This document shows, piece after piece, positions 1-64,000 of a DNA stretch of 64,000 nt (within the stretch, counting starts at the first letter, position 1; every line of letters begins with the position of its first letter). The stretch lies in NCBI GenBank assembly GCA_020632075.1, contig JACKGH010000001.1, forward strand, positions 537,778 to 601,777, written 5' to 3'. Below the pieces are notes generated by a model that was given only the letters and a program-made list of their open reading frames with translations, did no database searches and was not told where the DNA came from. Both the position numbers and the translations under genes were made by a program. This DNA comes from Candidatus Nomurabacteria bacterium. GTDB taxonomy: Bacteria > Patescibacteriota > Minisyncoccia > Phycocordibacterales > UBA918.

Positions 1-239
1 CCCATGACCGATAGTCGGTTCACTCAAAAAGAAGCCTACAAATAAGAGTGAAACGACTGTAACGCTTGCGAGCACCGCGTACGTAGCAGATCGACTGAGA
101 TGTGTGAAATTAGTAATCATAATGCAATTTGTGTCTTGTTAATTTACTTAGTAAGTATAGCAATTAATGGCTCAGAATAATGTTTTATGGTTGTTTTTGT
201 GTGCATAACTCACACCTTATTTCACCGCTTTACATAAGC

Positions 240-3053
240 CTAGATTGCGCCACCACCGCCTGCGCCACCACCAGTCGACTGGTGGTAGACCCGGACCTGG
301 ATCGCGTCGATCTGTACCGTATTACTTGAAGGCTGACCAATAACCCGAACCGCGAAGTTTGCATTATTGAACTCAGCATACGTCCAGCTGCGGCCCCAAG
401 TATCGCTTGCACCTCCAAGAGTAACTACCGCATCCGTCCCGGTGAGGGTTGGGGTAGTTTTAGCGCTTGTCCAGTTACTTCCGCCGTCGTAAGAAAGCTC
501 AACATCAATATCACCCGCAGCAGTCGTACCCGAAATTTCCATTTTCACTTCGATACCTGTAATAGTATTACCACTTGGCACACTGAAACCGTGGCCGGTG
601 TAGCTTGATGAAGCGTTTGTCGTGTCAGTAGACGCATAGGTACCGTCAACCTTATCGTACGCATACGCCCCATTAGTCCAATCGCCACTATGTGCAGTTG
701 GCCAGAAGTAATTCGGATCATCCCCGATCAGTTCCCCACCTTCATTGGTGCCACCAGTTTCTTCGGAACGACCTTCTGGAGCAGGATCGCCGATCGCCGC
801 AGCACTACCACCACCGCCCTTGTTGATCCGGTGATGTTGTGCCTGATTGACCGATCCACTCACCGTATATGAACCCACATAATCTTCCATCGAAACACCC
901 GACGTGAATAATTCAAAGTTTAGCGATGAACCACTATCCGGCACACTCCAGTCAGCAACTACGATGTAGTTGTCAGTGGTGGTTGCAAGCCAGTCTGTAC
1001 TGAACGTGATACCACCCGAGAAACCTGAGATGCTCATTACACCAGCACCACCAACTTGCTCATCTGTCGCATCATACACACCATCATTATCGTGGTCTTT
1101 GAGGAGTCTGATATTAGAGAAATCAGCAGTGTCTATCTTCTTGGCTCCAGACAGTGTCACCACCAGCTCAGTCACCGTGGCTGTACCACTTTCTGGCGTA
1201 AGTTTGAAGGCGAATAGCGCTTCATCGGTCTTGCTTTGGAAATCAAATGCATTTTCAACCTGGGTTGCATCATGGTCTGCGATCGTGGTCGAACCATACT
1301 CGGCATTGAAATTCCAATTGCTGTTGTTGCCTCCATCAATTGAGTTGAAAGCAGGGATCGGTCCGTATGTACTCGATGACGCATTAGAATCGGACGCAGT
1401 CACAAACTCAACCGTCATTGGGATCGACTGCACATCGAGGTACCACTGCGTATCAGCCTCGGTCGAAGCCAGCCAAACATGAGAATCTTCTGCACCCTGC
1501 CACACGACAGTATTGAAGGTACTGGTCGCGCCAGCAAGGAACTGTGCTGAAGTAGACGCAGCCATGGTGAAAGTGCCAGTGGTAGTTACTGGAGCACCGA
1601 AGACGATCGACTGAGTAGCGCCAGTGCCACTAGTGTTGTAGACAGTCAGATCGTTGAAGGCACTCGCGCCAGAGAGCGTGCCGGTGGCAGTCTGCTGACT
1701 ACTACCACTGAGAAGTACTTCTGAAGTAGAAGCGGTGAATATACCGTTGTTCGTGTAGTCACCGTCGATATCAAGTGTGGTACCAGATGCATGTACGATC
1801 GCACCGGAAAGAATAGAGAAGTCAGTCGTGGAAGCACTAGTCTGGAAGACCTGCACATTATCGGCGACAATCACATCGCCAAAGGCTGATATGCCGATCA
1901 TGGCACCAGAATGCGTAGCCGGGAGATGATATTCATGCACAGCATCACTACCATCACCGGTTATGTACATACGCGAACCATCTGTCGAAAACGCAAACCC
2001 ATACGCATAGGTCTCTTCGGTTGAAAACGAAAACGTATCAACATGAACTGCGGTAGCAACGCTCCACGGGGTGGTAAGAGTAAACTCGTCTACATCATCA
2101 CCATTGTTCCCCGCAACAAACATCTTGTGTCCGTCATTAGAGAAAGCTAATCCTGCAGGAGCTAACTGGTACGAAAATACATTGTAGAGAGTCGCGTAGT
2201 TTGCTGTGGACACGTCAAAAGCAGTGTCAAGTATATATTCATACACTTTCCTGGTGTTGTATCCCATCACAAACATCTTGAGACCATCACTAGAGAACGT
2301 AACATCTGTTGGTTGTGAATCTTGAGCTGACACAGACTTACTGTCGACAAAGCTGGCGTTGGAGACGTCAAAGGCAGCATCAAGCGTATACTCATTGATG
2401 TCATTACCAGTATCCCCTGCCACAAACAACTTCATACCATCATCAGAGAACGTAAGACCAGTTGGGGCGGTGTCTTGCGCAGAGACTGACTTGCTCGCTA
2501 CGAAACTCGCAGTCGAAATGTCCCAGGCAGTGCTGAGTGAGTAGGTGTTGATCTCTTGGCCAACATAGTCAACAGAAAATAGTTTGAGTCCATCGTCAGA
2601 AAACGCGAGACCAAATGAAAGCGAGGCTTGGGCCGCTACACTTGTTGCGTGTACATAACTCGCACTACTAATATCGAAATAGTCTGCACCAGTGAAGTAG
2701 GTTGTGCCGGAGTTATTATCGAAAGTGCCACTGTTGGTGTACACCCCATCAATGGTGAGAAGGCCAGCAGCGGGCGCCGTGAAGCTGCCCCCGCTAGCGA
2801 TGGTAAGGTCTGAGGTTGTTGCATTGTTTGAGGCGGTGTACGAACCAGTCACTACCACATCGCTGAGCTGATCGTCTCCGACTAGGGTTCCTGAGATCGT
2901 TTTGCTTGAACCAGTAAGATAGATTGTTCCGCTATTATTATCAAAATCCCCCCCCACTATTAGTAAGGTCACCAGCAACAGTGAGCAATGTAGGAGCAGT
3001 GACTGTCGCTGTGCCACTACCGATCGTGAAGTCGGTGGTCGAAGCGTTGTCAC
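240..3053 (-). CDS. C-terminal portion (937-aa ORF) of a giant beta-propeller-repeat surface protein; continues the reading frame of 2941..9435 across a G8 frameshift; Gly-rich C-terminus
   Basis: Same 45-50-aa repeat family (S.A.DVS.ASFV.SKSVSAQD..P.G..FS.DG.KMFV.G...Y.L) as the upstream ORF. The 5' end overlaps the 3' end of 2941..9435 in another frame at a C8/G8 tract. Motif ...TNSGG|DFDNNSGT... is restored by removing one G. Confidence 0.6.
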   Translation of the reverse strand: MTTLRPPTSRSVVAQRQSLLLHCSLLLVTLLIVGGDFDNNSGTIYLTGSSKTISGTLVGDDQLSDVVVTGSYTASNNATTSDLTIASGGSFTAPAAGLLTIDGVYTNSGTFDNNSGTTYFTGADYFDISSASYVHATSVAAQASLSFGLAFSDDGLKLFSVDYVGQEINTYSLSTAWDISTASFVASKSVSAQDTAPTGLTFSDDGMKLFVAGDTGNDINEYTLDAAFDVSNASFVDSKSVSAQDSQPTDVTFSSDGLKMFVMGYNTRKVYEYILDTAFDVSTANYATLYNVFSYQLAPAGLAFSNDGHKMFVAGNNGDDVDEFTLTTPWSVATAVHVDTFSFSTEETYAYGFAFSTDGSRMYITGDGSDAVHEYHLPATHSGAMIGISAFGDVIVADNVQVFQTSASTTDFSILSGAIVHASGTTLDIDGDYTNNGIFTASTSEVLLSGSSQQTATGTLSGASAFNDLTVYNTSGTGATQSIVFGAPVTTTGTFTMAASTSAQFLAGATSTFNTVVWQGAEDSHVWLASTEADTQWYLDVQSIPMTVEFVTASDSNASSSTYGPIPAFNSIDGGNNSNWNFNAEYGSTTIADHDATQVENAFDFQSKTDEALFAFKLTPESGTATVTELVVTLSGAKKIDTADFSNIRLLKDHDNDGVYDATDEQVGGAGVMSISGFSGGITFSTDWLATTTDNYIVVADWSVPDSGSSLNFELFTSGVSMEDYVGSYTVSGSVNQAQHHRINKGGGGSAAAIGDPAPEGRSEETGGTNEGGELIGDDPNYFWPTAHSGDWTNGAYAYDKVDGTYASTDTTNASSSYTGHGFSVPSGNTITGIEVKMEISGTTAAGDIDVELSYDGGSNWTSAKTTPTLTGTDAVVTLGGASDTWGRSWTYAEFNNANFAVRVIGQPSSNTVQIDAIQVRVYHQSTGGGAGGGGAI

Positions 3054-6000
3054 TGAAGGTGAGTGGTAGTGTACCTGCAGTTACCAGATCATTAAAGGCC
3101 GAGCCACCGGTCATAGTACCAGAAAACGTCTGCTCCTCCTCAGTAATAACATATTCGTAGATACTATCATTGACGCTACCGGTCATGTACATTTTGGTCC
3201 CTGTGGTGTTGAAGGCTAAGCCATATCCAAAAAGATCTTCAGTACTTATATCTTTACTACTAACGAATGCGGCCGTTGAAATATCGAACGCTGAGGAGAG
3301 GTCGTACTCGTAGACTTTGTTATTGCTACTACCGATCACATACATTCTAGTGCCGGTGGTGTTGAAGGCTAAATCTCTTGGAACAGTATCTTGTGCGGCG
3401 ACGCTCGTAGCGTGGAGATAGGAAGCAGTTGAAATATCGAACGCAGAGGAGAGGTCGTACTCGTAGACTTTGTCGTTTGAAGAACCAACGACGTACATTT
3501 TAGTGCCGGTGGTGTTGATGGTGACACCTACTGGAGTACTGTCCTGTGCGGCGACGCTCGTAGCGTGGAGGTAGGAAGCAGTTGAAATATCGAACGCAGA
3601 GGAGAGGTCGTACTCGTAGACTTTGTTATTACTATCACCAACCATGTACATTTTAGTGCCGGTGGTGTTGATGGTGACACCTACTGGAGTACCGTCCTGT
3701 GCGGCGACGCTCGTAGCGTGGAGATAGGAAGCAGTTGAAATATCGAACGCAGAGGAGAGGTCGTACTCGTAGACTTTGTCGTTTGAAGAACCAACGACGT
3801 ACATTTTAGTGCCGGTGGTGTTGAAAGCAACGTCATATGGAGAAATGTCCTGTGCGGCGACGCTCGTAGCGTGGAGGTAGGAGGCGATAGAGATATCAAA
3901 ACCATTGTTTTCAACAATCACCACACCAGCATTGTGCGAAAAAGTTCCGGCATTGCTGTACGAACCAGTGATAGTTAGTGCATCAGTAGCCGTAAGAGCA
4001 CCGCCAGAAGTGATCGTAAGATCAGACGTGGTCGCATTATCAAGCAACGAATACGAGCCCGTGATGACCACCTCATCAAACCGACTGGAACTTGTAAGTG
4101 TGCCGGAGATCGTTTTGCCACTCCCCGTGAAGACACTGGTCACATCAATTCCCTTTGTACCTGTATTATTGTAATTCCCCGCCACCCGTAGGTTACTACC
4201 CCCAGCTCCGGTGTAAGTGCCAGAGTTGGAAAAATCTCCCCCTACTCGCAAGCTACTACTAGCCGCTGCGGTGTAAGTGCCAGAGTTGGTATACGCACCA
4301 GCGATGTCTGTCACACTGTCAGCACTTACGGTGAAGTCTCCTTCATTGATGTAGTCTCCCGCCACAGAGAGCGTACTGGTTGGAGCAATTACTATCGCAC
4401 TAGCAGTGATGGTCAAATCGGAGGTAGAAGCATTGGCAACATCAAAAGTTTGTTTTGTTTGATCAAACACCACGCTCCCAAACACTGAAGAACCCGTCAT
4501 AGTACCCTGATGAACTGCGTTGAGTTCGATTGTCAGGATACGATCAAATGCACTGTAGTTGGTAAAAAGTATGGAACTATCATAGGTAAGCCACGCCCCA
4601 TAACCAGCAAAAGCACTAGAATAAAGCACTTGCTCTTGATAGTTTGCAGTTGATACATCAAATGGAACCTGTAGTGTGTACTGATGAATTTCTCCCACAT
4701 CTCCCCGCACATACATGTAGTCGCCATTAACTGAGAAAAACAGACCGTCTGTTGAAGTGACTTCTGTCGCAACACTGTAGTTATCGACATAGGTAGCAGT
4801 AGACACATCCCAGGCGGTTCCGAGCAAGTACTCATTGACGTCATCACCATCATCGCCAAGTATGAAAAGTTTTGTGCCGTTGCGTGATAATCGAAAGCCG
4901 GTTGGAGTGGCATCTTGGGTCGTCACTGTAAAGTTGTCAGTGTAACTAGCAGTAGACACATCATAAGCAGTACTCAATGAATACTCATTGACTGCTTCAG
5001 GTTTAGAATTCGAACTTCCCCCAAGCACATACATAGTACGACCATCATCTGAAAATTGTACATCAATCGGATCATCTGTTTGAGTCGCTACACTAAGCCC
5101 GTCCACATACGTCTTTGTTGCCACAACCCAGGCGGTTCCAAGTGTATACTCATAGACTTTGTCATTTGTACTACCCGTCGTAAACATCTTAAGACCGTCA
5201 GGAGAGAAGGTGAGACCTTTTAAAGTGGTATCTTCAGTTTGAGAAGATAATCCAATGGATCTGTAACTAGAAAACCGCTGATTACCATACCCATTAAGGT
5301 ACACTGTGCCGGAGTTATTAGTGAATGTACCATTGTTTGTGTACTCCCCAGTAATGGTAAGTAAGCTTGGCGCAACAAAACTGCCACCCGAAGCAATAGT
5401 CAGATGACTTGTCGAAGCATTGTTCGACGCTGTATACGAACCAAACACCTCGACACTTCCGAGAGCGGAGCCGCCAGTCAGAGTACCCGAGAGGGTTTTG
5501 CTTGTGCCGGTCAATTCTACGACCCCATAATTATGGTCGAAGTCTCCCCCGCTGTTGGTGAAGTTTCCAGCTACCGTGAGTACAACCGGCGCTGTGACTG
5601 TTGCTGCACCGCTACTGATCGTGAAGTCGGTGGTAGAAGCATTATCAGCAAAGTAAGTACTTTGCTCACCGCTGATCACCACATCTCCCAGTGATGAAGT
5701 AGCGATGAGCGTGCCGCTGATCGTCTGTACATCACGCAAACTGTATTGATCGACGCCGTTGAAATCCAGGGTGTAAAACTCGTCTCCTGAAGTAGAGAAC
5801 GCAATGTCTCGAAAAGCATTGAGCGAGACCGTTGGAGTGAAGGTCTGTAGATAGGTCGCTGATGAAATGTCATAGAGCGTACTTAGGTAGTACACAAAGA
5901 CCTGTTCACTATCAAACCCAGCCACATACAAGTATCGCCCGCTCGTAGAGACTACGGCGGCGTTTGGATTTGTATCAAAGTTACCCATGTACAGCGAAGC

Positions 6001-9000
6001 ATTATCATAACCAGCAGTAGAGACGTCCCATGGTGTACTGAGTGTATAAGAATAGATCGTGTTGTTGGTGCCACCGACTACATACATCTTGGTGCCACCT
6101 GAAGAAAAACTCACTCCCTGTGGCCCAGTGTCTTGAGAACTTACACTGGTCGCGTGGGTATAGGCTGCAGTAGAGACATCCCACGCGGTTGAGAGTGTGT
6201 ATTCATAGACACTATTGTTGTCATTTCCGGCTACAAACATTGTAGAACCATCACTCGAGAACGCTACACCCATTGGAGTACCGTCTTGGGACTGCACACT
6301 GGTCGCGTGAGTGTAGGCTGCAGTAGAGACATCCCACGCGGTTGAGAGCGCGTATTCATAGACCTTATCTGTAGTAACTCCTGTGATGTACATATTCGTG
6401 CCGTCAGTTGAGAACGCAAGACCTCGCTGGGCAGAATCCTCATCAGTAGACGATGAGTTTGTATAAGAAGCAGTGGTCAGGTCAAAACCAATACCAGCCG
6501 CGTACAGTGTGCCTCCGTCCGCATCGAAGGTTCCATTCTGTGTCAGATCACCAGTGACCGTGAGAGAATTTGATACCGAAAGGACTGTCCCCTCTGTAAC
6601 GTCTACTTCTGAGGTAGAGGCATTGGCTGGAAATTCTATAGTCTGAACACCGGCCGTCACAAGCTTACCAAGTGATGAAGCACCGGTAAGCGTACCAGTG
6701 AAGGCAGAGCTGGTACTGAAGTCATACTCGTAGACTCGGCCACCCACCTGCGTCGACACGATATACATCTTGTCGAGATCGGCTGAAAAGTTTATGTCAC
6801 GCGGCTCAGTAACCACCGTCCCAACACTGAAAGTGTCAGCAAGCACAGCGGTCGAGACATCCCACGCGGTTGAGAGTGTATATTCGTAGACACTATCATT
6901 CTCATAACCTGACACAAACATCTTGTAGCCATCTCTCGCAAACACAAGACCATGCGGAAATTCGTCTTGTGTCTCAACCAGCTTACTGTCAATAAAGCTA
7001 GCAGTTGAAACATCCCATGGGGTCGAGAGTGTGTACTCATTAACATCATCCCCCCAGTCACCGATCACGAACATCTTGGATCCGTCCGTTGAGAATTGCA
7101 CACTATGCCCATCGCTCTCCTGTGCAGCAACACTGGTCGCGTGCACATAACTAGCAGTCGAGACGTCCCAGGCGGAAGACAAATTGTACTCATGCACTGA
7201 GTCATTCTGTGTACCATTGATGTACATCTTGGTGCCGTCTGGTTTGAAAAAGAGACCAGTTGGCGTATTTTCATACGCCTGCACACTGGTAGCATGAACA
7301 TAGCTGGCTGTTGAAGCGTCCCAAGCAGGTGATAGCGTGTACTGAACCACCTGATCGTTTGTTGAACCAACCACATACATCTTGGTGCCATCAGTCGAAA
7401 AAGCGACCTCTCGTGGACTTGATTCTTGTGTTGTGACTGTCTTGTAGTCCACATAGGCTGCATGCATCAACCCCGCGGTCGTCGTACCACCGTTGTGCGT
7501 AAACACACCGCTATTATTATGAAAATCACCCGTGAGATTCAAATATGCTGGACTTAAGAATGTGTCTCCGCTCCAGATATGTAGTTCCTGTGCTTCCAAG
7601 ATCTTTATCTCGTCGGTCGCAACTGACGCAGTGAATTGTAGATCACTATCATCGGTTGAGTCGTAGTTTGCAAACTCGGTCACACTGGTTGAAGTGCTCC
7701 CCTCTTGGCGCACGATGACTCGATCCTGGTATAGATCGAGGCCTGAAATATGACTCGAAGTCGACGTGGCTTTGGTTACCACCGCCGCTCGAATACTCGA
7801 AGACGCATCAACAAAGACCGTCAACGGCACATCCATACCAAGCAGATATTGATCAACTGCAAAGCTGTACACCCCAGAACCATTAGCAGTCGTGGTAGTA
7901 GCCACTGGTGATCCAGCCCCAACCACTAACTTAATGGTCGCGCCAGTACCAATAACTGTTGACCCTTCATCAGAATACAAAGTCCCCGAAACGGTAGTGG
8001 TAGCATTCTCTTCATACAAACTATCAAGCCTAAGTCCTGAAAACGCTCCATGATCGACATCCATGGTACCAGTGGTAGCCAAGGCAATGTTTTCAACGGA
8101 CACATTGTCGGTTGCACTCATACCTGGCACAAACGCACCATGAGCATGACCCGCATTGTAACTCCATGTATCATTGCGGTTGAATTCATCAGAGCCGGCG
8201 TAATCAATGATCGTGTCATTGACACTAAGTCGAGCAGTCGGATTACCACGTGACACAGCTGCAGCTTCAGATTGCTGTGACCAGAAAAAGATGTAGTCTC
8301 CCGCTACGTCGACTTCTGTAAACGAGTCGGTGGCACTATTGATAGTGAAGGTCGATGCGTCTTCATGAGCTGTGGTGTCCCAAGAAAATTCAGTCAACGT
8401 AGTTGTGTTTTGATCGCCTGAAGTCGCCTCACGAATGAACGTCTCCGCAGCGCTTGGTAATTGAACGATCTCTAACGACCCGCCCTGGAATGTAGCCGTC
8501 AAACCAGCACGCTGAAGGTTCTCAATAGCGAGCACTTCCCCTGCACCAACATCGATGATACCGATGTAGTTAAGAACACCATCTTCAGCCTCTTGTGCAG
8601 TTCGCATCATCGTGGACACTCGCGTCCCCTCTACTTCCACATCATCCAAAGTGATCCGAGAAGTGTACTCCGTTCGATCTGCAGTAGTTCCAGCACCATC
8701 AGCAAACATTGGTAATGAATAGGAAACGAGATACCTGCCAGCATTTGCAATGGTAATATTTGCACCACTTCTTGAGAATCCTGTATCCTCTTCGTTGGTC
8801 GTATCCCACGCCACATCAGCGTGTGTGGTGGAAGCAGAGTTCGCACTCACAGCACCCGAGAGAGCGTACCGTGCGTAGTTCCAAGCATCAGGAAGCTTAA
8901 TGACCTGTACACCATTCCAGCCGGCATTCTCTCGGGTTGGAATACCTGTACTATCGTTGTCTGTTTTGTAGAAGTTCGTTTCAAGTGAGGTGGTCGCACT

Positions 9001-9435
9001 TGCAACATTAATGATCGCGTTACCCGATGTCATACACTCCTGCTGCCCGTTCAGCTTTCTCATATAACATTGTGAGGCACCAGAGGTAGCTGTCACTCCC
9101 CCAATATCGAGCCGACCTTGAATTTCCTTTCTGGTGTTGTCAGTAGCATCAGTTGTTTCCCAGAGCTGCGTATACAACACCAAGTACTTTCCCGTTTCTA
9201 GTTCGAACTTACTTCCACTGTACGTGATCGCTGTTCCCGAAGCATGTGTCTCACTGTTCCAGCCAAAGATCGCTTCACTGGTCGATACTGCGGTGGTATC
9301 GGTAGTGTTTTCACGCACCATGTACTCGAGCATGGTGGCGTGCACTTGAGCCGGGACCGCAAGCACAGCAAACACAAAGAACACTATGAACAGTGACTGA
9401 ATTACTTTTACTTGTGTGATCAATGCGGTCTTCAT
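2941..9435 (-). CDS. Giant secreted repeat protein (2164-aa ORF, N-terminal part of a ~3064-aa protein); signal peptide plus tandem YVTN/NHL-like beta-propeller blade repeats and right-handed-helix-like T/S/G-rich spacer repeats
   Basis: N-terminal MKTALITQVKVIQSLFIVFFVFAVLAVPAQVHA is signal-peptide-like. More than 20 copies of ~50-aa units (FDISTASYLHATSVAAQD.TPVGV..N.TGTKMYVVGSSNDKVYEYDLSSA). The stop lies immediately after a G8 tract. Confidence 0.65.
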   Translation of the reverse strand: MKTALITQVKVIQSLFIVFFVFAVLAVPAQVHATMLEYMVRENTTDTTAVSTSEAIFGWNSETHASGTAITYSGSKFELETGKYLVLYTQLWETTDATDNTRKEIQGRLDIGGVTATSGASQCYMRKLNGQQECMTSGNAIINVASATTSLETNFYKTDNDSTGIPTRENAGWNGVQVIKLPDAWNYARYALSGAVSANSASTTHADVAWDTTNEEDTGFSRSGANITIANAGRYLVSYSLPMFADGAGTTADRTEYTSRITLDDVEVEGTRVSTMMRTAQEAEDGVLNYIGIIDVGAGEVLAIENLQRAGLTATFQGGSLEIVQLPSAAETFIREATSGDQNTTTLTEFSWDTTAHEDASTFTINSATDSFTEVDVAGDYIFFWSQQSEAAAVSRGNPTARLSVNDTIIDYAGSDEFNRNDTWSYNAGHAHGAFVPGMSATDNVSVENIALATTGTMDVDHGAFSGLRLDSLYEENATTTVSGTLYSDEGSTVIGTGATIKLVVGAGSPVATTTTANGSGVYSFAVDQYLLGMDVPLTVFVDASSSIRAAVVTKATSTSSHISGLDLYQDRVIVRQEGSTSTSVTEFANYDSTDDSDLQFTASVATDEIKILEAQELHIWSGDTFLSPAYLNLTGDFHNNSGVFTHNGGTTTAGLMHAAYVDYKTVTTQESSPREVAFSTDGTKMYVVGSTNDQVVQYTLSPAWDASTASYVHATSVQAYENTPTGLFFKPDGTKMYINGTQNDSVHEYNLSSAWDVSTASYVHATSVAAQESDGHSVQFSTDGSKMFVIGDWGDDVNEYTLSTPWDVSTASFIDSKLVETQDEFPHGLVFARDGYKMFVSGYENDSVYEYTLSTAWDVSTAVLADTFSVGTVVTEPRDINFSADLDKMYIVSTQVGGRVYEYDFSTSSAFTGTLTGASSLGKLVTAGVQTIEFPANASTSEVDVTEGTVLSVSNSLTVTGDLTQNGTFDADGGTLYAAGIGFDLTTASYTNSSSTDEDSAQRGLAFSTDGTNMYITGVTTDKVYEYALSTAWDVSTAAYTHATSVQSQDGTPMGVAFSSDGSTMFVAGNDNNSVYEYTLSTAWDVSTAAYTHATSVSSQDTGPQGVSFSSGGTKMYVVGGTNNTIYSYTLSTPWDVSTAGYDNASLYMGNFDTNPNAAVVSTSGRYLYVAGFDSEQVFVYYLSTLYDISSATYLQTFTPTVSLNAFRDIAFSTSGDEFYTLDFNGVDQYSLRDVQTISGTLIATSSLGDVVISGEQSTYFADNASTTDFTISSGAATVTAPVVLTVAGNFTNSGGDFDHNYGVVELTGTSKTLSGTLTGGSALGSVEVFGSYTASNNASTSHLTIASGGSFVAPSLLTITGEYTNNGTFTNNSGTVYLNGYGNQRFSSYRSIGLSSQTEDTTLKGLTFSPDGLKMFTTGSTNDKVYEYTLGTAWVVATKTYVDGLSVATQTDDPIDVQFSDDGRTMYVLGGSSNSKPEAVNEYSLSTAYDVSTASYTDNFTVTTQDATPTGFRLSRNGTKLFILGDDGDDVNEYLLGTAWDVSTATYVDNYSVATEVTSTDGLFFSVNGDYMYVRGDVGEIHQYTLQVPFDVSTANYQEQVLYSSAFAGYGAWLTYDSSILFTNYSAFDRILTIELNAVHQGTMTGSSVFGSVVFDQTKQTFDVANASTSDLTITASAIVIAPTSTLSVAGDYINEGDFTVSADSVTDIAGAYTNSGTYTAAASSSLRVGGDFSNSGTYTGAGGSNLRVAGNYNNTGTKGIDVTSVFTGSGKTISGTLTSSSRFDEVVITGSYSLLDNATTSDLTITSGGALTATDALTITGSYSNAGTFSHNAGVVIVENNGFDISIASYLHATSVAAQDISPYDVAFNTTGTKMYVVGSSNDKVYEYDLSSAFDISTASYLHATSVAAQDGTPVGVTINTTGTKMYMVGDSNNKVYEYDLSSAFDISTASYLHATSVAAQDSTPVGVTINTTGTKMYVVGSSNDKVYEYDLSSAFDISTASYLHATSVAAQDTVPRDLAFNTTGTRMYVIGSSNNKVYEYDLSSAFDISTAAFVSSKDISTEDLFGYGLAFNTTGTKMYMTGSVNDSIYEYVITEEEQTFSGTMTGGSAFNDLVTAGTLPLTFSDNASTTDFTIGSGTATVTAPTLLTVAGDLTNSGGGF
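2948..2955 (-). repeat. Homopolymeric G8 (C8 on + strand) tract at the junction of the two giant-protein ORFs
   Basis: Sequence tcaaaatCCCCCCCCactattag. Frame 1 stops 2 codons after it; frame 2 continues the same repeat motif. Confidence 0.9.
3150..3910 (-). repeat. Near-identical tandem 150-bp (50-aa) coding repeats inside the giant protein gene
   Basis: The string ggaagcagttgaaatatcgaacgcagaggagaggtcgtactcgtagactttgt recurs at ~3421, 3571 and 3721, with diverged copies at ~3270 and ~3870. They encode FDISTASYLHATSVAAQD...KVYEYDLSSA units. Confidence 0.8.
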
Positions 9436-9437
9436 GG

Positions 9438-12400
9438 CTACGTTGTTGGTTCTGGAGCTGAATCTACTGGACTTGCCGGTTCCTCAGCTGGTGGTTCCGG
9501 GGTTGGTTCTGGGTCTTCGGCCGGCAATTCAGACTCTTCACTCTCCTCTTCTACTATTGGCTCGACCGGCGGCTCTTCTGGCATTTCTTCGATCGTCGGT
9601 TCAGTCGTAGGTTCTTCTACTGTCTCCGGGGAACTCGTTGCAGCGTCTTGTTCTTCTGTAGTATCTGGAACGGTTTCGTTTGTACTACTTGCGGTTTGAT
9701 CAGTCGAACTGGCGGTGTCATCAGGCTCAGTACCAGCATTTCCCCCCTGAGTCTGTCCACCCGAGGTGTTGCTGTCAGTATTGGTGCTGCCACCAGCTGA
9801 GCCAGTGTTGTTAGTGCTGCTTGTATCAGTTGTTGCAGCCTGCACATCGAGCAAGAGGCGGAGATCATCCGCAGTCACACACACACCGTCGACACAGAGT
9901 TCATTAGCGATCTCAACGCGATCTGCCTTAAGCGTGAAGACTGAGAGCACGCCATCCACGAAGCGATTTGCGAGAGCAACCAAACGGTCGAAGATAGTTT
10001 CATCCTCATTATCACCGACCACTTCAATGCTGCTAGTGCCCATAAGCGCCTGGATACCAGCAAGCTGAGCATCATCAACCCAACGGAAACCACGATCGAC
10101 AAACATTACGATCTGACCAACCTTCACCTCAGTATTTCGATCAAGATCGATCGTTTCACTTTCAGTCTCGCGAAGTGCTTGGAGTGCTTCAGCGACAGAT
10201 TCACGCTCAATGATGTCATTAGCTTCTTCGATGCGTCCTTCTGTCGTGGTGGCGTTTAGTGGTACACACGGGTCCTCACCAAGCGCTGAGCCACCACCGA
10301 AGTAACAACCATCATCAATACGTGGATCGTATTCAGTGAAGATAGGCTCGAACACTGGATCGATCATGTCATCGCCAAACTGATTGATGTATGTCTCACT
10401 GTACATACGCTCATCATCGAAGTCTTCAAGTGCGATACCGATAGTCGCTCCAGTGCCAGTTGCCTTCATTGCAATACCTGGCAGGCTTGAGAGCATAAGC
10501 TGATCACCCTTCTTGATCGGTCCGTTTTCAGTCGAAAGCTTTACTGGCACACGTCCAGTAAGCGCAACTGGATACCGCGTCTCTCCTTCAGTGAGTGACA
10601 CATCGTCGGCACCGAGGGTGATACCCGGCTTAGTAGAAACCACACCGAGGATCGGTAGAACGCTATCTCGATTGGCTCGTTCGATCGAGAGTTCACCAGC
10701 GAGCGTTACCACCTCACCCGTCTCGAGCGCAGCGCTTGAGAAGTATGTTTCTGCCAAGTCAGAGTTGCCGGTATCGTAATCACGTGCTGAGATCTTACCG
10801 CTTGTAGATGCAGTACACTCACCATCGTAATCGACACAGATACCACCAAATGGGATCTGGAGACCAGCCAAGTTTGCAGTCGAGCCATCGTTACGACCGA
10901 TCGTCGTGGTACCGAATGCAGACACCGTGAATACAGGGTTGTTTGCGTTTCGGAAATCAAGATACTTTGAGGTCGACGATGAGAATGAGCCACCCGTACC
11001 ATTACCGAAGTTCATCTCAAGACCAGTACCTTCGAAATCACTCGAGCTCTGGAAGAGACTCAAAAGCGTAGCGGTCGTGATCGTGTCTGAGTAGCCGCGA
11101 ATCGCGTTACCTTGAGTAGTACCTTCTGTTTCGAAGTACCCACCCGCTGGCTCGTAGGTTGCTCCCGCATCGCCAGTTGTTACACCGCGTACACCAAAGG
11201 TACGAGCGAAGCCTGAAAGTGCGGTGTTTTCACCGTACGTATTGATACCGCGGTGTGCCTGCACTTCAAGACCACGCACAGTATTTGCGTAGTCTGTACT
11301 ATCTTGTACCCGGATCATACTACCAACGAGTGTGGTGGTCGCGGTATTTGAAGCTGTAAGGTAAAAGCGGTTACCATACTGCACCGCATCTTCAACAGAG
11401 TTAGTAGTCTGCAAGTACTGATCGAATCCGATCACTCCTGCACCATCAAAGTCGGTGCTTTCAAGAGTAAGCTTCGCGCTTGGAGTGGTGCTACCAATAC
11501 TGACCGAAGTACTGCCAATACCTCCCTGACCATCAGCGCGACCAAAGACAGTAAGAAGTGGCGTACCGTCAAGACTTGCCGAGTAGCTCATGACCGTACC
11601 GGTTGCAGACGCAGTCGTGACTCCCATGTCAGTCCACGAGACGATTCCCGCATCATCCGCAAACGTCATGTTACCCAGTGCGAGATTCTCAATCGTGGTC
11701 TGGTTGGTCGCACTATCATATGAGATCGCACCATTAGCGACTTCGAAGTCACCGGTGAGAGCGATCTTTGGATAGGTACCATCAGTATCGATACGGAAGA
11801 TCGGTGAGGCTGATGATGAGGTAGCGATGGTGAACGCAAACGCAGTACTGTCTTTAATAGTACTGGTAGCGTTGGTGAAGTACTGGAGAAGAAGGTCACT
11901 CGCTGAAGAAGAAGCGAATGAGATCACGTTTGAATCAAGCCAGGTGTCACCAGCGACTGAGAGTTTAGCGCTTGGGGATGAGGTACCGATGCCAACGAAT
12001 CCACTATTGTCGACCGTGAGTACTCGCCCACTCGCGTTATCGAGCGTGAGGATGTCACCAGTACCGAGCTGAGTGATCGAGGTGCTCGTAGCAGAGGTTG
12101 AGCCGGTGATGCTGAAGAGGTTGTATGCACGTTCGTCGTCGGTGGTGATGGTAGTGCGGTCCCATTCGTTGTAGCGGGTGTCGGTACCTGCATCACTGAC
12201 GTAGGTGGTGGTGTCGGGGTTGATGTAGGTATTGCCCACAATGACGGTGTGTTCGGAGTTTACCGTCTCGATCTCGATCAATGCAGCGGTACCGGTGGCC
12301 CTAATACTGTTACCAGAAATGAGAACGTCATCTGGCGCAACACCGCCAATATCATCAAGAAAGATGCTGGCATTTCCGCCACCACCATTCGCAATAAGGA

Positions 12401-15400
12401 CATTACCAGACACAAGAGTACGATCACTCGACCAAGAAACCCGAATACCATACACACTATTGGTGGCGATTTGGTTACCAATAATACTGTTGTCTGTTGC
12501 CCCCTGCCCCGTCACGATACCTTCAGGGTTCCCGGCAACGGTGTTGTCTGAAATAATGTTTCGACTCGCGTTTAGACCAATTTCAATACCGTAACTACCA
12601 TTACCATAAACCTGGTTGTTGGAGACGTGGTTTTCGACACTTGCTGTTCCCAAATACAAACCATGCCCGCTACCACTATTCATCTGGTTGCTGGTAATAA
12701 TGTTGTTGTTTGAGTTTGAGTTAACAAGAACGTTGTAACTACTATTACTATTGACTTGATTGCCCACAACCATGTTGTCCGAACTCTCGTCTAAGTAAAC
12801 ACCGTACACACTATCCTCAACCAAGTTCCCTTGCACAACGTTTTCATTTGAGCTAGTGAGCAACCCGATACCAATCCCAGCCGCGTCATCACTATTAATG
12901 AAACTGTTCGCAACAGTGTTGTTTGAACTTGAGACGAGATAAATACCCAAGTTTTCATTACCACCGGCAGTGACCTGCTCCACAGTATTACCGTTGGCAT
13001 ACGACAAGTACACACCAGCATTTTGAAAATCATTTGCGATGACATGCGCAATCGAAGACGAGCTGGTATTACTAAACCAGATACCATACTGATCATCACT
13101 GGCGGTGTTATTACTTAGATTACCTTCAAGGTGCAGACCAGCCACGCGCACGTGATTGCTCGACGTTGCCAGAATCATAGCGACCGTGTTGGCGGTATTC
13201 GCATCAAGTGTGAGAACTGTGCTGCTTCCCTGTCCAATCAGACTGGTAGAGGAAGCCAAGGTGATCACGCTGGTGGCGTAGGTGGTCGTACCGACCGCGT
13301 AATTTCCCGCGAGCAGCCGGACTTCGCCGCCGCCGTTACCAGCAACGTAATCAATCGCTGCCTGAATGGTCGCTTCATCAGCGGTCCCATCCGCCGTATA
13401 GTCTGCATACGCTTTCTCATTCGCTGGACTGTCTGCAGCAGCGACGACTACGGCGGTGTCACCGGCTGATTTGATACATGAGCCAGAAGCATCTTGGAAA
13501 CAACCACCCTCAAGCTTGATGCCGTTGGCGAAGGTTGAGGTGGCAGTGGTGGTTGAGACATAAAGGATGTTCTCGATGGTGGTGGTTGCACTGGTGAGGG
13601 TGAGGAGACCGTTGGTGCCCACTGTAGAACCAGTACCGATCTTGAAGGTGTCGTCGGTGTCGTCGAGGCCGAGGTAGAAGTCGACTGCAGAACCATCAAA
13701 CAGTGCAGCCAGATCTTCAGCCAGACCTGTTCCAAATGTAATAGTAGAACCAGTCCCTCCGGTTGAACTGATACTCAAGTCTCCACTCGCATTCACACTA
13801 AGCTCACTGTAATTAGACCCATCATACGAAAGTCGCAGTGCGTTTGAGGTACCAAAGATATCAAGCATTGCTCCTGGTGAAGCTGTACCAAGTCCAAGGT
13901 TGGTTCCGTCATACACAAAGGTTGAATCAAAGGCCAGGGCTGAACCAGAGACGTATGGGATAGCGTTGGTGGTATATGAACCTGGAGTATCAGAAAGACC
14001 AAGGAAGGTACCATTACCTAAGCCAAGGCTTGAGGTAGCAATGTCTGCCCAGGCTGAACCATTCCAATATAAGAGGTCACCGTAGTTTTCGGTCATTGCG
14101 GCGACATCAGAGAGGTCTTCGAGGGCGGAGGCGCCGGCTGAGAAACCAAGGGTGGTGGTTGAGACCCAGTCGAAGCCACCAGCTGCGGTGCTTGAAGCTT
14201 GAAGGACATAGCCATTGACCCAGTTGGAAGCAGCCAGGCTTGAAGAAGCAACGGTGGTAGTTGAGAGGACTCCGTTAGCATCGGCGGTGAGGAGGCCGCT
14301 GGTGAGACCACTCACAGTGAGAGTGCCGTCGTTACCAACCGTGAAAACGCGACCAGTCGCGTTGTCTAGAGTAAGGATGTCACCAGTACCGAGCTGAGTG
14401 ATCGAGGTACTCGTAGCTGAGGTTGAGCCGGTGATGCTGAAGAGGTCGTGTGTGCGGGTGGTTGGCGTTGTGAGTGTGCGGCGATCAAACTGATCGAACA
14501 TCGTTCCGGTACCTAAGTCACGGACAGACAGTGCTCCAGTGCCTGAGTGTGTATTATTTGCAATAACGTTATCGTTTGCGGTCGAAGATTGGATATCAAT
14601 CGCTCGTCCAGTCCCGGCCGCACTCACGATCCGGTTACCGGTGATGAGGTTTCGATCAGAGTTACTGCTGACGATAACTCCCGTTCCGGTCGCACCTCCA
14701 TTATTGTTGTTTATGAAATTGTTACCGCTCACTAAGTTATCAGAACTATTCTCAACGAACACACCTACTGTTGTGTTGTTTTGGAAGGTGTTTCCGGTGA
14801 CGGTGTTGTTACTTGATCCGTTTTCAAAATAAATTCCTCGGTTACTGCTCTCAAAGACGTTACCGGTGACTAGGTTGTAATCACCATTGTAGAAAAGAAC
14901 ACCTTGGTTACCCATGTCACGAAAGATGTTGCCAGTAACAGTGTTGTATCCACCAAGATAAAATGTGATTCCCTCCCAAGAGTTATCATGAATAGTATTA
15001 TTTGCAAAAATGGTGTGATAGACCGTATCAGCATCAATACCGTAGTTGCTGAATCCGGAAATCATGTTGTTCGTAATCTGGTTTCCTCGGGTACTAGTAT
15101 AGAGGCGGATACCGGAACCTCGTCCATCTTTAATCGATAGACCAGTGATCGTCGAACTTGCTGTGCCAGCAAAGTGAATACCGTGCTGGGTACCAGTAGT
15201 CTGCCCGGTTTTATTCAAGTCGAGCGTCATATCACGCACTGTGATATCTGTCACACCAGTTGCGTAGAACATGTAGTAGGTCGCATTGAAACTGTTCCTG
15301 AGCTGCAAAACAGTGCTCTTGCCAGAACCAACCAATGCTACTGAGGATGTTGCAAAATTAATACCACGATTCGAAAAACTGGTTGTACCAAGAGTGAATG

Positions 15401-16769
15401 TACCCGGAAGGAGGTGCACCATACCCCCACTCGCCGACAACGAATCAAGAGCCTGTTGGATCTCAACTTCGTCATCAGTACCGTCTGCAACATAATCTGC
15501 GTGTGCCTTCTGACTCGCTGGAGAATCGCTTGCCGCAACTACCACCATGGTGTCACCATTCCAAGATGAAGTGCCTGTCGTAACCCAACTTGAACCATTC
15601 CAATAGAGAACGTCGTTGGTGGCAATGCTGGTAGTAGAGACATCTGAGAGCTGACCAAGCTGCAGTGCATTTTGTGCAAAGTAGTATGCACTCGAAGTAC
15701 TGAAGCCACCACTCAGGAACGCTGCTGCTTCGTAGCCATCAAGGGTACCGGTCCAGTCTCCGGTCTTGGTGAGATACGAATCACCAATAGCCGCACCGTT
15801 CCAAGTCGCATCATAGATCGTACCGTCCACCTCAAGATCACCACTGATGAATGCACTGTTGTATCGATTACCAGACGCAATGCTACTGATGGTTGACGAG
15901 CCTACAGTAAGAAGTGTCGTTGGTGAAGTAGTGCCGATACCAACGTACCCACCGCTTGCAATAGTCATTCGAGATGCGTTATTGGTGATAAGACGAAGGT
16001 CATGAGCTGAGACAGTTCCCATGAAGCCTTGGAAGTCTTCACTACGAACATCTACGGTCACACTGTTAGTTTCATCGATGAAGCGACCACCTGCATTTGT
16101 CGTGCTAGACACGGTAAGTAATCTAACTGACGTCGCACCAAGTCCAACGTAGCCATTATCCGTAACAGTGAACACTTCTGTACCACCATCAAGTAAGTTC
16201 AGAATGTCACCAGTACCTGACTGGTTAATGGTCAAAAGTGTGTTTGTGTCAGTAGCAGCGATCGTATCTGATTGGTCGGAACGTACAAAACTAGACGACG
16301 CAACACCACCAAGCTTGTATGACTCAAACGCTGCTGGCACAGTGCCGAGCGGCTTGCGAGGACTCATTTCCCCATCCCAACTTGGTGAACCGCCAGTACC
16401 ACCGATCTCAACACCGAGGTAGAGATCTTGGTTGAAGTCAACACTAGTAAGTGGTGAAGTACTGCCGAGCATTACACTGAAGAGACCGTTGGTAACCTGT
16501 ACACCTTCACTAGAACCAACAAGTCGTTCCTCGGTCCACACTGCTGACGTGGTAGCCTGACTGGTATTCTGCAACAACCAAAAACGCATGTTGTATGTAC
16601 CGTCTGACACCGTCGCGCCAGTAGCATCGGTAAGCTTTCCTTGGTAGTTGATGTTCGGATTTGGTTCAGCGTGTACCGTAGACGTCCAACCTAAAAGACT
16701 GACACCAAAGGAGAGGAGTAGCAAGAAAGCAAGTTTAGTTGTAATGTTTCGCGCCGCCATACTTACCAT
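9438..16769 (-). CDS. Giant secreted protein (2443 aa) with two tandem modules each containing a right-handed parallel beta-helix (pectate-lyase/tailspike-like, PbH1-type NxxGN repeats); C-terminal acidic Pro/Glu/Thr-rich tail
   Basis: Signal peptide MVSMAARNITTKLAFLLLLSFGVSLLGWTSTVHA. Repeats such as NNTVTGNTFQNNTTVGVFVENSSDNLVSGNNFINN and NNTVANSFINSDDAAGIGIG... Duplicated flanks: LYWNGS.W before and LFSITGSTSATSTSITQLGTGDILTLDNA after each helix domain. C-terminus EPTIEEMPEEPPVEPIVEEESEESELPAEDPEPTPEPP. The stop is 2 nt from the start of the next giant gene. Confidence 0.65.
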   Translation of the reverse strand: MVSMAARNITTKLAFLLLLSFGVSLLGWTSTVHAEPNPNINYQGKLTDATGATVSDGTYNMRFWLLQNTSQATTSAVWTEERLVGSSEGVQVTNGLFSVMLGSTSPLTSVDFNQDLYLGVEIGGTGGSPSWDGEMSPRKPLGTVPAAFESYKLGGVASSSFVRSDQSDTIAATDTNTLLTINQSGTGDILNLLDGGTEVFTVTDNGYVGLGATSVRLLTVSSTTNAGGRFIDETNSVTVDVRSEDFQGFMGTVSAHDLRLITNNASRMTIASGGYVGIGTTSPTTLLTVGSSTISSIASGNRYNSAFISGDLEVDGTIYDATWNGAAIGDSYLTKTGDWTGTLDGYEAAAFLSGGFSTSSAYYFAQNALQLGQLSDVSTTSIATNDVLYWNGSSWVTTGTSSWNGDTMVVVAASDSPASQKAHADYVADGTDDEVEIQQALDSLSASGGMVHLLPGTFTLGTTSFSNRGINFATSSVALVGSGKSTVLQLRNSFNATYYMFYATGVTDITVRDMTLDLNKTGQTTGTQHGIHFAGTASSTITGLSIKDGRGSGIRLYTSTRGNQITNNMISGFSNYGIDADTVYHTIFANNTIHDNSWEGITFYLGGYNTVTGNIFRDMGNQGVLFYNGDYNLVTGNVFESSNRGIYFENGSSNNTVTGNTFQNNTTVGVFVENSSDNLVSGNNFINNNNGGATGTGVIVSSNSDRNLITGNRIVSAAGTGRAIDIQSSTANDNVIANNTHSGTGALSVRDLGTGTMFDQFDRRTLTTPTTRTHDLFSITGSTSATSTSITQLGTGDILTLDNATGRVFTVGNDGTLTVSGLTSGLLTADANGVLSTTTVASSSLAASNWVNGYVLQASSTAAGGFDWVSTTTLGFSAGASALEDLSDVAAMTENYGDLLYWNGSAWADIATSSLGLGNGTFLGLSDTPGSYTTNAIPYVSGSALAFDSTFVYDGTNLGLGTASPGAMLDIFGTSNALRLSYDGSNYSELSVNASGDLSISSTGGTGSTITFGTGLAEDLAALFDGSAVDFYLGLDDTDDTFKIGTGSTVGTNGLLTLTSATTTIENILYVSTTTATSTFANGIKLEGGCFQDASGSCIKSAGDTAVVVAAADSPANEKAYADYTADGTADEATIQAAIDYVAGNGGGEVRLLAGNYAVGTTTYATSVITLASSTSLIGQGSSTVLTLDANTANTVAMILATSSNHVRVAGLHLEGNLSNNTASDDQYGIWFSNTSSSSIAHVIANDFQNAGVYLSYANGNTVEQVTAGGNENLGIYLVSSSNNTVANSFINSDDAAGIGIGLLTSSNENVVQGNLVEDSVYGVYLDESSDNMVVGNQVNSNSSYNVLVNSNSNNNIITSNQMNSGSGHGLYLGTASVENHVSNNQVYGNGSYGIEIGLNASRNIISDNTVAGNPEGIVTGQGATDNSIIGNQIATNSVYGIRVSWSSDRTLVSGNVLIANGGGGNASIFLDDIGGVAPDDVLISGNSIRATGTAALIEIETVNSEHTVIVGNTYINPDTTTYVSDAGTDTRYNEWDRTTITTDDERAYNLFSITGSTSATSTSITQLGTGDILTLDNASGRVLTVDNSGFVGIGTSSPSAKLSVAGDTWLDSNVISFASSSASDLLLQYFTNATSTIKDSTAFAFTIATSSSASPIFRIDTDGTYPKIALTGDFEVANGAISYDSATNQTTIENLALGNMTFADDAGIVSWTDMGVTTASATGTVMSYSASLDGTPLLTVFGRADGQGGIGSTSVSIGSTTPSAKLTLESTDFDGAGVIGFDQYLQTTNSVEDAVQYGNRFYLTASNTATTTLVGSMIRVQDSTDYANTVRGLEVQAHRGINTYGENTALSGFARTFGVRGVTTGDAGATYEPAGGYFETEGTTQGNAIRGYSDTITTATLLSLFQSSSDFEGTGLEMNFGNGTGGSFSSSTSKYLDFRNANNPVFTVSAFGTTTIGRNDGSTANLAGLQIPFGGICVDYDGECTASTSGKISARDYDTGNSDLAETYFSSAALETGEVVTLAGELSIERANRDSVLPILGVVSTKPGITLGADDVSLTEGETRYPVALTGRVPVKLSTENGPIKKGDQLMLSSLPGIAMKATGTGATIGIALEDFDDERMYSETYINQFGDDMIDPVFEPIFTEYDPRIDDGCYFGGGSALGEDPCVPLNATTTEGRIEEANDIIERESVAEALQALRETESETIDLDRNTEVKVGQIVMFVDRGFRWVDDAQLAGIQALMGTSSIEVVGDNEDETIFDRLVALANRFVDGVLSVFTLKADRVEIANELCVDGVCVTADDLRLLLDVQAATTDTSSTNNTGSAGGSTNTDSNTSGGQTQGGNAGTEPDDTASSTDQTASSTNETVPDTTEEQDAATSSPETVEEPTTEPTIEEMPEEPPVEPIVEEESEESELPAEDPEPTPEPPAEEPASPVDSAPEPTT

Positions 16770-17506
16770 TTACGAACATTAACCGGCACTTCTATCAACG
16801 GTACTAACGCACCAACCACTCGACCTGACTCGTCGACCTTTGCTGCTACCTGCGTACCATCGCTCAGCTCGTAGATCTCTACCGTATCTGAAAACAACAT
16901 ATCGACGGTCGCAGAGGCACTACTGGTTCCTTGTGGCATGAGTAAAATACCGTGCGTTGGGTCAGCCGAAAACGAATGCACTGAAGAGGTAGGCACTGCA
17001 ACCACGACAGCTCCCATATCGCTCACTGGACCGTTTGACTGATCAGACACAGTGGTGCGCACAGGTTGTGGAGCCTGAGCAACTTGCGTACTTACTACCG
17101 GAGTCTTGATCAGCCGTGAACTGAGCATGTCATGCTCGTAGACAACGTATCCGCTGAAGAGTCCGACGAGCAAAACGAATGTCGCCACTGAGAGTGAACG
17201 AGCATGCAGTGACTGCACTCGCTTGAGCTGTAGAGTATTCTGCTGTTCCGCTACTGCTCGAAGCTCTCGCTCCCGTTTGCGTTCAAGACGAAGTTGCTTC
17301 TTGCGAATTTCTTGTTCGGCATTAATTGTATCGACATACGACTTGAGAGAGTTTAGATCAACGTACCACTGTCGGCCCACATAAGTGGCAACAATTTTTT
17401 GCTCGCGTGCAAGGCGAGTGATGTAGTCTCGTGAGTATGTGACAAGGTCTGCAATATCCTTGATTGGATACAACTGCTTTCCGTCAATTTCTAATGCACT
17501 GGACAT
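16763..17506 (-). CDS. Membrane-anchored HTH protein: N-terminal excisionase/MerR-type helix-turn-helix, coiled-coil, single TM helix, ~120-aa extracytoplasmic C-terminal domain (ToxR-like topology)
   Basis: IKDIADLVTYSRDYITRLAREQKIVATYVGRQWYV matches the HTH_17 pattern (..GR.W.V). Charged heptad region RKKQLRLERKRERELRAVAEQQ. TM helix SVATFVLLVGLFSGYVVY. Overlaps the start of the giant gene by 7 nt. Confidence 0.55.
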   Translation of the reverse strand: MSSALEIDGKQLYPIKDIADLVTYSRDYITRLAREQKIVATYVGRQWYVDLNSLKSYVDTINAEQEIRKKQLRLERKRERELRAVAEQQNTLQLKRVQSLHARSLSVATFVLLVGLFSGYVVYEHDMLSSRLIKTPVVSTQVAQAPQPVRTTVSDQSNGPVSDMGAVVVAVPTSSVHSFSADPTHGILLMPQGTSSASATVDMLFSDTVEIYELSDGTQVAAKVDESGRVVGALVPLIEVPVNVRKW

Positions 17507-17548
17507 ACCGATTTAACTTTAATTATAAAGTTAAATCGGTATTTTTTC
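17507..17548. promoter_or_regulatory. 14-bp-stem palindrome + T-tract between the two HTH paralogs, 4 nt upstream of the downstream paralog's start codon (candidate operator/attenuator)
   Basis: ccgatttaactttaAttaTaaagttaaatcgg followed by tattttttt. Confidence 0.35.
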
Positions 17549-17585
17549 TGAACTGACTGTGAATAAGTTTTATGTAAAAAATGTA

Positions 17586-18638
17586 CTACGGTTGCAAGAC
17601 TTGCAGGAGATTTGCAACCTGCAACACAACCTGAGATTCATACACTGTGTCAGCGACGATCACTTGTGAACTCGCTGAGAACAAAACGGTAACACACACC
17701 AAAGCGAGCACTGAGGCGATCAGAGGAGAGATCAATACCATAAGCGGCATTTCCTTCATGGCAGCGGCTTGCTGAACCATTTGTGGTGCAAAAGATGAAA
17801 TAGTCGATTGTAGACCTGCTTTCGCTCGAGATTTCTTATCTGGCTGTAGTGGAGATTCTATCCTTTTCGCTGAAATAGTTGCTTTTTCAATCTTTTTTTC
17901 AAAATCTGTACTCAAAACTGTTTTCTTGTCAGCAAAATCAGCGACGATGTTTACTTTTTGCTTTCGTTTTCCAGCAATCTCAACAACCGTGACTCTTTTT
18001 ACCTTTGGCTTTACGAGTGCAACTTCATCCGAGATAACCTTATTATTAAGCACATTTTCTTCATCACTAAGACTCTCCTCTTCATTCTCATCGACGTCAG
18101 GGTAGTCTGTAACTGTAAGAGAACCCGACAGAGACACTTCAGGCAATGGATCAGCTGCAAACACTGAGGTTGTTTTCTCAGCTGCGATATGAATTCGAGT
18201 TGCATTAGCATGCTCAATGCGAATTCTTCTAGGTGGTTTGGGGACTTTTCTCGTGAGACTAGGAAGCAATGCTTCTTCATCTGGCTCATAGGCTACAGCC
18301 AACGAACGTTCTCGCTGTCCCATTTTGTTTACAGTCGTCTTAGATACTTTAACCGTTTTTGGAGTAAGAACAGCCGGGACACTTTTCCGATGTATCTTTG
18401 TTTTACTAGCTATATCTTGTTTTTGCTCTTCTCGATCCTTTTTCACTAATTGTGAATGTCTGTTTCTTTTGTGTTCAACTAGCGATTCTGGATTTACAAA
18501 CCACGTCCGCCCAACTAAACGAGCGTCAATCTTTTTCGCACGGCAGAGCTGGCCAATGTAGTCTGAAGTATACTTAAATTCCTTCGCAGCATGCGAAGCT
18601 TTAATGTAGGCAACTCCATCAAAAACTACAGTCTCCAT
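17586..18638 (-). CDS. Paralogous HTH protein: excisionase/MerR-type HTH N-terminus, long Lys/Glu-rich linker, C-terminal TM anchor (tail-anchored)
   Basis: KYTSDYIGQLCRAKKIDARLVGRTWFVNPESL aligns with the N-terminus of the downstream paralog. C-terminal hydrophobic segment MVLISPLIASVLALVCVTVLF. Confidence 0.55.
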   Translation of the reverse strand: METVVFDGVAYIKASHAAKEFKYTSDYIGQLCRAKKIDARLVGRTWFVNPESLVEHKRNRHSQLVKKDREEQKQDIASKTKIHRKSVPAVLTPKTVKVSKTTVNKMGQRERSLAVAYEPDEEALLPSLTRKVPKPPRRIRIEHANATRIHIAAEKTTSVFAADPLPEVSLSGSLTVTDYPDVDENEEESLSDEENVLNNKVISDEVALVKPKVKRVTVVEIAGKRKQKVNIVADFADKKTVLSTDFEKKIEKATISAKRIESPLQPDKKSRAKAGLQSTISSFAPQMVQQAAAMKEMPLMVLISPLIASVLALVCVTVLFSASSQVIVADTVYESQVVLQVANLLQVLQP

Positions 18639-18667
18639 AACAAGTACATTCTAACAGAGAAAAGCAA

Positions 18668-18692
18668 AATGCACCCCCAGAAGAAGTGCATT
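18668..18692 (-). terminator. Hairpin (7-bp stem aatgcac/gtgcatt) with T-rich tail on the minus strand, downstream of gatB
   Basis: The minus strand reads gtgcatt...aatgcac TTTGCTTTTCTCTGTT. Confidence 0.4.
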
Positions 18693-18716
18693 ACTTATCG
18701 TTTAACCGAGAAAACC

Positions 18717-20126
18717 TTATTTTAATTCTTGAATTAAAAGCTCTCTCAAGACTGCTGGATTTGCAGACCCCTTTGTCTTCTTCATACCTTGACCCAACAA
18801 GAATTGCAAAGCAGCATCCTTACCATTTCGGTACTCTTCCACAACAGACTCATTCTCAGTGACGATCTCCTTAACAAGAGCCCTCAAAGAACTCTCATCT
18901 GATACCTGCAGCAGACCTTTTCCTTCTGCGATCTCAAGAGGAGACTTGTCTGATCCAAATAATTCAGGGAGCATATCCTTTGCTACCCTCGACCCGATCT
19001 TACCCTCAGAGAGCATCTGCATCAAAGCAACGAAATGTTCAACATCGAGGTCAGACAAGCGATACTCCTCCTCACTGAGCAGTGCAGTAACGTCAGAGGT
19101 CAGATAGTTACCTGAAAGCTTCAATATCTCTGCGGACAATCTGGTTGACGAAACAATATCTGCAAAATACGGATCGAGGACTGGATTTGATATCAGAAGC
19201 TCAATCGTATCACTCGCCAATCCGAGATTTTTATAATCTGTCCTTTTTTCTAAAGGTAATTTAGGAATTATCTCGGATAAACGAGTTTCACTAAATGACT
19301 CATTTCTAGAGACATCAATCTTTGGAATATCTGGATCTGGGAAGTATCTATAGTCTTTAGCTGTTTCCTTGGAGCGCTGCGAAAATGTGCGAGTCTTCTG
19401 TTCATCCCAGCCGCGAGTTTCTTGAACTACCTGCCCACCATTTTCAAGAAGTTCTATCTGTCGTTTGATCTCAAACTCGATGGCACCCTCTACAGACTTA
19501 AATGAGTTGAGATTTTTCACTTCAACTTTTGTCCCAAACTCATCAGTCTTACTAACAGAGATATTTGCTTCGACACGCATTTCACCGCGCTCCATATTTG
19601 CATCAGATATACCGAGTGTCCGTAGTAGAAGTTGTAACTCTCGCGCAAAATTTCCAGCTGTCTCAGCATCATGGATGACCGGCTCTGTTACCAACTCCAT
19701 AAGTGGAACTCCTGAGCGATTGAAGTCAACAACACTCCCCTCTCCCTTGTCGTGTTGACTGCGTGCAGTATCTTCTTCAAGATGGACGCGAGTCAGTGTG
19801 ACACCAGACAGCTCGCCTCCGGAAAGAAACGGAAAGGCGTACTGACTGATCTGGTAGGCTTTTGGAATGTCTGGATAGAAATAATTTTTTCTATCGAACT
19901 CTGAGTAAGTGGCAGCTGTTGCACGGACTGCCTGACCAAACATGAGCACTTTCTTGATAGCCTCCTCATTTGGAGTTGGCAATGTGCCTGGGTGAGCAAG
20001 ACAAACTGGACATATATGTGTATTCGGATCAGAACCATGTGGCTCGTTTTTACAACCACAAAACATTTTGCTTGCTGTCTTTAGTTCAGCGTGAACTTCA
20101 AGACCAATCGTCGGGGTGTAGGACAT
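18717..20126 (-). CDS. gatB: Asp-tRNA(Asn)/Glu-tRNA(Gln) amidotransferase subunit B
   Basis: N-terminus MSYTPTIGLEVHAELKTASKMFCGCKNE...HICPVCLAHPGTLP matches the GatB signature; length 469 aa. Confidence 0.9.
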   Translation of the reverse strand: MSYTPTIGLEVHAELKTASKMFCGCKNEPHGSDPNTHICPVCLAHPGTLPTPNEEAIKKVLMFGQAVRATAATYSEFDRKNYFYPDIPKAYQISQYAFPFLSGGELSGVTLTRVHLEEDTARSQHDKGEGSVVDFNRSGVPLMELVTEPVIHDAETAGNFARELQLLLRTLGISDANMERGEMRVEANISVSKTDEFGTKVEVKNLNSFKSVEGAIEFEIKRQIELLENGGQVVQETRGWDEQKTRTFSQRSKETAKDYRYFPDPDIPKIDVSRNESFSETRLSEIIPKLPLEKRTDYKNLGLASDTIELLISNPVLDPYFADIVSSTRLSAEILKLSGNYLTSDVTALLSEEEYRLSDLDVEHFVALMQMLSEGKIGSRVAKDMLPELFGSDKSPLEIAEGKGLLQVSDESSLRALVKEIVTENESVVEEYRNGKDAALQFLLGQGMKKTKGSANPAVLRELLIQELK

Positions 20127-20216
20127 GATAAATGTTATAAAAATTACTCGCTAAAAACGTGAATCATTGTACGACGCAACCCTGCGAGAAACAAGCTGTG
20201 CTAATTCAGCGCACAA

Positions 20217-21185
20217 CTACAGTGAGCGGAGATGTTTCACCAGTTCATCTTGCAGATTCTTTAATGAATCAGGATCAGATTCGCTTACAACAAAGACACG
20301 TTTCTTGGTTTTGGCAAGAGCTTTGTAAGACTTTTCAATATGATCTTTATTTACAAGGTCTTTTTTAGTTAGAATAATCCATTCTTCCTTCTCTACAAGT
20401 TCTTTACTGTACTCGGACAGTTCTTCTAAAATGGTGTAATACTGTTTTTCAGGATTCTCATCCTCAAGGGAAACAAGGTGGAGAAGCATTTTTGTACGAG
20501 AAACATGTCGCAAAAACTTATGTCCAAGCCCCTTCCCTGCGGCAGCCCCCTCGATGAGACCTGGAATGTCTGCTATCGTAAATCCGTAAAGATCACCGAG
20601 GTGTGGTTCTACTGTCGTGAAAGGATATGCGCCAATACGTGAGTGCGCATTAGTTAGTGTATTGAGTAATGTAGACTTCCCCGCATTCGGTACACCAATT
20701 AAACCAACATCCACCATCAAGGAAACTTCGATGAGAAACTCTCCTGCTTCTCCCTGTTTACCGCCAGTAGATTGTTCGGGTGCTCGGTTAATTGAGGACT
20801 TGAAGTATTCGTTGCCAAGTCCACCACCACCACCCTTTAGGACGCGAACTGTCTCACCTACCTCTGACACCTCAAATACACGACGTCGTTCAACATCGGT
20901 TACTCGTGAGCCTACCGGGATATCTATGTAGATATCAGAACCATTCCGGCCAGCTTTACTCTGATTGGTTCCCGCTTCGCCATTTTCAGCAGCAAACAAC
21001 TTGTGTCCGGTATACTTTGAGAGTCGGTTCAGATCTTTAACTGCACGAACATACACATCGCCGCCGCGGCCACCATCACCGCCAGCGGGGCCAGCTAGTG
21101 GCTTAAATTTTTCGTGACGCCAACGAACAACGCCGTTTCCGCCGTTGCCTGCTTTTGCATGAATTGTCAGTTCGTCGACAAACAT
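20217..21185 (-). CDS. obg: GTPase Obg/CgtA
   Basis: MFVDELTIHAKAGNGGNGVVRWRHEKFKPLAGPAGGDGGRGGDVYV (Obg fold glycine-rich N-terminus). G1 motif GLIGVPNAGKSTLLN and G3 DIPGLIEGA. Confidence 0.9.
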   Translation of the reverse strand: MFVDELTIHAKAGNGGNGVVRWRHEKFKPLAGPAGGDGGRGGDVYVRAVKDLNRLSKYTGHKLFAAENGEAGTNQSKAGRNGSDIYIDIPVGSRVTDVERRRVFEVSEVGETVRVLKGGGGGLGNEYFKSSINRAPEQSTGGKQGEAGEFLIEVSLMVDVGLIGVPNAGKSTLLNTLTNAHSRIGAYPFTTVEPHLGDLYGFTIADIPGLIEGAAAGKGLGHKFLRHVSRTKMLLHLVSLEDENPEKQYYTILEELSEYSKELVEKEEWIILTKKDLVNKDHIEKSYKALAKTKKRVFVVSESDPDSLKNLQDELVKHLRSL

Positions 21186-21282
21186 ATGTGTGAGAACACT
21201 ACCTCAGAAATGGATAAATCGCAATAGTATTACGAGTTTGTCTAGGTAACACAGACAAGTTTCGGTATGAACACTAGCGCTT

Positions 21283-21309
21283 AAAAACCACCAGCTAACT
21301 GGTGGTTTT
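21283..21309 (-). terminator. Rho-independent terminator downstream of the DUF360 gene (bidirectional-looking)
   Basis: aaaaa CCACCAG ctaa CTGGTGG tttt. Confidence 0.5.
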
Positions 21310-21331
21310 GCACATGCTATAAGCCTCGAAA

Positions 21332-21709
21332 CTACTCTACTTCCCGGTATTCAATCGTCTTCTTGGTAGACTCTTGGTTGATCCAGCGATTACCCACCGC
21401 ACTTACAATACTCATAAGCAGCGAACCTATGAGGGCATACCAGAAACTGTCGACCTTGAAATCATCGAGTATAGAGGCCGCAAACATGAATAGTAGCGCA
21501 TTGATAACGAAAGCAAACAACCCTAGGGTAAGAATGGTGATAGGTAGTGTCAGGATAAGTAAAACCGGACGGATGATCAGATTGAGTAGACCTAGGACAA
21601 CTGCAGCAATGATCGCGGGGTATACACCATTAACGGTGATACCATCAACATATCTAGCAATGAGGAGTAGGCCTAATGCATTGAAAAGTAGTCTTAGAAT
21701 AAGCGTCAT
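21332..21709 (-). CDS. DUF360 / phage-holin-family-4-like small membrane protein (YvlD-like), 4 TM
   Basis: MTLILRLLFNALGLLLIARYVDGITVNGVYPAIIAAVVLGLLNLIIRPVLLILTLPITILTLGLFAFVINALLFMFAASIL resembles Phage_holin_4_2/DUF360. The longer ORF start at 21778 would translate the terminator hairpin, so the shorter start at 21709 is preferred. Confidence 0.55.
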   Translation of the reverse strand: MTLILRLLFNALGLLLIARYVDGITVNGVYPAIIAAVVLGLLNLIIRPVLLILTLPITILTLGLFAFVINALLFMFAASILDDFKVDSFWYALIGSLLMSIVSAVGNRWINQESTKKTIEYREVE

Positions 21710-21744
21710 GTCATTATTGTACCTTGGACTACTGTGAATACAAA

Positions 21745-21767
21745 GGGCGGGCCCGAAGGGCCCGCCC
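21745..21767 (-). terminator. GC-rich hairpin terminator downstream of secA
   Basis: GGGCGGGCCC gaa GGGCCCGCCC, followed by TTTGTATT on the minus strand. Confidence 0.5.
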
Positions 21768-21794
21768 GTTGTATTCATCCGCTTCTGACTTACT

Positions 21795-24317
21795 CTACTT
21801 TTCTACAATACCCCAACCTTGCTGCAGTAACGGTTCGGCTTTTTTATACTTCACCTCTTCAGTCTCGGAGCCGTTAGTGATCGTCACTAGATCATTTCGT
21901 CCGTATGTTTTTTGGCTGACTACCGGCGCTCGTTTCCTTGTCTTACTCTCAACTGTCTCTCCTGCAGCGGCTTGTGCAACCTCAGCCTCGTGCTTGCGCT
22001 GCTCTTCTTCCTTTGCGATCACCTGTGGTTGTACTCGTGGCAATACCTCAGCGATACGCACATAGAGTACTTCTTGCATCTCTTTGAAGAGACGGTTCCC
22101 TTCCTTGCGGTACTCAATAAGCGGATCTCGTTGACCATACGCACGAAGTGACACACTTGATCTGGTGTACCCCATCACCTCAAGGTGTTCAACCCAAAGC
22201 ATATCGATCATCTGCAGCACCATACGACGGAACAGATCCATAAACACCTCCTCACCAAACTCCGCCTTCTTTGCTTCAATCACTTCTACTGTCTCAGGAA
22301 AGGCTTCGGTTAACTCTCGCACCACAGTTTCAACTTCTTCTGGATCGGCTTCAAGCAAGCGGCGTCGACGTGCGTAGATAACCTGACGCTGTAAGTTCAG
22401 CACATCATCGTATGCAAGGATCTGCTTTCGAGAATCAAAGTGAAAACCTTCGATCTTCGTCTGTGCGCTTTCTAATGTATTGCTGATCATCTTCATCTGG
22501 ATCGGCTGGTCTTCTGGGATCTTGAAGGTGCCCATCAAGCTTTTTACTCGATCACCACCGAAGACGCGCATCAATGAGTCATCCATCGACACGAAGAACT
22601 GCGTCTCACCAGGATCCCCCTGACGACCTGAACGACCACGGAGCTGATTGTCGATGCGACGTGCCTCATGTCGCTCTGTACCAAGCACAAAGAGTCCACC
22701 AAGCTGCTTGATCTCTTCAGACTGCTCCTTGGTCGCCTCTGGACCACCAAGCTTAATGTCAACACCACGACCAGCCATGTTGGTAGCAAGGGTCACCGCA
22801 CCCTTCCGACCAGCTGCAGCAATGATCTCTCCTTCATGCTCATGATTCTTTGCATTAAGCATTTGATGTTCAATACCAGCCTGTGTAAGGGCTGTAGAGA
22901 GGCGTTCATTTGATTCAATAGACGCAGTACCGATCAAGATCGGCTGGCCAGTCTTATGCACTTCTTTCACCTTATCAATGATAGCTTTGAACTTACCTGC
23001 TTCATTCTGGTAGATCAGATCCTGCTGGTCGATACGCTGTACATCGCGGTTGGTAGGTACTGGAATAACCTCCAAATTGTACACGGTGAAGAATTCTTCC
23101 TGCGACGTCAGGGCTGTACCGGTCATGCCAGACAACTTGTCGTACATACGGAAGTAGTTCTGATATGTAATAGATGCAAAGGTCTTTGACTCCTTCTGGA
23201 TCGCAACACCTTCCTTGGCTTCAACCGCTTGATGAAGGCCTTCAGACCAACGCCGTCCTGGCTGTAAACGGCCCGTGAATTCGTCCACGATCACGACTTC
23301 CCCATCGCGAACCACGTACTCTTTGTCTTTCGTAAACAGTGCCTTGGCGCGGACCGCTGTCTCAAGGTGGTGGACGTACTTGAGTCCTTTATCGGTATAG
23401 ATATTGTCGACACCGAGCATCTTCTCCGCCGCTTCAATACCGGCGTCGGTAAGTGTCGCACTCTTATGTTTTTCATCTACGGTGAAATGCTCTTCTGCGG
23501 TAAGTTTCGTAGCAATAGCTGCAAAGGTTGGATAGAGATTTTCGTTGTCAGCAGCTGGTGCAGAAATGATGAGCGGTGTACGAGCTTCGTCGATCAAAAT
23601 CGAGTCGATCTCGTCCACGATCGCATATGAGTGATACGGCTGTCGGAGTCGGTCTGCTTCGTACTCAATATTATCTCGTAGGTAATCAAACCCGAACTCG
23701 CTATTGGTACCGTAGGTGATATCGGCAGCGTACGCATCCTGCCGCTCACAAGGTCGCAAGAAATCATAGACCACTTTGAACGACCCCTTTTCATCACGCT
23801 CCCCATCCTTCTCTACGTGACCTGGGTCATAGAGGTATGACGCCTCGTGATTGATCACACCAACTGACAAACCAAGCTTCGCATACACCTGACCCATCCA
23901 AACTGCGTCACGCCGCGCAAGGTAGTCGTTAACTGTAACTACATGCACACCCTTGCCGGTGAGTGCATTAAGTGTGGCTGGCAATGTAGCCACGAGTGTT
24001 TTACCTTCACCCGTACGCATCTCAGTGATCTTGCCGCGATGCAAGATCACACCACCAATAAGCTGCACATCATAATGACGCATACTCAAAGTACGCTTCG
24101 CAGACTCACGCACCAGTGCGAACACTTCAGCAAGTACATCATCGAGAGACTCACCACTTTGTACACGCTCTTTACACGCAGCAAGGCGTTCAACGAGGTG
24201 GTCGTCTGACAACGCAGCGATCTCAGTTTCAAACTCATTGATCGCTGTTACAAGAGGTTTGATCTGCTTCAATTCCTTCTCGTACGTAGGCCCAAAAAAT
24301 CTATCCAAAAATGACAT
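21795..24317 (-). CDS. secA: Preprotein translocase ATPase SecA
   Basis: MSFLDRFFGPTYEKELKQIKP...MRHYDVQLIGGVILHRGKITEMRTGEGKTLVATLP plus DEAD-like motifs; ~840 aa. Alternative start at 24338. Confidence 0.9.
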   Translation of the reverse strand: MSFLDRFFGPTYEKELKQIKPLVTAINEFETEIAALSDDHLVERLAACKERVQSGESLDDVLAEVFALVRESAKRTLSMRHYDVQLIGGVILHRGKITEMRTGEGKTLVATLPATLNALTGKGVHVVTVNDYLARRDAVWMGQVYAKLGLSVGVINHEASYLYDPGHVEKDGERDEKGSFKVVYDFLRPCERQDAYAADITYGTNSEFGFDYLRDNIEYEADRLRQPYHSYAIVDEIDSILIDEARTPLIISAPAADNENLYPTFAAIATKLTAEEHFTVDEKHKSATLTDAGIEAAEKMLGVDNIYTDKGLKYVHHLETAVRAKALFTKDKEYVVRDGEVVIVDEFTGRLQPGRRWSEGLHQAVEAKEGVAIQKESKTFASITYQNYFRMYDKLSGMTGTALTSQEEFFTVYNLEVIPVPTNRDVQRIDQQDLIYQNEAGKFKAIIDKVKEVHKTGQPILIGTASIESNERLSTALTQAGIEHQMLNAKNHEHEGEIIAAAGRKGAVTLATNMAGRGVDIKLGGPEATKEQSEEIKQLGGLFVLGTERHEARRIDNQLRGRSGRQGDPGETQFFVSMDDSLMRVFGGDRVKSLMGTFKIPEDQPIQMKMISNTLESAQTKIEGFHFDSRKQILAYDDVLNLQRQVIYARRRRLLEADPEEVETVVRELTEAFPETVEVIEAKKAEFGEEVFMDLFRRMVLQMIDMLWVEHLEVMGYTRSSVSLRAYGQRDPLIEYRKEGNRLFKEMQEVLYVRIAEVLPRVQPQVIAKEEEQRKHEAEVAQAAAGETVESKTRKRAPVVSQKTYGRNDLVTITNGSETEEVKYKKAEPLLQQGWGIVEK

Positions 24318-24359
24318 AATGGGCGTAGTATAGCGCAATCTGGCTAAATATAAAGCAAA

Positions 24360-24377
24360 ATCGCCCTTTCGGGCGAT
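24360..24377 (-). terminator. Hairpin terminator downstream of the Lys-rich protein gene
   Basis: ATCGCCC tttc GGGCGAT; the minus strand is followed by TTTTGCTTT. Confidence 0.4.
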
Positions 24378-24423
24378 TATGCAATAAGTCGTACTTGGAG
24401 GCGACGAGTCACCTCCGGTGATA

Positions 24424-24648
24424 CTACTTTTTTCGACGAGTTGTCTTCTTTGCTGCCTTTTTCTTTGCGGTCTTCTTTACTGCCTTCTTTGCAGTCTTCT
24501 TTACCGCCTTCTTCTTAGTAGCCTTCTTTGCAGTCTTCTTAACAGCCTTCTTTGCTGTCTTCTTTACTGCCTTCTTTGCCACCTTTCGAACAGCCTTCTT
24601 AGCAACTTTCTTGGTTGACTTCTTAGCAACCTTTTTCTTTGCTGGCAT
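24424..24648 (-). CDS. Lys/Ala-rich basic repeat protein, histone H1/Hc1/HU-tail-like (putative nucleoid-associated protein)
   Basis: 74 aa, about 45% Lys. Reiterated AKKAVKKT units (24-nt period). Flanked by hairpin terminators on both sides, with an AT-rich upstream region. Confidence 0.5.
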   Translation of the reverse strand: MPAKKKVAKKSTKKVAKKAVRKVAKKAVKKTAKKAVKKTAKKATKKKAVKKTAKKAVKKTAKKKAAKKTTRRKK

Positions 24649-24801
24649 AGCGTGATGAGAGATAGGGTATGAATAAAACTCGACCGCAATACCTTCTCAC
24701 TTTTTCAAAGAACATCCCAAGAGAAGATTTTTGCTTATCAATATTATTGCGCGTTCTTCGACGTTACACAATTCTTTTTATGAAAAAAATTTGTGGATAA
24801 T

Positions 24802-24844
24802 GAAAACGCACAAAAAATTTTTTAAAAATTTTTTGTGCGTTTTC
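24802..24844. terminator. 43-nt perfect palindrome (bidirectional terminator) downstream of murB
   Basis: GAAAACGCACaaaaaattttt t aaaaatttttGTGCGTTTTC; a 10-bp GC-containing stem extended by an A/T palindrome, with T/A runs on both sides. Confidence 0.55.
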
Positions 24845-24851
24845 ACTTTCA

Positions 24852-25934
24852 CTAGTCGATCATGTTCACTTCAGATTCAATCGTAATTCCAAATTCATCA
24901 CTGATCGCAGACACGATCTTCTCTACAAATGAATGGACATCTGCAGCTGTCGCACCCTCTTCAGTCACGATCGAGAGTGAGTGCTTTGGTGAAAGACCAA
25001 CATATGCATCGCGTCGCTCTCCATATGTCTGCTTATTGTACGGCGAACACTCCATCAAAAACGCTGTCGAGATCTTCACTTGGCCATCAGGTAATTCCCA
25101 GTGCCATGGACTAAAGGCAGCATCTTTCTCAGAAAACTTTTTCACAACAACACGTTGAACTGATTCAAATACTTCCGTACTGACAATAGTGTTTTTGAAA
25201 AATGATCCTGCTGAACGAAATTGTCCGGGCAGCATGCCGATATTGCTTCTGACGTTAAGCACAGCCTCACGCACATCGGCGATGGTCGGTGTGGCTATGT
25301 CTTTCTCTGCTAAATAGCGCTCAATACTTTGTGAAGCACTGCGGTAGGTAAAGTCAGCCTTGCCGGCCGGCGCCAGACGAAAGGTGACGGCAGCCACAAT
25401 AAGACTGGCGCCGGCCGGCTGCTTGAAGATACTATCGCGATACCCAAAGGCACATTCACCTGCAGTTACGGTTATAAACTCGCTCGTCTTCCAGTCAAAT
25501 ACTTGCACCGAATCAATCGTTGTCGCAGCAGACGCACCGTAGGCATTGATATTCTGAATTGGTGCAGCACCAACTGTACCAGGGATACCAGAGAGATTCT
25601 CGAGGCCAGCCAGGCCGCGGCCGACGGTGTCCTCAACGAAACTATCCCAACTCTCACCTGCCGCTGCAGTCACCAACACAGTGTCACCGTCGGCCGCGGC
25701 CGTGATCCCTCTGAGTTCGTTCTTCACCACCAACCGTTCGATCACACTATCAGACACGAGAACATTCGATCCGCCACCAAGCACGCAGACATCAAGCTCT
25801 GCGTCTTTAGCGTATTCAGCAATGAGTGGAAGCTGTTGCTCGTCAGTCAAATGAACGAAGTGCTGCGCAAGACCGCCCACCCCAAGTGTGGTGAGCGGTG
25901 CAAGCGGTACGTTGTATGAAACGTCAAGCTTCAT
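24852..25934 (-). CDS. murB: UDP-N-acetylenolpyruvoylglucosamine reductase
   Basis: LAPLTTLGVGGLAQHFVHL...VCVLGGGSNVLVSD FAD-binding signature; C-terminal MurB domain; 360 aa. Confidence 0.85.
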   Translation of the reverse strand: MKLDVSYNVPLAPLTTLGVGGLAQHFVHLTDEQQLPLIAEYAKDAELDVCVLGGGSNVLVSDSVIERLVVKNELRGITAAADGDTVLVTAAAGESWDSFVEDTVGRGLAGLENLSGIPGTVGAAPIQNINAYGASAATTIDSVQVFDWKTSEFITVTAGECAFGYRDSIFKQPAGASLIVAAVTFRLAPAGKADFTYRSASQSIERYLAEKDIATPTIADVREAVLNVRSNIGMLPGQFRSAGSFFKNTIVSTEVFESVQRVVVKKFSEKDAAFSPWHWELPDGQVKISTAFLMECSPYNKQTYGERRDAYVGLSPKHSLSIVTEEGATAADVHSFVEKIVSAISDEFGITIESEVNMID

Positions 25935-25937
25935 GTG

Positions 25938-28163
25938 TTATTGACAGCCTTCCTGCGGATCACGTCCACCAGCAATATTTTCTGCAAAACACTGTGCAGT
26001 TGGAGCAAACTCCGGCAATCGCTCTGCTGCTGTGTTGAGTGTTTCAATCGCTTTTTCACCCATATCCTGCTGATAGTACAAGAATGCTAAAGTTGCCCAG
26101 TTTTGTGGATCTTCCACCCACTTGAGTCCCGTGGCTGGGTCTGTTGCTAAACGATACTCAAATAGTTTTGCTACAAAATCATACTGCCCCGCCTGGTTGG
26201 CTGAACTGATCAAGAAATCACTTTTAGCAAACTGCATCATGAGGCGATTTTGATCGACCTCATCGTTATCACTCTGCATAAGTGCAGCAGCGGTCGAGGT
26301 TGCGCCGACTTGGAAGAGTGCCGCCGCATAGAATTCACGCGCCTGCAGATTTCGTTCATCTAGTTCGTAGGCTTCTTTGAAGTACGACACTGCTTCATCA
26401 TTCTTTGCCTGTGTCAGCGCGACGAATCCCTGCTGCTGAATGATCGCCTGCTTCAGTGGCGAATACTGTCGCGCTAAGGCCATATGTTCTGCCGCTTTAT
26501 CAAGCTGATTAGTGGCACGATAGTAACTACCGATAAAGACCTCAATACGTGCGTCACCAGGCTTTTCGGTCTCAAGTCGCATGAGTTGTTCTTCGGTGTA
26601 GGCAGCATACTGCGCTCGCACCTCTTCTGGTATCTGCGGATTACGTGCCACGCTGATCGTCTGCTGCGCCAACTGCTCAGTGATCTCTTGGTGAGCAAAA
26701 GAATTTCGATCGACAGCGCGTTCAAATGCATCCAGCCGCTTAACAGGGTCTGCTGCCTGGAACCCATCGATCACGTCAGCGGCAGCATGCATACCTGGCA
26801 AGTGAAACTTGTAGATACCAACGATCAGTGCGACAACAACGAGCGGCGTTGCAAACTGAGTCAGGATCATGTTGTCGACTTTTATATTTGCCACCTTCTC
26901 AGGGATATTGCCAACTCGTGACGTGATGAGCGCAAGAATGATCGCGAAGAAAATGTAGCTGACAATGTTATCAAACACTACCAAGTTGTGTGTGAAGTAT
27001 CCAGCAAGAATACCGAGCAACACTCCTCGCTCCATCACATCAAATGTCTCATCTTCAGGATGTATGAGCGGTCGCACAAACAAGTACCAGATACACCACA
27101 CGAAGATGCTGAGATATGCCAAGAGACCGAGAATACCACCGGTGATCAACCAGTCCATGAAGATGTTGTGAGCCCGGTCGAACCATTGTTCCTGAGCGTA
27201 GAGACGTGGGTCGTAATACTTATTGAAGACGTAATTGAAGTTACTTTGACCATAACCAAGCAGTGGTTCTTCTTTCACCCCTTCCCATGCAACACCCCAG
27301 ATGATGCTACGGATGCGGAGATCGTCGAGAGAGATGTTGGCGATACGAGCGAGGTTTGGACTGTTCTGTACAAACTGTGTATCACGACCCAAAATGAAAG
27401 CTGATGCAGCAATCACAAGCAGTGCCACACCACCGATCGCATACTTTCGGTACTGTTTGAACTGTGTACCAAAAATACCAATATACGCTGACATCGTGAA
27501 CACACCGACCGCAAGACCGATCGCAGTACCACGAGTACCAGTCTCAATGAGTACGAACGTGAACATGGCAGCCAAAAAACCATACAGCAATTTAAGCTGT
27601 GTTGAACGAGATTCGACAAACAGCCAAAAGGCGATAAAGATGTGGAAGAGCATGTAGATCGCCATGTATGCCGCATTACCAAGACGACTGTCGATACGAC
27701 TACTACCATCGATCAAGCCTCCATACTGTGCCAGACCGTAGAAGGCCACTGCAAACGCAACAGCGAGTGAGGTATTGAGCAGATAATTCCAATGCTGCTT
27801 GGTCTGCAACATGCTGCCGAGTACGAGCATGTACAGGAAGGTGTGTACGAGCGAAACGTAGCCGTCCATTCGTTCGAAGTTGCTCCAGAAGCTTGAACTT
27901 GGGTGTTGACCAAAGAGATTGGCAAAAAACATCACAATGAGGAGAATGCCGAAGCTCCAAACAATGCCTGAGATTCGAGGACGATACTTGATCTCGTAAC
28001 ACGCGAGTAAGATCCAGGCCGCGAAGGTTACATCGACCAGAATTCTGAACCAGAAGTTCTTACCAGTAATAAATGGAAAAAAGTAATCATTCTCAACGTA
28101 GAGCGTGAGAAACGGTACCGCGAACAATCCAACGAGTACCACCGCTTTCAAAACATCTTTCAT
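25938..28163 (-). CDS. O-antigen ligase/polymerase-like (Wzy_C-type) polytopic membrane protein fused to a C-terminal TPR-repeat domain
   Basis: About 11 TM helices with the ...IETGTRGTAIGLAVG... loop typical of the O-antigen ligase family. C-terminal ~330 aa with TPR-like helical repeats (AVSYFKEAYELDERNLQAREFYAAALFQVG). Confidence 0.55.
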   Translation of the reverse strand: MKDVLKAVVLVGLFAVPFLTLYVENDYFFPFITGKNFWFRILVDVTFAAWILLACYEIKYRPRISGIVWSFGILLIVMFFANLFGQHPSSSFWSNFERMDGYVSLVHTFLYMLVLGSMLQTKQHWNYLLNTSLAVAFAVAFYGLAQYGGLIDGSSRIDSRLGNAAYMAIYMLFHIFIAFWLFVESRSTQLKLLYGFLAAMFTFVLIETGTRGTAIGLAVGVFTMSAYIGIFGTQFKQYRKYAIGGVALLVIAASAFILGRDTQFVQNSPNLARIANISLDDLRIRSIIWGVAWEGVKEEPLLGYGQSNFNYVFNKYYDPRLYAQEQWFDRAHNIFMDWLITGGILGLLAYLSIFVWCIWYLFVRPLIHPEDETFDVMERGVLLGILAGYFTHNLVVFDNIVSYIFFAIILALITSRVGNIPEKVANIKVDNMILTQFATPLVVVALIVGIYKFHLPGMHAAADVIDGFQAADPVKRLDAFERAVDRNSFAHQEITEQLAQQTISVARNPQIPEEVRAQYAAYTEEQLMRLETEKPGDARIEVFIGSYYRATNQLDKAAEHMALARQYSPLKQAIIQQQGFVALTQAKNDEAVSYFKEAYELDERNLQAREFYAAALFQVGATSTAAALMQSDNDEVDQNRLMMQFAKSDFLISSANQAGQYDFVAKLFEYRLATDPATGLKWVEDPQNWATLAFLYYQQDMGEKAIETLNTAAERLPEFAPTAQCFAENIAGGRDPQEGCQ

Positions 28164-28234
28164 ATGGCTGCCACTATACCATGCTGGGAGTAGCTCGAAT
28201 CCCTAGACGAGGACAAAAACGGGAGGTATAGAAA

Positions 28235-28267
28235 AGCCGGGCGGGCCCCAAAGGGGCCCGCCCAGCT
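28235..28267 (-). terminator. GC-rich hairpin terminator downstream of the methyltransferase gene 28278..29018
   Basis: agccGGGCGGGCCCC aaa GGGGCCCGCCCagct followed by ttttctcttcc. Confidence 0.55.
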
Positions 28268-28277
28268 TTTCTCTTCC

Positions 28278-29018
28278 CTATCGCTTCTTCCCCCACACCG
28301 CCACGGCTGGAAAAAGCTTCTCCTTCTGCCTGGTGTCTAGCCCAGCAAATTCAGGCTGATGTTTCATCTCCCAGGCAAACAATTCATCGATCGCAGTAGA
28401 ACTCGTATCCCGCAGGAGTTTCTCGAGACTCTTATGATTCGGCATTTGGTGGTATGTGGTCTTGGTCGGTGTCACCTCGTTTTGCTCATACAATGCACGC
28501 ACTTCACTTTCGGGTACATAGCGCACAAACTGTCGCTGCGGCAAAATGCCTGGCACTGTGTTACCAAGAAATACATGCAATCGCTCCTTAAGTGTGTGCG
28601 GATACAAGGCATGCCCAAGGTCGTAGCGATGCATGAGCGTACCGCCGCTTTTGAGATACTTGGCACTCATAGCAATGAAGCGACCGAGCTCCTTGATGTG
28701 CTCTAGCGCACTAAGTGAAAACACCAGATCGAAAGACGCTTCAGCCTCATCAGGAATTGAGTCATATCCCAGCTTGAAGTGCAGTGTCGCATTACTGAGT
28801 CCTGCCAAGTTTTTCTTGGCCGCCTCGTACGAAGCCGGAATCGGCTCAACTCCGACGTACTGCAGATCTGGATACTTCTTCAAAATAGACGGCATGTATG
28901 CCGCAGTACCACACCCGAGATCCATCACTCGAGGCGCGCCGGCTTCGCCGGCGCGCCTGATCTCCTCCTCGATCACGTACTCGATGAATTGTTCTTTCAG
29001 CATTTTCATGTGAGACAT
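28278..29018 (-). CDS. Class I SAM-dependent methyltransferase
   Basis: Motif I VMDLGCGTAAY; post-I acidic residue; Methyltransf_11/12-like FDLVFSLSALEHI. Confidence 0.7.
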   Translation of the reverse strand: MSHMKMLKEQFIEYVIEEEIRRAGEAGAPRVMDLGCGTAAYMPSILKKYPDLQYVGVEPIPASYEAAKKNLAGLSNATLHFKLGYDSIPDEAEASFDLVFSLSALEHIKELGRFIAMSAKYLKSGGTLMHRYDLGHALYPHTLKERLHVFLGNTVPGILPQRQFVRYVPESEVRALYEQNEVTPTKTTYHQMPNHKSLEKLLRDTSSTAIDELFAWEMKHQPEFAGLDTRQKEKLFPAVAVWGKKR

Positions 29019-29037
29019 TGTAGCATTACTCGGTAGA

Positions 29038-29060
29038 GGGCGGCAGCTTCGCTGCCGCCC
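29038..29060 (-). terminator. GC-rich hairpin downstream of gene 29069..30175
   Basis: GGGCGGCAG cttcg CTGCCGCCC; weak T-tract. Confidence 0.4.
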
Positions 29061-29068
29061 TGAAAACC

Positions 29069-30175
29069 TTACTCTTCCGGATACATCACCTCGGTCAACT
29101 TTGCTTCATACGTATTTGCACACAGACAAACATAATATGTTGGGAAATTGATCGGGATCACACTCGTACCACTAGACAATTCAAGCCAACGCAAACCGTC
29201 ATCATCAGTCGCAATCGGTATCGCGACCTTCGTGCTCATTGGACCATCCGCCAGCTGTGGAGCAAACTTCTCCCCTCCTACTTCCACCGTTAACTCAGAT
29301 GGCTTGATGTCACCAATAAACAAACTTCGATTACTCTTTTGTGGGAGCTCGTTTTGAAATTCCTCAACAAATCGTATTGAGACGACACAGGTACCTTCTA
29401 CGCCAAATGGTAAAGGAAGTGTATCGTCAAAATACTTCTCTTCTCTGGTCACCACGATATCTTCTACTGGAAACTCATCAGTGCTCCAGCCTTGCTTTTC
29501 CAAAAGGTGCAATAGGTCAAATTCAAGCGCCTTTGTATCACAACCTTCGACATACTTCTCCATATCATACGGAGCAGGACTATCATACTTTTTGTGTGTC
29601 ACCTGTATCGAACCATCAGAGAAATTAAATACATAGATATCGACAGATTGTTCAGACGTGGCCGCTGTGTACGAAAAATCATGTATTTCACCAGAATCAT
29701 CCAGATACGTCCCTGCGAATGCATACTCAGTATCATCAAGACCCACTACAAACACCTCAAGTGTACGGCTGTATCCAGACAACCCAAACACTTTAATTTC
29801 TTTTAAATCTTCAGACACCTCTCGATACAGCACATCTTTCACTCGTAGCACTTCACCTGTTCGAGAATCTCGTCCGGCCGTAGAACGACCACCATTAACC
29901 ACAAACACATCAATACCAGCACCTTGTACCTCCGCTCGCAGCAACGGTATCAATGGGGATTCCTCTGGCGATTCTTCTTCAACAATCACTGTTGGAAGAG
30001 GTTCCATCTCTGGCACAATTGCTTCCGACATAAGAACGGTGTCTTCTAGGACCACCTGATCTTCTTCCCTCCCCAAACTAGAAAAGAGCAACACCACCGC
30101 GCTGCATACGACCAAAATACTTCCTAAAATAATGAAGAAATAGCTATTGTTCATAGAACGTATTGTATCACTCAA
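29069..30175 (-). CDS. Hypothetical protein with N-terminal signal-anchor TM, acidic extracytoplasmic domain
   Basis: MNNSYFFIILGSILVVCSAVVLLFSSL is a TM segment. No recognisable catalytic motif. Bounded by hairpin terminators. Confidence 0.4.
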   Translation of the reverse strand: MSDTIRSMNNSYFFIILGSILVVCSAVVLLFSSLGREEDQVVLEDTVLMSEAIVPEMEPLPTVIVEEESPEESPLIPLLRAEVQGAGIDVFVVNGGRSTAGRDSRTGEVLRVKDVLYREVSEDLKEIKVFGLSGYSRTLEVFVVGLDDTEYAFAGTYLDDSGEIHDFSYTAATSEQSVDIYVFNFSDGSIQVTHKKYDSPAPYDMEKYVEGCDTKALEFDLLHLLEKQGWSTDEFPVEDIVVTREEKYFDDTLPLPFGVEGTCVVSIRFVEEFQNELPQKSNRSLFIGDIKPSELTVEVGGEKFAPQLADGPMSTKVAIPIATDDDGLRWLELSSGTSVIPINFPTYYVCLCANTYEAKLTEVMYPEE

Positions 30176-30181
30176 GGTACG

Positions 30182-30212
30182 TAAAAAGCCGGCGCCTTCG
30201 GCGCCGGCTTTT
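30182..30212 (-). terminator. Rho-independent terminator downstream of gene 30231..32195
   Basis: aaaaaGCCGGCGCC ttcg GGCGCCGGC ttttt. Confidence 0.6.
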
Positions 30213-30230
30213 TACATCACCCTTCTTCAC

Positions 30231-32195
30231 CTACTCCACCTGTGCCGACAACTTATCAAGCACTGAAAGTAGTATCGGACTATCAACCTTCTTTGCGATC
30301 AGCAACTTCCCGAAAGTCTCGATCGCCTGTAGCGCCTGCGACACGGTCTTGGCTTCCATTGCATCGAAGATCTTCGCTGCCCACTTCTCGAAAAATGCAC
30401 GCTGTTGTGATGTGAGATCATCACCAATGACCGCATCCATAATGATCAAGAACTGCTCATACGTGATCGATTCTTCAGCCACTCCACCCGAATCAAGATC
30501 AAATACAAATGTCGTACTCACCCCTGGGAATGTATATCCAGAGAAATGATAGGTCAGCATTTCCCCCTCGGCAGTTAGCACAAAAAATTCTACCTCGTAC
30601 TCACCGAGTCCAGTGCCGATCACTTCAATACTGAATGAATCTTCAGTCCCTGGCACCAGCAGGTGTTTCCCAGTACCACCAGCACCTACTAGTGAGATAA
30701 CTCCCTCTTCTGCGTACCAAGCGCCAGCGAGATCAACGATCGTATCTCCGTCGACATACCCCACCACTTCATCAGACGTGTTTCGGTACAACAATTCTGC
30801 AGTGCCGGAAAGATACGCCTCTACTCCATTTCCCAGCAGCACTGGTTCGTCATGTACGGTAAAGATACGGGCATCATCAAACGTATTGTCGTAATTTCGG
30901 ACATACTCAGAATCACTTTCTACGACATCATCAGCTGTCTCAGTCAGGTACCAAACTGGATCGTTGAGCAAATACCCATCTACAGTCTTCTCGGTCACCC
31001 AGACAAAGTGTCCACTATCAAACCCAAGCACGATTCTATCTTCCTCCTCAAGCGCAGCTGCCACGTCTCCCATGTCTGAAGTGAATTCAGGTGTACTGAA
31101 ACGCGACGTGATCTGACCACCGACAACCTCTCCAAGATACGCCTGTGCAGCCAGCCACACCACCGAACCATTACTGGTGTATCCGCCAACCTCATCTAGA
31201 TATTCATTGATGTTCTTTGGATTCACATCACCATGCGCAACATCCTCTTCGATACCTGCGTATCTACCTGCCATGACCAGTGAGGTGATAGCACAGCCAC
31301 AATCAGCGATTGTCAGACCACATGGATATGTTCCAGTCTGCCCCGCACCATTTGCATACACTTCATTAGCCCAGCTTGCGGTCTCAGACACCGAAGGATT
31401 GTCGGAAATAATCTGCGTGTACAGTGGATACTCAGACACCGGCTCTGGCTCGTATTCGTAGGTAACTTCTAGGTACGGATCGGTACTGGTGCCCGAGGCT
31501 TCTGACCCTGCGAAATAAACCCATGATTCGCCCCAAGTGCCTGTGTAAACATTCTTTACTGTTTCTACATTCTCAATGTCGTGTCCTTCGCGCAAACAGA
31601 GCTTGGTAAAACCTGAATCTGAAATCCAATCCAAGCCAGTAGAGTTTAAGTCTATGACCACATATTCACCTTCAGGCAAATAGGTAAGATCAAAGTCATC
31701 AGATCCTTTAGAAGGATTTGTAATTGCATTTCCACAATTATCAATATCTGAATTCACGATTTCAAATGGCGACGCTTGTCTTCCTTCGAATACAGAAAAA
31801 TAAGCGTACTCATCATTAAACTCATCTTTAACAGACTGTATGTACAGATTCAGATTCGCACTTAGGATTTCTGCACCATCAGGAATCTCAGAGGTATCAA
31901 ACACAGTAAATGCTCTAACTATACCGAGATAATCTGTAGGGGTGTAAAATGATCCTGACTTGAAGTAGATTGTTTCATCAGTATAGTCCGCAGCCCTTCC
32001 CACCACATCGTCGTGCTGATTATCCCAAGTTCCAGGATATGGAGAAGTTTTAACATCCCCATCCCCTTCACTTCCGTAAATCCTCACCGTCTTTACCTCA
32101 GCAAAAGCGCTGTGTGTACTGAACAGAAAAGTTAATAAAAATAACAACACTCCGAGGTATACACCTGGAGTCTTTGATACGTTGCACATCAACAT
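30231..32195 (-). CDS. Secreted hypothetical protein (signal peptide) with a possible papain-fold/C39-like cysteine motif
   Basis: Signal peptide ...LLFLLTFLFSTHSAFAEV. Motif YPCGLTIADCGCAITSLVMAGRYAG resembles the Q..DCG.ACL catalytic-Cys region of peptidase C39-like domains (weak). Confidence 0.4.
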   Translation of the reverse strand: MLMCNVSKTPGVYLGVLLFLLTFLFSTHSAFAEVKTVRIYGSEGDGDVKTSPYPGTWDNQHDDVVGRAADYTDETIYFKSGSFYTPTDYLGIVRAFTVFDTSEIPDGAEILSANLNLYIQSVKDEFNDEYAYFSVFEGRQASPFEIVNSDIDNCGNAITNPSKGSDDFDLTYLPEGEYVVIDLNSTGLDWISDSGFTKLCLREGHDIENVETVKNVYTGTWGESWVYFAGSEASGTSTDPYLEVTYEYEPEPVSEYPLYTQIISDNPSVSETASWANEVYANGAGQTGTYPCGLTIADCGCAITSLVMAGRYAGIEEDVAHGDVNPKNINEYLDEVGGYTSNGSVVWLAAQAYLGEVVGGQITSRFSTPEFTSDMGDVAAALEEEDRIVLGFDSGHFVWVTEKTVDGYLLNDPVWYLTETADDVVESDSEYVRNYDNTFDDARIFTVHDEPVLLGNGVEAYLSGTAELLYRNTSDEVVGYVDGDTIVDLAGAWYAEEGVISLVGAGGTGKHLLVPGTEDSFSIEVIGTGLGEYEVEFFVLTAEGEMLTYHFSGYTFPGVSTTFVFDLDSGGVAEESITYEQFLIIMDAVIGDDLTSQQRAFFEKWAAKIFDAMEAKTVSQALQAIETFGKLLIAKKVDSPILLSVLDKLSAQVE

Positions 32196-32295
32196 ATTGT
32201 ATTTAGTATTTTGTTTGAATTATTTGTAACACAAAAGAACCTTCGCTAATTTCACCATCACATTGCACCCTGCTCAGATCCACTCACTACCAACT

Positions 32296-32329
32296 CTTTC
32301 TGGTATATAATACACTGCGAGACTTCACT
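32296..32329 (+). promoter_or_regulatory. Candidate -10 box (TATAAT, extended TG-like) upstream of the plus-strand FkbM methyltransferase gene; divergent promoter region 32196-32329
   Basis: tggTATATAATacactgcgagacttcact ATG; the -10 lies ~19 nt upstream of the start codon. Confidence 0.3.
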
Positions 32330-33043
32330 ATGATTAAGAAACTCTTGAAAACTCTGATTCATCCAAAATATCAGTTTAAACTCGTGAGTCTAAAACACTC
32401 CTTCACACACTTTCGACAGACATACTATTCACAAAACGGCGAAGACATAATGCTCCGTTCACTTTTTGCGCCTGACCATAGAGGCTTTTATGTTGATGTC
32501 GGCGCACACCACCCATACCGAATTTCAAATACGTATCTTCTTTTCAAACGCGGTTGGCACGGCATCAATATCGACCCCAACCCCGACACGATAGCCCTCT
32601 TCAAAAAGGCTCGGCCACACGATACCAATGTACAGTTGGGTGTCAGCAAAACCGCAGGAACCCTAACCTACCATCAGTTTGCTGACCCAGCGGTGAATAC
32701 CTTTTCTGATACAGAGGCAGAGCACTGGAAGAAAAAAACTTGGAATCAGTATCTGGGTACCACAACGGTTGAAACGAAGCCTCTGAAGAATATCCTTTCA
32801 GAACACGCACCTCCCAACCAAACCATAGACATGCTCTCAGTTGATGTTGAAGGGCTCGACCTAGAAGTACTGCAATCGAATGACTGGAACCAATTCAAAC
32901 CCACTGTGGTTGTAGTAGAGGCACATGACTTTGAGATCGAACACATGCAAGACCACCCACTGTACCAATACCTACACGGTCAAGGATACTCACTGAAATT
33001 CGTTGTAAAGTTTTCTCTTATCTTTGTACTGAAAACTGGTTAA
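32330..33043 (+). CDS. FkbM-family methyltransferase
   Basis: YSQNGEDIMLRSLF...GFYVDVGAHHPYRISNTYLLFKRGWHGINIDPNP...MLSVDVEGLDLEVL matches the FkbM (TIGR01444) pattern. Confidence 0.65.
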   Translation: MIKKLLKTLIHPKYQFKLVSLKHSFTHFRQTYYSQNGEDIMLRSLFAPDHRGFYVDVGAHHPYRISNTYLLFKRGWHGINIDPNPDTIALFKKARPHDTNVQLGVSKTAGTLTYHQFADPAVNTFSDTEAEHWKKKTWNQYLGTTTVETKPLKNILSEHAPPNQTIDMLSVDVEGLDLEVLQSNDWNQFKPTVVVVEAHDFEIEHMQDHPLYQYLHGQGYSLKFVVKFSLIFVLKTG

Positions 33044-33059
33044 GTGCTGACAGCTCAAC

Positions 33060-34313
33060 ATGCTCAATAAGATTGAAACATTCCTGAGTGATAAATTTAA
33101 ATTTGACGCAAAGTACACACTCCGCGGTGGTTTTTGGTTGCTCTTTGGACACCTATTTACTATTTTAGCTGTACTAAGCACCTCATACGCCTTTGCTAAC
33201 TATCTCGATCCGCTGGTATACGGTAATTATAGATATCTTGTCACTGGGTCGGTGATAATCTCACTCTTTTCACTATCAGGACTCGGTAGCGCAATTACAC
33301 AAGCGACAGCAAAAAATTTGCTCGGGTTCTTCGGTCAGGCCATCCAACTCAGTACAAAATACGGTCTTATCACATCTGTAGTTGGCCTCATTGGTGCAGC
33401 CTATTATTTCTTCAATGGAAACGAACTGCTAGCAATCGGAATGGTGCTGATCGCCATCTTTCAACCATTCATTAACACAACAACACTCATCTTCCCATAC
33501 TTTTTTGGGAAACAGCAATTCAACGTCAGCACCCACTGGCACGCATTCAAAACACTTGTCACTACGGTTAGTATTGTCTCCGCCACACTCTTCACTGACA
33601 GTGTGCTGATCATCTTTTTATCATTCCTGTTAAGTAACTTACTCGCAAATACCGTCGTCTATCACCTAAACAAACCAAAGAAAGAGGATATCATTGATAA
33701 AGAAACAAGTGAAAGGTTCATTAGCTACGCCAAGCACACCAGCTACCAAAACATACTACTCGGTTTCGCTGGACAACTTGATAAAATTCTCGTCTTTCAA
33801 TTTCTCGGCGCAAAAGAATTAGCCATCTACGCCTTTGCCACTGCCCTACCTGACCAATACAAAGGGATCACGAAAACTATTGACTCCTTAATACTTCCGC
33901 GTTTCTCAAATCGAAAGTTAAATTCTATAAGGAGTACTATTCTGCATAAATCATTGATCTATTTTTCTTTTTTGGCAGTCTGTGCATTGGCATACTACTT
34001 AGCAGCACCACTGATCTTTGCTGTATTGTACCCCAGCTATTCCGAATCAGTTCTCCTGTCCCAAATATATGTTTTAGGGATAATGACGGGAATAGGCAGC
34101 ATTCCCATCAACGCTCTAAAGGCACAACTCAAAAACCGACTACTCTACAAATTTCAAGTGACGAGTGCTATATTTCAAATTTCATCACTGCTACTACTCT
34201 TACCTTTTTATGGAATGATTGGTTTAGTCACAGCACGTGTAGTACACAGAATCTTTGTCTGTGTGATTTCGTACGCACTTTTCTTCCACACAACACGACA
34301 AACTACTTGTTGA
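33060..34313 (+). CDS. Polysaccharide/oligosaccharide flippase (Wzx/MOP superfamily-like), ~12 TM
   Basis: 417-aa polytopic membrane protein with the two-half architecture typical of Wzx/MATE-like flippases; sits in the glycan cluster. Confidence 0.5.
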   Translation: MLNKIETFLSDKFKFDAKYTLRGGFWLLFGHLFTILAVLSTSYAFANYLDPLVYGNYRYLVTGSVIISLFSLSGLGSAITQATAKNLLGFFGQAIQLSTKYGLITSVVGLIGAAYYFFNGNELLAIGMVLIAIFQPFINTTTLIFPYFFGKQQFNVSTHWHAFKTLVTTVSIVSATLFTDSVLIIFLSFLLSNLLANTVVYHLNKPKKEDIIDKETSERFISYAKHTSYQNILLGFAGQLDKILVFQFLGAKELAIYAFATALPDQYKGITKTIDSLILPRFSNRKLNSIRSTILHKSLIYFSFLAVCALAYYLAAPLIFAVLYPSYSESVLLSQIYVLGIMTGIGSIPINALKAQLKNRLLYKFQVTSAIFQISSLLLLLPFYGMIGLVTARVVHRIFVCVISYALFFHTTRQTTC

Positions 34314-35013
34314 GCTCAATTTTCTTACTTACCTCTTGATGGTATTCAGGAGACTCCTCAGAAACTCTCTCAATGTCTTCTTCTTCTGACACGCCAACTT
34401 GCACCTCCAAAATAACAAGTTCTTTATCATCTGGTGCTTGTGGGGCGTGCCAAACACCAGGCAAATTCATACGAACCTCACCGTTTGGCATAAAAAAGAA
34501 TTCACTCCTTCGCTCGTGCCTTTGGAGAGACAGTTTTTTTCCAGCAGCGATATGCAACATCTTTACCTTCAATTGTGGCATATCTATCAGTACATCATAC
34601 CAACCCCACCTGGTAGATACTTTCTTGCGCGCATTTATCTCAGAACTCGAATTGTATTTGCCTCCCCCAAGCTCAAAAATTGGCTGTATGCCTAATTCTG
34701 TACAAACAACTAACTCGGGCGTATTACTGCTTTTCCTATCTCCTCCATTACCGAAATAATCAGGCTTAATCCTTTTGAGAGACTCGCATACTGTCCCATC
34801 ACTATCATCAACAGTATGAATGTATGGTGTATATGCCTCCAATATCTTTTTTCTGTCTATCCAGGGCTGAAAAAAGAACCCCTTTTTCCTAACTAGCCAA
34901 TCATCACTATTTAAAACGATATGTACCTCGCCGTATTCTGAAGCAGATTCTATCATTGCAATATGACCAGGATGGATTGGATCAAATCCACCAGAGATAA
35001 CAATTTTCTTCAT
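34303..35013 (-). CDS. Cytidylyl/adenylyltransferase-like (GxFDxxHxGH) domain fused to a C-terminal cupin domain
   Basis: MKKIVISGGFDPIHPGHIAMIESASEYGEVHIVLNSDDWL (nucleotidyltransferase superfamily). C-terminal WGWYDVL...LSLQRHERRSEFFFMPNGEV...LEVQVG is a cupin barrel. Confidence 0.55.
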   Translation of the reverse strand: MKKIVISGGFDPIHPGHIAMIESASEYGEVHIVLNSDDWLVRKKGFFFQPWIDRKKILEAYTPYIHTVDDSDGTVCESLKRIKPDYFGNGGDRKSSNTPELVVCTELGIQPIFELGGGKYNSSSEINARKKVSTRWGWYDVLIDMPQLKVKMLHIAAGKKLSLQRHERRSEFFFMPNGEVRMNLPGVWHAPQAPDDKELVILEVQVGVSEEEDIERVSEESPEYHQEVSKKIELNK

Positions 35014-35019
35014 ACCTTA

Positions 35020-35685
35020 CTAAGGATTTCTTTTTGTCACTTTTGCAAAACTGATTTCTAATCGACCAAAATCTGGGTTGTTAAAACTATCTATTTCTGG
35101 AAGAACCTCGACTATATATTTGGTTTGATCAATTGCATCGACCACCGGCTTAGCAGACTCTGCTGGCCTGTTTCTCCAATAGTCATCAAAAATAACTACG
35201 GTTTTGTCATGCATAAGTTTTTCTACCGCAGCCCAGTCGTTGCTTATAGTAGCCACGTGGTGTCCGCCATCAATAAATACGAAATCTACCTTTTCTGTTC
35301 CATCGGCAAACTCTGTCAAGGTTTTGTTTGTATCACCCTTGATCAGAAGTATTTCTGCCCCGCTCTTTAGCAACTTCTCTTGAACCTCGTTTTTTGTAGG
35401 CGGCTTTTTCGACAGCTCCTGAACATACAACTCCTCCGTTAAATCTTCAAAGAGGTCAAAACCTATGTATTTAATACTACCAGGCGAATTTTCCTTTGCC
35501 GTCTTTATCATCTCAAGTGCTCGATTACCGTTCCAAGTACCGATCTCAAGTATAGTCTGAGCTTTACTCCGTGCAATTTCATCAAACAAGTGATGATACC
35601 TCTTAGGAGCTTTAAATACTCTATGGTGCCAGTTCATTACTGGCACATAGAAGGGGCGAAGAATTTTTTTTATGATCTCAACCAT
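35020..35685 (-). CDS. Class I SAM-dependent methyltransferase (CmcI/TylF-like O-methyltransferase family)
   Basis: ILEIGTWNGNRALEM...KVDFVFIDGGHHVATISNDWAAV...VVIFDDY matches the Methyltransf_24-like pattern. An A8 tract lies in codons 5-8. Confidence 0.55.
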   Translation of the reverse strand: MVEIIKKILRPFYVPVMNWHHRVFKAPKRYHHLFDEIARSKAQTILEIGTWNGNRALEMIKTAKENSPGSIKYIGFDLFEDLTEELYVQELSKKPPTKNEVQEKLLKSGAEILLIKGDTNKTLTEFADGTEKVDFVFIDGGHHVATISNDWAAVEKLMHDKTVVIFDDYWRNRPAESAKPVVDAIDQTKYIVEVLPEIDSFNNPDFGRLEISFAKVTKRNP

Positions 35686-35688
35686 AAA

Positions 35689-36804
35689 TCAGGAAGTTAA
35701 TTTTGTTAATTCAGATTCATATAAATCTACCACGGAACTCCAATCAAAAGTAAGAGCTCTTTCGTAAGCACTTTTCGCATATCTCTCTCTTAACGCATCA
35801 TCCTCTATCAGGACTATCATGGCTTCTGCGATTTTTGTCACATCTTGATCAACTAGCAACCCTGTCTTGTTGTCAATTATTGCAACCTCTGCTCCCGTGT
35901 CTTTTGTACCTATAGCAGTTAGGCCACACAGTGCTGATTCGAGATAAACCATGCCAAAACCCTCAATCGAAGTTTTTGAACTTGATGGAGTCAGAACAAA
36001 AAATTTCGCTTGACTATACAACGATACCAACTGGTCGTCGTTCACGTTTTCTACAAAAGACACTCGATTTGTTAAATCGCACTCTTTAACATATTGAACA
36101 ATCCGGTTGTAGTAACTTGGTGCATCAGAGGTTGAACCAACAAACACATAATTTAAATTCGGATATGAACTAGCGATCGAAGAGAAGGCTTTCAAAGATT
36201 CTAATTGTCCCTTACGAGGTTTCAACGCTCCAACACTTATCACGTATTCTTTACTTGTCGCACCTGCTTGCTGGTTTGTTTTCTTAATAAACCGTTTAGT
36301 GTTAACACCAACAGGAACGAGGCTTACGTTTTGACTAAATAAGAATTCAGGATTTGACTCTTCAATTTTTTTTCTAACAAAATCATTTATCAAGAAAACA
36401 CGACTTGCCTTTTTATAAGCAAAACTAATTAATTTATTTTTAATCCAATTATCGGGAGTAAATAGACCATACGTACCCAACGCATGAATAACACAGACAT
36501 CACGTCGACCAAGTGTGGCTAAGTAAACTAACATGCCGGCTGGCTGGACATCAAAACTCACAACTGCATCATATTCCTTTAAGAAACTTCGCATTCTTAA
36601 TATATCTACGAATGTGCTTAATATTCGCCGCCAAGAAAAACGAAAACCGACTGCTAGACTTTTTTTACCAGCTTTACCTTCTGCCAAAACAAAACCAATC
36701 TCATGACCCCTTTCTTTTAGGAGACCGGTAATGTTGTGGACCATTCTCCCTAAACCCGCCTTTGGATTTACATTATCAGTTACGAAACATATTTTCATGA
36801 TCAA
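35689..36804 (-). CDS. Glycosyltransferase family 4
   Basis: C-terminal GT-B motif EGFGMVYLESALCGLTAIGTKDTGAEVAI (E-x7-E). Confidence 0.75.
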   Translation of the reverse strand: MIMKICFVTDNVNPKAGLGRMVHNITGLLKERGHEIGFVLAEGKAGKKSLAVGFRFSWRRILSTFVDILRMRSFLKEYDAVVSFDVQPAGMLVYLATLGRRDVCVIHALGTYGLFTPDNWIKNKLISFAYKKASRVFLINDFVRKKIEESNPEFLFSQNVSLVPVGVNTKRFIKKTNQQAGATSKEYVISVGALKPRKGQLESLKAFSSIASSYPNLNYVFVGSTSDAPSYYNRIVQYVKECDLTNRVSFVENVNDDQLVSLYSQAKFFVLTPSSSKTSIEGFGMVYLESALCGLTAIGTKDTGAEVAIIDNKTGLLVDQDVTKIAEAMIVLIEDDALRERYAKSAYERALTFDWSSVVDLYESELTKLTS

Positions 36805-36818
36805 TATCTTTCTCTTGA

Positions 36819-37208
36819 CTAAGAAAGATCCAGGTCGACTCTTATAGTATCCTCCTCGTATCCATTATCTTCTCTACTGAGTGTAGTAATATCTATCATC
36901 GAACTTTCTTCTTCTGCAACATACGTATGCACAATTCCTGGAGGTACTTCAGTTGCCATACCAGCATTTAACACATGATCCTCTCTTTCCGACCCATCAG
37001 GAAGACACACGATTAGTCGTATTTTACCCGTGAGGATAAAATCATATTGAGTTGACTCTTTGTGATAATGTTTTGCCCTTAAAGCACCCTTTGTAAAGGT
37101 GATGTGACCAATATGACCAACTGGTTTATCAATCACATCAGTTATACAGCCTCTTTCGTCACAAAATGCAGGATCAACTTTTCTAATCTTAATCAACTTA
37201 CTTTCCAT
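36819..37208 (-). CDS. Cupin: WxcM/FdtA-like sugar 3,4-ketoisomerase family (or related small cupin)
   Basis: CDERGCITDVID...HITFTKGALRAKHYHK...VCLPDGSERE on a cupin scaffold; 129 aa; glycan-cluster context. Confidence 0.45.
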   Translation of the reverse strand: MESKLIKIRKVDPAFCDERGCITDVIDKPVGHIGHITFTKGALRAKHYHKESTQYDFILTGKIRLIVCLPDGSEREDHVLNAGMATEVPPGIVHTYVAEEESSMIDITTLSREDNGYEEDTIRVDLDLS

Positions 37209-37219
37209 AATTTTCTAAA

Positions 37220-38479
37220 TTATTTAATAACCGGATACGGAATCGGAATAATAAATTTGCCACCCCTTTTGGAATATTCTGAAAGGTTTTTCATTATTTC
37301 GTCCGCAAAATTCCAAGCAAGGATAACTGCATAATCCGGCTGCGTTTCTAACAATTTCTCATCTCCATGTATGGGAATACGAGTGCCTGGAGTAAAAAGA
37401 CTCTGTTTAAAACTACTTTTCTCCGTGATAAAGTCAAAGTAATACGTGTCGATACCGCAATAATTAAGCAAAGTATTCCCTTTTGCTGGAGCCGAAATTC
37501 CGGCCACTGTCTTCCCCTCTTCCTTTATTGAGTCCAGAAGAGCTCGCAGCTCCTTCCTTTGCTTATAGACATCTTTCGCAAATTTTTCTAACCTCCGGAG
37601 ATCATAAACACCAAATCTTTCTTCTCCTTCTATTGCCTCAGTCACTCGAGCGGAGGTGTAATGAACTCCTTCATGTCCTACAAAGTATCGCAACGTTCCG
37701 CCGTGAATAGTTTGATGCTCAACATCAAAGAGCTCTAAGCCAAAACGTTTAAAATATTGAGCCATTGGTTTTACAGATAAGTAACCAATGTGTTGGTGAT
37801 AAATCGTGTCATACTCTACATGTTCAATCATATCAACAGCATATGGAGCTTCAATGACCAAAACACCGTCTTTATCCAAGAGAGTTATAATGCCTTTTGT
37901 TGCAGAATCAATATCGTGAAGATGTGCAAAAACATTGGTGCCAGTAACCACTTTTGCTTTACCTTTCTTTTCTACAATATCTTTTGCAATCTCATCAGAG
38001 AAAAAGTCAACAATGGTCTCAATTCCACTATCGATTGCTTTTTTTGCAACCCTCTCAGCAGGATCAACTCCCAACACTGAAAAGCCTTGTTCTTTGAATC
38101 CAGAAAGCAACACCCCCACATTACTTCCAATATCCACTGCCAAATCACCTTTGTTAAAATGAAATTTCTCTGCTATATCTGCAGCCATCTTTTTGTAATG
38201 AGCAACTCCACTGGTGGTAATGGAAGACTCGTACACATAATTGGTTTGATAGAGTATCTCAGGATTCACAAAGTAATCAATCTGAAGTAGACCACAGTCT
38301 TGACACGAAACAAGGCGCAGAGGGGAAAAGTGCTCTACGTGAGACAAACGATCCTGAGACAAAAAATCATCAGAATGTGGTTGCATGCCCAAATCCAAGA
38401 CCAAGGAAAGTTTATCTGATCTACACATATGACAGCTTTTTGCTACCTTACCAAAAAACTCTAGGTTCATCTTACTCAT
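37220..38479 (-). CDS. NDP-sugar C-methyltransferase-like: Zn-ribbon + class I MT + C-methyltransferase C-terminal domain (TylCIII/Methyltransf_13-14 architecture)
   Basis: N-terminal CHMCRSDKL...[11 protein letters not shown]4 motif; [19 protein letters not shown] motif I; ~419 aa. Confidence 0.55.
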
Positions 38480-39471
38480 TGTTCTTTACTTACACTAGCA
38501 ATATCAGCATCTACCAAAATACTGACCAACTCCTTAAAAGTAGTTTTAGGCTCCCAGCCAAGCTTCTCTTTTGCCTTAGCAGGATTTCCGATCAAGACAT
38601 CTACCTCAGCAGGCCGGAAAAGTTGTTTCTTGATTTCCACATGATCCTCCCAATTTAATCCAACATGGGAGAATGCTTCCTCAAGAAACTCACGAACCGA
38701 GTGAGTCTCATTGGTGGCAAGTACATAGTCATCAGGCTCATCTTGTTGCAACATATGCCACATTGCTTCAACATATTCTGGAGCATAGCCCCAGTCTCTC
38801 TTTGCATCAATATTTCCTAGAAATATTTTTTCCTGTTTACCAGCCAAAATATTCGCTACCCCTCTGGAAATTTTTCTCGTCACAAAATTTGGACCCCTAC
38901 GTGGAGATTCATGATTGAAGAGTATGCCACTAGAAATGAACATTCCATATGACTCTTTGTAGTTTTTGCACATCCAGTGAGAATACAGCTTGGCCACCGC
39001 ATAGGGACTTCTGGGATAAAATGGAGTCATCTCAGTTTGCGGAGTCTCAACAACCTTCCCAAAAAGCTCAGACGTTGACGCTTGATAGATTCTTGTATTT
39101 TTCAAATCATTGTTACGAACAGCCTCAAGTATGCGAACCGTACCCAAACCAGTTACATCTCCTGTGTATTCAGGAATATCAAAACTAACCCTAACATCAC
39201 TCATTGCACCTAAGTTGTATATTTCATCTGGACGAGTTGTTTTGATAACTCTTTCCAAACCACTCGAGTCAGACAAATCACCATAGTGTAGGTGTAAATT
39301 ATCATGATCAGTTAAATAGCCCTGTTCACACATCCCATCATCGGAACCAATATAGTAATTACTAGAACGTCGAACGACGCCATGAACTTCATATCCTTTA
39401 TCCAGCAATAATTCAGCAAGGTAAGAACCATCTTGACCAGTAATACCTGTTATTAGCGCAACTTTAGACAT
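38476..39471 (-). CDS. gmd: GDP-mannose 4,6-dehydratase
   Basis: [37 protein letters not shown] matches the canonical GMD N-terminus; YxxxK present; ~330 aa. The ORF extends to 39495. Confidence 0.85.
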
Positions 39472-39571
39472 ACAATATGGATATACCTGTAACAACTTAT
39501 CTGATTTGTAGTTACAGTATTATAACGTTTATTGAAAATATCACCATTCGAGGGAAAAACGATCACACTTT

Positions 39572-40306
39572 ATGAAAGCAACAAAGACTGTACTACTTTT
39601 AGGGGCCACAGGAGGAATAGGAGAAGCTATCACAAAATCTCTTTCAATAACAAACACGACCCTCCTATTACATGGAAAATCCAACGAAAAATTAGAATTA
39701 CTGAAGGCAAAACTTGCTGGACACGGAAACCAAGTCCATTTGCTTCCAGCAGATTTGTCTGACAAAACAGAGCTACAGCTATTCACAGAAAGTTTGTCCA
39801 AGCAAGTAGAAAAAATTGATTGGATAATATTTGCCGCGGGTTTTATTAATGAACACGAGTTTGAAGATAAATCTCCTCAAACGGAAGTTAAAACATTCAT
39901 GATCAATGCAGTAGCACCAACATACATCATCAAAAGTCAACTTGGAAATCTTGGTGAGGAGGGTGGAATTATTACAATCTCATCAACTGCTGCACTGTGG
40001 GGGAATCCAGAGTTTCCGATTTACGCCTCGTCAAAAGCCGCCCTAAACACTTTTACACAAATCGTAGCAAAACTATTTGGACACACAAAGAAAAGGGCGC
40101 TCACTGTTTGTCCCGGTGCCACAAACACACAAATGCGAGAACGCGTCGCAAAAGACTCAGAAACACAGCAGTCTCCAGAAATTATCTCTTCTCTCGTAAA
40201 AGAGATAATTTATTGTCCTGAAAAATATTCGAATGGCGATACTGTAGTTGTAAAAAATGGAAACGCAAGTAAGATTAAACACACTGAACCTGAACCACTA
40301 CACTAA
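39572..40306 (+). CDS. SDR-family oxidoreductase (short-chain dehydrogenase/reductase)
   Basis: LLLGATGGIGEAITKSL (TGxxxGIG); catalytic YASSKAAL. Confidence 0.75.
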   Translation: MKATKTVLLLGATGGIGEAITKSLSITNTTLLLHGKSNEKLELLKAKLAGHGNQVHLLPADLSDKTELQLFTESLSKQVEKIDWIIFAAGFINEHEFEDKSPQTEVKTFMINAVAPTYIIKSQLGNLGEEGGIITISSTAALWGNPEFPIYASSKAALNTFTQIVAKLFGHTKKRALTVCPGATNTQMRERVAKDSETQQSPEIISSLVKEIIYCPEKYSNGDTVVVKNGNASKIKHTEPEPLH

Positions 40307-40348
40307 ATTATGGTAGCCAGAGACCTGAAAACTGTTCTTTTGTGCCCC

Positions 40349-41155
40349 TTACTTTTTTACCGCCCTCACAATATATCTCATCTCACTGATCTTACTTACA
40401 CTTAACTCAAAGTCAGCAAAGTATTCTTTAACATCATCCAAAGTCAAGTTCATTAAATCTAAATGAACTTCTCCGATAAAAGCTTTGGCACACTCCTTAT
40501 TTTTTACATCTTTAAAGATAATTTCTTCTGCTCCTTCAATATCAAATTTAACGAGATCAAACTTTTTAATTTTCATTAAATTACATAAATCAAATAAAGA
40601 GAGCGTCTTAACACGTATCACTTCACTCCTTTCTTCTCTCCGCACAAGAGAGCTGCCAAGGGTGTTTCTTGATACATAAAGGTCCGTAAAACCTTCATCA
40701 GTACCTAGCGCAACCTGCAATGTTCTTACATTTGAAAACTGTGTGGCTTGTGCTCCAAGTCTGTTGTAGATAGTTTCGTTAGGCTCAATCGCTAGAATAG
40801 TTGCCTGAGGATACATTGCCGCATAGTAGATTGTAGAGTCGCCCCAATGGGCCCCCAGATCAAGGATCGATTTTGGATTAAAATCTAGTTGCCATTCATA
40901 CTCTTTTAGTACAAAGACCTCAGATAATACCGAAACATCCGAAGCCGATTTTAATTCAAGAGAAAAATGCTTACCATTATAGACACACTCTAAAGACCAA
41001 GCTTGTGAACTGTGTAACATTTTTTTATCTATGAAGAACAACCAGAAGCGGAACGTCAGTACAACCCCTTTGAAAAATTTTCTGTCGGATAGATTGAAGG
41101 ACAGAACAGGAGTATGTATAAAAAATAATTTTAAGTAATGATTCAATGACTTCAT
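40349..41155 (-). CDS. FkbM-family methyltransferase
   Basis: ILDLGAHWGDSTIYYA...ILAIEPNE...KFDLVKFDIEGAEEIIF. Confidence 0.6.
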   Translation of the reverse strand: MKSLNHYLKLFFIHTPVLSFNLSDRKFFKGVVLTFRFWLFFIDKKMLHSSQAWSLECVYNGKHFSLELKSASDVSVLSEVFVLKEYEWQLDFNPKSILDLGAHWGDSTIYYAAMYPQATILAIEPNETIYNRLGAQATQFSNVRTLQVALGTDEGFTDLYVSRNTLGSSLVRREERSEVIRVKTLSLFDLCNLMKIKKFDLVKFDIEGAEEIIFKDVKNKECAKAFIGEVHLDLMNLTLDDVKEYFADFELSVSKISEMRYIVRAVKK

Positions 41156-42267
41156 GAAACTTCGCGCAGGAGAAAACTCTTAATCAAACTAGCCCGCTCT
41201 TTCCAAGTATACTTTCTTGCGGAAGATTTGAGGTCTTCCGCAGCAGACTTTTTCTCTTCATAGTGAGCACGTACTTCCATGATAGCATTTCCCATGTCGA
41301 TCGGATTGTCGGGTGCACAGACAGTCACCTGCGGCGACTGGACCACAGAGATCAAGCTCGGAATATCAGTAACAACCATTGGAACACCAGAAGCCATGTG
41401 AGCAAAGAGTTTTAAGGGTGAAGTGTAGTGGCTTGAGAGCAATTCCTTCGCGGTATTTGGTACCACCAAGACATCGGCTGCTTGTTGATAATTTCGTAAC
41501 TCTCGATACGGCTTTGACCCCAAGAACTGCACTGTCGGATACTGAGCATGCAACACAACAATCTCGGATTCACTACCACCGATAGCGACAAACCTAACAT
41601 CTGGCGCATGCTGGGCAGCCTCAAAGAAAGTGTGAATACCCTTCCAAACATCAAATCCACCAATGTACATAGCAATGAAATCATCTCGATCAAGACCAAG
41701 CTTTTCCCTAGCTACTGATCTATCAAGCACTTGTGCATAGAAACCATCGTCAATACCATCCTCAGCTACCAACAGCTGTTCGGCTGGCACTGCATGTGTC
41801 TCATAGTACTTCTTGATTCCTTGCGAAATAACTACGACCTTCACCCCTTTTTGCAACAATCGTCGTGCGGCCAGATTAAACTTCGCTTCATGTGACTCCC
41901 ACACGAGCTGTGATGATTTAACAAAAAATGAAAGCAGCCACAATATCCATTCACTTCGAGCGTAAATGATATCGTACTGCCCAGGCCTCTTCCTAAAGAA
42001 AAAAGCGAAAGCAAAAATAAACTCCCGCACGTAAAACGATATTTTGTAGCGAGGATACAACCACTGTGGTGGTAAGGTGGTCACTGAAAAATGTGGAGTG
42101 AATCCAAACTGTTCTGCAACCTTTAACTCACTTGCATTGGCGTTCTCAGTCACATACAGATCAACCTCGCTACCAGCCTGAACAAACGCTTCACAATTGT
42201 GTGCGATCTGAGCGGCATGCGCTCGTTCGCTTGGGAAGCGAACGTTGGCGAGATAGGCGATTTTCAT
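41152..42267 (-). CDS. Glycosyltransferase family 4
   Basis: GT-B C-terminal domain ...FVAIGGSESE...ADVLVVPNTAKELLSSHYTSPLKLFAHMASGVPMVVTD. Confidence 0.65.
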   Translation of the reverse strand: MKIAYLANVRFPSERAHAAQIAHNCEAFVQAGSEVDLYVTENANASELKVAEQFGFTPHFSVTTLPPQWLYPRYKISFYVREFIFAFAFFFRKRPGQYDIIYARSEWILWLLSFFVKSSQLVWESHEAKFNLAARRLLQKGVKVVVISQGIKKYYETHAVPAEQLLVAEDGIDDGFYAQVLDRSVAREKLGLDRDDFIAMYIGGFDVWKGIHTFFEAAQHAPDVRFVAIGGSESEIVVLHAQYPTVQFLGSKPYRELRNYQQAADVLVVPNTAKELLSSHYTSPLKLFAHMASGVPMVVTDIPSLISVVQSPQVTVCAPDNPIDMGNAIMEVRAHYEEKKSAAEDLKSSARKYTWKERASLIKSFLLREVS

Positions 42268-42272
42268 AGTGA

Positions 42273-43319
42273 TTAGTTCTTCTTACCACTGGCGAGATGG
42301 CTAAAAAGGGTTTTGTAAAAGGCGTCGGCGCGGAGATAATGCTCGAAGGCTTGGCGCGCCTTCTGCTGCATTTCTACAAACTTTTCCTCCGATGTCCTCT
42401 CCCAGAAATCATTGACAATTTCAGGTATTTTTTCTATGTCATTGTAATCAACCCGAAGTATAAATGCATCATAATTAATCTCGTCCTCAAATGGTAACGG
42501 GGTATCAGTATCTACAAACAACGGCACTCTTCCTAGAGACAACACCTCAAAGAATCTGAGCGAGAAGTTTCCATCTCCCCTCACAACAAGAGGTAAGTGG
42601 GAGTTCTTAATAGAATCAATAAATTGCTGACGCAACACTTTTGGATCTCCCTGTATAGTACTCTTAGACGCTGAATATGATTTTCGTTTCTGTACACGCA
42701 GATTAATCGCGTTAGTTTTCGACAACACGGACAAAATTTTTCTCCTAAAATACAATCCTTGCCGTTCATATTGTTCTCTCTTACCGAAAAGTTCATTTAA
42801 AAAGGAGCGTAATAACCTCAGTCTGTACTTCATCTCTGCTGTTGTAGTTGGTAAATGGGTCATACCAGCAAACCCCACGGTCGGCAGCGCAGCCTTTGAA
42901 ATAGGCTCTACCCCATAACGCTCTCCTAAATCCTCTACGAATGGCGCAATTATAAATTCGTCCTTTACTAGTCTACTCCGATATTTCGCAGTTCTGAGAA
43001 TTGTTGCATTATCAAAAAGGATATCATCATGAGTGTCACCGTAGGCAAAAATAATGGTTTTCAGCCTATGCTGTTGTGCAAAGAGACCAGCTTCTTTTAG
43101 GTATGTGCCAGATGGGTCTTTTATAGAAAAATACGAGTGCGGAATCATCATGTAGTCAGCTCCTTGTTGTGTCGTAACAAACTGCACCATACGCTTAAAT
43201 GGGGCCGTGGGTACTTTTTGAAACAGTAAACCAGCCTCTTCCTCCACTGAAGTGAACAAATTTAACAAATAGGAATCCGGTGTTCCTTCCTCTCTTTTGT
43301 AAAGATAAATCTTCAACAT
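42273..43319 (-). CDS. Hypothetical; exostosin (GT47)-like glycosyltransferase
   Basis: C-terminal RFFEVLSLGRVPLFVDTDTPLPFEDEINYDAFILRVDYNDIEKIPEI resembles the exostosin C-terminal motif (R..EAL..GCIPV...LPF.D.IDW..FSV). From memory only. Confidence 0.35.
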   Translation of the reverse strand: MLKIYLYKREEGTPDSYLLNLFTSVEEEAGLLFQKVPTAPFKRMVQFVTTQQGADYMMIPHSYFSIKDPSGTYLKEAGLFAQQHRLKTIIFAYGDTHDDILFDNATILRTAKYRSRLVKDEFIIAPFVEDLGERYGVEPISKAALPTVGFAGMTHLPTTTAEMKYRLRLLRSFLNELFGKREQYERQGLYFRRKILSVLSKTNAINLRVQKRKSYSASKSTIQGDPKVLRQQFIDSIKNSHLPLVVRGDGNFSLRFFEVLSLGRVPLFVDTDTPLPFEDEINYDAFILRVDYNDIEKIPEIVNDFWERTSEEKFVEMQQKARQAFEHYLRADAFYKTLFSHLASGKKN

Positions 43320-43339
43320 AGATCATTTATAACCTAAAA

Positions 43340-45127
43340 TCAGGCTTTCATGCAGTACTTTATACACGCAACTCCTTGACCGGAAGAGATTGAGATCATC
43401 CTCTTAGATACTGAAGTCTCCAAGGTACCGCTGAGCTCTAGATCAGAAGATACGTCGGGCAGTACGTATACCAGTGAACCTTTTTGCGCGGCTGTTACAA
43501 TGATTTTCTCTTGTATAACTATGGCTGTCTCAGAGTAATTTATAATTCGCTCAAGTGAATAGCCTGATATTTTTTTTCCGTCTCTTCTGGCCAAACCAGC
43601 ATCTGACACGTTAATGGTAGCACCCCTGTGTTCAATCTTGACATCTGTGACGTACATCGAAGACGCGTGATTTTTTAAGGAGAATGTCTCTTGCCAAACG
43701 ATGCGCATCCTCTGCAAAAAACCAGAAATACTGAAAGCGCGTAATTCAATCCTGGCGTATATAAGCAACGCCTTTAAGTCCTTACCCCTAATCCTCCACC
43801 AGTACCCAGGATTTAAAACCGTCTCGGTAAGATGGAAGTTACCGGGAACACGAGACGGCAAAATTTTCATTTGCAAGAGGTTAGTAAACTTCATCTCCTT
43901 TGTACCAAAATACACCAAAGAACCTCCACCAATCATTGGACCCATAATGACTCGTCGAGGAGTCTTAGCTCCTCGTAAAATAAACGCAACCGCGCCATTG
44001 TTAACATTTACAATCCCTGATGGAGCGAGAGTACAATTGTGTGATACGGTTGGAGTAAAGCTTTTCTTTTCAAGATTTTTAACATCGTCAGCAATTCTTG
44101 TTAACCAGGCACAGTGCGAGTTCCAAAAATATTTACACTGAAAATTCACCTCACTACCGTAATGATCTATGAGAGAACCGTCTTCCTGTTGATGTCGATA
44201 CAGATGATTCAGTGCAAGCAAGGCATAATGAGCGTATTTGTCTTCGCCGGTTTGTCTGTAAGCACGTAAGAACGCATAAGCATCATAGGAGTTACTTGCT
44301 ACTTCGTAAGGCGAAAGGAAGTACCAATGCTTAGTCTCAAGAGCAATATTTTTAAGGCCGTCAGCTTGATACAAACCAATTAAGAAATCCGTGGCCAGGA
44401 GTAAGTCATGAATCTCTTTTGCCTGATCACCTCCCAACGAATCCAAAACGTGCCACAAAAAAACCACATGACGCGAATGGTAATAGGGGGTGATATCTTT
44501 GGCTGAAGAATCCATGCCGTATCCCTCATATGCTGTCACGTATGGGAAACTTCCATCTCCTCTCATTTCAGAAAGACTTCGAGAAACTGACGACCGTAAC
44601 GCTTCTGCCCACTCTGGCTTTTTAAAGAGAGTATATGCTGAAGCAAGACCCGTCGCTCCCCACAAACGCTGATTCGTAGGAGCTTTTTCTACTGAAGCTT
44701 CTGTAAGATAAGTGTCAGCATTTTTATACACTACTGATGAAATGCTCTCCCGTTCTTCTTTGGCAAGTTTTGAACCCGCCGACAATAAAAATGTGGCCAA
44801 CATATCTGTAGCAGCTCCAGCATCAATAACTCTCTGCGACATATTCCACTTCTCATTTCCATCCGGTAGATATACGTACCTACCCTCGACTTCAAACTGG
44901 CGAGATACTACCCGCATAGCTCGTTGACGAGCCCGGTTTAAATACTCCTCATCATTACCCTCCTCATGCAAAAACAAATCAATTGCAATCGAGTATGCCG
45001 TCTTGCCAATATGTTCGATACCATGTTTGTCACAAAAATTCCTTGAATGAGGATCAGTAGTACTGTTAAAGTAGTTTGACACTCCTCTCAAAAAATCCAA
45101 ATGTTTTTTATACGAAAAGTTACTCAT
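43340..45127 (-). CDS. Hypothetical; possibly alpha/alpha-toroid + beta-sandwich polysaccharide lyase/heparinase II/III-like
   Basis: 595 aa. Helical-repeat region rich in W/Y/H/N/Q (WYFLSPYEVASNSYDAYAFLRAY...NHLYRHQQEDGSL) followed by a beta-rich C-terminus. No firm motif. Confidence 0.3.
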   Translation of the reverse strand: MSNFSYKKHLDFLRGVSNYFNSTTDPHSRNFCDKHGIEHIGKTAYSIAIDLFLHEEGNDEEYLNRARQRAMRVVSRQFEVEGRYVYLPDGNEKWNMSQRVIDAGAATDMLATFLLSAGSKLAKEERESISSVVYKNADTYLTEASVEKAPTNQRLWGATGLASAYTLFKKPEWAEALRSSVSRSLSEMRGDGSFPYVTAYEGYGMDSSAKDITPYYHSRHVVFLWHVLDSLGGDQAKEIHDLLLATDFLIGLYQADGLKNIALETKHWYFLSPYEVASNSYDAYAFLRAYRQTGEDKYAHYALLALNHLYRHQQEDGSLIDHYGSEVNFQCKYFWNSHCAWLTRIADDVKNLEKKSFTPTVSHNCTLAPSGIVNVNNGAVAFILRGAKTPRRVIMGPMIGGGSLVYFGTKEMKFTNLLQMKILPSRVPGNFHLTETVLNPGYWWRIRGKDLKALLIYARIELRAFSISGFLQRMRIVWQETFSLKNHASSMYVTDVKIEHRGATINVSDAGLARRDGKKISGYSLERIINYSETAIVIQEKIIVTAAQKGSLVYVLPDVSSDLELSGTLETSVSKRMISISSGQGVACIKYCMKA

Positions 45128-46127
45128 GTAGAATTTTAGGGATTAAAGTTGACAAACTATGCTTACTAGAAACAAAGTTGACATAGTCATTTTGATGGAA
45201 AGGCGTCTTTTCAGATATAACCTTTTTAATCATTTGTACCATACCTGAGACATCCTTTACTTGAGCAAGACCTAGCGGCAGCGACTCTGTCCCCGGCGCC
45301 ATAGAAACCACCGGCAAGCCGCAGGCCATAGCTTCAAGGACTGCCTTATCCAAGCTGCCGTTTTGGGCCGCGGTCACAAATACTTTGGCTCTGGCGAGTG
45401 TTTCTGGCAGGCCTGCCTGTGGGATTCGCCCTAAGAACTGCACCGCATGCTCGAGATCATACTGTTCGATGTGTGAGCGTAGCTTGGCTTCGTAGGCGCG
45501 CTCACCTTCGGTGAGCGCACCTCCCACAATACTCAGTGTCACCTCATGCTCTTGGCGAACTTCACGCAAAATATCGATCAACGCAATCAGGTTCTTTGAT
45601 TCAGTGATCCGTCCGACCGTGATGAGGTCGAGATCTTTGGGGCCGGTTTGCGGAGCAAACCGGCCCGTATCGATCCCATGTCCGGTCACCACCACCTTCT
45701 TGCTTGGCAGCCGAAAACTCTCAGGTGAGCCTGTGAAGATGACATCTACTAGCTTCTCTGCCAGCCGCAATGACCAGGTTACCGTCCCATGCATGTACCA
45801 CAGTCCAACACGCTTTCTCCACAGCCGCCACAGCGGTGCACCGAGGAGGACATAGATCTGATTCATGTGCACAAAGACACTGTCGTGCTCATGACGCAGA
45901 CTGATGATCAATTTGTAAAAGCGAATCAAGTACGTGAGTCGACTCTTCCCCACTTCTTTTCCAAGCGAATATACTTTGACGTTATCTGGCAAAGCATGCG
46001 CTCCCTCTTGTAAGCAAATAACCGTCACCTGCTCACAGTGTTTTGCAAACTCCTCCAGCCACCGATGAAAAAAACCAAGAATCGGATGCTCTGTGTCTAC
46101 CACTTGTGTCACAATCAGTACTCTCAT
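45120..46127 (-). CDS. Glycosyltransferase family 4
   Basis: ...LSIVGGALTEGERAYEAKLRSH...VLEAMACGLPVVSMAPG. Confidence 0.7.
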   Translation of the reverse strand: MRVLIVTQVVDTEHPILGFFHRWLEEFAKHCEQVTVICLQEGAHALPDNVKVYSLGKEVGKSRLTYLIRFYKLIISLRHEHDSVFVHMNQIYVLLGAPLWRLWRKRVGLWYMHGTVTWSLRLAEKLVDVIFTGSPESFRLPSKKVVVTGHGIDTGRFAPQTGPKDLDLITVGRITESKNLIALIDILREVRQEHEVTLSIVGGALTEGERAYEAKLRSHIEQYDLEHAVQFLGRIPQAGLPETLARAKVFVTAAQNGSLDKAVLEAMACGLPVVSMAPGTESLPLGLAQVKDVSGMVQMIKKVISEKTPFHQNDYVNFVSSKHSLSTLIPKILHE

Positions 46128-46163
46128 AGCATTTGAAACGAAGTAACGTGGCCCAAAGTCACA

Positions 46164-47051
46164 CTACCGCTTGGCTACCACATCAAAGTGAACTGCACAG
46201 TAATACTTCAAGAACTTTGGTGTGATCAGCTCAAGTACTTTGTTGATCGGGTTTGCGATCACTGAACGCCAGAAATTGTCGAGAAAACGTGGCAAGAAAA
46301 TAAGCGACTTAGGAATCACGCTGTAGCCATACGGCTTCAGCTCAACTTCTGTAAAACCATCAAACAAGTGCATGATCTCACGCCGCCAGTAGTATCGGAC
46401 CGGACCGTTCTTGTACGGACGGCCAAGCAGATTGAGAATCGCTTGATAGATCATGCCTTGTAGACCCATTAAAGTTGCAACGCGCGGAAATGAAGAGTAG
46501 ATCAAAACGGTACCACCCGGCTTCACTACTCGCTTGATCTCAGCCATAGCCTTTTCGATAATACTCTTGTGGTTATGCAGAAAGACTGCACTCACCACCA
46601 CCACATCCACCGACTGGTTCTGGAGCGGCAGCGTATGGATGTCTGCATTCAAAAGCAGCAGCGGAGTTTTTTGTTCTTCATCACTGAGCCTATAGCGATC
46701 ACGAAAGAGCGCGAGCATCTGGTACGCACTGTCGACACCAACATACCCACCAAGTGGCATATCGGGTAGCAAGTACTTAGCCACCCGACCGTAGCCGGTG
46801 CCACAATCAAGCAACACATCCTCTGCCTTGAGGTGCCGCTTGATATCGTCGATCTGCGGCTTTGATTTCTCAGCAGCAGCAGCTTCATCTTGCGCTGAGA
46901 TCACTGCGTGAGTTGGATTCTCAACCGCCAACTTGTCCCAGACCGTCTTATCAGCAATTTCCTTAGTAACAAAAATACCATCGCGTTCGATAGTGGAATT
47001 CGGCTTCAGTTGTGCTTTCAGTGTATCAGTAGACATATCGTGGACCATCAT
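46164..47051 (-). CDS. Class I SAM-dependent methyltransferase
   Basis: VLLDCGTGYGRVAKYL motif I; ...VKPGGTVLI. Confidence 0.65.
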   Translation of the reverse strand: MMVHDMSTDTLKAQLKPNSTIERDGIFVTKEIADKTVWDKLAVENPTHAVISAQDEAAAAEKSKPQIDDIKRHLKAEDVLLDCGTGYGRVAKYLLPDMPLGGYVGVDSAYQMLALFRDRYRLSDEEQKTPLLLLNADIHTLPLQNQSVDVVVVSAVFLHNHKSIIEKAMAEIKRVVKPGGTVLIYSSFPRVATLMGLQGMIYQAILNLLGRPYKNGPVRYYWRREIMHLFDGFTEVELKPYGYSVIPKSLIFLPRFLDNFWRSVIANPINKVLELITPKFLKYYCAVHFDVVAKR

Positions 47052-47077
47052 ACCATCTCGCTCATACCCTGGCGAAC

Positions 47078-48421
47078 CTAGCTTTCCTCCTCTTCTTCAG
47101 CGAGTGTCGCTTCAACAAACATAGCTTCTTCGATACTGGTACGATATGCATCGAGATATTCAGACGGGTCATGATGAAACTTCTCTCTGATAAGCTCCTG
47201 ACCATTTTTCACAAATGTCTCACGAAGCGGAATGTCATTGAGCAGGTCATTGATACGGTCGGTAAAATCTTGAATGTTTGTTGGTTCACAAATAAACGCA
47301 GAAGCGCCCTGTTCGAAGATATCATCGCGCGCGTCAGTCTGAGACATGACCATCGGAATCCCAGCTGCCGCACCACGAAGCACGATCTCCTCACTTTCTG
47401 GATCGACATCAGTCACGATCAGCATGTTTGCTGATTTAAGATACGTATCAATATCTGCTCCTCTCTTCTCAAAAACCACTTGACGTTCAATACCAAGCAA
47501 CTTTGCTCGCTTCTCAAACTCTCCTTGTGCCGGACCTTCACCAATGACTACCATACCCACGCGCGGATTCTTGAGTACAAACCGAGCTGCATCAAGTGCT
47601 CGATAAAACGTACTTTCGTGCCCCAGCTTACCTACATAAAGAAGCACAAAAATGAACGGTCTATACTTCTCTTTCAGATCAATGTAAGCGGTACTACTGA
47701 TCAAACTTTCATAGTTTTGATATCGCGGCAACAATGCAACATCAGGTATGGTGAATTTTTTCTGTACCATAGTAAGGATCGAAGCGGTCAGTGTTCGAAC
47801 ACTCAAAAACTTCGGTATGGTGAAAACCGGCAAAAACAATCGGGAGAAGTTATGTGGACTTTTTTTGATGAATTCTGACGTACTGTAGTCATCAAGAATA
47901 TGCAGCTGCGTTGGGCGATTGTATTTCTTTCCAAGCATGTGCGCTACGATCGCAGACTCAAAAGGATCACGCGCAACGATCAAGTCTGGACGAAAACCAG
48001 CCGCAAACACCAACTGGTCTTCGGCCAATTCTTTCCCGGCTTTAGGAGTAAGCCACCAGTAATCTGAAGATGCTGTATACATCCACACATTATCTGCAAC
48101 GCGAAGTACTGGATTTTTGGGCGGAATTCCGTGTCGTAAGATCAAGATGTGCACCTCATCAAACAGGTCAGAAATGTCGATGTATCCATCCAGTGTTTGC
48201 TTGGTTGGGTTGAGGAGTTCAGTATTACGCGAGACAAAGAGCACGCGAGTAACGTCACGATTTGAAGCAGTGTGAAAGATGCGTTTACCACGCATTGCTT
48301 GCTCAGAAGTGACCGTTGGAACAGTAGATTTTTTACTTTTATCCTCACTGCGAATAATATACTGCAGCTCAGAAGCTGCTCGATCCGAAGCGTCAAAGTT
48401 AGAAAGATCACGACGTGCCAT
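47078..48421 (-). CDS. Glycosyltransferase family 4
   Basis: ...LLYVGKLGHESTFYRALDAARFVLKNPRVGMVVIGEGP...IVLRGAAAGIPMVMSQ. Confidence 0.7.
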   Translation of the reverse strand: MARRDLSNFDASDRAASELQYIIRSEDKSKKSTVPTVTSEQAMRGKRIFHTASNRDVTRVLFVSRNTELLNPTKQTLDGYIDISDLFDEVHILILRHGIPPKNPVLRVADNVWMYTASSDYWWLTPKAGKELAEDQLVFAAGFRPDLIVARDPFESAIVAHMLGKKYNRPTQLHILDDYSTSEFIKKSPHNFSRLFLPVFTIPKFLSVRTLTASILTMVQKKFTIPDVALLPRYQNYESLISSTAYIDLKEKYRPFIFVLLYVGKLGHESTFYRALDAARFVLKNPRVGMVVIGEGPAQGEFEKRAKLLGIERQVVFEKRGADIDTYLKSANMLIVTDVDPESEEIVLRGAAAGIPMVMSQTDARDDIFEQGASAFICEPTNIQDFTDRINDLLNDIPLRETFVKNGQELIREKFHHDPSEYLDAYRTSIEEAMFVEATLAEEEEES

Positions 48422-48448
48422 TACCGCTAGTATAGCAGGCTGTGCGCT

Positions 48449-49564
48449 TTAAACTGAAGTATATACGTCCACGAAGCGCTTCAAGTATTCTTCCTCACCC
48501 AGTGCAAATTGAACAGCTGCTGCATGAGCTGCTTGGCCATGCGCCCTAATCAGGTCAGGGGTATCACAGTATGTACTCATTGCTCCCGCAAAAGCCACTA
48601 CATCCCCCACAGGGACAACCTGACCAGTTACTCCAGGAACCACAAACTCACCAGCACAACCTACATCAGTGGTCACTACCGGCATACCAGCAGCAGCAGC
48701 CTCTACCAATACCATCCCCCATCCTTCGTGATCAGAAGAAAGACAAAGTACGTCGTGCGCCGCAAGTACGCTGGCAATATCATTAGTCCAATCCATAAAA
48801 GTGACCGAATCTGTAAGTGCTAGTTGCATAACCTTAGATTGCAACGCAGACCGCATAGGACCTGCGCCGACAATCGTTAATGTACAGTCATGTTGCTTTC
48901 TTACTTTTTCAAATGCGTCGATCAACAGTTGGACATTCTTTTCGGGCGATAATCTTCCCACATATACGAACTTCAGTGGTTGCGCGCGTGTGTACTGACG
49001 TACGTTTCCAACAGTCAAAAATGAAGAGAGGTCTGCCTGGATCGGCAACACCGTAACAAAAGACGCTGCGACACCACGACTGACCAGAGAACGCTTGATG
49101 CGTTCTGAGACGACCCTGATATGTGCGGTGGTACGAACCACTCTCTCGGCATACCAGACACGAACACGTGCGAATAGCGAGCGAGAATTGTATAGACTAA
49201 ATACATCGCCGTGGATCTGGATGTGGTTGGTCGCGCGGTTGCCTTTGGCAACCGCGCGACCAACCAGCGCCGTTGCACCTGGATCTTGCGTTGAGACGAT
49301 CCAGGCCTTGGCCGGGCGATCCTTTAGGATCGCCCGGCCAAGGCGAAACGCTTTCCAGAGCGCACCAATCCGCGTCTTAGCGTTCGTGCCATACACATGC
49401 AAATTCCCATCTTTGACTTCTGCAGGCAAGCCGTCACGCTTAAGCGTAAACACAATCATATGCAATCCACCTAACGCATCAGCGTACTCCCGCATTCGCA
49501 ATCGCTCCCGACTTCCCGCCTCGAGCGCCCGCTTCGCGTAGCCGATCATCAAGACCTGTTTCAT
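48449..49564 (-). CDS. Glycosyltransferase family 4
   Basis: FVYVGRLSPEKNVQLLIDAF...LSSDHEGWGMVLVEAAAAGMPVVTTDVG. Confidence 0.75.
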   Translation of the reverse strand: MKQVLMIGYAKRALEAGSRERLRMREYADALGGLHMIVFTLKRDGLPAEVKDGNLHVYGTNAKTRIGALWKAFRLGRAILKDRPAKAWIVSTQDPGATALVGRAVAKGNRATNHIQIHGDVFSLYNSRSLFARVRVWYAERVVRTTAHIRVVSERIKRSLVSRGVAASFVTVLPIQADLSSFLTVGNVRQYTRAQPLKFVYVGRLSPEKNVQLLIDAFEKVRKQHDCTLTIVGAGPMRSALQSKVMQLALTDSVTFMDWTNDIASVLAAHDVLCLSSDHEGWGMVLVEAAAAGMPVVTTDVGCAGEFVVPGVTGQVVPVGDVVAFAGAMSTYCDTPDLIRAHGQAAHAAAVQFALGEEEYLKRFVDVYTSV

Positions 49565-50679
49565 GAGGCCATTTCTTTTAACATCACCACAATATCTGCA
49601 ACGATCCGTTCTTTTGCAAACTCCTTTGAGCGACCGCGAGCAGACTGCACCAAACGCTCGCGCGATTCAGGATGATGCAACACCCGTGCGATCGATTCGG
49701 TCAATGCATCAGTATCATTAAATGGCACCAAGTACCCATTCACTCCATCGGTAATTAGTTCTGGATTACCACCCGCAACAGTAGTCACAATCGGCGTTCC
49801 AATGTCCATCACTTCAATCAACTGATGTGACAATCCTTCGTACGCGGTATTTAGCACAAACACATCCGCTGCCTTGATCATAGCGCCAAGCGTGTCTTTG
49901 CTGACACTACCGGTGAACCACACGTTACGGCTTAGCTTACGCTCAGCCACCTTTGCTTCCAAGACCTCCTTCTCTGGGCCGTCACCCACAATAATCAGCG
50001 TCACTTGCGGGAACTGTTCTTTCAACGCAGCAACGACATCAATAAGCGCACTGAAACCTTTCCATGGCACGAGTCGCCCTGCCGATACGATTGTGGGGTA
50101 TGGATACTCAAGCTCTTCTCGAAGCTGCTGACGAGGTGTAGTGACTGTCAGTGGATAGAGAGCGCTATAGATCACCTGGATTTTCTCTTCGGGGATACCC
50201 CACTTTACAACCATACGTTTCAGATACTTACTCGGCACGATGACTCGGCGCGCGTGAGAAACCACGTGCGTCTGCACTTTTGCCAGGAGTCTCACTGGCC
50301 GTGGCCAGTCACTAGCATCATCGAGATGATCGTCAAGGATCTTGGTTACTCCAAATCGAACCCGTCCCTGCTCCCACGCATAATCACCACCCAGTCTTAC
50401 CAAAAATGGCAACCGGCGAAGCTTCGAAACCCAGAGCGCCGGCAGTCCCACACTAACCGGATCAAGCGCGTAGATCAGATCAGACTGATGACTCGCGCAC
50501 CACAACTTCCAGAGGTAGACCATGTGTCGCAACACCTTCGGATACTTCCGCACCCAACCAAACGGAACTACCGTTACTTCGATATCATGAGCTGGTAGCT
50601 CTTGCTCAAGCATGGTGGCATACGTCGCCGGACCACCAATCTCCGGCGGATACAAGCCCGTCGCAATCGTTACTTTCAT
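49561..50679 (-). CDS. Glycosyltransferase family 4
   Basis: SAGRLVPWKGFSALID...LNTAYEGLSHQLIEVMDIGTPIVTT. Confidence 0.75.
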   Translation of the reverse strand: MKVTIATGLYPPEIGGPATYATMLEQELPAHDIEVTVVPFGWVRKYPKVLRHMVYLWKLWCASHQSDLIYALDPVSVGLPALWVSKLRRLPFLVRLGGDYAWEQGRVRFGVTKILDDHLDDASDWPRPVRLLAKVQTHVVSHARRVIVPSKYLKRMVVKWGIPEEKIQVIYSALYPLTVTTPRQQLREELEYPYPTIVSAGRLVPWKGFSALIDVVAALKEQFPQVTLIIVGDGPEKEVLEAKVAERKLSRNVWFTGSVSKDTLGAMIKAADVFVLNTAYEGLSHQLIEVMDIGTPIVTTVAGGNPELITDGVNGYLVPFNDTDALTESIARVLHHPESRERLVQSARGRSKEFAKERIVADIVVMLKEMAS

Positions 50680-51206
50680 AGTTTCTCTATAATACCATCG
50701 ACGTCAGCCAGTGTGTGAACGACGTGAATCCCGCGAACTGAGTCAACATTGCCGATCTGTTCTGGATCACGAACCATGAGACATACGATCGCTTGCGGCA
50801 CTGCAGACTGTACCGAAAGACACTGTTCAATCTTATCGTCGACAAAAACGATGGTTTCGTCTGGCGGAAATTGCTTGGCAATGGACGCCGCATCGACTCC
50901 CTTATCACCCTCAGAAAAAATGATATCCGAAACCATGTCACCCAATTTACTGCAGCGCAGCTTTTCTTTTTGATACTCCATAACAGTCTTGCCGTCACTA
51001 GTCATCGCAGCGGTAAGAATAAACAGGTCGTCTTTTGATTTCTGTCGCAGCCAATCAAGCGTATCTATATGCAAGTACGTACGCACGTCATAGTGCTGCC
51101 AGATCTCGGGTGTAAATAAAAGTGAGCCAGCACCATCTCGAGCTACGAGCTCCTTAAAAGACTTGGCGTCGTACAATGTGTCATCAAAATCTAAAATGTA
51201 TTTCAT
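50676..51206 (-). CDS. HAD-superfamily hydrolase (phosphatase-like)
   Basis: N-terminal MKYILDFDDTLYD matches HAD motif I (DxDxT); ~176 aa. Confidence 0.5.
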   Translation of the reverse strand: MKYILDFDDTLYDAKSFKELVARDGAGSLLFTPEIWQHYDVRTYLHIDTLDWLRQKSKDDLFILTAAMTSDGKTVMEYQKEKLRCSKLGDMVSDIIFSEGDKGVDAASIAKQFPPDETIVFVDDKIEQCLSVQSAVPQAIVCLMVRDPEQIGNVDSVRGIHVVHTLADVDGIIEKL

Positions 51207-52204
51207 AACAACCCAATTAACTTACGTGCCAACTTCCGTGAATCATGACGAATCAAGCTTCGTTTCAATGTATCCCCACCGCTCTTTTGCACTACTTCCT
51301 CGCCAAGCAGATCAGCCGGTACAACTCGACAGTCGTTTGATTCGCAATTAAATGCTACCGGATATTCCCCATCGTCTGCGTACCGACCAAGGAGCTCTTC
51401 GGGTAACGGTGCAGTATTTACGATCACCGCGTCAGGCATGCGACCTACGTAGCGACTGATCTCTGCGACATGCTCGGATACTCCCATGCCGGTGGTTTGC
51501 CCATGCTTGGTCATAAGGTTTGAAACATATACCACCTGCGCGGTTGTGTTCTGGATTGCTTCCGCAACCCCATCAACCACGCAATTGGCCAGCACACTGG
51601 TATAGAGGTCACCTGGACCAAGTACGACTAAATCAGCATTAAGAATTGCTGCCTCCGCAGCTTCACTCACCACCGCGCGCGGTGTCACCGACAGCGACAC
51701 TATTGAATGCTCAGCCCTGTCTTTGGTCGGTTCATCAATACCATGTTCACCAACCAACTCAACACCATCATCGTACGTTGCAACTAAGTTCACTTTCTCT
51801 GTCGTCACCGGGATCACGCTACCCTGGACATTGAGCAACTTCGACGCGGCCCGAATCGCTGCCGCTTCTGAGCCAAGAATATCAGTAAGCGCGACAAGGA
51901 GCAGGTTGCCGAAGTTGTGTCCCGACAGCCCATTACCTTTTTCAAACCGATACAAGAAAAGTTCTCGCACCAATTCCTCGTGCTCGTCGACATCACTCGC
52001 GAGCGCTGCGAGCGCCATACGCACGTCGCCCACCGGCAAGTAGCCAAACTCGTCACGCAATCGACCTGTCGAGCCGCCAGAGTCTGCCATGGTCACGATC
52101 GCTGCGACGTCGATCTGTTTTTGATACAACTTGAGCCCACGAAGTACCGTGTGTGTCCCCGTCCCGCCGCCAATAACCACCACACTGTGCTTTTTCATTA
52201 CCAA
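51203..52204 (-). CDS. yvcK: YvcK/CofD-like (UPF0052, gluconeogenesis factor / UDP-GlcNAc-binding family)
   Basis: VVVIGGGTGTHTVLRGLK...VTMADSGGSTGRLR matches the YvcK/CofD N-terminal signature. Confidence 0.8.
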   Translation of the reverse strand: MVMKKHSVVVIGGGTGTHTVLRGLKLYQKQIDVAAIVTMADSGGSTGRLRDEFGYLPVGDVRMALAALASDVDEHEELVRELFLYRFEKGNGLSGHNFGNLLLVALTDILGSEAAAIRAASKLLNVQGSVIPVTTEKVNLVATYDDGVELVGEHGIDEPTKDRAEHSIVSLSVTPRAVVSEAAEAAILNADLVVLGPGDLYTSVLANCVVDGVAEAIQNTTAQVVYVSNLMTKHGQTTGMGVSEHVAEISRYVGRMPDAVIVNTAPLPEELLGRYADDGEYPVAFNCESNDCRVVPADLLGEEVVQKSGGDTLKRSLIRHDSRKLARKLIGLL

Positions 52205-52236
52205 AATATAACAAGGTTATGCAGCAATTTGTTTCT

Positions 52237-53454
52237 TTACTTCTTCGCAAAGAGTGGCTTAAATACTTTGGTATCTATATCTGCTGCCACTATGTCCCAG
52301 TCGTACTGAGTGATCGCCATATCCTTGGCTCGAGCTACTACTTCTGCCACTTTCTCCGGTCGATTTACAATGTCTTCAACTGCAGTTTTGATCTGTTCTG
52401 GACTGTCTACATCTACCGCCCAGCCGGTTGTACCCTGATCAGGATTACGTATTTCATCAAATAAGAAATCGGCGATACCTCCCTCTTGCGTCGCAATGAC
52501 CGGCAACTCTGCCGCCATCGCCTCCACAAACGAATTACCCATCCCTTCCGAACGCGATGGTCGAATGAAGATATTGCACGCTTTGAGGTATTTCGGCATC
52601 ACGGAGTGATCGATGTGACCGCGAAGCAAGACTCGGTCTGACACTCCTAGTTCAGTCGCTAATCTCTGTAATTTTTGCTCATCTGGCCCTGTACCAAACA
52701 CCACAAACTTCACCTGCTCGGGCAGCAGGGCAATTGCCTTGATAACGTCATCAAGAGCATTTTTATGCACTAGACGCGAGGTAGTCACCAGCAAGACATC
52801 GTCGTCTTGGACAGCTAGCTCCCGGCGCACTTCACGCAACTCATCACTACTGTACTGCTGCGTGAAGTGCGCCGTGTTAACTGCATTTGGCACCAACACC
52901 GGCTCCCCCGCAAACCCCTTCTGCTTTGCCCAGTTACCAAGAAACGTCGAGATCACTTGCACCGCATCAGCCAGTACGAAGGCATCGGTAAATGCCTGCC
53001 CAAATGGTTTCATTTTTTTCTCAATGTGTTCCGGCGGGTCTCCTTCTTGCAAAGTCAGCACATACTGCGCATCCGGGAATACCTTCTTAAACTTCCCTGC
53101 TGGCACGCCAGTAGCATGCGCCATCAGCGCCCAGATAGCGTCGAACTTTTCTTCCTTGTGTAGCTTCTTCGCCTGCCAATACGCAGTCCACTGATAAAAG
53201 ATCTTGTTGAGGTGTAGTGGCAACTTTCGCAAATCCGCGACTGTCGGTTTGTGCGTCGTAAGTCCTATCCGATGCACGGTCACATTACCGATCTGCTCGC
53301 GCTTCGGAAATGTTGAGTCATATCGATTACACAACAAATGAAACTCATACTCATCTGTCGAAAGACGATCCGTGATCTCTTTGATCGCAGTTTCAGCCCC
53401 ACCCACCTTAACTGGGTAGTACACCAGCGAAAAAATCAGGATCTTCTTTTTCAT
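52237..53454 (-). CDS. Glycosyltransferase family 4
   Basis: MKKKILIFSLVYYPVKVGGAETAIKEITDRL (Glyco_trans_4-like N-terminus); C-terminal ...SRSEGMGNSFVEAMAAELPVIAT. Confidence 0.7.
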   Translation of the reverse strand: MKKKILIFSLVYYPVKVGGAETAIKEITDRLSTDEYEFHLLCNRYDSTFPKREQIGNVTVHRIGLTTHKPTVADLRKLPLHLNKIFYQWTAYWQAKKLHKEEKFDAIWALMAHATGVPAGKFKKVFPDAQYVLTLQEGDPPEHIEKKMKPFGQAFTDAFVLADAVQVISTFLGNWAKQKGFAGEPVLVPNAVNTAHFTQQYSSDELREVRRELAVQDDDVLLVTTSRLVHKNALDDVIKAIALLPEQVKFVVFGTGPDEQKLQRLATELGVSDRVLLRGHIDHSVMPKYLKACNIFIRPSRSEGMGNSFVEAMAAELPVIATQEGGIADFLFDEIRNPDQGTTGWAVDVDSPEQIKTAVEDIVNRPEKVAEVVARAKDMAITQYDWDIVAADIDTKVFKPLFAKK

Positions 53455-53462
53455 ACGGCACG

Positions 53463-54278
53463 TTACTTTTTCTTCACTGTCAGAATCAGGTGACCAGCAA
53501 ATTGCTGGTGCCATGCTTTCTTATTGAGTCGCTCATCAAAGCGCTCGAGTCGATGCGCAAACCATTCCCCTACCCCTGGTGAGATCTTGTAGAGGATACG
53601 TAGTGGCGCGAACATGGCTGATGCCGTCTCTGCGTCTTGGTCAAAGTTTTTCTTGAAGTACGCTCGCATACCTGCTGGTGTCACTGAGTCACAGTAGTTA
53701 ATGATCTCTTTACCGAACACCTTCTCCATTAGAAGTTTAGATTGATATGAAAACTGAAACGCATCGAGTGCGTACCGATTCACGAGTGTCACCACCATGA
53801 TCCCCCCTGGCTTCAGTACACGGAGAATCTCTTCGTATGCCTTCTTGATATCAGCTGCCTCAAGATAGCGAAACAGTTCGATCGAAACTACCGCATCAAA
53901 CGAATTGTCCGGAAATGGTAGCTCGGTCGCGATCCCTTCAATTACTTTTACATTTGGATTCTTCGCTTGCGCTCGTTCCCTCATTCCCTTGGCTGGCTCA
54001 AGACCAGTCATTGTGTAGCCCTTTTCAGAGAGATGATTTAGATAGTACCCGGTACCACACGCCACCTCAAGCACCTCGCCGGTGCCATGTAAATGCTCAT
54101 CAAAAATTGCATCCATCTTCTCAAACAATTTCTTTCGACCATAGGCAAAGGCGCTCGCATATGGATTTTCATCTAATACAGTGTATCGATCATAAAAGAC
54201 CGGTGAGTTCATATCATGTGACTGCACCGCCTTCTTTCGATATTTTAATGTCTTTTCGTTCGCTGATTCATTACTCAT
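53463..54278 (-). CDS. Class I SAM-dependent methyltransferase
   Basis: VLEVACGTGYYLNHL motif I; ...LKPGGIMVVT. Confidence 0.7.
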   Translation of the reverse strand: MSNESANEKTLKYRKKAVQSHDMNSPVFYDRYTVLDENPYASAFAYGRKKLFEKMDAIFDEHLHGTGEVLEVACGTGYYLNHLSEKGYTMTGLEPAKGMRERAQAKNPNVKVIEGIATELPFPDNSFDAVVSIELFRYLEAADIKKAYEEILRVLKPGGIMVVTLVNRYALDAFQFSYQSKLLMEKVFGKEIINYCDSVTPAGMRAYFKKNFDQDAETASAMFAPLRILYKISPGVGEWFAHRLERFDERLNKKAWHQQFAGHLILTVKKK

Positions 54279-54288
54279 AGTGGTACTA

Positions 54289-55251
54289 CTATACTACAGT
54301 TTTACACTCATCGGCGATCATTCCCATGGTCGTCACTCGCAAGACACCTTCCTCTCGCAAAGAAGCTGCATACTGTAACGCATCTTCGAGTATGTTAAGT
54401 TGCGTCGCTGTATCATACGAGAAGTTTGAAGGATGAAACCACAGATGGAAGATCTCTTGCCGATCGGCTGCAGCTTTGATACCGCGTCTGATCTTTCGTT
54501 TCATCATAGACGGTGTCACGAGCTTGCGGAAACCATTGCGGCCAAGGAGGAGTAAACTGTCAGGAATATTGATCAGTCCCGACTCGTGTCTGCTTGGCGT
54601 GACGGTCCGCACACCAGGCAACATGTAGTCAAACAGGCGCGCCAGTCGACCGAGCGGGCCAGGCAGCTTCATGTACCAGAAAGTACTCAATCCTCGGTAG
54701 CACTGGACACCGATCTCGCGCAACTCTTTATGATAGCCTTCCATGTTGCGCGGAAAGATAAACGAAGCGAGCGGTAGACCATAGCGTTTATGAATCCGTG
54801 CTATGCCTGCTATATCAGCTGCGATCGCTTCAGGCTTGATGGTGGGTGCACCATACAAAATATGCGCATACGAATGACTACCGATCTCTTGCGGCACCAC
54901 TGACTGTTGCACAGCTTTGATCACACCAGCGCTATCGAACCACAGCGGATCTGCCGTGTCGCCCGCCGGCGGATGATGGGCAAACCAATCAAGACTACTA
55001 TCGGTGAAAATCTGTGCCGGAAATTCGGCATGCACTCGCCCATCATCCGCCGGCGAACAATCGGTCTCGAGCAAATGCCCCACGATCGCCCACGTTGCCG
55101 AGATGTCGTATTTTTCAAACAGCTTCAAGATCTCTCGTGACACTGCCGCTTCTTCTCGCACCAATTGCCTCCGCTCCACACTCAGCATCTCATCGGCATA
55201 CCCAAGTGCGTACTCAAAATCTATGCTGATGGTAAGCGTCCCTTTTTTCAT
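54289..55251 (-). CDS. Polysaccharide deacetylase (CE4/NodB-like) family protein
   Basis: N-terminal TISIDFE.. then DISATWAIVGHL; later IGSHSYAHI (H-S-x-x-H-like motif). Tentative. Confidence 0.45.
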   Translation of the reverse strand: MKKGTLTISIDFEYALGYADEMLSVERRQLVREEAAVSREILKLFEKYDISATWAIVGHLLETDCSPADDGRVHAEFPAQIFTDSSLDWFAHHPPAGDTADPLWFDSAGVIKAVQQSVVPQEIGSHSYAHILYGAPTIKPEAIAADIAGIARIHKRYGLPLASFIFPRNMEGYHKELREIGVQCYRGLSTFWYMKLPGPLGRLARLFDYMLPGVRTVTPSRHESGLINIPDSLLLLGRNGFRKLVTPSMMKRKIRRGIKAAADRQEIFHLWFHPSNFSYDTATQLNILEDALQYAASLREEGVLRVTTMGMIADECKTVV

Positions 55252-55254
55252 AGG

Positions 55255-56742
55255 CTACGAATTATTCCCTTTCTTTTGCAAACGTTGATTTAAGAAATTG
55301 GCATACGCAAAGCGGACTTGGTTCGCAAACGCATCACCCGAACCGATCGACTTAATGAGCGCGGTACGCTTGCTGAGCGAGATAGCTGCCTGCGCTTCGT
55401 ACGTATCCATGGCATAGACCTGGTCAGCAGTACCGAGAACGCGTTTCAGAATAAACCGGGTGTACCACGAAATGTTCGCGATCTTTTGATCAGCCAGTGT
55501 GATCAAAAGTGGGACCTTATGCTTCCTTCCTCCGAGAATTGCTGCTAAAGCTCCATAGCTCGCAAAGAGCGCCCACTGGAACAAATACGAATGTTCCTTG
55601 CGTAGTCGACGTCCTACCTTGGCACCCAAAAATGGCAACAGGTATTTGTCGAGTTTATAGCCATACCCCACTCGATGGAGCGTGACATTTGGAATTTCGC
55701 ACTCATCCCCCATAGTGTCTTTACTGAACTTTGTCGTCACCACATCAAACTGCACGTTCGGCATTGAGCGGATCAAGTCGCACAGTGCATGCTCGGCAGC
55801 GCCGGCATGCGGGAAGAACGTGGTCGAAAAGACTAACACTCGTTGCTCTGCTTTTTGCACCTGACCGATCTCGGCCTTCACCTGTTTGATCCAGTCAGTA
55901 AGGGTGTGATTTTGCTTCCAGCCGAGCGCTTTAACCTGTACATTATCGACTCCTGCAGTCATCCGGTTTCCTTTTCGCTCTGGCATCATTACCACTTCCC
56001 CGCCAAACATATTCGCCACATCAAGCACTGAGTATTGCTGATCAGCACCGATACCATAGCCGTCACCCTTGCCATGCTTTGCAGTGAGAATGAGCCCATC
56101 GACAATATCGTACACATGGGTGTAGTTTCGTGTCTGCGTGCCAGGCGCGGTCACCGTAAGTGGCTGACCATTACGGTACAGTTCAGTGAAAATCCGGATG
56201 AGTGTACCGTACGATCCAGACATCTCCCGTGGACCATAGACATTATAAAAATACGTAATCGCGTACTCGACTCCAAACCAGTCAGCATAGTTTTTCACCA
56301 GTTCGGTATTGGTCGCCTTGGTCCAGGCGTACGGACTCTGATCTCGCCCATCACCCGCATCAGCAAACTTGGTTGATGAACCAGCGTACACCACCTTACA
56401 ATCACGGCGGCGACAAAATTCCATCACGGCAAACGTGCCGGTCTTGTTGAGATCCCACACCAGCTCCACATCTTCAAAGCTTTTCTCTGTACGAGCATAC
56501 TCCCCAAGATGAAAGACAATGTCTGGTGTTTCAGAAATATGTTGTGCAATATCCTTCGTGTGACCAGTCCGATACGCAACCCCTTCGACATGATTGTCGG
56601 GAGTGCCGGTAAAATAGTTATCAAGCGAAATAACCGCGTACCCTTCCTTGATCAATCGCTCACACAGATGCGAACCAACAAATCCTGCTCCTCCCGTGAC
56701 GACCGCTAGCTGCTGTTTTTCCATAGTGTCTAATAGTACCAA
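55255..56742 (-). CDS. Fusion: N-terminal NAD-dependent epimerase/dehydratase (UDP-glucuronate decarboxylase/UXS-like) + C-terminal glycosyltransferase-N-domain-like region
   Basis: VVTGGAGFVGSHLCERLIKEGYAVISLDNYFTGTPDNH (UXS-like); YAWTK (YxxxK); ~180 aa extra C-terminus. Start may be at MEKQQ (56724). Confidence 0.6.
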   Translation of the reverse strand: MVLLDTMEKQQLAVVTGGAGFVGSHLCERLIKEGYAVISLDNYFTGTPDNHVEGVAYRTGHTKDIAQHISETPDIVFHLGEYARTEKSFEDVELVWDLNKTGTFAVMEFCRRRDCKVVYAGSSTKFADAGDGRDQSPYAWTKATNTELVKNYADWFGVEYAITYFYNVYGPREMSGSYGTLIRIFTELYRNGQPLTVTAPGTQTRNYTHVYDIVDGLILTAKHGKGDGYGIGADQQYSVLDVANMFGGEVVMMPERKGNRMTAGVDNVQVKALGWKQNHTLTDWIKQVKAEIGQVQKAEQRVLVFSTTFFPHAGAAEHALCDLIRSMPNVQFDVVTTKFSKDTMGDECEIPNVTLHRVGYGYKLDKYLLPFLGAKVGRRLRKEHSYLFQWALFASYGALAAILGGRKHKVPLLITLADQKIANISWYTRFILKRVLGTADQVYAMDTYEAQAAISLSKRTALIKSIGSGDAFANQVRFAYANFLNQRLQKKGNNS

Positions 56743-56745
56743 ATT

Positions 56746-58134
56746 CTACGCGATTTCGTTACGCCGCGGCGACAGGAGGATGCCGAGCACCGCGACCACA
56801 AGAACACCAATCAGTGCATACGTCCAGCGATCTCCACTACCTGTCGCCGCGGCTGATACAGCAGCAAGCTGTGTTTCGGCAGGGGTCACCATTACCTCTT
56901 CTGGTTTAGCTTCGATTGCCACTTCATCCTTTACAAAACCAAACGATGACTGTGGTACAACTACTTCCGGAGCCACATATACCACTTCCTGGGGTTGAGA
57001 TACCGCAATCGAACTTACCTGCGGTGCTGGTGCTGAAGCAAGCACAATTGACTGACGCTGCCCGCCTGGCATCTTTGATGCCAGCAATACTCCCTTTGTG
57101 TCGTAGACTGCCACCATGCTATTGGTTGTACCGATCTTATTCCCAACAAGCGTGATAGTCTGCTGCGGCAAAATGATCGAGCGTGGTGGAAACACAAAAA
57201 TATCCTTCCCTCGCACAGCAAACCCTGAAAGATCGACTTCATACGGTGAGTCATTGTTGATCTGTATGTTTCCCGCCGCATCTGCAGTCAGCGAAAGTGC
57301 GACTGGCAAAATTGTTATTTCATGTCGAGTGACTTGTTCTTGTCGTTTATATCCCGCGTAGGAAGTTACTACATAAGTCCCGGGAAACGCATAGGTATGT
57401 GTTGGCTCTTTCTCACCACTTACTGTCCCATCACCAAAATTCCACTCATACGAAAGCGAATCGATCAAATGATCACCAACACCGTCAGCCTCGATAACAA
57501 ACGAAACTGGTTGATTCACATAGCCAATTTTTGGCGCATACACTTCTAGCTCGAGTGTCACACCAGGAAGGATGAGAATAGTTGGTTCGCGCTCGACTGG
57601 ATCTTGTAGTTTTGCACTACCTGAAGTAGCCGGAGTCACGGCCGCGGCGACACGCTCCTCAGGTGGTACTGCCTCCCGTCCCGGAGTCGCCGCGGCCGTG
57701 ACCCACCCCTTCGTAGTATATTGCGCCGTCTCCTTGGTTACATTATCTCCCCCGATCAACTCCCAGTCAGCTCCACCGATCACCTGGTCAACCAACGACT
57801 CATCAGCTCGCTCCAGACGCAGTGTCGCACCGGTATTCACGAGAGCGCCGGTATAGATCATAAAGGCAGCGCCAGCAGCGGAATCATCGCTCGTGCGCTC
57901 AAGCACAGCATACGAACCACTTGGAATACTGCCTACTAATTCAATATCTAAATTCATTCCATCGGATAGTCGCCAGCCAGTCACCTCAACTGCTGCACCA
58001 TCGTTATACAATTCGATCCACTCATGATTAGCCGAAGCAGTCGACCCCATCCACGCCACCTCGCTAATAGACACACCAGCACTTGCCGATACTGGCAACA
58101 ATAAAAACACACTAAGCAACCACCACTTCTGCAT
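56746..58134 (-). CDS. Secreted lamin-tail-domain (LTD) + PKD-domain protein with C-terminal TM anchor
   Basis: Signal peptide MQKWWLLSVFLLLPVSASA. LTD pattern VSISEVAWMG...HEWIELYNDGAAVEVTGWRLSD. PKD motif YEWNFGDGTVSGEKEPTHTYAFPGTYVVTSYA. C-terminal WTYALIGVLVVAVLGILLSPRR. Confidence 0.6.
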   Translation of the reverse strand: MQKWWLLSVFLLLPVSASAGVSISEVAWMGSTASANHEWIELYNDGAAVEVTGWRLSDGMNLDIELVGSIPSGSYAVLERTSDDSAAGAAFMIYTGALVNTGATLRLERADESLVDQVIGGADWELIGGDNVTKETAQYTTKGWVTAAATPGREAVPPEERVAAAVTPATSGSAKLQDPVEREPTILILPGVTLELEVYAPKIGYVNQPVSFVIEADGVGDHLIDSLSYEWNFGDGTVSGEKEPTHTYAFPGTYVVTSYAGYKRQEQVTRHEITILPVALSLTADAAGNIQINNDSPYEVDLSGFAVRGKDIFVFPPRSIILPQQTITLVGNKIGTTNSMVAVYDTKGVLLASKMPGGQRQSIVLASAPAPQVSSIAVSQPQEVVYVAPEVVVPQSSFGFVKDEVAIEAKPEEVMVTPAETQLAAVSAAATGSGDRWTYALIGVLVVAVLGILLSPRRNEIA

Positions 58135-58137
58135 ACA

Positions 58138-60513
58138 CTAGCTAAATGGTGAACTGTCTCGATCGGCTTGACGAAGCATGCGCTTGATCTCAGCTATATC
58201 AGCAGTCAACTGTCCTTTTACGTCTTCTGCGGGAGGCTCTTGCGACACCGGTGTAAATGCGGAAACTGGACGAGGAGCTGGCACTTGCATTTCTTGAGAT
58301 GCCGGAGCAACGTCGACAGACTGTGGCGCCGCAATATGCTGCGGCTCAACTGCTGCAGAAGCTGGTTGTGGTACACGATTACGATGCGCGAGCACAACTC
58401 GTCGCACCTCATCAGTAGACGGAGCTGGCATAACTACACTTTGTGGCGTCGGAGTGACTACAGGTGCAAGTACCTGTTGTGCAGGTGAGTTAGCTGGAAC
58501 ACCCTCATTGTTCACAGAAGGCTGTGGCGTTTGTTTTGAAACTGTCTCTATCTGAGGGGTGGGTTCTGTTTTTTGCGGAGAGGCTTCTTTAACCTTCTGC
58601 AACACGTCAGCCAAAGCACTCTTAAGATCATTTGTGTCAGACGACTCTTTTTTCTCTAGTCTTGGTCGATCATTCCTACTTCGTTCCTCTGGTTTACCGT
58701 CTCGCTTCTTTTTGTTCTTGTTACGAGATCGATCCCCTTTACCCTTCTGCTCTGACTGTCGATCTTCACGCTTCTGTCCATCAGTACGAGAACGGCGAAC
58801 ATCATTATTTTGATCACGTTCCGTGTGCTGAGAGGCAAGCGGTCTTTCTGATACTGGACGATCTAAAGTTTTCTTTTCAAACTGCTGCCCTGCTGACTCT
58901 GGAGCTGGCCTTGCCTTCTCAATCTCTACAGATACTTCTTTCGCTGGCTGTTCTGAGATCGACTCTGTACTTACCGACACAGAATTACTCTGCTTTTCAC
59001 CTCCCGAGTTCCCTCCGCTAGTCATTCCTGCCAAGATCTTCCGCAGGTCGTCGGGTGTCTTTTCTGGAACAGGCGGGCGATTGTTTGATTGCCGACGCTC
59101 AGGCCCACTATAGTTCCCTCGCGCATTATTATTGTTCCCACTACCACGGAACTGTCCGTTGCCATTGTCTGGCCGTTTGTTATTACCCGCCGAGTTTTTC
59201 TTCGGCGCTTCTACTCGATCTGGAGTACTCGACTCAACAACCTGTTTTTCTATCTCTTCCCTTCTACTCGCGAAATGTTTTCGACTTGCATCGATCACCA
59301 TGTCTCGACATGACACCGGCGGTAGTTGTACTGGAGGTAACGTCTTCGCGGAAAATGGCTGCGAACCGATACCATCGATCATGAGGGTAAGATAGATCTG
59401 GGCAAAGCCAAGATTTACCAGATCGTTCGCTTCAAAGCGTGGTGCAAAGACTGTCTCGAGTACCTCCGCATCAAACGGACCAACGCGAAACGCGATCGTG
59501 GTACCGACGTTACCAAACACCGCATCGCGCACCTCCTCTTCCATCTGCGCGATGTACTGATGCGCGATAATGAGGTTCAGGTGATACTTACGCGCCTCAG
59601 AGAGAATGTTCGCAAAAGTGGAGTTCGCAAAACTCTGAAACTCGTCCACGTAGAAGTAGAAGTTTGGCATCTGCTTCATCTGTTCAACCGGAAGATCTGC
59701 TCGACTCATAGCCGCAAGGTAGATTCGAGTAGTGAGCATCGAACCAAGCAGGTTTGCATTTGTCTCACCAATGAGCCCTTTTGAGAGGTTCATAATGAGA
59801 ATCTTCTTCTCATCCATCATCTTCCGAATATCAAAACTTGAATGTGGCTGACCAATGATGTTACGGATGAGTGGGTTGCCGGTAAACTGCCCGATCTTGT
59901 TCTGAATCGCTGGCAACGCTTCGGCAGCAAAGCGATCAGTATAGTTGGCAAACTCGTCTACCCAAAACGACTTAACTGCCGGGTCCTTACAATAATCAAC
60001 CACCTTCTCTCGATACGCCTTATCGGTGAACAGACGGTTCACCGATAAAAGCGTGGTGTCTGGATACTCGATCAACACCAAGAGGGCGTTGGTCAAAATG
60101 TACTCCATACGCGCTGACCAGGCGTCGACCCAGATCTTCTTGAAGGTCGACATGAGACCAGACACCACCAAGTGACGCTTGTCTGGACCAACATCTTCCA
60201 TGACATTGAATGAAACCGGATAGTCTAGGTCAAACGGCGCAAAGTAGACAACGTCTTTCACTCGATGTTCTGGTACATATCCGAGCAAAGTCTCCGCCGC
60301 AGATCCGTGCGGATCGATAAACGCCATGCCTTCGCCATTGAGAATATCCTGCGCTGCCATATTCTCAAGCAGTGTTGACTTTCCCATACCAGTCTTCCCT
60401 ACCACATACATGTGACGTTGACGGTCTCTGGCTTTAATACCAAAAGACACGTCTTGACCACGCGCATCAGTGCGCGCAAAAAACGTGATCTTTTCTGGAT
60501 CAAAGGTTGTCAT
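58138..60513 (-). CDS. VirD4/TraD/TraG-family coupling-protein-like P-loop ATPase (T4SS DNA-transfer domain) with ~350-aa disordered R/S/N/Q/P-rich C-terminal tail
   Basis: Walker A VVGKTGMGKST followed by FIDPHG (DPKG-like motif of TrwB/VirD4 family); Walker B YFYVDEFQSF. The last ~350 aa are low-complexity. Confidence 0.5.
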   Translation of the reverse strand: MTTFDPEKITFFARTDARGQDVSFGIKARDRQRHMYVVGKTGMGKSTLLENMAAQDILNGEGMAFIDPHGSAAETLLGYVPEHRVKDVVYFAPFDLDYPVSFNVMEDVGPDKRHLVVSGLMSTFKKIWVDAWSARMEYILTNALLVLIEYPDTTLLSVNRLFTDKAYREKVVDYCKDPAVKSFWVDEFANYTDRFAAEALPAIQNKIGQFTGNPLIRNIIGQPHSSFDIRKMMDEKKILIMNLSKGLIGETNANLLGSMLTTRIYLAAMSRADLPVEQMKQMPNFYFYVDEFQSFANSTFANILSEARKYHLNLIIAHQYIAQMEEEVRDAVFGNVGTTIAFRVGPFDAEVLETVFAPRFEANDLVNLGFAQIYLTLMIDGIGSQPFSAKTLPPVQLPPVSCRDMVIDASRKHFASRREEIEKQVVESSTPDRVEAPKKNSAGNNKRPDNGNGQFRGSGNNNNARGNYSGPERRQSNNRPPVPEKTPDDLRKILAGMTSGGNSGGEKQSNSVSVSTESISEQPAKEVSVEIEKARPAPESAGQQFEKKTLDRPVSERPLASQHTERDQNNDVRRSRTDGQKREDRQSEQKGKGDRSRNKNKKKRDGKPEERSRNDRPRLEKKESSDTNDLKSALADVLQKVKEASPQKTEPTPQIETVSKQTPQPSVNNEGVPANSPAQQVLAPVVTPTPQSVVMPAPSTDEVRRVVLAHRNRVPQPASAAVEPQHIAAPQSVDVAPASQEMQVPAPRPVSAFTPVSQEPPAEDVKGQLTADIAEIKRMLRQADRDSSPFS

Positions 60514-60531
60514 TTCCCAATTAGTATACCA

Positions 60532-62037
60532 CTAGCGATCAAAGCGATATCGCACCTGTGCCAAGAGGGCTTCGATGTCTTCAGTCCGTCCATCAGACCC
60601 GAGTATGATCACAACCAGCGTGCGTTCTTCACCTTGGAACTTGATCTTGTGGAGCGAGATAGATGTCTGTCCGGCTGCTAAGGTCTCACCTACCTTCCCA
60701 CCAATAAAGCTGTCCATATCCTTGACCTCATTGAAGTTCACCAGGCCAGCAAACTCACCACCAACATACGCACTAGGCAACTTCTTCTTAGCCGTGATCT
60801 CAAAGATAAAGTTGCGCTCTTTTGCAATATACTGAGTGAGTCGATAGAGGTCGCCAACCGAAGAAATGTTTTCAGCACTGAGTCCCGATGGATCAGCAAA
60901 ACGCGTATGCATCATGCCGAGCTGGCGTGCCTTTGCATTCATAGCTTCAATGAACTTGTCGCGACCAAGCTCACCAGCAATGGTCTCTGCTGCTTCATTT
61001 GAAGACTCGACCAACAGTAGCTGCATCAAGCTGTACATAGAAACAGTACTTCGTTCAGCCAGTCGTGGGATCAGTGAGGTAACGAAAGTTGGTGACGTCA
61101 CACGCACACGACTATCGAGATCGATATTCTCTGCCGCGACGACTGCAGTCATGAGCTTAGTAAGTGAAGCGATCGGAGCTTCAGCGTCGAGATCTGACGC
61201 TGCCAGGATCGTGTTGTTATCAAGGTCGGCGACAAAGTAATGTGGGATATCAACTTCCGGCATCTGTGGTGCGTATACAAAATCATCAACCTCTTCAGCT
61301 TCCACCGCATGCACCAAGACGGGCGTGCCGATCTGTGCATTCTTGTAGAGCATCTCAGCAGACTGGTCACTCAACCGAATTCCCCCTACTGTCGTATCAT
61401 CATCGACCAAAACCCCATCAGGATAGCTTGGCCAACCATGGATCATAAAGTTGCCTTGGAAGGTCAGCTGCCACGGCAGATTCACTTGGCCAATATTACT
61501 GAAGACGGATTCCTCTTTCTTCTCTACCTTGTAGAGACCAGAAGGTGTATTCCACCATGAGTCACCGTCACCCACTTTAAATATCTCAGCACTCTGCAGC
61601 AAGATTCCTTTGCGGAAATACCGTACTTGTTCTTGCGTCATGTCCACCTCTATAAAGGTCATCTCTTCCTCAATGAACGCATCACGCGTATCAATAAAGA
61701 AACTGTTTGAGGCAAGTGCTACCTGTGGACCATACTCAAGATCGGTCACGCTCTTGGTATACGGATCTACGATCGTAACCGTTGGTGCGGCGGCAAGATT
61801 TGATTGCGCAACCAACCCATAGCCAGTCGTACCAAGCACCATAAATGCGATCGCTGCTACGATAGTGGTCACAACTTTTGGCAATAATCGACTAGGTTCA
61901 GACTGTGCGCTTGCTGGCAAGAAAGACATTTGCGGCGGTTTCTCTCCTTTGCGCGGAATCAACATACCGCGACCTTCTCGCGGTTTATCGTCTTCATATG
62001 AAAATAGTTGTACGGTCGGTCCAGATTTTTCTGACAT
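60532..62037 (-). CDS. Membrane-anchored fusion: L,D-transpeptidase (YkuD)-like domain with Cys->Gly at the catalytic position + D-alanyl-D-alanine carboxypeptidase (peptidase S11, PBP5-like)
   Basis: TM VVTTIVAAIAFMVLG. YkuD-like ...MIHGWPS...TVGGIRLS (expected HG...GCIR). S11 motifs ASLTK (SxxK), SSN (SxN) and a KVG/KTG-like motif. Confidence 0.65.
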   Translation of the reverse strand: MSEKSGPTVQLFSYEDDKPREGRGMLIPRKGEKPPQMSFLPASAQSEPSRLLPKVVTTIVAAIAFMVLGTTGYGLVAQSNLAAAPTVTIVDPYTKSVTDLEYGPQVALASNSFFIDTRDAFIEEEMTFIEVDMTQEQVRYFRKGILLQSAEIFKVGDGDSWWNTPSGLYKVEKKEESVFSNIGQVNLPWQLTFQGNFMIHGWPSYPDGVLVDDDTTVGGIRLSDQSAEMLYKNAQIGTPVLVHAVEAEEVDDFVYAPQMPEVDIPHYFVADLDNNTILAASDLDAEAPIASLTKLMTAVVAAENIDLDSRVRVTSPTFVTSLIPRLAERSTVSMYSLMQLLLVESSNEAAETIAGELGRDKFIEAMNAKARQLGMMHTRFADPSGLSAENISSVGDLYRLTQYIAKERNFIFEITAKKKLPSAYVGGEFAGLVNFNEVKDMDSFIGGKVGETLAAGQTSISLHKIKFQGEERTLVVIILGSDGRTEDIEALLAQVRYRFDR

Positions 62038-62085
62038 ACCACTATGATAGCGTACTCATCATGTCGATAATGCCAGTAGCTCACA

Positions 62086-62118
62086 GAAAAAGGCCCCTTC
62101 GTGGGACCTGTTATTTTT
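62086..62118 (-). terminator. Imperfect hairpin with flanking A/T runs downstream of ORF 62127..62354
   Basis: aaaaAGGCCCC ttcg TGGGACCT gttattttt (one mismatch in the stem). Confidence 0.35.
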
Positions 62119-62126
62119 CCAGTTGA

Positions 62127-62354
62127 TCAGGCTGGGGAATGCTGCAAGACACCCTCTTTGCCAATGACCACACCAGCAGCTTCCCGCGCACCAAGCACTC
62201 GTTCGATACGACGCGCGATCTGGTATGTGACACGATTCAAAGAACCTTCACGACCAAGCAGAGCCTGTAGACGGCGAAGCTGTTCATCTGAAACGGTTCT
62301 CAGGTCTTGATCGGGATAGATCCCACAGACCGGTCCCGGAGAAAAAGTACTCAT
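62127..62354 (-). CDS. Hypothetical small protein (75 aa)
   Basis: ORF in the minus-strand gap between two genes, followed by a hairpin with T-tract (62086-62118). No similarity recognised. Confidence 0.25.
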   Translation of the reverse strand: MSTFSPGPVCGIYPDQDLRTVSDEQLRRLQALLGREGSLNRVTYQIARRIERVLGAREAAGVVIGKEGVLQHSPA

Positions 62355-62412
62355 GCCTACCCTCCTATCTTGGTGTCGAGTAGATCTGTTTTATACAACA
62401 CAATTTCAATTT

Positions 62413-63780
62413 CTACAAGCCAAACGTGGCTGTACTGCTTGCTTCCATGAGTGCAGCACGCGTGTAGATATTGGATGGAGCCCAGATCATCCAACTACCT
62501 ACCCCAGCATCGTAACTTGCTTTGATCTGCGCGCGCACATCGGCAGCATCATAATCCCCACCATAATCAAAATCTTGAATCCAGGTACGGAACTTGTCAG
62601 CTGTATAGACCGGCTTCTGATAGAGACCAGTAAAGGTCACCGTACCACTGGCATTCGTACTCATGATCGGCTCGTGCAAGAACCCTTGCATTGGTGTCGT
62701 GCTCGACACCATCCGCTCAACACCGGTCTTCATCGCGTAATGCACGATCTGATACGGGTAGTCATTTGGATCAGCGTAGCCAAAGGCACCATCTGGGTAG
62801 TGCGACGGATATACCATCGGCGCAATGAAATCAAAGTACGGCGCGGCTCGATCTTGCACCTGTCCGATCGAAAGGTCGTCGTAATTGGTAGTCGTCATAC
62901 CGAAGAGATCAGCTGAAGTCCACGGCGTGCTCGATGCGCGACCAGTGTTTTCGTGTCGGTAGGTTGCGAATAATTCTTCGTTATCAAGCTGCTCATTGAG
63001 GTACTTAAAGAACGCCTCAAGGTTGGCCTGCTTGTCTTTTCCATAGGGTGATGCTTCAGCCTGTGGAAATGAAATATCAAGCATCGGTCCGTCTGATGGA
63101 TACCGCACATAATCAAAATTAAGTTCATCGTATCCAATGTTGTATGAGTCGACGGCAAGCACAACAAGATGATCCCAGTATGCTTTAGCTCCCACATCGA
63201 TAAACGACAGACCTTTGTAGTCCTTCCAAACTGTCTCGCGGTCCGCTCGCTTCACCGCAAGCTCCGGGTGTGCTGCGGTGTAGAACGGATCCTGAAAGAC
63301 CGTAATACGGCCGATCACGTATATACCATTATCGTGAAGCATCTCGATGAACTCACGTGCATCTCGCGCACCACAACGTGACCCTTGCCAAGCTGACTGC
63401 CACTCTGGTTGTTCGGGCGGAAATGAGATCGTGCCAGAAAAATCTTTAATGTCGATCACGATCGAGTTGACCTCAGTCGCTCTCGCCAACTCGACCAATT
63501 TAGTTCTAAAAGAAGGAGTACCGATGACACATGAGGTCATGTAGATGGCTTTAACCTGCTCTGGCAATGACACGTGTTTAACCACTGGTCGAGTATCGAT
63601 CGGTTCTGGTACCACAACCTCTTCTTCCAGCACAGTTTCAGACTCGAATGATTCACTCGGTTGACCAACCACACCAACAGCACCCAATGTTTCAACATCA
63701 AGAAAACTGAGTGGAATAAAACTCAGTGCAGCAAATAGAACCGCAAGTAAGATCAGAGGTGTGCCAAACTTATGATGCAT
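62413..63780 (-). CDS. Putative glycoside hydrolase-like TIM-barrel protein (DUF4015/GHL family), N-terminal TM/signal anchor
   Basis: MHHKFGTPLILLAVLFAALSF; ...AIYMTSCVIGTP...NSIVIDIKDFSG...GIYVIGRITVFQDP resembles GHL/DUF4015 family proteins. Confidence 0.45.
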   Translation of the reverse strand: MHHKFGTPLILLAVLFAALSFIPLSFLDVETLGAVGVVGQPSESFESETVLEEEVVVPEPIDTRPVVKHVSLPEQVKAIYMTSCVIGTPSFRTKLVELARATEVNSIVIDIKDFSGTISFPPEQPEWQSAWQGSRCGARDAREFIEMLHDNGIYVIGRITVFQDPFYTAAHPELAVKRADRETVWKDYKGLSFIDVGAKAYWDHLVVLAVDSYNIGYDELNFDYVRYPSDGPMLDISFPQAEASPYGKDKQANLEAFFKYLNEQLDNEELFATYRHENTGRASSTPWTSADLFGMTTTNYDDLSIGQVQDRAAPYFDFIAPMVYPSHYPDGAFGYADPNDYPYQIVHYAMKTGVERMVSSTTPMQGFLHEPIMSTNASGTVTFTGLYQKPVYTADKFRTWIQDFDYGGDYDAADVRAQIKASYDAGVGSWMIWAPSNIYTRAALMEASSTATFGL

Positions 63781-63783
63781 TCA

Positions 63784-64000
63784 CCTATTCTAGCGTACCT
63801 TTATCAAAAAGGGAGTCAGTTGTTTCGACAAATGAGTCAGTGCCTCGTTCCCCATTACCCTTCTCCAAGCGGCGGAGGAACACGGCCCGACGGAGTACGT
63901 AGCCCACAATAATAAGAAAAATACCGATCCCCAATACCGTATACTGACGCCACATGTGTGGAATACCTAAAAAAGGAATGATCGTCAGCAGAATTCCAGA
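63784..64000 (-). CDS. Partial (5'-truncated by window) membrane protein, C-terminal 72 aa
   Basis: Minus-strand translation ...ILLTIIPFLGIPHMWRQYTVLGIGIFLIIVGYVLRRAV... ending at TAG (63784-63786). Confidence 0.35.

What the first reader, a model, noticed from the sequence alone, without database searches (positions are those of the whole stretch)
16763..18638. Tandem pair of membrane-anchored excisionase/MerR-type HTH proteins translationally coupled to the giant surface-protein genes: candidate ToxR-like membrane-tethered regulator module
Both proteins begin with a ~55-aa HTH_17/excisionase-like DNA-binding domain (…Y(S/T)(R/S)DYI..L.R..KI.A..VGR.W(Y/F)V…). Each also carries a single TM helix. 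The 247-aa protein has coiled-coil + TM + ~120-aa extracytoplasmic domain (ToxR/CadC-like topology). The 350-aa protein has a long Lys/Glu-rich linker and a C-terminal TM tail-anchor. They are clear paralogs (tandem duplication). The downstream one overlaps the start of the 2443-aa giant gene by 7 nt, so all four genes (18638 down to 240, ~18.4 kb) look like one transcription unit. A DNA-binding domain of the phage-excisionase type tethered to the membrane and fused to an extracellular sensor, placed directly in front of >5500 aa of surface adhesin, is an unusual architecture. It could be a one-component envelope-sensing switch that controls, or physically couples DNA to, the surface appendage. 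I do not recognise this arrangement as a described system.
Basis: inference. Interest (0 to 1): 0.7.

Follow-up and report, generated by a model that had tools for sequence, protein, structure and literature searches.

The report
Membrane-anchored HTH pair heading giant-fibre locus
Two conserved, uncharacterised membrane proteins of ultra-small Paceibacteria (CPR) bacteria have a phage-excisionase-type DNA-binding head inside the cell, and in sister lineages the same head and membrane anchor form the first part of the giant surface fibre itself, so they probably join the fibre to nucleic acid in the cytoplasm.

Summary
ORFs 17586-18638 (B, 350 aa) and 16763-17506 (A, 247 aa) are real genes. 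Each has an N-terminal Xis/MerR/TerS-type winged HTH and one TM helix, and they sit directly upstream of giant secreted proteins in a Candidatus Nomurabacteria genome.

- **Ancient families:** A and B share only the HTH (31 aa, 52% identity). They are not a recent duplication.
- **Synteny:** gatB-B-A is adjacent in all 46 loci that retain an identifiable A-type gene, out of 49 species-level genomes. A giant ORF usually starts within 10 nt of A's stop.
- **Fusion:** in 7 sister genomes the A-type HTH, basic helix and TM form the N-terminus of the giant protein. Those fusions lack both A's beta ectodomain and the N-domain shared by the separate giants.
- **Best reading:** A is the membrane base of the fibre, with a nucleic-acid-binding head inside the cell. 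B is probably its tail-anchored partner.
- **Not shown:** a ToxR-like regulatory role remains possible. ToxR homology is excluded.
- **The palindrome:** it behaves like a sense-strand RNA hairpin (G.U 44, A.C 7) with a -10-like TATAAT in its loop, not like a simple operator.

I found no description of this arrangement in the literature.

The parts
17586..18638 (-). Gene B (350 aa). N-terminal winged HTH (residues 1-60, nt 18459-18638), then a disordered basic linker of about 240 aa with conserved short motifs (YEPD..LLP, LPEVSLSGKL, NK.ISD), a conserved TM helix (residues ~299-321, nt 17676-17744) and a 28-aa external tail.
16763..17506 (-). Gene A (247 aa). Winged HTH (residues 1-50, nt ~17357-17506), then one continuous helix 51-130 made of a conserved basic segment (RK.QLS.ERKRER) and a TM helix (residues 104-124, nt 17135-17197, with a GxxxG motif). 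A disordered spacer follows, then a small conserved beta ectodomain (residues 186-241, nt 16784-16951).
17505..17542 (-). Perfect 17-bp-stem hairpin or palindrome with loop UAAU. Its 3' end overlaps the AU of A's AUG. A -10-like TATAAT (17522-17527) lies at the apex. The element is conserved with covariation in 34 distinct loci.
17558..17566 (-). TTATTCACA, a match to the DnaA-box consensus TTATNCACA. It lies about 30 nt upstream of the TATAAT and is conserved at this position in relatives.
18648..18656 (-). Extended -10 element TGTTAGAAT, 9 nt before B's ATG. It is conserved in 32 of 46 distinct loci and implies a leaderless or nearly leaderless B mRNA.
18668..18692 (-). Intrinsic-terminator-like hairpin plus T-run after gatB. 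It separates gatB from B.
9438..16769 (-). Giant gene 1 (2443 aa; the likely start is 16762). It has a cleavable-type signal peptide, an N-domain of about 190 aa conserved in about 40 related loci, then NosD / parallel beta-helix repeats and an acidic tail.
2941..9435 (-). Giant gene 2 (2164 aa). It has a signal peptide and beta-propeller-type repeats, and it starts 2 nt after giant 1's stop.
240..3053 (-). Giant ORF 3 (937 aa). It overlaps giant 2 by 112 nt and continues giant 2's repeat motif in another frame.
1..120 (-). Start of the first gene of a conserved four-gene cluster of secreted proteins. It runs off the window. In relatives the second gene of this cluster matches WxLIP_PGBD.

Best explanation
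A and B are two ancient, distinct families of single-pass membrane proteins found in one clade of Paceibacteria (CPR). Each has a cytoplasmic N-terminal winged HTH of the excisionase/MerR/small-terminase type. They head a cell-surface gene cluster laid out as B, A, 0-3 giant secreted fibre proteins, then four smaller secreted proteins.

Proposed roles:
- A is the membrane base of the giant fibre. Its HTH and basic helix lie in the cytoplasm, its GxxxG helix crosses the membrane, and its small external beta domain holds the conserved N-domain of the secreted giant without a covalent bond.
- In sister lineages the same link is covalent: HTH, basic helix and TM are the N-terminus of the giant.
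- B is tail-anchored and has an even more conserved HTH. It is probably A's partner in the membrane.
- The cytoplasmic heads most likely bind nucleic acid at the membrane. That could be the nucleoid or the cluster's own control region or mRNA. Binding would tie the appendage to DNA or RNA and may feed back on the A-giant operon.

Shown: the genes, fold, topology, synteny, fusions and complementary domain distribution. Inferred: the ectodomain/N-domain contact, the A-B partnership, nucleic-acid binding and any feedback.
For: 1. The fold is Xis/BldC/TraN/Par/TerS-like and all these matches bind DNA. Weak excisionase matches come from Pfam, NCBIfam and PHROGs.
2. gatB-B-A is adjacent in the 6 metagenomic contexts I looked up and, among the 49 species-level genome loci, in the 46 that retain an identifiable A-type gene. 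Of the other three, L030 is a 639-nt contig that ends upstream of B, L052 holds only a truncated B and an A-type HTH remnant, and L053's A-type module is part of the giant ORF.
3. A giant ORF, or an ORF running off the contig, starts within about 10 nt of A's stop in most loci.
4. In L045, L047, L049, L050, L053, L054 and L055 the A-type HTH, basic helix and one TM form the N-terminus of an ORF of 569 to over 2399 aa. L053 has a second such giant on the other strand.
5. The domain distribution is complementary. A profile of A's ectodomain detects it in all but one (L051) of the complete stand-alone A proteins and in none of the 7 fusions. The roughly 190-aa N-domain of the giants is found in about 40 split loci and in no fusion.
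6. The TM sequences are conserved beyond what hydrophobicity alone requires (G115 and G119 in A; S304, P305, A308, L313 and F320 in B).
7. B-like proteins in three genomes carry two tandem HTH domains, as the DNA-binding protein TraN does.
8. Giants in relatives carry Peptidase_S74 and beta-helix domains, as tailspike-like fibres do.
Against: - No binding of DNA, RNA or protein has been tested.
- The HTH scores below curated cut-offs in the window's own proteins, and the HTH profile finds no solved relative by sequence.
- Four genomes (L007, L019, L022, L027) keep A, ectodomain included, with no giant gene next to it. In four others (L041, L043, L046, L048) the giant lies after the four-gene cluster. 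A's role therefore cannot depend on an adjacent giant.
- L051's stand-alone A-like protein shows no ectodomain hit although the next ORF has the giants' N-domain.
- The whole neighbourhood (Wzy-murB-secA-obg-gatB) is collinear in these genomes, so adjacency alone carries little weight.
- The ectodomain/N-domain contact rests on phyletic pattern only.
Confidence: 0.5

Rival explanations
1. A and/or B are ToxR-like membrane-tethered transcription factors. The external part senses an envelope or host-contact signal, and the HTH dimer binds promoter DNA (the palindrome or the TTATNCACA motif) to switch the giant and surface genes on or off. They play no structural part in the fibre.
For: - The topology is ToxR/CadC-like.
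- The fold is shared with DNA-binding proteins.
- A conserved palindrome centred on a -10-like TATAAT sits at A's start in almost all loci, including upstream of several of the fused genes (L047, L053, L054, L055).
- A's promoter lacks the extended -10 TG that B's has, and it has a conserved upstream 9-mer, as an activator-dependent promoter would.
- The same 9-mer precedes the four-gene surface cluster.
Against: - Palindrome mismatches are G.U (44) and not A.C (7). The consensus itself is G.U at one pair. This fits RNA pairing rather than a symmetric operator.
- The arms covary while the recognition helix (SRDY[IV]TRLARE) is nearly invariant.
- No second copy of the palindrome exists in the window.
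- A sensor fused to a fibre of about 2000 aa that ends in a Peptidase_S74 domain is hard to reconcile with a dimeric operator protein. That S74-type fibres are trimeric is my own knowledge.
- No OmpR-type domain is present.
Confidence: 0.25
2. A and B are RodZ-like scaffold proteins. The HTH is used for protein-protein contact, for example with a cytoskeletal, divisome or Sec component, and not for nucleic acid. The pair is a housekeeping envelope-organising module that merely lies next to variable surface genes.
For: - The topology is that of RodZ: cytoplasmic HTH, basic juxtamembrane segment, TM and external domain.
- The position is fixed among housekeeping genes (murB, secA, obg, gatB) in every locus that retains both genes.
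- A is retained where no giant is adjacent.
- B's long disordered linker carries conserved short linear motifs typical of protein docking.
- A's HTH domain has no net positive charge.
Against: - Eight independent fusions of the module to giant proteins argue for a direct link to the fibres.
- The tandem double HTH in some B-like proteins resembles DNA binders such as TraN.
- Arg and Lys of the recognition helix and the wing (R31, R34, K37, R45 in A) are conserved.
- No XRE-type HTH or DUF4115 is detected.
Confidence: 0.15
3. The genes are a relic of a mobile element: an excisionase-like gene pair from a prophage or integrative element that also brought in tail-fibre-like giant genes.
For: - Weak excisionase matches in Pfam, NCBIfam and PHROGs.
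- Giants in relatives carry the phage-type domains Peptidase_S74 and Peptidase_G2.
Against: - The chromosomal position is the same in every genome that retains them, between housekeeping genes, with no integrase, att repeats or tRNA nearby.
- Both proteins are membrane-anchored and much longer than excisionases.
- Each family is conserved over its full length at 30-48% identity.
- There is no GC shift at the pair.
Confidence: 0.03

Closest known systems
ToxR / CadC / TcpP membrane-tethered one-component regulators
   Same: N-in single-pass topology, with a cytoplasmic DNA-binding-type domain, one TM helix and an extracytoplasmic domain. Tight coupling to a downstream partner gene, as in toxRS.
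   Different: - The DNA-binding domain is of the excisionase/MerR/TerS type, not the OmpR/PhoB winged helix.
- There is no sequence or domain homology.
- The external partner is a giant fibre, and in some lineages the module is fused to it.
- No regulatory activity has been shown.
RodZ
   Same: Cytoplasmic HTH, basic juxtamembrane segment, single TM and external domain. Core gene in a fixed housekeeping neighbourhood. Shows that such an HTH can act in protein-protein contact.
   Different: RodZ has an XRE-type HTH and a DUF4115 periplasmic domain, and neither is detected here. No link to MreB is known for A or B. RodZ is never fused to giant surface proteins.
RacA and pSK1 Par (MerR-like winged HTH followed by a coiled coil that tethers DNA to a cell structure)
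   Same: An N-terminal MerR/Xis-like HTH is followed directly by a long helix. The pSK1 Par DNA-binding domain is among the structural matches. The concept is the same: DNA tethered to a fixed cellular site.
   Different: RacA and Par are soluble and reach the membrane or pole through partner proteins, whereas A and B are integral membrane proteins. The comparison with RacA rests on my own knowledge, because RacA did not appear in the searches.
TraN of the pIP501 type IV secretion system, and phage excisionases (Pukovnik Xis, Tn916 Xis) and BldC
   Same: The fold of the HTH domain. TraN has two tandem copies, as do the B-like proteins of L045, L053 and L054.
   Different: Those are small soluble proteins with no TM helix, no coiled-coil-to-TM continuation and no surface-protein partner.
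RsgI anti-sigma factors controlling cellulosome scaffoldin genes (functional analogy only; from my own knowledge)
   Same: A single-pass membrane protein with an external domain, linked to the expression of very large surface proteins.
   Different: RsgI works through a sigma factor and not through its own HTH. It is unrelated in sequence and fold.

Membership tests
HTH_17 / excisionase-family DNA-binding domain (PF12728, TIGR01764) | Sequence match at or above the curated cut-off | tested here: inconclusive
   Window proteins score below the cut-offs: A 19.6 bits and B 14.7 bits against 27 for PF12728, and A 17.8 against 28.8 for TIGR01764. Many family members carry a precomputed PF12728 hit, and the fused relative in L054 scores 34.4 bits.
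HTH_17 / excisionase-family DNA-binding domain (PF12728, TIGR01764) | Winged-helix fold of the Xis/MerR N-domain type | tested here: met
HTH_17 / excisionase-family DNA-binding domain (PF12728, TIGR01764) | Binds DNA | not testable with these tools
   Only indirect evidence: conserved Arg/Lys on the recognition helix and wing and tandem HTH domains in some B-like proteins.
ToxR/CadC-type membrane-bound regulators | N-terminal cytoplasmic DNA-binding domain, single TM helix, periplasmic C-terminal domain | tested here: met
   A has its HTH at 1-50, its TM at 104-124 with the positive charge on the N-terminal side, and an external domain at 186-241. B has only a 28-aa external tail.
ToxR/CadC-type membrane-bound regulators | OmpR/PhoB-type winged-helix domain (Trans_reg_C) | tested here: not met
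   No Trans_reg_C hit at E <= 0.1. The fold matches Xis/MerR/TerS instead.
ToxR/CadC-type membrane-bound regulators | Sequence-specific promoter binding and transcriptional control | not testable with these tools
   Candidate sites exist: the palindrome at 17505-17542 and TTATTCACA at 17558-17566. The palindrome's substitution pattern, however, points to RNA pairing.
MerR-family regulators | MerR-type HTH plus a C-terminal effector domain, with an operator dyad inside a 19-20 bp -35/-10 spacer | tested here: not met
RodZ | XRE-type HTH and a DUF4115 periplasmic domain | tested here: not met
   Neither domain is detected. Only the topology is shared.
WxL / Csc-type cell-surface complex cluster (for the downstream four-gene cluster) | WxL-interacting protein with a DUF916 (WxLIP_PGBD) domain, together with WxL-domain proteins | tested here: inconclusive
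   WxLIP_PGBD is found in three orthologues of the second gene (E 1.8e-6 at 28.4 bits, above the 27.3 cut-off; E 4e-4; E 1e-3). No WxL domain is detected in the neighbouring genes.

The most novel reading that the evidence does not exclude
Giant fibres on the surface of these ultra-small, probably host-dependent bacteria are wired through a single membrane helix to a cytoplasmic DNA- or RNA-binding head. The link is either one polypeptide or the A-giant joint. This would be a direct trans-envelope connection between the appendage and nucleic acid. It could make gene expression depend on contact or load at the fibre, or it could pin the nucleoid or the operon's own mRNA to the site of fibre assembly. 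No appendage-to-nucleic-acid coupler of this kind has been described.
Probability: 0.3. Interest if true: 0.85.

Novelty: new variant of a known kind. Interest (0 to 1): 0.62.

Why it matters
Paceibacteria and other CPR bacteria are abundant and mostly uncultivated, and they are thought to live attached to hosts. How their large surface proteins are anchored and controlled is unknown. This work defines two conserved protein families (at least 285 clusters of A at 50% identity) with a clear domain plan, a Rosetta-stone fusion to giant fibres, and conserved cis elements.

The resulting hypotheses can be tested with purified domains and complex prediction, without cultivating the organism: what the HTH binds, whether A's ectodomain holds the giants' N-domain, and what the hairpin does. 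If the heads bind nucleic acid, this would be a new way of linking a surface appendage to the genome or to its own expression.

Tried and rejected
- **Palindrome as a plain DNA operator for the HTH proteins.** Weakened, not excluded. The substitution pattern is G.U 44 against A.C 7, the arms covary against an invariant recognition helix, and there is no second copy in the window.
- **Palindrome as a terminator for antisense transcription.** The scan flagged it on the plus strand with a T-run. The flanking run is A in some loci and T in others, and the G.U pairs would be A.C on that strand.
- **Palindrome as a canonical terminator of B.** No U-tract follows it, whereas the gatB and murB terminators of the same genome have one.
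- **Recent tandem duplication of A and B.** Rejected.
- **Mobile-element or defence origin.** Only weak excisionase and 'mad1' matches, and the core position is fixed.
- **Known RNA family for the hairpin.** No Rfam match at E <= 1.
- **Sequence search of an HTH profile against PDB.** Nothing meaningful.
- **Third homologue search, seeded with the fused N-termini.** It returned mainly proteins of about 220-340 aa (plus a few short fragments) and not even its own seeds, because of the candidate cap. It says nothing about how common the fusions are.
- **AlphaFold-database fold search.** The library was unavailable.
- **Reading TNCACA as a -35 hexamer.** No -10 lies 17 nt downstream. The spacing to TATAAT is 30 nt.
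- **Literature searches.** No description of the arrangement was found.


Full report
**What is there**

The window comes from a Candidatus Nomurabacteria (Paceibacteria, CPR) genome. Both proteins are identical to NCBI entries H6786_02645 and H6786_02650, which are annotated as hypothetical. The gene order on the minus strand is:
- gatB (18717-20126)
- B (17586-18638, 350 aa)
- A (16763-17506, 247 aa)
- giant 1 (9438-16769, 2443 aa, NosD / parallel beta-helix repeats)
- giant 2 (2941-9435, 2164 aa)
- a third large ORF (240-3053)
- the start of a further secreted-protein gene at 120

These assignments rest. Upstream lie obg, a holin-like gene, secA, a small Lys/Ala-rich protein gene, murB and a Wzy/TPR protein. 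The rest of the window is mostly glycan synthesis.

**The two proteins**

Sequence models see the HTH only weakly: HTH_17 at 19.6 and 14.7 bits against a cut-off of 27, TIGR01764 at 17.8 against 28.8, and PHROG excisionase families at E around 1e-3. The structure models are clear.

A (mean pLDDT 82) has:
- a beta-beta-helix-helix-beta-beta unit at residues 5-50;
- one unbroken helix at 51-130, made of a conserved basic stretch and the TM segment 104-124;
- about 55 disordered residues;
- a small beta domain at 186-241.

B has:
- the same head (pLDDT above 90);
- about 240 disordered residues with a few invariant short motifs;
- a TM helix at 299-321;
- a short structured tail.

A and B resemble each other only over 31 residues of the head (52% identity). 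Each belongs to its own full-length family, with 127 and 222 hits at about 30-48% identity. An exhaustive profile search with the A family found 285 clusters at E < 1e-30 and 1819 at E < 1e-10. The pair is therefore old and is not a recent tandem duplicate.

**Context in relatives**

Six contexts recovered from homologues of A, at 34-45% identity, all show the order Wzy/TPR, murB, secA, (holin) obg, gatB, B, A and then a giant ORF of 1026-2983 aa. The holin is missing only in L003. In L003 the giant had simply not been called as a gene.

A scan of one genome per species gave 49 loci. gatB, B and an A-type gene are adjacent in 46 of them. The three exceptions are:
- L030, a 639-nt contig that ends upstream of B;
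- L052, which holds only a truncated B and an A-type HTH remnant;
- L053, where the A-type module is part of the giant ORF.

In most loci a giant ORF, or an ORF cut by the contig end, begins within about 10 nt of A's stop. The giants vary in content (NosD/beta-helix, Peptidase_S74, Peptidase_G2). They share an N-domain of about 190 aa directly after the signal peptide.

There are exceptions to the A-giant adjacency. Four genomes (L007, L019, L022, L027) have no giant at this position. In four others (L041, L043, L046, L048) it lies after a conserved cluster of four secreted proteins of about 235, 350, 255 and 530 aa. The second of these four matches the WxL-interacting-protein domain in three orthologues, once above the curated cut-off, and the fourth has fn3 domains. 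The window's own copy of this cluster begins at position 120. Because the whole neighbourhood is collinear, adjacency by itself is weak evidence of a shared function.

**The fusion**

The strongest evidence is different. In seven of the more distant genomes (L045, L047, L049, L050, L053, L054, L055) the A-type head, the conserved basic helix and a single TM segment form the N-terminus of the giant ORF itself. These ORFs range from 569 to more than 2399 aa, and two are complete at 1990 and 1923 aa. L053 has a second giant of the same kind on the other strand. One fused giant ends with a Peptidase_S74 domain.

A profile of A's ectodomain detects it in all but one (L051) of the complete stand-alone A proteins and in none of the seven fusions. 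Conversely, the giants' shared N-domain occurs in about 40 split loci and in none of the fusions. Two solutions thus replace each other: a covalent head-TM-fibre protein, or A plus a secreted giant.

I infer from this pattern that A's ectodomain holds the giants' N-domain. This has not been shown. The TM helices of both proteins are conserved in sequence (GxxxG in A; S, P, A, L and F positions in B). That suggests specific contacts within the membrane, possibly between A and B. In three genomes the B-like protein has two heads in tandem.

**The cis elements**

B follows a terminator-like hairpin after gatB (18668-18692). It also follows an extended -10 element (TGTTAGAAT, 18648-18656) that ends 9 nt before the ATG. 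A TGnTAnAAT-like element 6-14 nt before the start (6-11 nt in most) is present in 32 of 46 distinct loci, which implies a leaderless or nearly leaderless mRNA.

The 79-nt B-A spacer holds two conserved elements:
- **A 9-mer, TTATTCACA (17558-17566).** It matches the DnaA-box consensus TTATNCACA. That this is the DnaA-box consensus is my own knowledge. It lies about 30 nt upstream of a TATAAT. The window has only three perfect copies, a number no greater than chance (mean 2.8 in shuffles). All three, however, are intergenic and in the coding orientation: before A, before the four-gene cluster and before the small Lys/Ala-rich gene. The same holds in 17 related loci.
It folds as a 17-bp stem with a UAAU loop (17505-17542; -21.4 kcal/mol, z -6.7). 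Its 3' end overlaps the first two bases of A's AUG, and the TATAAT sits at its apex.

The palindrome is present in nearly all loci. In distant lineages, including upstream of several fused giants (L047, L053, L054, L055), it appears in variant form, again with a TAnAAT in most loops. Across 34 distinct sequences, 90.7% of cells pair, against 83.6% in shuffles and 24-49% when one arm is slid. Seven of 13 pairs change on both sides.

The departures from Watson-Crick pairing are 44 G.U against 7 A.C. At one pair the commonest state is G.U itself. That asymmetry is what a sense-strand RNA helix would give. It is not expected for a symmetric protein-binding site or a cruciform. The arms also covary while the recognition helix of A is almost invariant.

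The element has no second copy in the window and no Rfam match. I cannot reconcile all its features. A promoter in the loop and a hairpin that needs the left arm cannot act on the same transcript. One consistent but untested reading is that the hairpin masks A's start codon on read-through transcripts from B, while the loop promoter produces a short-leader A-giant mRNA. Binding of the hairpin or the duplex by the HTH heads remains possible.

**Weighing the explanations**

I put 0.5 on the anchor model. In it A is the membrane base of the fibre, B is its probable partner, and the heads bind nucleic acid at the membrane, perhaps with feedback on the operon. The support is the fusions, the complementary domain pattern, the tight A-giant junction, the conserved TM sequences and the DNA-binder fold.

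A purely regulatory ToxR-like role gets 0.25. The topology and the conserved promoter-centred dyad fit it. The RNA-type substitution pattern, and fusion to a fibre with a Peptidase_S74 end, do not. That S74-type fibres are trimeric is my own knowledge.

A RodZ-like scaffold role with no nucleic-acid binding gets 0.15. It fits the housekeeping position, the persistence of A without an adjacent giant, and B's docking-type motifs. A mobile-element relic is very unlikely (0.03).

**Membership and novelty**

On membership:
- The heads belong structurally to the excisionase/MerR/TerS winged-helix group. By sequence this holds only at the family level.
- The proteins are not members of the ToxR/CadC, MerR or RodZ families, because defining domains were tested and not found.

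On novelty, membrane-tethered HTH proteins are a known kind. An excisionase-type head serving as the cytoplasmic end of giant surface fibres, whether split or fused, together with a conserved tail-anchored paralogue and these cis elements, is not described in the literature I could search. I rate it a new variant of a known kind, with interest 0.62.

Noticed in passing
window 200-208, 17558-17566, 24792-24800 (all minus strand); L001-L054 intergenic sites: A perfect DnaA-box-consensus 9-mer (TTATNCACA) occurs only in intergenic DNA and in the coding orientation. It lies upstream of three transcription units: the small Lys/Ala-rich gene, gene A, and the first gene of the four-gene surface cluster. 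The same placement recurs in 17 related loci. The factor that binds it is unknown.
   Followed up: partly
window 24424-24648 (minus strand): A 74-aa protein made almost entirely of KKAxKK repeats, resembling histone H1 or Hc1. It lies between murB and secA, after a strong terminator (24796-24850) and a TTATCCACA motif. A small ORF sits at the same position in relatives.
   Followed up: no
window 2941-3053: Giant ORF 2 and ORF 3 overlap by 112 nt. ORF 3's first residues (LLIVGGDFDNNSG) continue the repeat motif at the end of ORF 2 (LLTVAGDLTNSGG). This is probably one gene of about 3100 aa split by a frameshift, which may be real or a sequencing error.
   Followed up: partly
window 1-120 (minus strand); L007 9083-13365, L019 10072-14191, L043 10920-14937: A conserved cluster of four secreted proteins follows the giants, or follows A directly where there is no giant. 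The second protein matches the WxL-interacting-protein peptidoglycan-binding domain, and the fourth has fn3 domains. This may be a counterpart of the Csc/WxL surface clusters of Firmicutes.
   Followed up: partly
L045 8678-9673, L053 7837-8772, L054 8620-9618: The B-like proteins of the lineage with fused giants carry two tandem HTH domains before the linker and the C-terminal TM helix.
   Followed up: partly
window 18648-18656 and the equivalent sites in 46 loci: B is preceded by an extended -10 element only 6-14 nt (6-11 nt in most) before the start codon in 32 of 46 distinct loci, with no Shine-Dalgarno sequence. This suggests leaderless mRNAs in this clade.
   Followed up: partly
window 49224-49266 and 49305-49344: Two perfect GC-rich inverted repeats, with 20-nt and 19-nt arms, lie 40 nt apart inside a glycosyltransferase ORF (48449-49564).
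   Followed up: no
window about 32000-44000: A low-GC stretch (0.38-0.42, against about 0.49 elsewhere) holds glycan-synthesis genes: FkbM-type and other methyltransferases, a flippase-like gene and glycosyltransferases. Two of the genes are on the opposite strand. It may be a horizontally acquired or variable glycan island.
   Followed up: no
window 58138-60513 (minus strand): A 791-aa protein with a weak match to a type IV secretion coupling-protein domain (TrwB_AAD_bind, E 8e-7), next to PKD/lamin-tail and peptidoglycan-enzyme genes.
   Followed up: no

Follow-up and report, generated by a model that had tools for sequence, protein, structure and literature searches.

The analysed window comprises 64,000 nucleotides from the genome (~1 Mb) of a CPR (Patescibacteria) bacterium resembling Nomurabacteria, and positions 28278-56742 form a large region for surface-glycan biosynthesis. 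The region is a composite of a conserved glycosyltransferase block with native GC at 45.1-56.7 kb and a variable, swappable island with low GC3 at ~33-45 kb. GC3 ranges from 0.28 to 0.45 across 33060-45127 compared to 0.42-0.55 across 45120-56742. A further stretch at 28.3-32.2 kb contains one methyltransferase and two secreted proteins that do not look like glycan enzymes. A sequence-only reading had already proposed a glycan locus here: the ORFs it named are all present at the positions it gave, and the assignment to glycan biosynthesis is supported.

All genes of the conserved block lie on the minus strand. Their order is shared with a Kaiserbacteria-labelled genome, whose contig L093 is collinear with 45120-63780 at 41-81% identity; the identities given for this block refer to that contig. 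The block opens with a short GT4 glycosyltransferase at 45120-46127 (Glycos_transf_1, 75 bits; 68%), followed by a class I methyltransferase at 46164-47051 (Methyltransf_11; 76%, syntenic) and three syntenic GT4 genes detected by Pfam at 47078-48421 (66%), 48449-49564 (52%) and 49561-50679 (42%). A 176-aa protein at 50676-51206 is at best HAD-like (Pfam Hydrolase, E 0.18); a DxDxT-like motif, DFDDT, was noted by eye only, and a 68% identical homologue also adjoins YvcK in L093. The YvcK/CofD-related UDP-GlcNAc-binding protein itself (51203-52204; TIGR01826, 296 bits against a cut-off of 196; 81%) is a housekeeping anchor within the region and, in the complete genome CP174359.1, marks the border of the glycan island. 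The next GT4 gene (52237-53514; Pfam) overlaps by 52 nt with a class I methyltransferase at 53463-54278 (Methyltransf_11; 78%). As the homologues of this GT4 measure 405-408 aa, its annotated start is probably about 20 codons too far upstream. The putative CE4-like deacetylase at 54289-55251 (72%) is a weak assignment with a Polysacc_deac_1 match below cut-off (E 2.4e-4) and a PDB match to a peptidoglycan deacetylase at E 0.049. The last gene (55255-56742) encodes an extended SDR of the GalE/UXS-like type (Epimerase, 135 bits; PDB matches to GalE/UXS span residues 13-290) fused to a GT4 N-terminal-like domain at residues ~290-495 (Glyco_trans_4_4, E 6e-4, sub-threshold). This fusion is a highly conserved core gene of the lineage, as over 120 clusters share 70-88% identity with it across its full length.

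In the island, next to the block and on the minus strand, lies a 595-aa protein without signal peptide (43340-45127) for which neither a Pfam match nor a PDB sequence match was found. It belongs to a family of ~600-aa hypothetical proteins from CPR bacteria and Altiarchaeota, and homologues are present in the equivalent loci L095 and L096. Its AF2 model (pLDDT 93.7) resembles PL17, PL33, PL8 and PL15 in Foldseek (TM ~0.5), and the predicted fold, an (alpha/alpha)-toroid with a beta-sandwich as in polysaccharide lyases and C5-epimerases, makes it a candidate for a polymer-level modifying enzyme. Three minus-strand genes follow: a GT47 (exostosin)-like glycosyltransferase at 42273-43319 (PF03016, 48.8 bits against a cut-off of 33.4, matching the C-terminal part of the model only), a GT4 at 41152-42267 (Glyco_trans_1_4 and Glycos_transf_1) and an FkbM-family methyltransferase at 40349-41155 (PF05050; TIGR01444, 76.6 bits) with the lowest GC of the locus (0.359). 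A classical SDR at 39572-40306 (adh_short, 117 bits) is divergently transcribed on the plus strand. Its PDB matches are generic SDRs, not a known NDP-sugar 4-ketoreductase type, but position and orientation are kept in at least 10 loci at 26-45% identity, and from this context it is a candidate for the ketoreductase of the cassette.

The minus-strand genes beyond the SDR begin with Gmd, a GDP-mannose 4,6-dehydratase at 38476-39495 (TIGR01472, 493 bits against a cut-off of 415; PF16363, 462 bits; 75-87% identity in relatives). It overlaps by 4 nt with the start of a Zn-ribbon NDP-sugar C-methyltransferase at 37220-38479 (Methyltransf_13, 68 bits; Methyltransf_14, 184 bits). The latter has a Cys4 zinc ribbon (C16, C19, C59, C62) and matches MtmC (PDB 4rv9, E 2e-92) as well as KijD1 and TcaB9 (~1e-69) over its full length; by sequence it is an NDP-4-keto-hexose C-methyltransferase of the TylCIII/MtmC/TcaB9 type. 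A 129-aa NDP-sugar-type mini-cupin (36819-37208; Cupin_1/2 in Pfam) comes next, followed by a GT4 at 35689-36804 (Glycos_transf_1, 112 bits, plus Glyco_transf_4). This GT4 comes after the cupin in at least seven relatives; it belongs to the cassette and is a candidate for the transferase of the branched sugar. The Methyltransf_24 class I methyltransferase at 35020-35685 (PF13578, 59 bits) found no relative in PDB or NCBIfam; it occupies the equivalent position in six relatives (48-64% identity) and is a candidate for the cassette's O-methyltransferase of the branched sugar. At 34303-35013 a CTP_transf_like nucleotidyltransferase of the HxGH type is fused to a type II PMI-like cupin (Pfam CTP_transf_like and MannoseP_isomer). 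Its PDB matches are the Fom1 cytidylyltransferase domain and TagD, it is 71-82% identical in L087, L090 and L091, and it may provide a sugar-phosphate activation or isomerase step. Two plus-strand genes complete the island: a Wzx-type flippase with multiple hydrophobic segments (33060-34313; MOP/Polysacc_synt, PF01943/PF13440) and an FkbM-family methyltransferase at 32330-33043 (PF05050, 86 bits; TIGR01444, 50 bits against a cut-off of 37.7). Wzx, on the opposite strand, is the final cassette gene, and its position and orientation are kept in L005, L087, L090, L091 and L092.

Domain searches with Pfam and NCBIfam thus confirmed all seven methyltransferases of the sequence-only reading, along with Gmd, the cupin at 36819, the SDR, the nucleotidyltransferase-cupin fusion, Wzx, YvcK and the Wzy_C-TPR protein upstream. 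The CE4-like and HAD assignments received the weak matches given above. Of the glycosyltransferases, counted there as eight GT4 enzymes, an exostosin-like one and a fused domain, we recovered seven GT4 (35689, 41152, 45120, 47078, 48449, 49561 and 52237) and the GT47-like one at 42273; the fused domain in 55255 is a sub-threshold half-GT4, giving eight glycosyltransferases and a half-domain.

The low-coordinate edge of the locus is anchored by the conserved Wzy_C-TPR membrane protein (25938-28163, minus strand; Pfam Wzy_C, 64.8 bits, plus TPR families in a C-terminal TPR domain), a member of the O-antigen polymerase/ligase/O-OTase family with about 10 or more hydrophobic segments. Homologues with 35-64% identity adjoin the cassette and MurB/SecA in L005, L034, L087, L090 and L092. 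The three minus-strand genes between this anchor and the island are different in kind. The class I SAM methyltransferase at 28278-29018 (Methyltransf_12, E 1e-14, also Methyltransf_23/11) has native GC3 (0.59) and sub-threshold NCBIfam matches only; no counterpart was found in the loci of relatives, and its membership of the glycan pathway is uncertain. The protein at 29069-30175 has one N-terminal hydrophobic segment, no Pfam match at E<=1 and is absent from the loci of relatives, and the secreted or anchored 654-aa protein at 30231-32195 has an N-terminal signal-like segment and belongs to no Pfam family. Both are probably not glycan enzymes, and Pfam detected no glycosyltransferase signature in either of them or in 43340. 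By eye only, a cysteine-peptidase-like motif (CGCAITS ... GHFVWV) was noticed in the 30231 protein.

The comparison with relatives separates the parts of the region. The cassette of SDR, Gmd, C-methyltransferase, cupin, GT4, Methyltransf_24 and Wzx is kept beside Wzy_C-TPR, MurB and SecA, with identical order and orientation in L005, L087, L090, L091 and L092 (Gmd 75-87%, C-methyltransferase 58-72%, cupin 62-77% identity). The core proposed by the sequence-only reading is real. The accessory genes are swapped for other methyltransferases, sulfotransferases with PAPS synthase, or amidotransferases: L090 has a sulfotransferase, PAPS synthase, AsnB and 6 methyltransferases, L091 has GT2, GtrA and FkbM, and in L087 a transposase lies among them. 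L095 and L096 contain altogether different islands.

These observations bear on the earlier proposal of one co-regulated 28-kb unit in which 9 glycosyltransferases and 7 methyltransferases cooperate on one glycan of unusual hydrophobicity with multiple O- and C-methyl groups. Nearly every gene lies on one strand with tiny gaps, the gene families all fit glycan assembly, and from 56742 down to 40349 the intergenic gaps are at most 55 bp or overlaps, as in an operon. However, the same tight co-directional array runs on into the non-glycan genes at 56746-62037 (LTD-PKD, TrwB-like, YkuD-S11), and thus spacing alone does not define a functional unit. Block and island differ in GC3 and evolutionary history, relatives pair the same block with quite different islands, YvcK is a housekeeping regulator in mid-region, and the unplaced stretch at 28.3-32.2 kb has two secreted proteins outside the glycan families. 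We therefore consider a single unit quite unlikely. Nor is the number of methyltransferases exceptional, as sister loci have 3-6 in 18-20 kb. The heavily methylated, hydrophobic glycan stays a prediction from context because the five O-methyltransferase candidates have NCBIfam matches below cut-off and no family-level substrate match. Some methyltransferases, especially 28278, 46164 and 53463, might even be mere neighbours acting on lipids, proteins or small molecules: their best NCBIfam matches are of the UbiE/UbiG/BioC/Mtf2 type, all far below cut-off, and two unrelated proteins lie between 28278 and the glycosyltransferase genes, while relatives lack a counterpart of 28278. Yet 46164 and 53463 keep their position between GT4 genes in L093 and the equivalent loci of relatives are consistently methyltransferase-rich, which makes this very unlikely.

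We favour, with a probability of about 0.6, a cell-envelope glycan locus in two parts with an island making GDP-6-deoxy-C-methylhexose. The block, with its SDR-GT4N fusion, five GT4 enzymes, two class I methyltransferases, YvcK and the CE4-like and HAD-like proteins, would probably be responsible for the backbone of a conserved glycopolymer, assembled on a lipid carrier on the cytoplasmic side of the membrane. The low-GC3, horizontally exchangeable island at ~32.3-45.1 kb would add strain-specific residues; its fixed core would be the SDR, Gmd, C-methyltransferase, mini-cupin, GT4, Methyltransf_24, possibly the nucleotidyltransferase-cupin, and Wzx. The island probably makes a GDP-linked C-methylated 6-deoxy sugar, and a branched C-methyl 6-deoxyhexose derived from GDP-mannose appears the most economical reading. 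Gmd, assigned at equivalog level and with established family chemistry, would convert GDP-mannose to GDP-4-keto-6-deoxy-D-mannose. By homology, the TylCIII/MtmC-type enzyme would methylate a carbon in alpha position to the 4-keto group (C-3 being the likeliest site), the coupled cupin would epimerise or isomerise the keto sugar, and the SDR, judged by context, would reduce the keto group. The resulting GDP-6-deoxy-C-methylhexose would be transferred by the neighbouring GT4 into a methylated glycan, with the Methyltransf_24, FkbM and class I methyltransferases presumably O-methylating the branched or neighbouring sugars. Wzx would flip the lipid-linked unit, and Wzy_C-TPR would polymerise or ligate it outside the membrane. 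Among the scanned ORFs of the window no Bac_transf or Glycos_transf_4 (MraY/WecA) match was found, in line with the sequence-only reading, and a chain-length regulator, ManB and ManC are likewise missing from the window. Genes for the priming transferase and for supplying GDP-mannose would lie elsewhere.

Large surface proteins with N-terminal anchors, including giant beta-helix proteins, lie at 240-16769 and an LTD-PKD protein at 56746. The housekeeping genes GatB, Obg, SecA and MurB separate the giant proteins from the glycan locus; a Patescibacteria MAG encodes a SecA with 82% identity to the one here. The final acceptor could also be protein. The Wzy_C family (PF04932), which also includes PglL-type O-OTases, would allow Wzy_C-TPR to act as a PglL/PilO-like O-oligosaccharyltransferase that places the flipped methylated oligosaccharide on surface proteins instead of a wall polysaccharide; the upstream giant beta-helix proteins, pilins or an S-layer would be candidate acceptors. 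The missing chain-length regulator in the window, the anchored surface proteins, and the conservation of Wzy_C-TPR where glycan genes vary are consistent with this. Against it, ligase, polymerase and O-OTase are indistinguishable by sequence within Wzy_C here and the housekeeping genes lie between the giant proteins and the locus, so that we regard protein O-glycosylation as unlikely.

The favoured reading also draws on the coupling of cupin and C-methyltransferase. Of 34 loci whose C-methyltransferase is at least 45% identical, 27 have the cupin beside it, compared to 1 of 46 below 45%. One Pacearchaeota locus has an in-frame cupin-methyltransferase fusion, and all 10 multidomain cupin-family members checked are fused to a methyltransferase (TylCIII-type C-methyltransferase in 7). 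Gmd lies within 10 kb in only 9 of the 34 loci bearing the pair, and thus the pair has no general link to GDP sugars. The invariant residues of the cupin are D17, R19, G20, R44, H47, H49, Q54, H94, R112 and E118. In Foldseek its AF2 model (pLDDT 95.7) ranks QdtA, FdtD and FdtA first (TM 0.72-0.76), followed by ChmJ, StrM and EvaD. The FdtA-like label of the sequence-only reading therefore holds at the level of the predicted fold, which also resembles NDP-sugar epimerases, and the cupin may be an epimerase or a 3,4-ketoisomerase on a 4-keto sugar.

If it were a true 3,4-ketoisomerase acting before the methyltransferase, it would make GDP-3-keto-6-deoxyhexose; methylation would then follow at C-2 or C-4, and reduction by the SDR at C-3. 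Such regiochemistry has no described precedent in this methyltransferase family. The best matches by structure and size are the ketoisomerases QdtA, FdtD, FdtA, HCAN_0198 and WlaRB, the H47-x-H49 pair is invariant, and a 48% identical homologue clears the Pfam FdtA cut-off. The cupin itself, however, scores 15 bits against that cut-off of 23, the epimerases ChmJ, StrM and EvaD score nearly as well, and the CapF-type cupin family PF14667 also matches members of the cupin family. The enzymes that usually consume 3-keto sugars, aminotransferases and acyltransferases, are missing, and the characterised relatives of the methyltransferase (PDB names and general knowledge) all act beside a 4-keto group. 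This order of steps is accordingly doubtful.

The sequence-only reading had cited mycarose biosynthesis as a precedent for a 3,4-ketoisomerase, which misquotes the pathway. Mycarose-type pathways are not known to use a 3,4-ketoisomerase, nor could such an enzyme work once C-3 has become quaternary. In these pathways (TylC3/TylK/TylC2, EryBIII/EryBVII) the partners of the C-3 methyltransferase are a 4-ketoreductase and a cupin of the 5-epimerase type. The locus as a whole is of an ordinary kind and includes one uncharacterised enzyme pair, the C-methyltransferase and its cupin.

All ORFs named in the sequence-only reading were found where it had placed them. Its seven methyltransferases were confirmed (7/7) by the Pfam/NCBIfam domain search: 28278 (genes are given by their first coordinate) belongs to Methyltransf_12, 32330 and 40349 to FkbM, 35020 to Methyltransf_24 and 46164 and 53463 to Methyltransf_11, and the sugar C-methyltransferase (C-MT) at 37220 has the Methyltransf_13/Methyltransf_14 two-domain architecture. 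NCBIfam gave no equivalog-level name to five non-C methyltransferases or to the GT4 glycosyltransferases, and none of the O-methyltransferase candidates was given a substrate by its family. For the glycosyltransferases the picture was slightly different: eight GT4 enzymes had been claimed, but only seven had family support. ORF 29069 was ruled out as the eighth, as it showed no family match at E≤1 and carries an N-terminal membrane segment. The exostosin-like glycosyltransferase was recovered by Pfam as a GT47-like enzyme, and the Wzx flippase, the classical SDR, the CTP_transf_like + PMI-cupin fusion and the Wzy_C-TPR protein were identified in the same way. Gmd passed the equivalog cut-off of TIGR01472 and YvcK scored 296 bits against a cut-off of 196. 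Three further calls can only be kept as weak assignments: the CE4-like protein at 54289 (E 2.4e-4, with marginal matches only in the PDB sequence search), the HAD-like protein at 50676 (E 0.18) and the extra GT-like domain on the SDR at 55255, whose sole basis is a sub-threshold match to Glyco_trans_4_4 (E 6e-4). The Methyltransf_24 protein 35020 had no match in the PDB sequence search, and Rfam and tRNA scans of the window returned no RNA genes. Judging by the 52-nt overlap between the genes at 52237-53514 and 53463-54278, the start codon of the GT4 (53514) seems to have been called about 20 codons too early; this GT4 has 425 aa compared to 405-408 aa in its homologues. The strain with the window proteins was also encountered on short contigs of four sequencing runs (SRR14234111, SRR14234113, SRR14234114 and SRR15882951).

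The region had been described as a single unit of ~28 kb. We compared it with the locus content of relatives, which splits it into three parts instead. The first part, 45120-56742, is collinear gene for gene, and onward to 63780, with the 651-kb Kaiserbacteria-labelled contig L093 at protein identities of 41-81%. The common order is DUF4015, YkuD-S11, TrwB-like, LTD-PKD, SDR-GT4N, CE4-like, methyltransferase, GT4, YvcK, a 176-aa protein, GT4, GT4, GT4, methyltransferase and GT4. GC3 in this conserved block is 0.42-0.55, like that of the remaining window. The second part is an island (33060-45127) with a GC3 of 0.28-0.45. The third part (28278-32195) encodes a methyltransferase and a pair of secreted proteins, all three without counterparts in the relatives. 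From 56742 to 40349 the intergenic gaps are at most 55 bp, but this tight spacing does not define a unit because the array runs on into genes unrelated to glycans. Loci for O-antigens, capsules and Gram-positive wall polysaccharides combine a conserved part and a variable part of lower GC between fixed flanks, and by analogy the architecture of the region is of this type.

Several observations concern the genes around and between these parts. Directly upstream of the glycan genes, 56746-63780 (-) encodes the DUF4015 protein, the fusion of a YkuD L,D-transpeptidase with an S11 D,D-carboxypeptidase, the 791-aa TrwB/VirD4-like ATPase and the LTD + PKD protein, which has hydrophobic segments at both ends; the order of this block is kept in two relatives (L093 3496-9979 and L094 3423-9948) at identities of 46-80%. 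The two secreted or anchored proteins at 29069-32195 (-), of 368 and 654 aa, belong to no recognised family and are wedged among the glycan genes. By eye only, the 654-aa protein (30231) shows a Cys...His motif recalling papain/C39-like peptidases. At the other end, 240-16769 (-) encodes three consecutive very large proteins (937, 2164 and 2443 aa) that all have a hydrophobic segment at the N-terminus. Five NosD/right-handed beta-helix stretches occur in the 2443-aa protein, and the 2164-aa protein matches SGL/Kelch-type beta-propellers; judged by sequence, all three are probably surface proteins. Between them and the glycan locus lie the housekeeping genes GatB, Obg, SecA and MurB; a Patescibacteria MAG has a SecA with 82% identity to this one. 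Directly downstream of secA lies a 148-aa four-TM protein of the Phage_holin_4_2 family (21332-21778 (-), 114 bits), with no other phage genes nearby. The 513-bp gap between secA and murB holds a 74-aa ORF (24424-24648 (-)) made up almost entirely of Lys/Ala repeats (KKAVKKTAKK...), like histone H1 or an AlgP-type basic protein, and a small ORF occupies this gap in relatives too.

At the core of the island is a cassette that recurs in the relatives in the order SDR(-), Gmd, C-MT, cupin, GT4, Methyltransf_24, sometimes the nucleotidyltransferase-cupin, and then Wzx(-). Order and orientation are kept in five related loci (L005, L087, L090, L091 and L092), in which the cassette adjoins Wzy_C-TPR, MurB and SecA. 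The complete 721-kb genome CP174359.1 accommodates the whole island in ~14 kb between yvcK and wzy_C. The accessory genes around the cassette, or replacing it, differ: L090 and L096 carry a sulfotransferase, a PAPS synthase, an AsnB-type amidotransferase and extra methyltransferases, L091 a GT2 with GtrA, L095 a UDP-GlcNAc 2-epimerase, PIG-L and ATP-grasp, and L087 a transposase. The latter is of the rve family and lies at the edge of the glycan island of this 1.08-Mb relative (4227-5153), which is consistent with mobility of the island. Sulfation genes were observed in L087 (14447-16090), L090 (77-907 and 14334-15992) and L096 (4387-5220 and 14487-16145): between Wzx and Wzy_C-TPR they encode a bifunctional ATP-sulfurylase/APS-kinase, and the sulfotransferase lies in the island. 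Going by these genes, the glycan is apparently sulfated in some strains where the window strain methylates. The number of methyltransferases had been taken to predict an unusually hydrophobic glycan. Seven is not exceptional in this lineage, as the sister loci are also rich: there are six within 20 kb in L090, five in L091, four within 18 kb in L095 and three together with a sulfotransferase in L096. Judging from gene content, these loci in general seem to decorate their glycans with methyl (or sulfate) groups, in a variable manner.

Two enzymes head the predicted sugar route. Gmd (38476) scored 492.8 bits for TIGR01472 (equivalog cut-off 415) and 462 bits for PF16363. The C-MT at 37220 has an N-terminal Cys4 zinc-binding domain (PF08421, 68.4 bits vs a cut-off of 31.3; C16, C19, C59 and C62), a SAM-binding Rossmann domain (PF13489, 65 bits) and a C-terminal Methyltransf_14 domain (PF08484, 184 bits). 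Its best-matching solved relative in the PDB sequence search is the D-mycarose 3-C-methyltransferase MtmC (4rv9, E 2.4e-92 over residues 11-418), and it matches KijD1 and TcaB9 over the full length with E about 1e-69. By domains and full-length match it is an NDP-hexose C-methyltransferase of the TylCIII/MtmC/TcaB9 type, with the activity predicted accordingly. We infer its GDP specificity only from its start, which overlaps the gmd stop by 4 nt, and from the adjacency of Gmd and C-MT in 6 related loci.

The identity of the 129-aa cupin at 36819 is less straightforward. Its AlphaFold (AF2) model has a pLDDT of 95.7, and the best PDB fold matches are the 3,4-ketoisomerases QdtA, FdtD, FdtA, HCAN_0198 and WlaRB, with TM 0.72-0.76 and also matching in size (QdtA 4zu7: E 7.8e-9, TMq 0.75, TMt 0.72; FdtA 2pa7: TMq 0.72). 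Close behind follow the epimerases ChmJ, StrM, EvaD and WbcA; for the first three TMq is about 0.7, whereas TMt is about 0.48, meaning that about half of those proteins is covered. The invariant residues are D17, R19, G20, R44, H47, H49, Q54, H94, R112 and E118. H47 and H49, invariant in 24 + 24 sequences, are the candidate counterpart of the catalytic His49/His51 of FdtA by a profile alignment (12-114 to 13-121, with near-identical numbering), and Q54 and H94 fall, by alignment, on the metal-ligand positions of OxdC-type cupins. At the level of sequence profiles the core resembles the Mn-cupins OxdC and Sll1358 (E about 1e-16), and alignments over the whole protein were obtained with QdtA, FdtA, the cupin domain of CapF and an RmlC-like protein (E 6e-6 to 5e-5). 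An oxalate-decarboxylase-type enzyme, as the best profile matches would have it, was rejected because those matches cover the metal-motif core (residues 32-101) only, while the full-length fold, the D-x-R-G motif and the genomic context point to the NDP-sugar cupins.

Among the latter, the cupin had been called FdtA/WxcM-like. This holds for the fold but does not make the cupin an established member of the ketoisomerase family: the Pfam FdtA family PF05523 gave 15.2 bits (E 0.018), below the gathering cut-off of 23, the epimerases are near in the fold search and family members also match the CapF-type cupin family PF14667. A homologue with 48% identity (P0042) does pass the PF05523 cut-off with 27.5 bits. 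The RmlC-type family PF00908 (~170-200 aa) gave no match for the cupin and 17.3 bits for P0042 (cut-off 27). Neither the window nor the cassettes of the relatives contain an aminotransferase or N-acyltransferase that would use a 3-keto sugar. Mycarose had been given as the example for a 3,4-ketoisomerase acting together with a C-methyltransferase; compared with the tylosin, erythromycin and chloroeremomycin sugar pathways, this is a misquotation. Mycarose-type pathways employ a 5-epimerase cupin after the C-3 methyltransferase and then a 4-ketoreductase, and are not known to involve a 3,4-ketoisomerase. Such an isomerase could act only before C-3 methylation. Based on the fold and family results and on this order, we favour an epimerase acting on the methylated 4-keto sugar, with a probability of about 0.5. 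We regard a ketoisomerase that precedes the methyltransferase as distinctly less probable; the branch would then sit at a non-canonical position. The remainder goes to some other function.

Whichever reaction it catalyses, the best-supported functional statement on the cupin is its predicted coupling to methyl transfer, owing to its adjacency to the C-MT and to fusions with methyltransferases only. A scan of the genome collection returned 80 C-MT loci spanning Patescibacteria, DPANN archaea, Nitrospirae, Acidobacteriota and others. The cupin lies directly downstream of the C-MT in 27/34 loci at ≥45% C-MT identity compared to 1/46 below. Gmd was found within 10 kb in only 9 of these 34 loci, and in one Pacearchaeota locus C-MT and cupin share a single reading frame. 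A search of 1.84 billion representatives with the cupin profile gave 453 clusters (50% identity level) with E≤1e-10. Ten multidomain members were examined: 7 are fused to a TylCIII-type C-MT (in both domain orders), 1 to FkbM and 2 to class I methyltransferases, and an aminotransferase, acyltransferase or SDR was the partner in 0/10. Fusions of the mini-cupin with a methyltransferase occur in L038 (1983-3758) and in the proteins P0217, P0247, P0298, P0347, P0238, P0253 and P0355. A far-reaching proposal, which we consider improbable, is that mini-cupin and methyltransferase work as a pair, a two-enzyme module not described so far, to make branched or methylated nucleotide sugars. The cupin, possibly metal-dependent, would move or invert the keto-sugar centre and thereby direct methylation to a non-canonical position, and the hyper-methylated, strain-variable glycan coat that results would be a main factor in how ultrasmall episymbionts attach to hosts or evade phages. 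The cupin family comprises at least 453 clusters at 50% identity, with C-, FkbM- and class I methyltransferase fusions in CPR bacteria and DPANN archaea.

For the remaining enzymes the assignments are weaker. SDR 39572 is a generic classical SDR that matched only generic SDRs in the PDB search. We assign it by position as the candidate ketoreductase of the cassette, for the sole reason that its divergent place adjoining gmd is kept in at least 10 loci. The nucleotidyltransferase-cupin at 34303 resembles TagD/Fom1-type cytidylyltransferases joined to a type II PMI cupin. Three relatives have it at 71-82% identity, and as a guess it supplies an activated sugar. Protein 43340 (595 aa) belongs to an unannotated family of ~600 aa. 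It has no signal peptide and no match in the PDB sequence search, but its AF2 model (pLDDT 93.7) shows the (alpha/alpha)-toroid + beta-sandwich fold of the PL17, PL33, PL8 and PL15 lyases (TM about 0.5). Its homologues recur in equivalent loci without the Gmd cassette (L095 and L096), and our best guess is an enzyme that may modify the polymer. The SDR-GT4N fusion at 55255-56742 (-) is among the most conserved proteins of the region: at 70-88% full-length identity (~485-495 aa) there are more than 120 database clusters, labelled Paceibacteria, Kaiserbacteria or Nomurabacteria. No function is known for a protein that joins an SDR to just the N-terminal Rossmann half of a GT-B enzyme.

Taken together, the observation of a methyltransferase-rich glycan region was confirmed and its first interpretation is partly supported. 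Most CPR/Patescibacteria have not been cultured. Their life is spent attached to other cells, and almost nothing is known of their surface chemistry. The cupin and the 595-aa protein 43340 are 100% identical to NCBI proteins of Candidatus Nomurabacteria bacterium (locus tag H6786_02765) on a 1.0-Mb contig. If this contig is the source, the region would account for 28.5 kb of 1,004,653 bp, or about 2.8% of a ~1-Mb genome. A conserved-plus-variable architecture marks phage-receptor or host-contact glycans in other bacteria, and the locus shares it. The weight of the finding lies in the CPR context and in the widespread, uncharacterised cupin family, for which the repeated fusion to methyltransferases predicts a coupled reaction, and not in the number of methyltransferases. 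Should the sugar turn out to be just a 3-C-methyl-6-deoxyhexose formed by known logic, the result is a useful annotation and no surprise.

Our literature search found nothing relevant on CPR surface glycans, or on GDP-sugar C-methyltransferases beyond one model for Coxiella burnetii. There, a GDP route to virenose (6-deoxy-3-C-methylgulose) in the LPS was predicted in an in silico model only, with Gmd CBU_0689, the TylCIII-like CBU_0691 and the GMER-like CBU_0688 (PMC3539893). Among described systems, this route comes closest to the sugar module. In both cases Gmd adjoins a TylCIII-type C-MT in a surface-glycan locus, and the product would be a GDP-linked 3-C-methyl-6-deoxyhexose. The last step in Coxiella would be carried out by an extended-SDR epimerase/reductase of the GDP-fucose-synthase type. 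The cassette contains no such GMER-type enzyme and its sole reductase is the classical SDR; the extended SDR 55255 is GalE/UXS-like and part of the conserved block. Relative to the Coxiella model, the mini-cupin and the classical SDR, as assigned from sequence, set the cassette apart. Furthermore Coxiella is Gram-negative, whereas the window organism is a monoderm-like CPR bacterium.

The actinomycete pathways of the dTDP-L-mycarose, eremosamine and kijanose type (with the C-3 methyltransferases TylC3/MtmC/TcaB9/KijD1) share the Zn ribbon, the Rossmann domain and Methyltransf_14, as well as the succession of methyltransferase, cupin and reductase on an NDP-4-keto-6-deoxy sugar (TylK/EvaD 5-epimerases and 4-ketoreductases). 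In contrast to them, the nucleotide here is probably GDP and not dTDP, the cassette lacks the 2,3-dehydratase and 3-ketoreductase steps, and the setting is a cell-surface glycan and not an antibiotic. The window cupin is also ~60 residues shorter than RmlC/EvaD-type epimerases and nearer to FdtA/QdtA. The FdtA/QdtA/FdtD (WxcM) ketoisomerases are its best fold match and likewise consist of a single cupin of ~130 aa; its N-terminal D-x-R-G and H-x-H motifs may correspond to theirs. Unlike them, it has the extra invariant Q54 and H94, and its conserved partner is a methyltransferase and not an aminotransferase or N-acyltransferase.

For the whole locus the closest analogue is a bipartite surface-polysaccharide locus of the Wzx/Wzy type; among the defining components of such loci, a priming transferase and a chain-length regulator are missing from the window. 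As the sequence-only reading had stated for the window, the priming-transferase families PF02397 and PF00953 had no match in any scanned ORF; the genes called in L087 and L090-L096 gave none either. Wzz/PCP (PF02706) had no Pfam match among the window ORFs. Wzx (33060-34313) is a MOP-superfamily flippase (PF01943/PF13440), and the protein at 25938-28163 carries a Wzy_C domain, for which polymerase, ligase and O-OTase are not separable by sequence. The cell-wall polysaccharide loci of Gram-positive cocci (Lactococcus cwps, Streptococcus rgp) and O-antigen/capsule loci likewise have Wzx and Wzy_C-type proteins and conserved and variable lower-GC parts between fixed flanks, with the variable part differing between close relatives. 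In contrast to these systems, the locus has no rhamnan (RmlABCD) module and contains no priming transferase. It also belongs to a CPR lineage with a ~1-Mb genome, and its decoration would be methylation here, or sulfation in the relatives.
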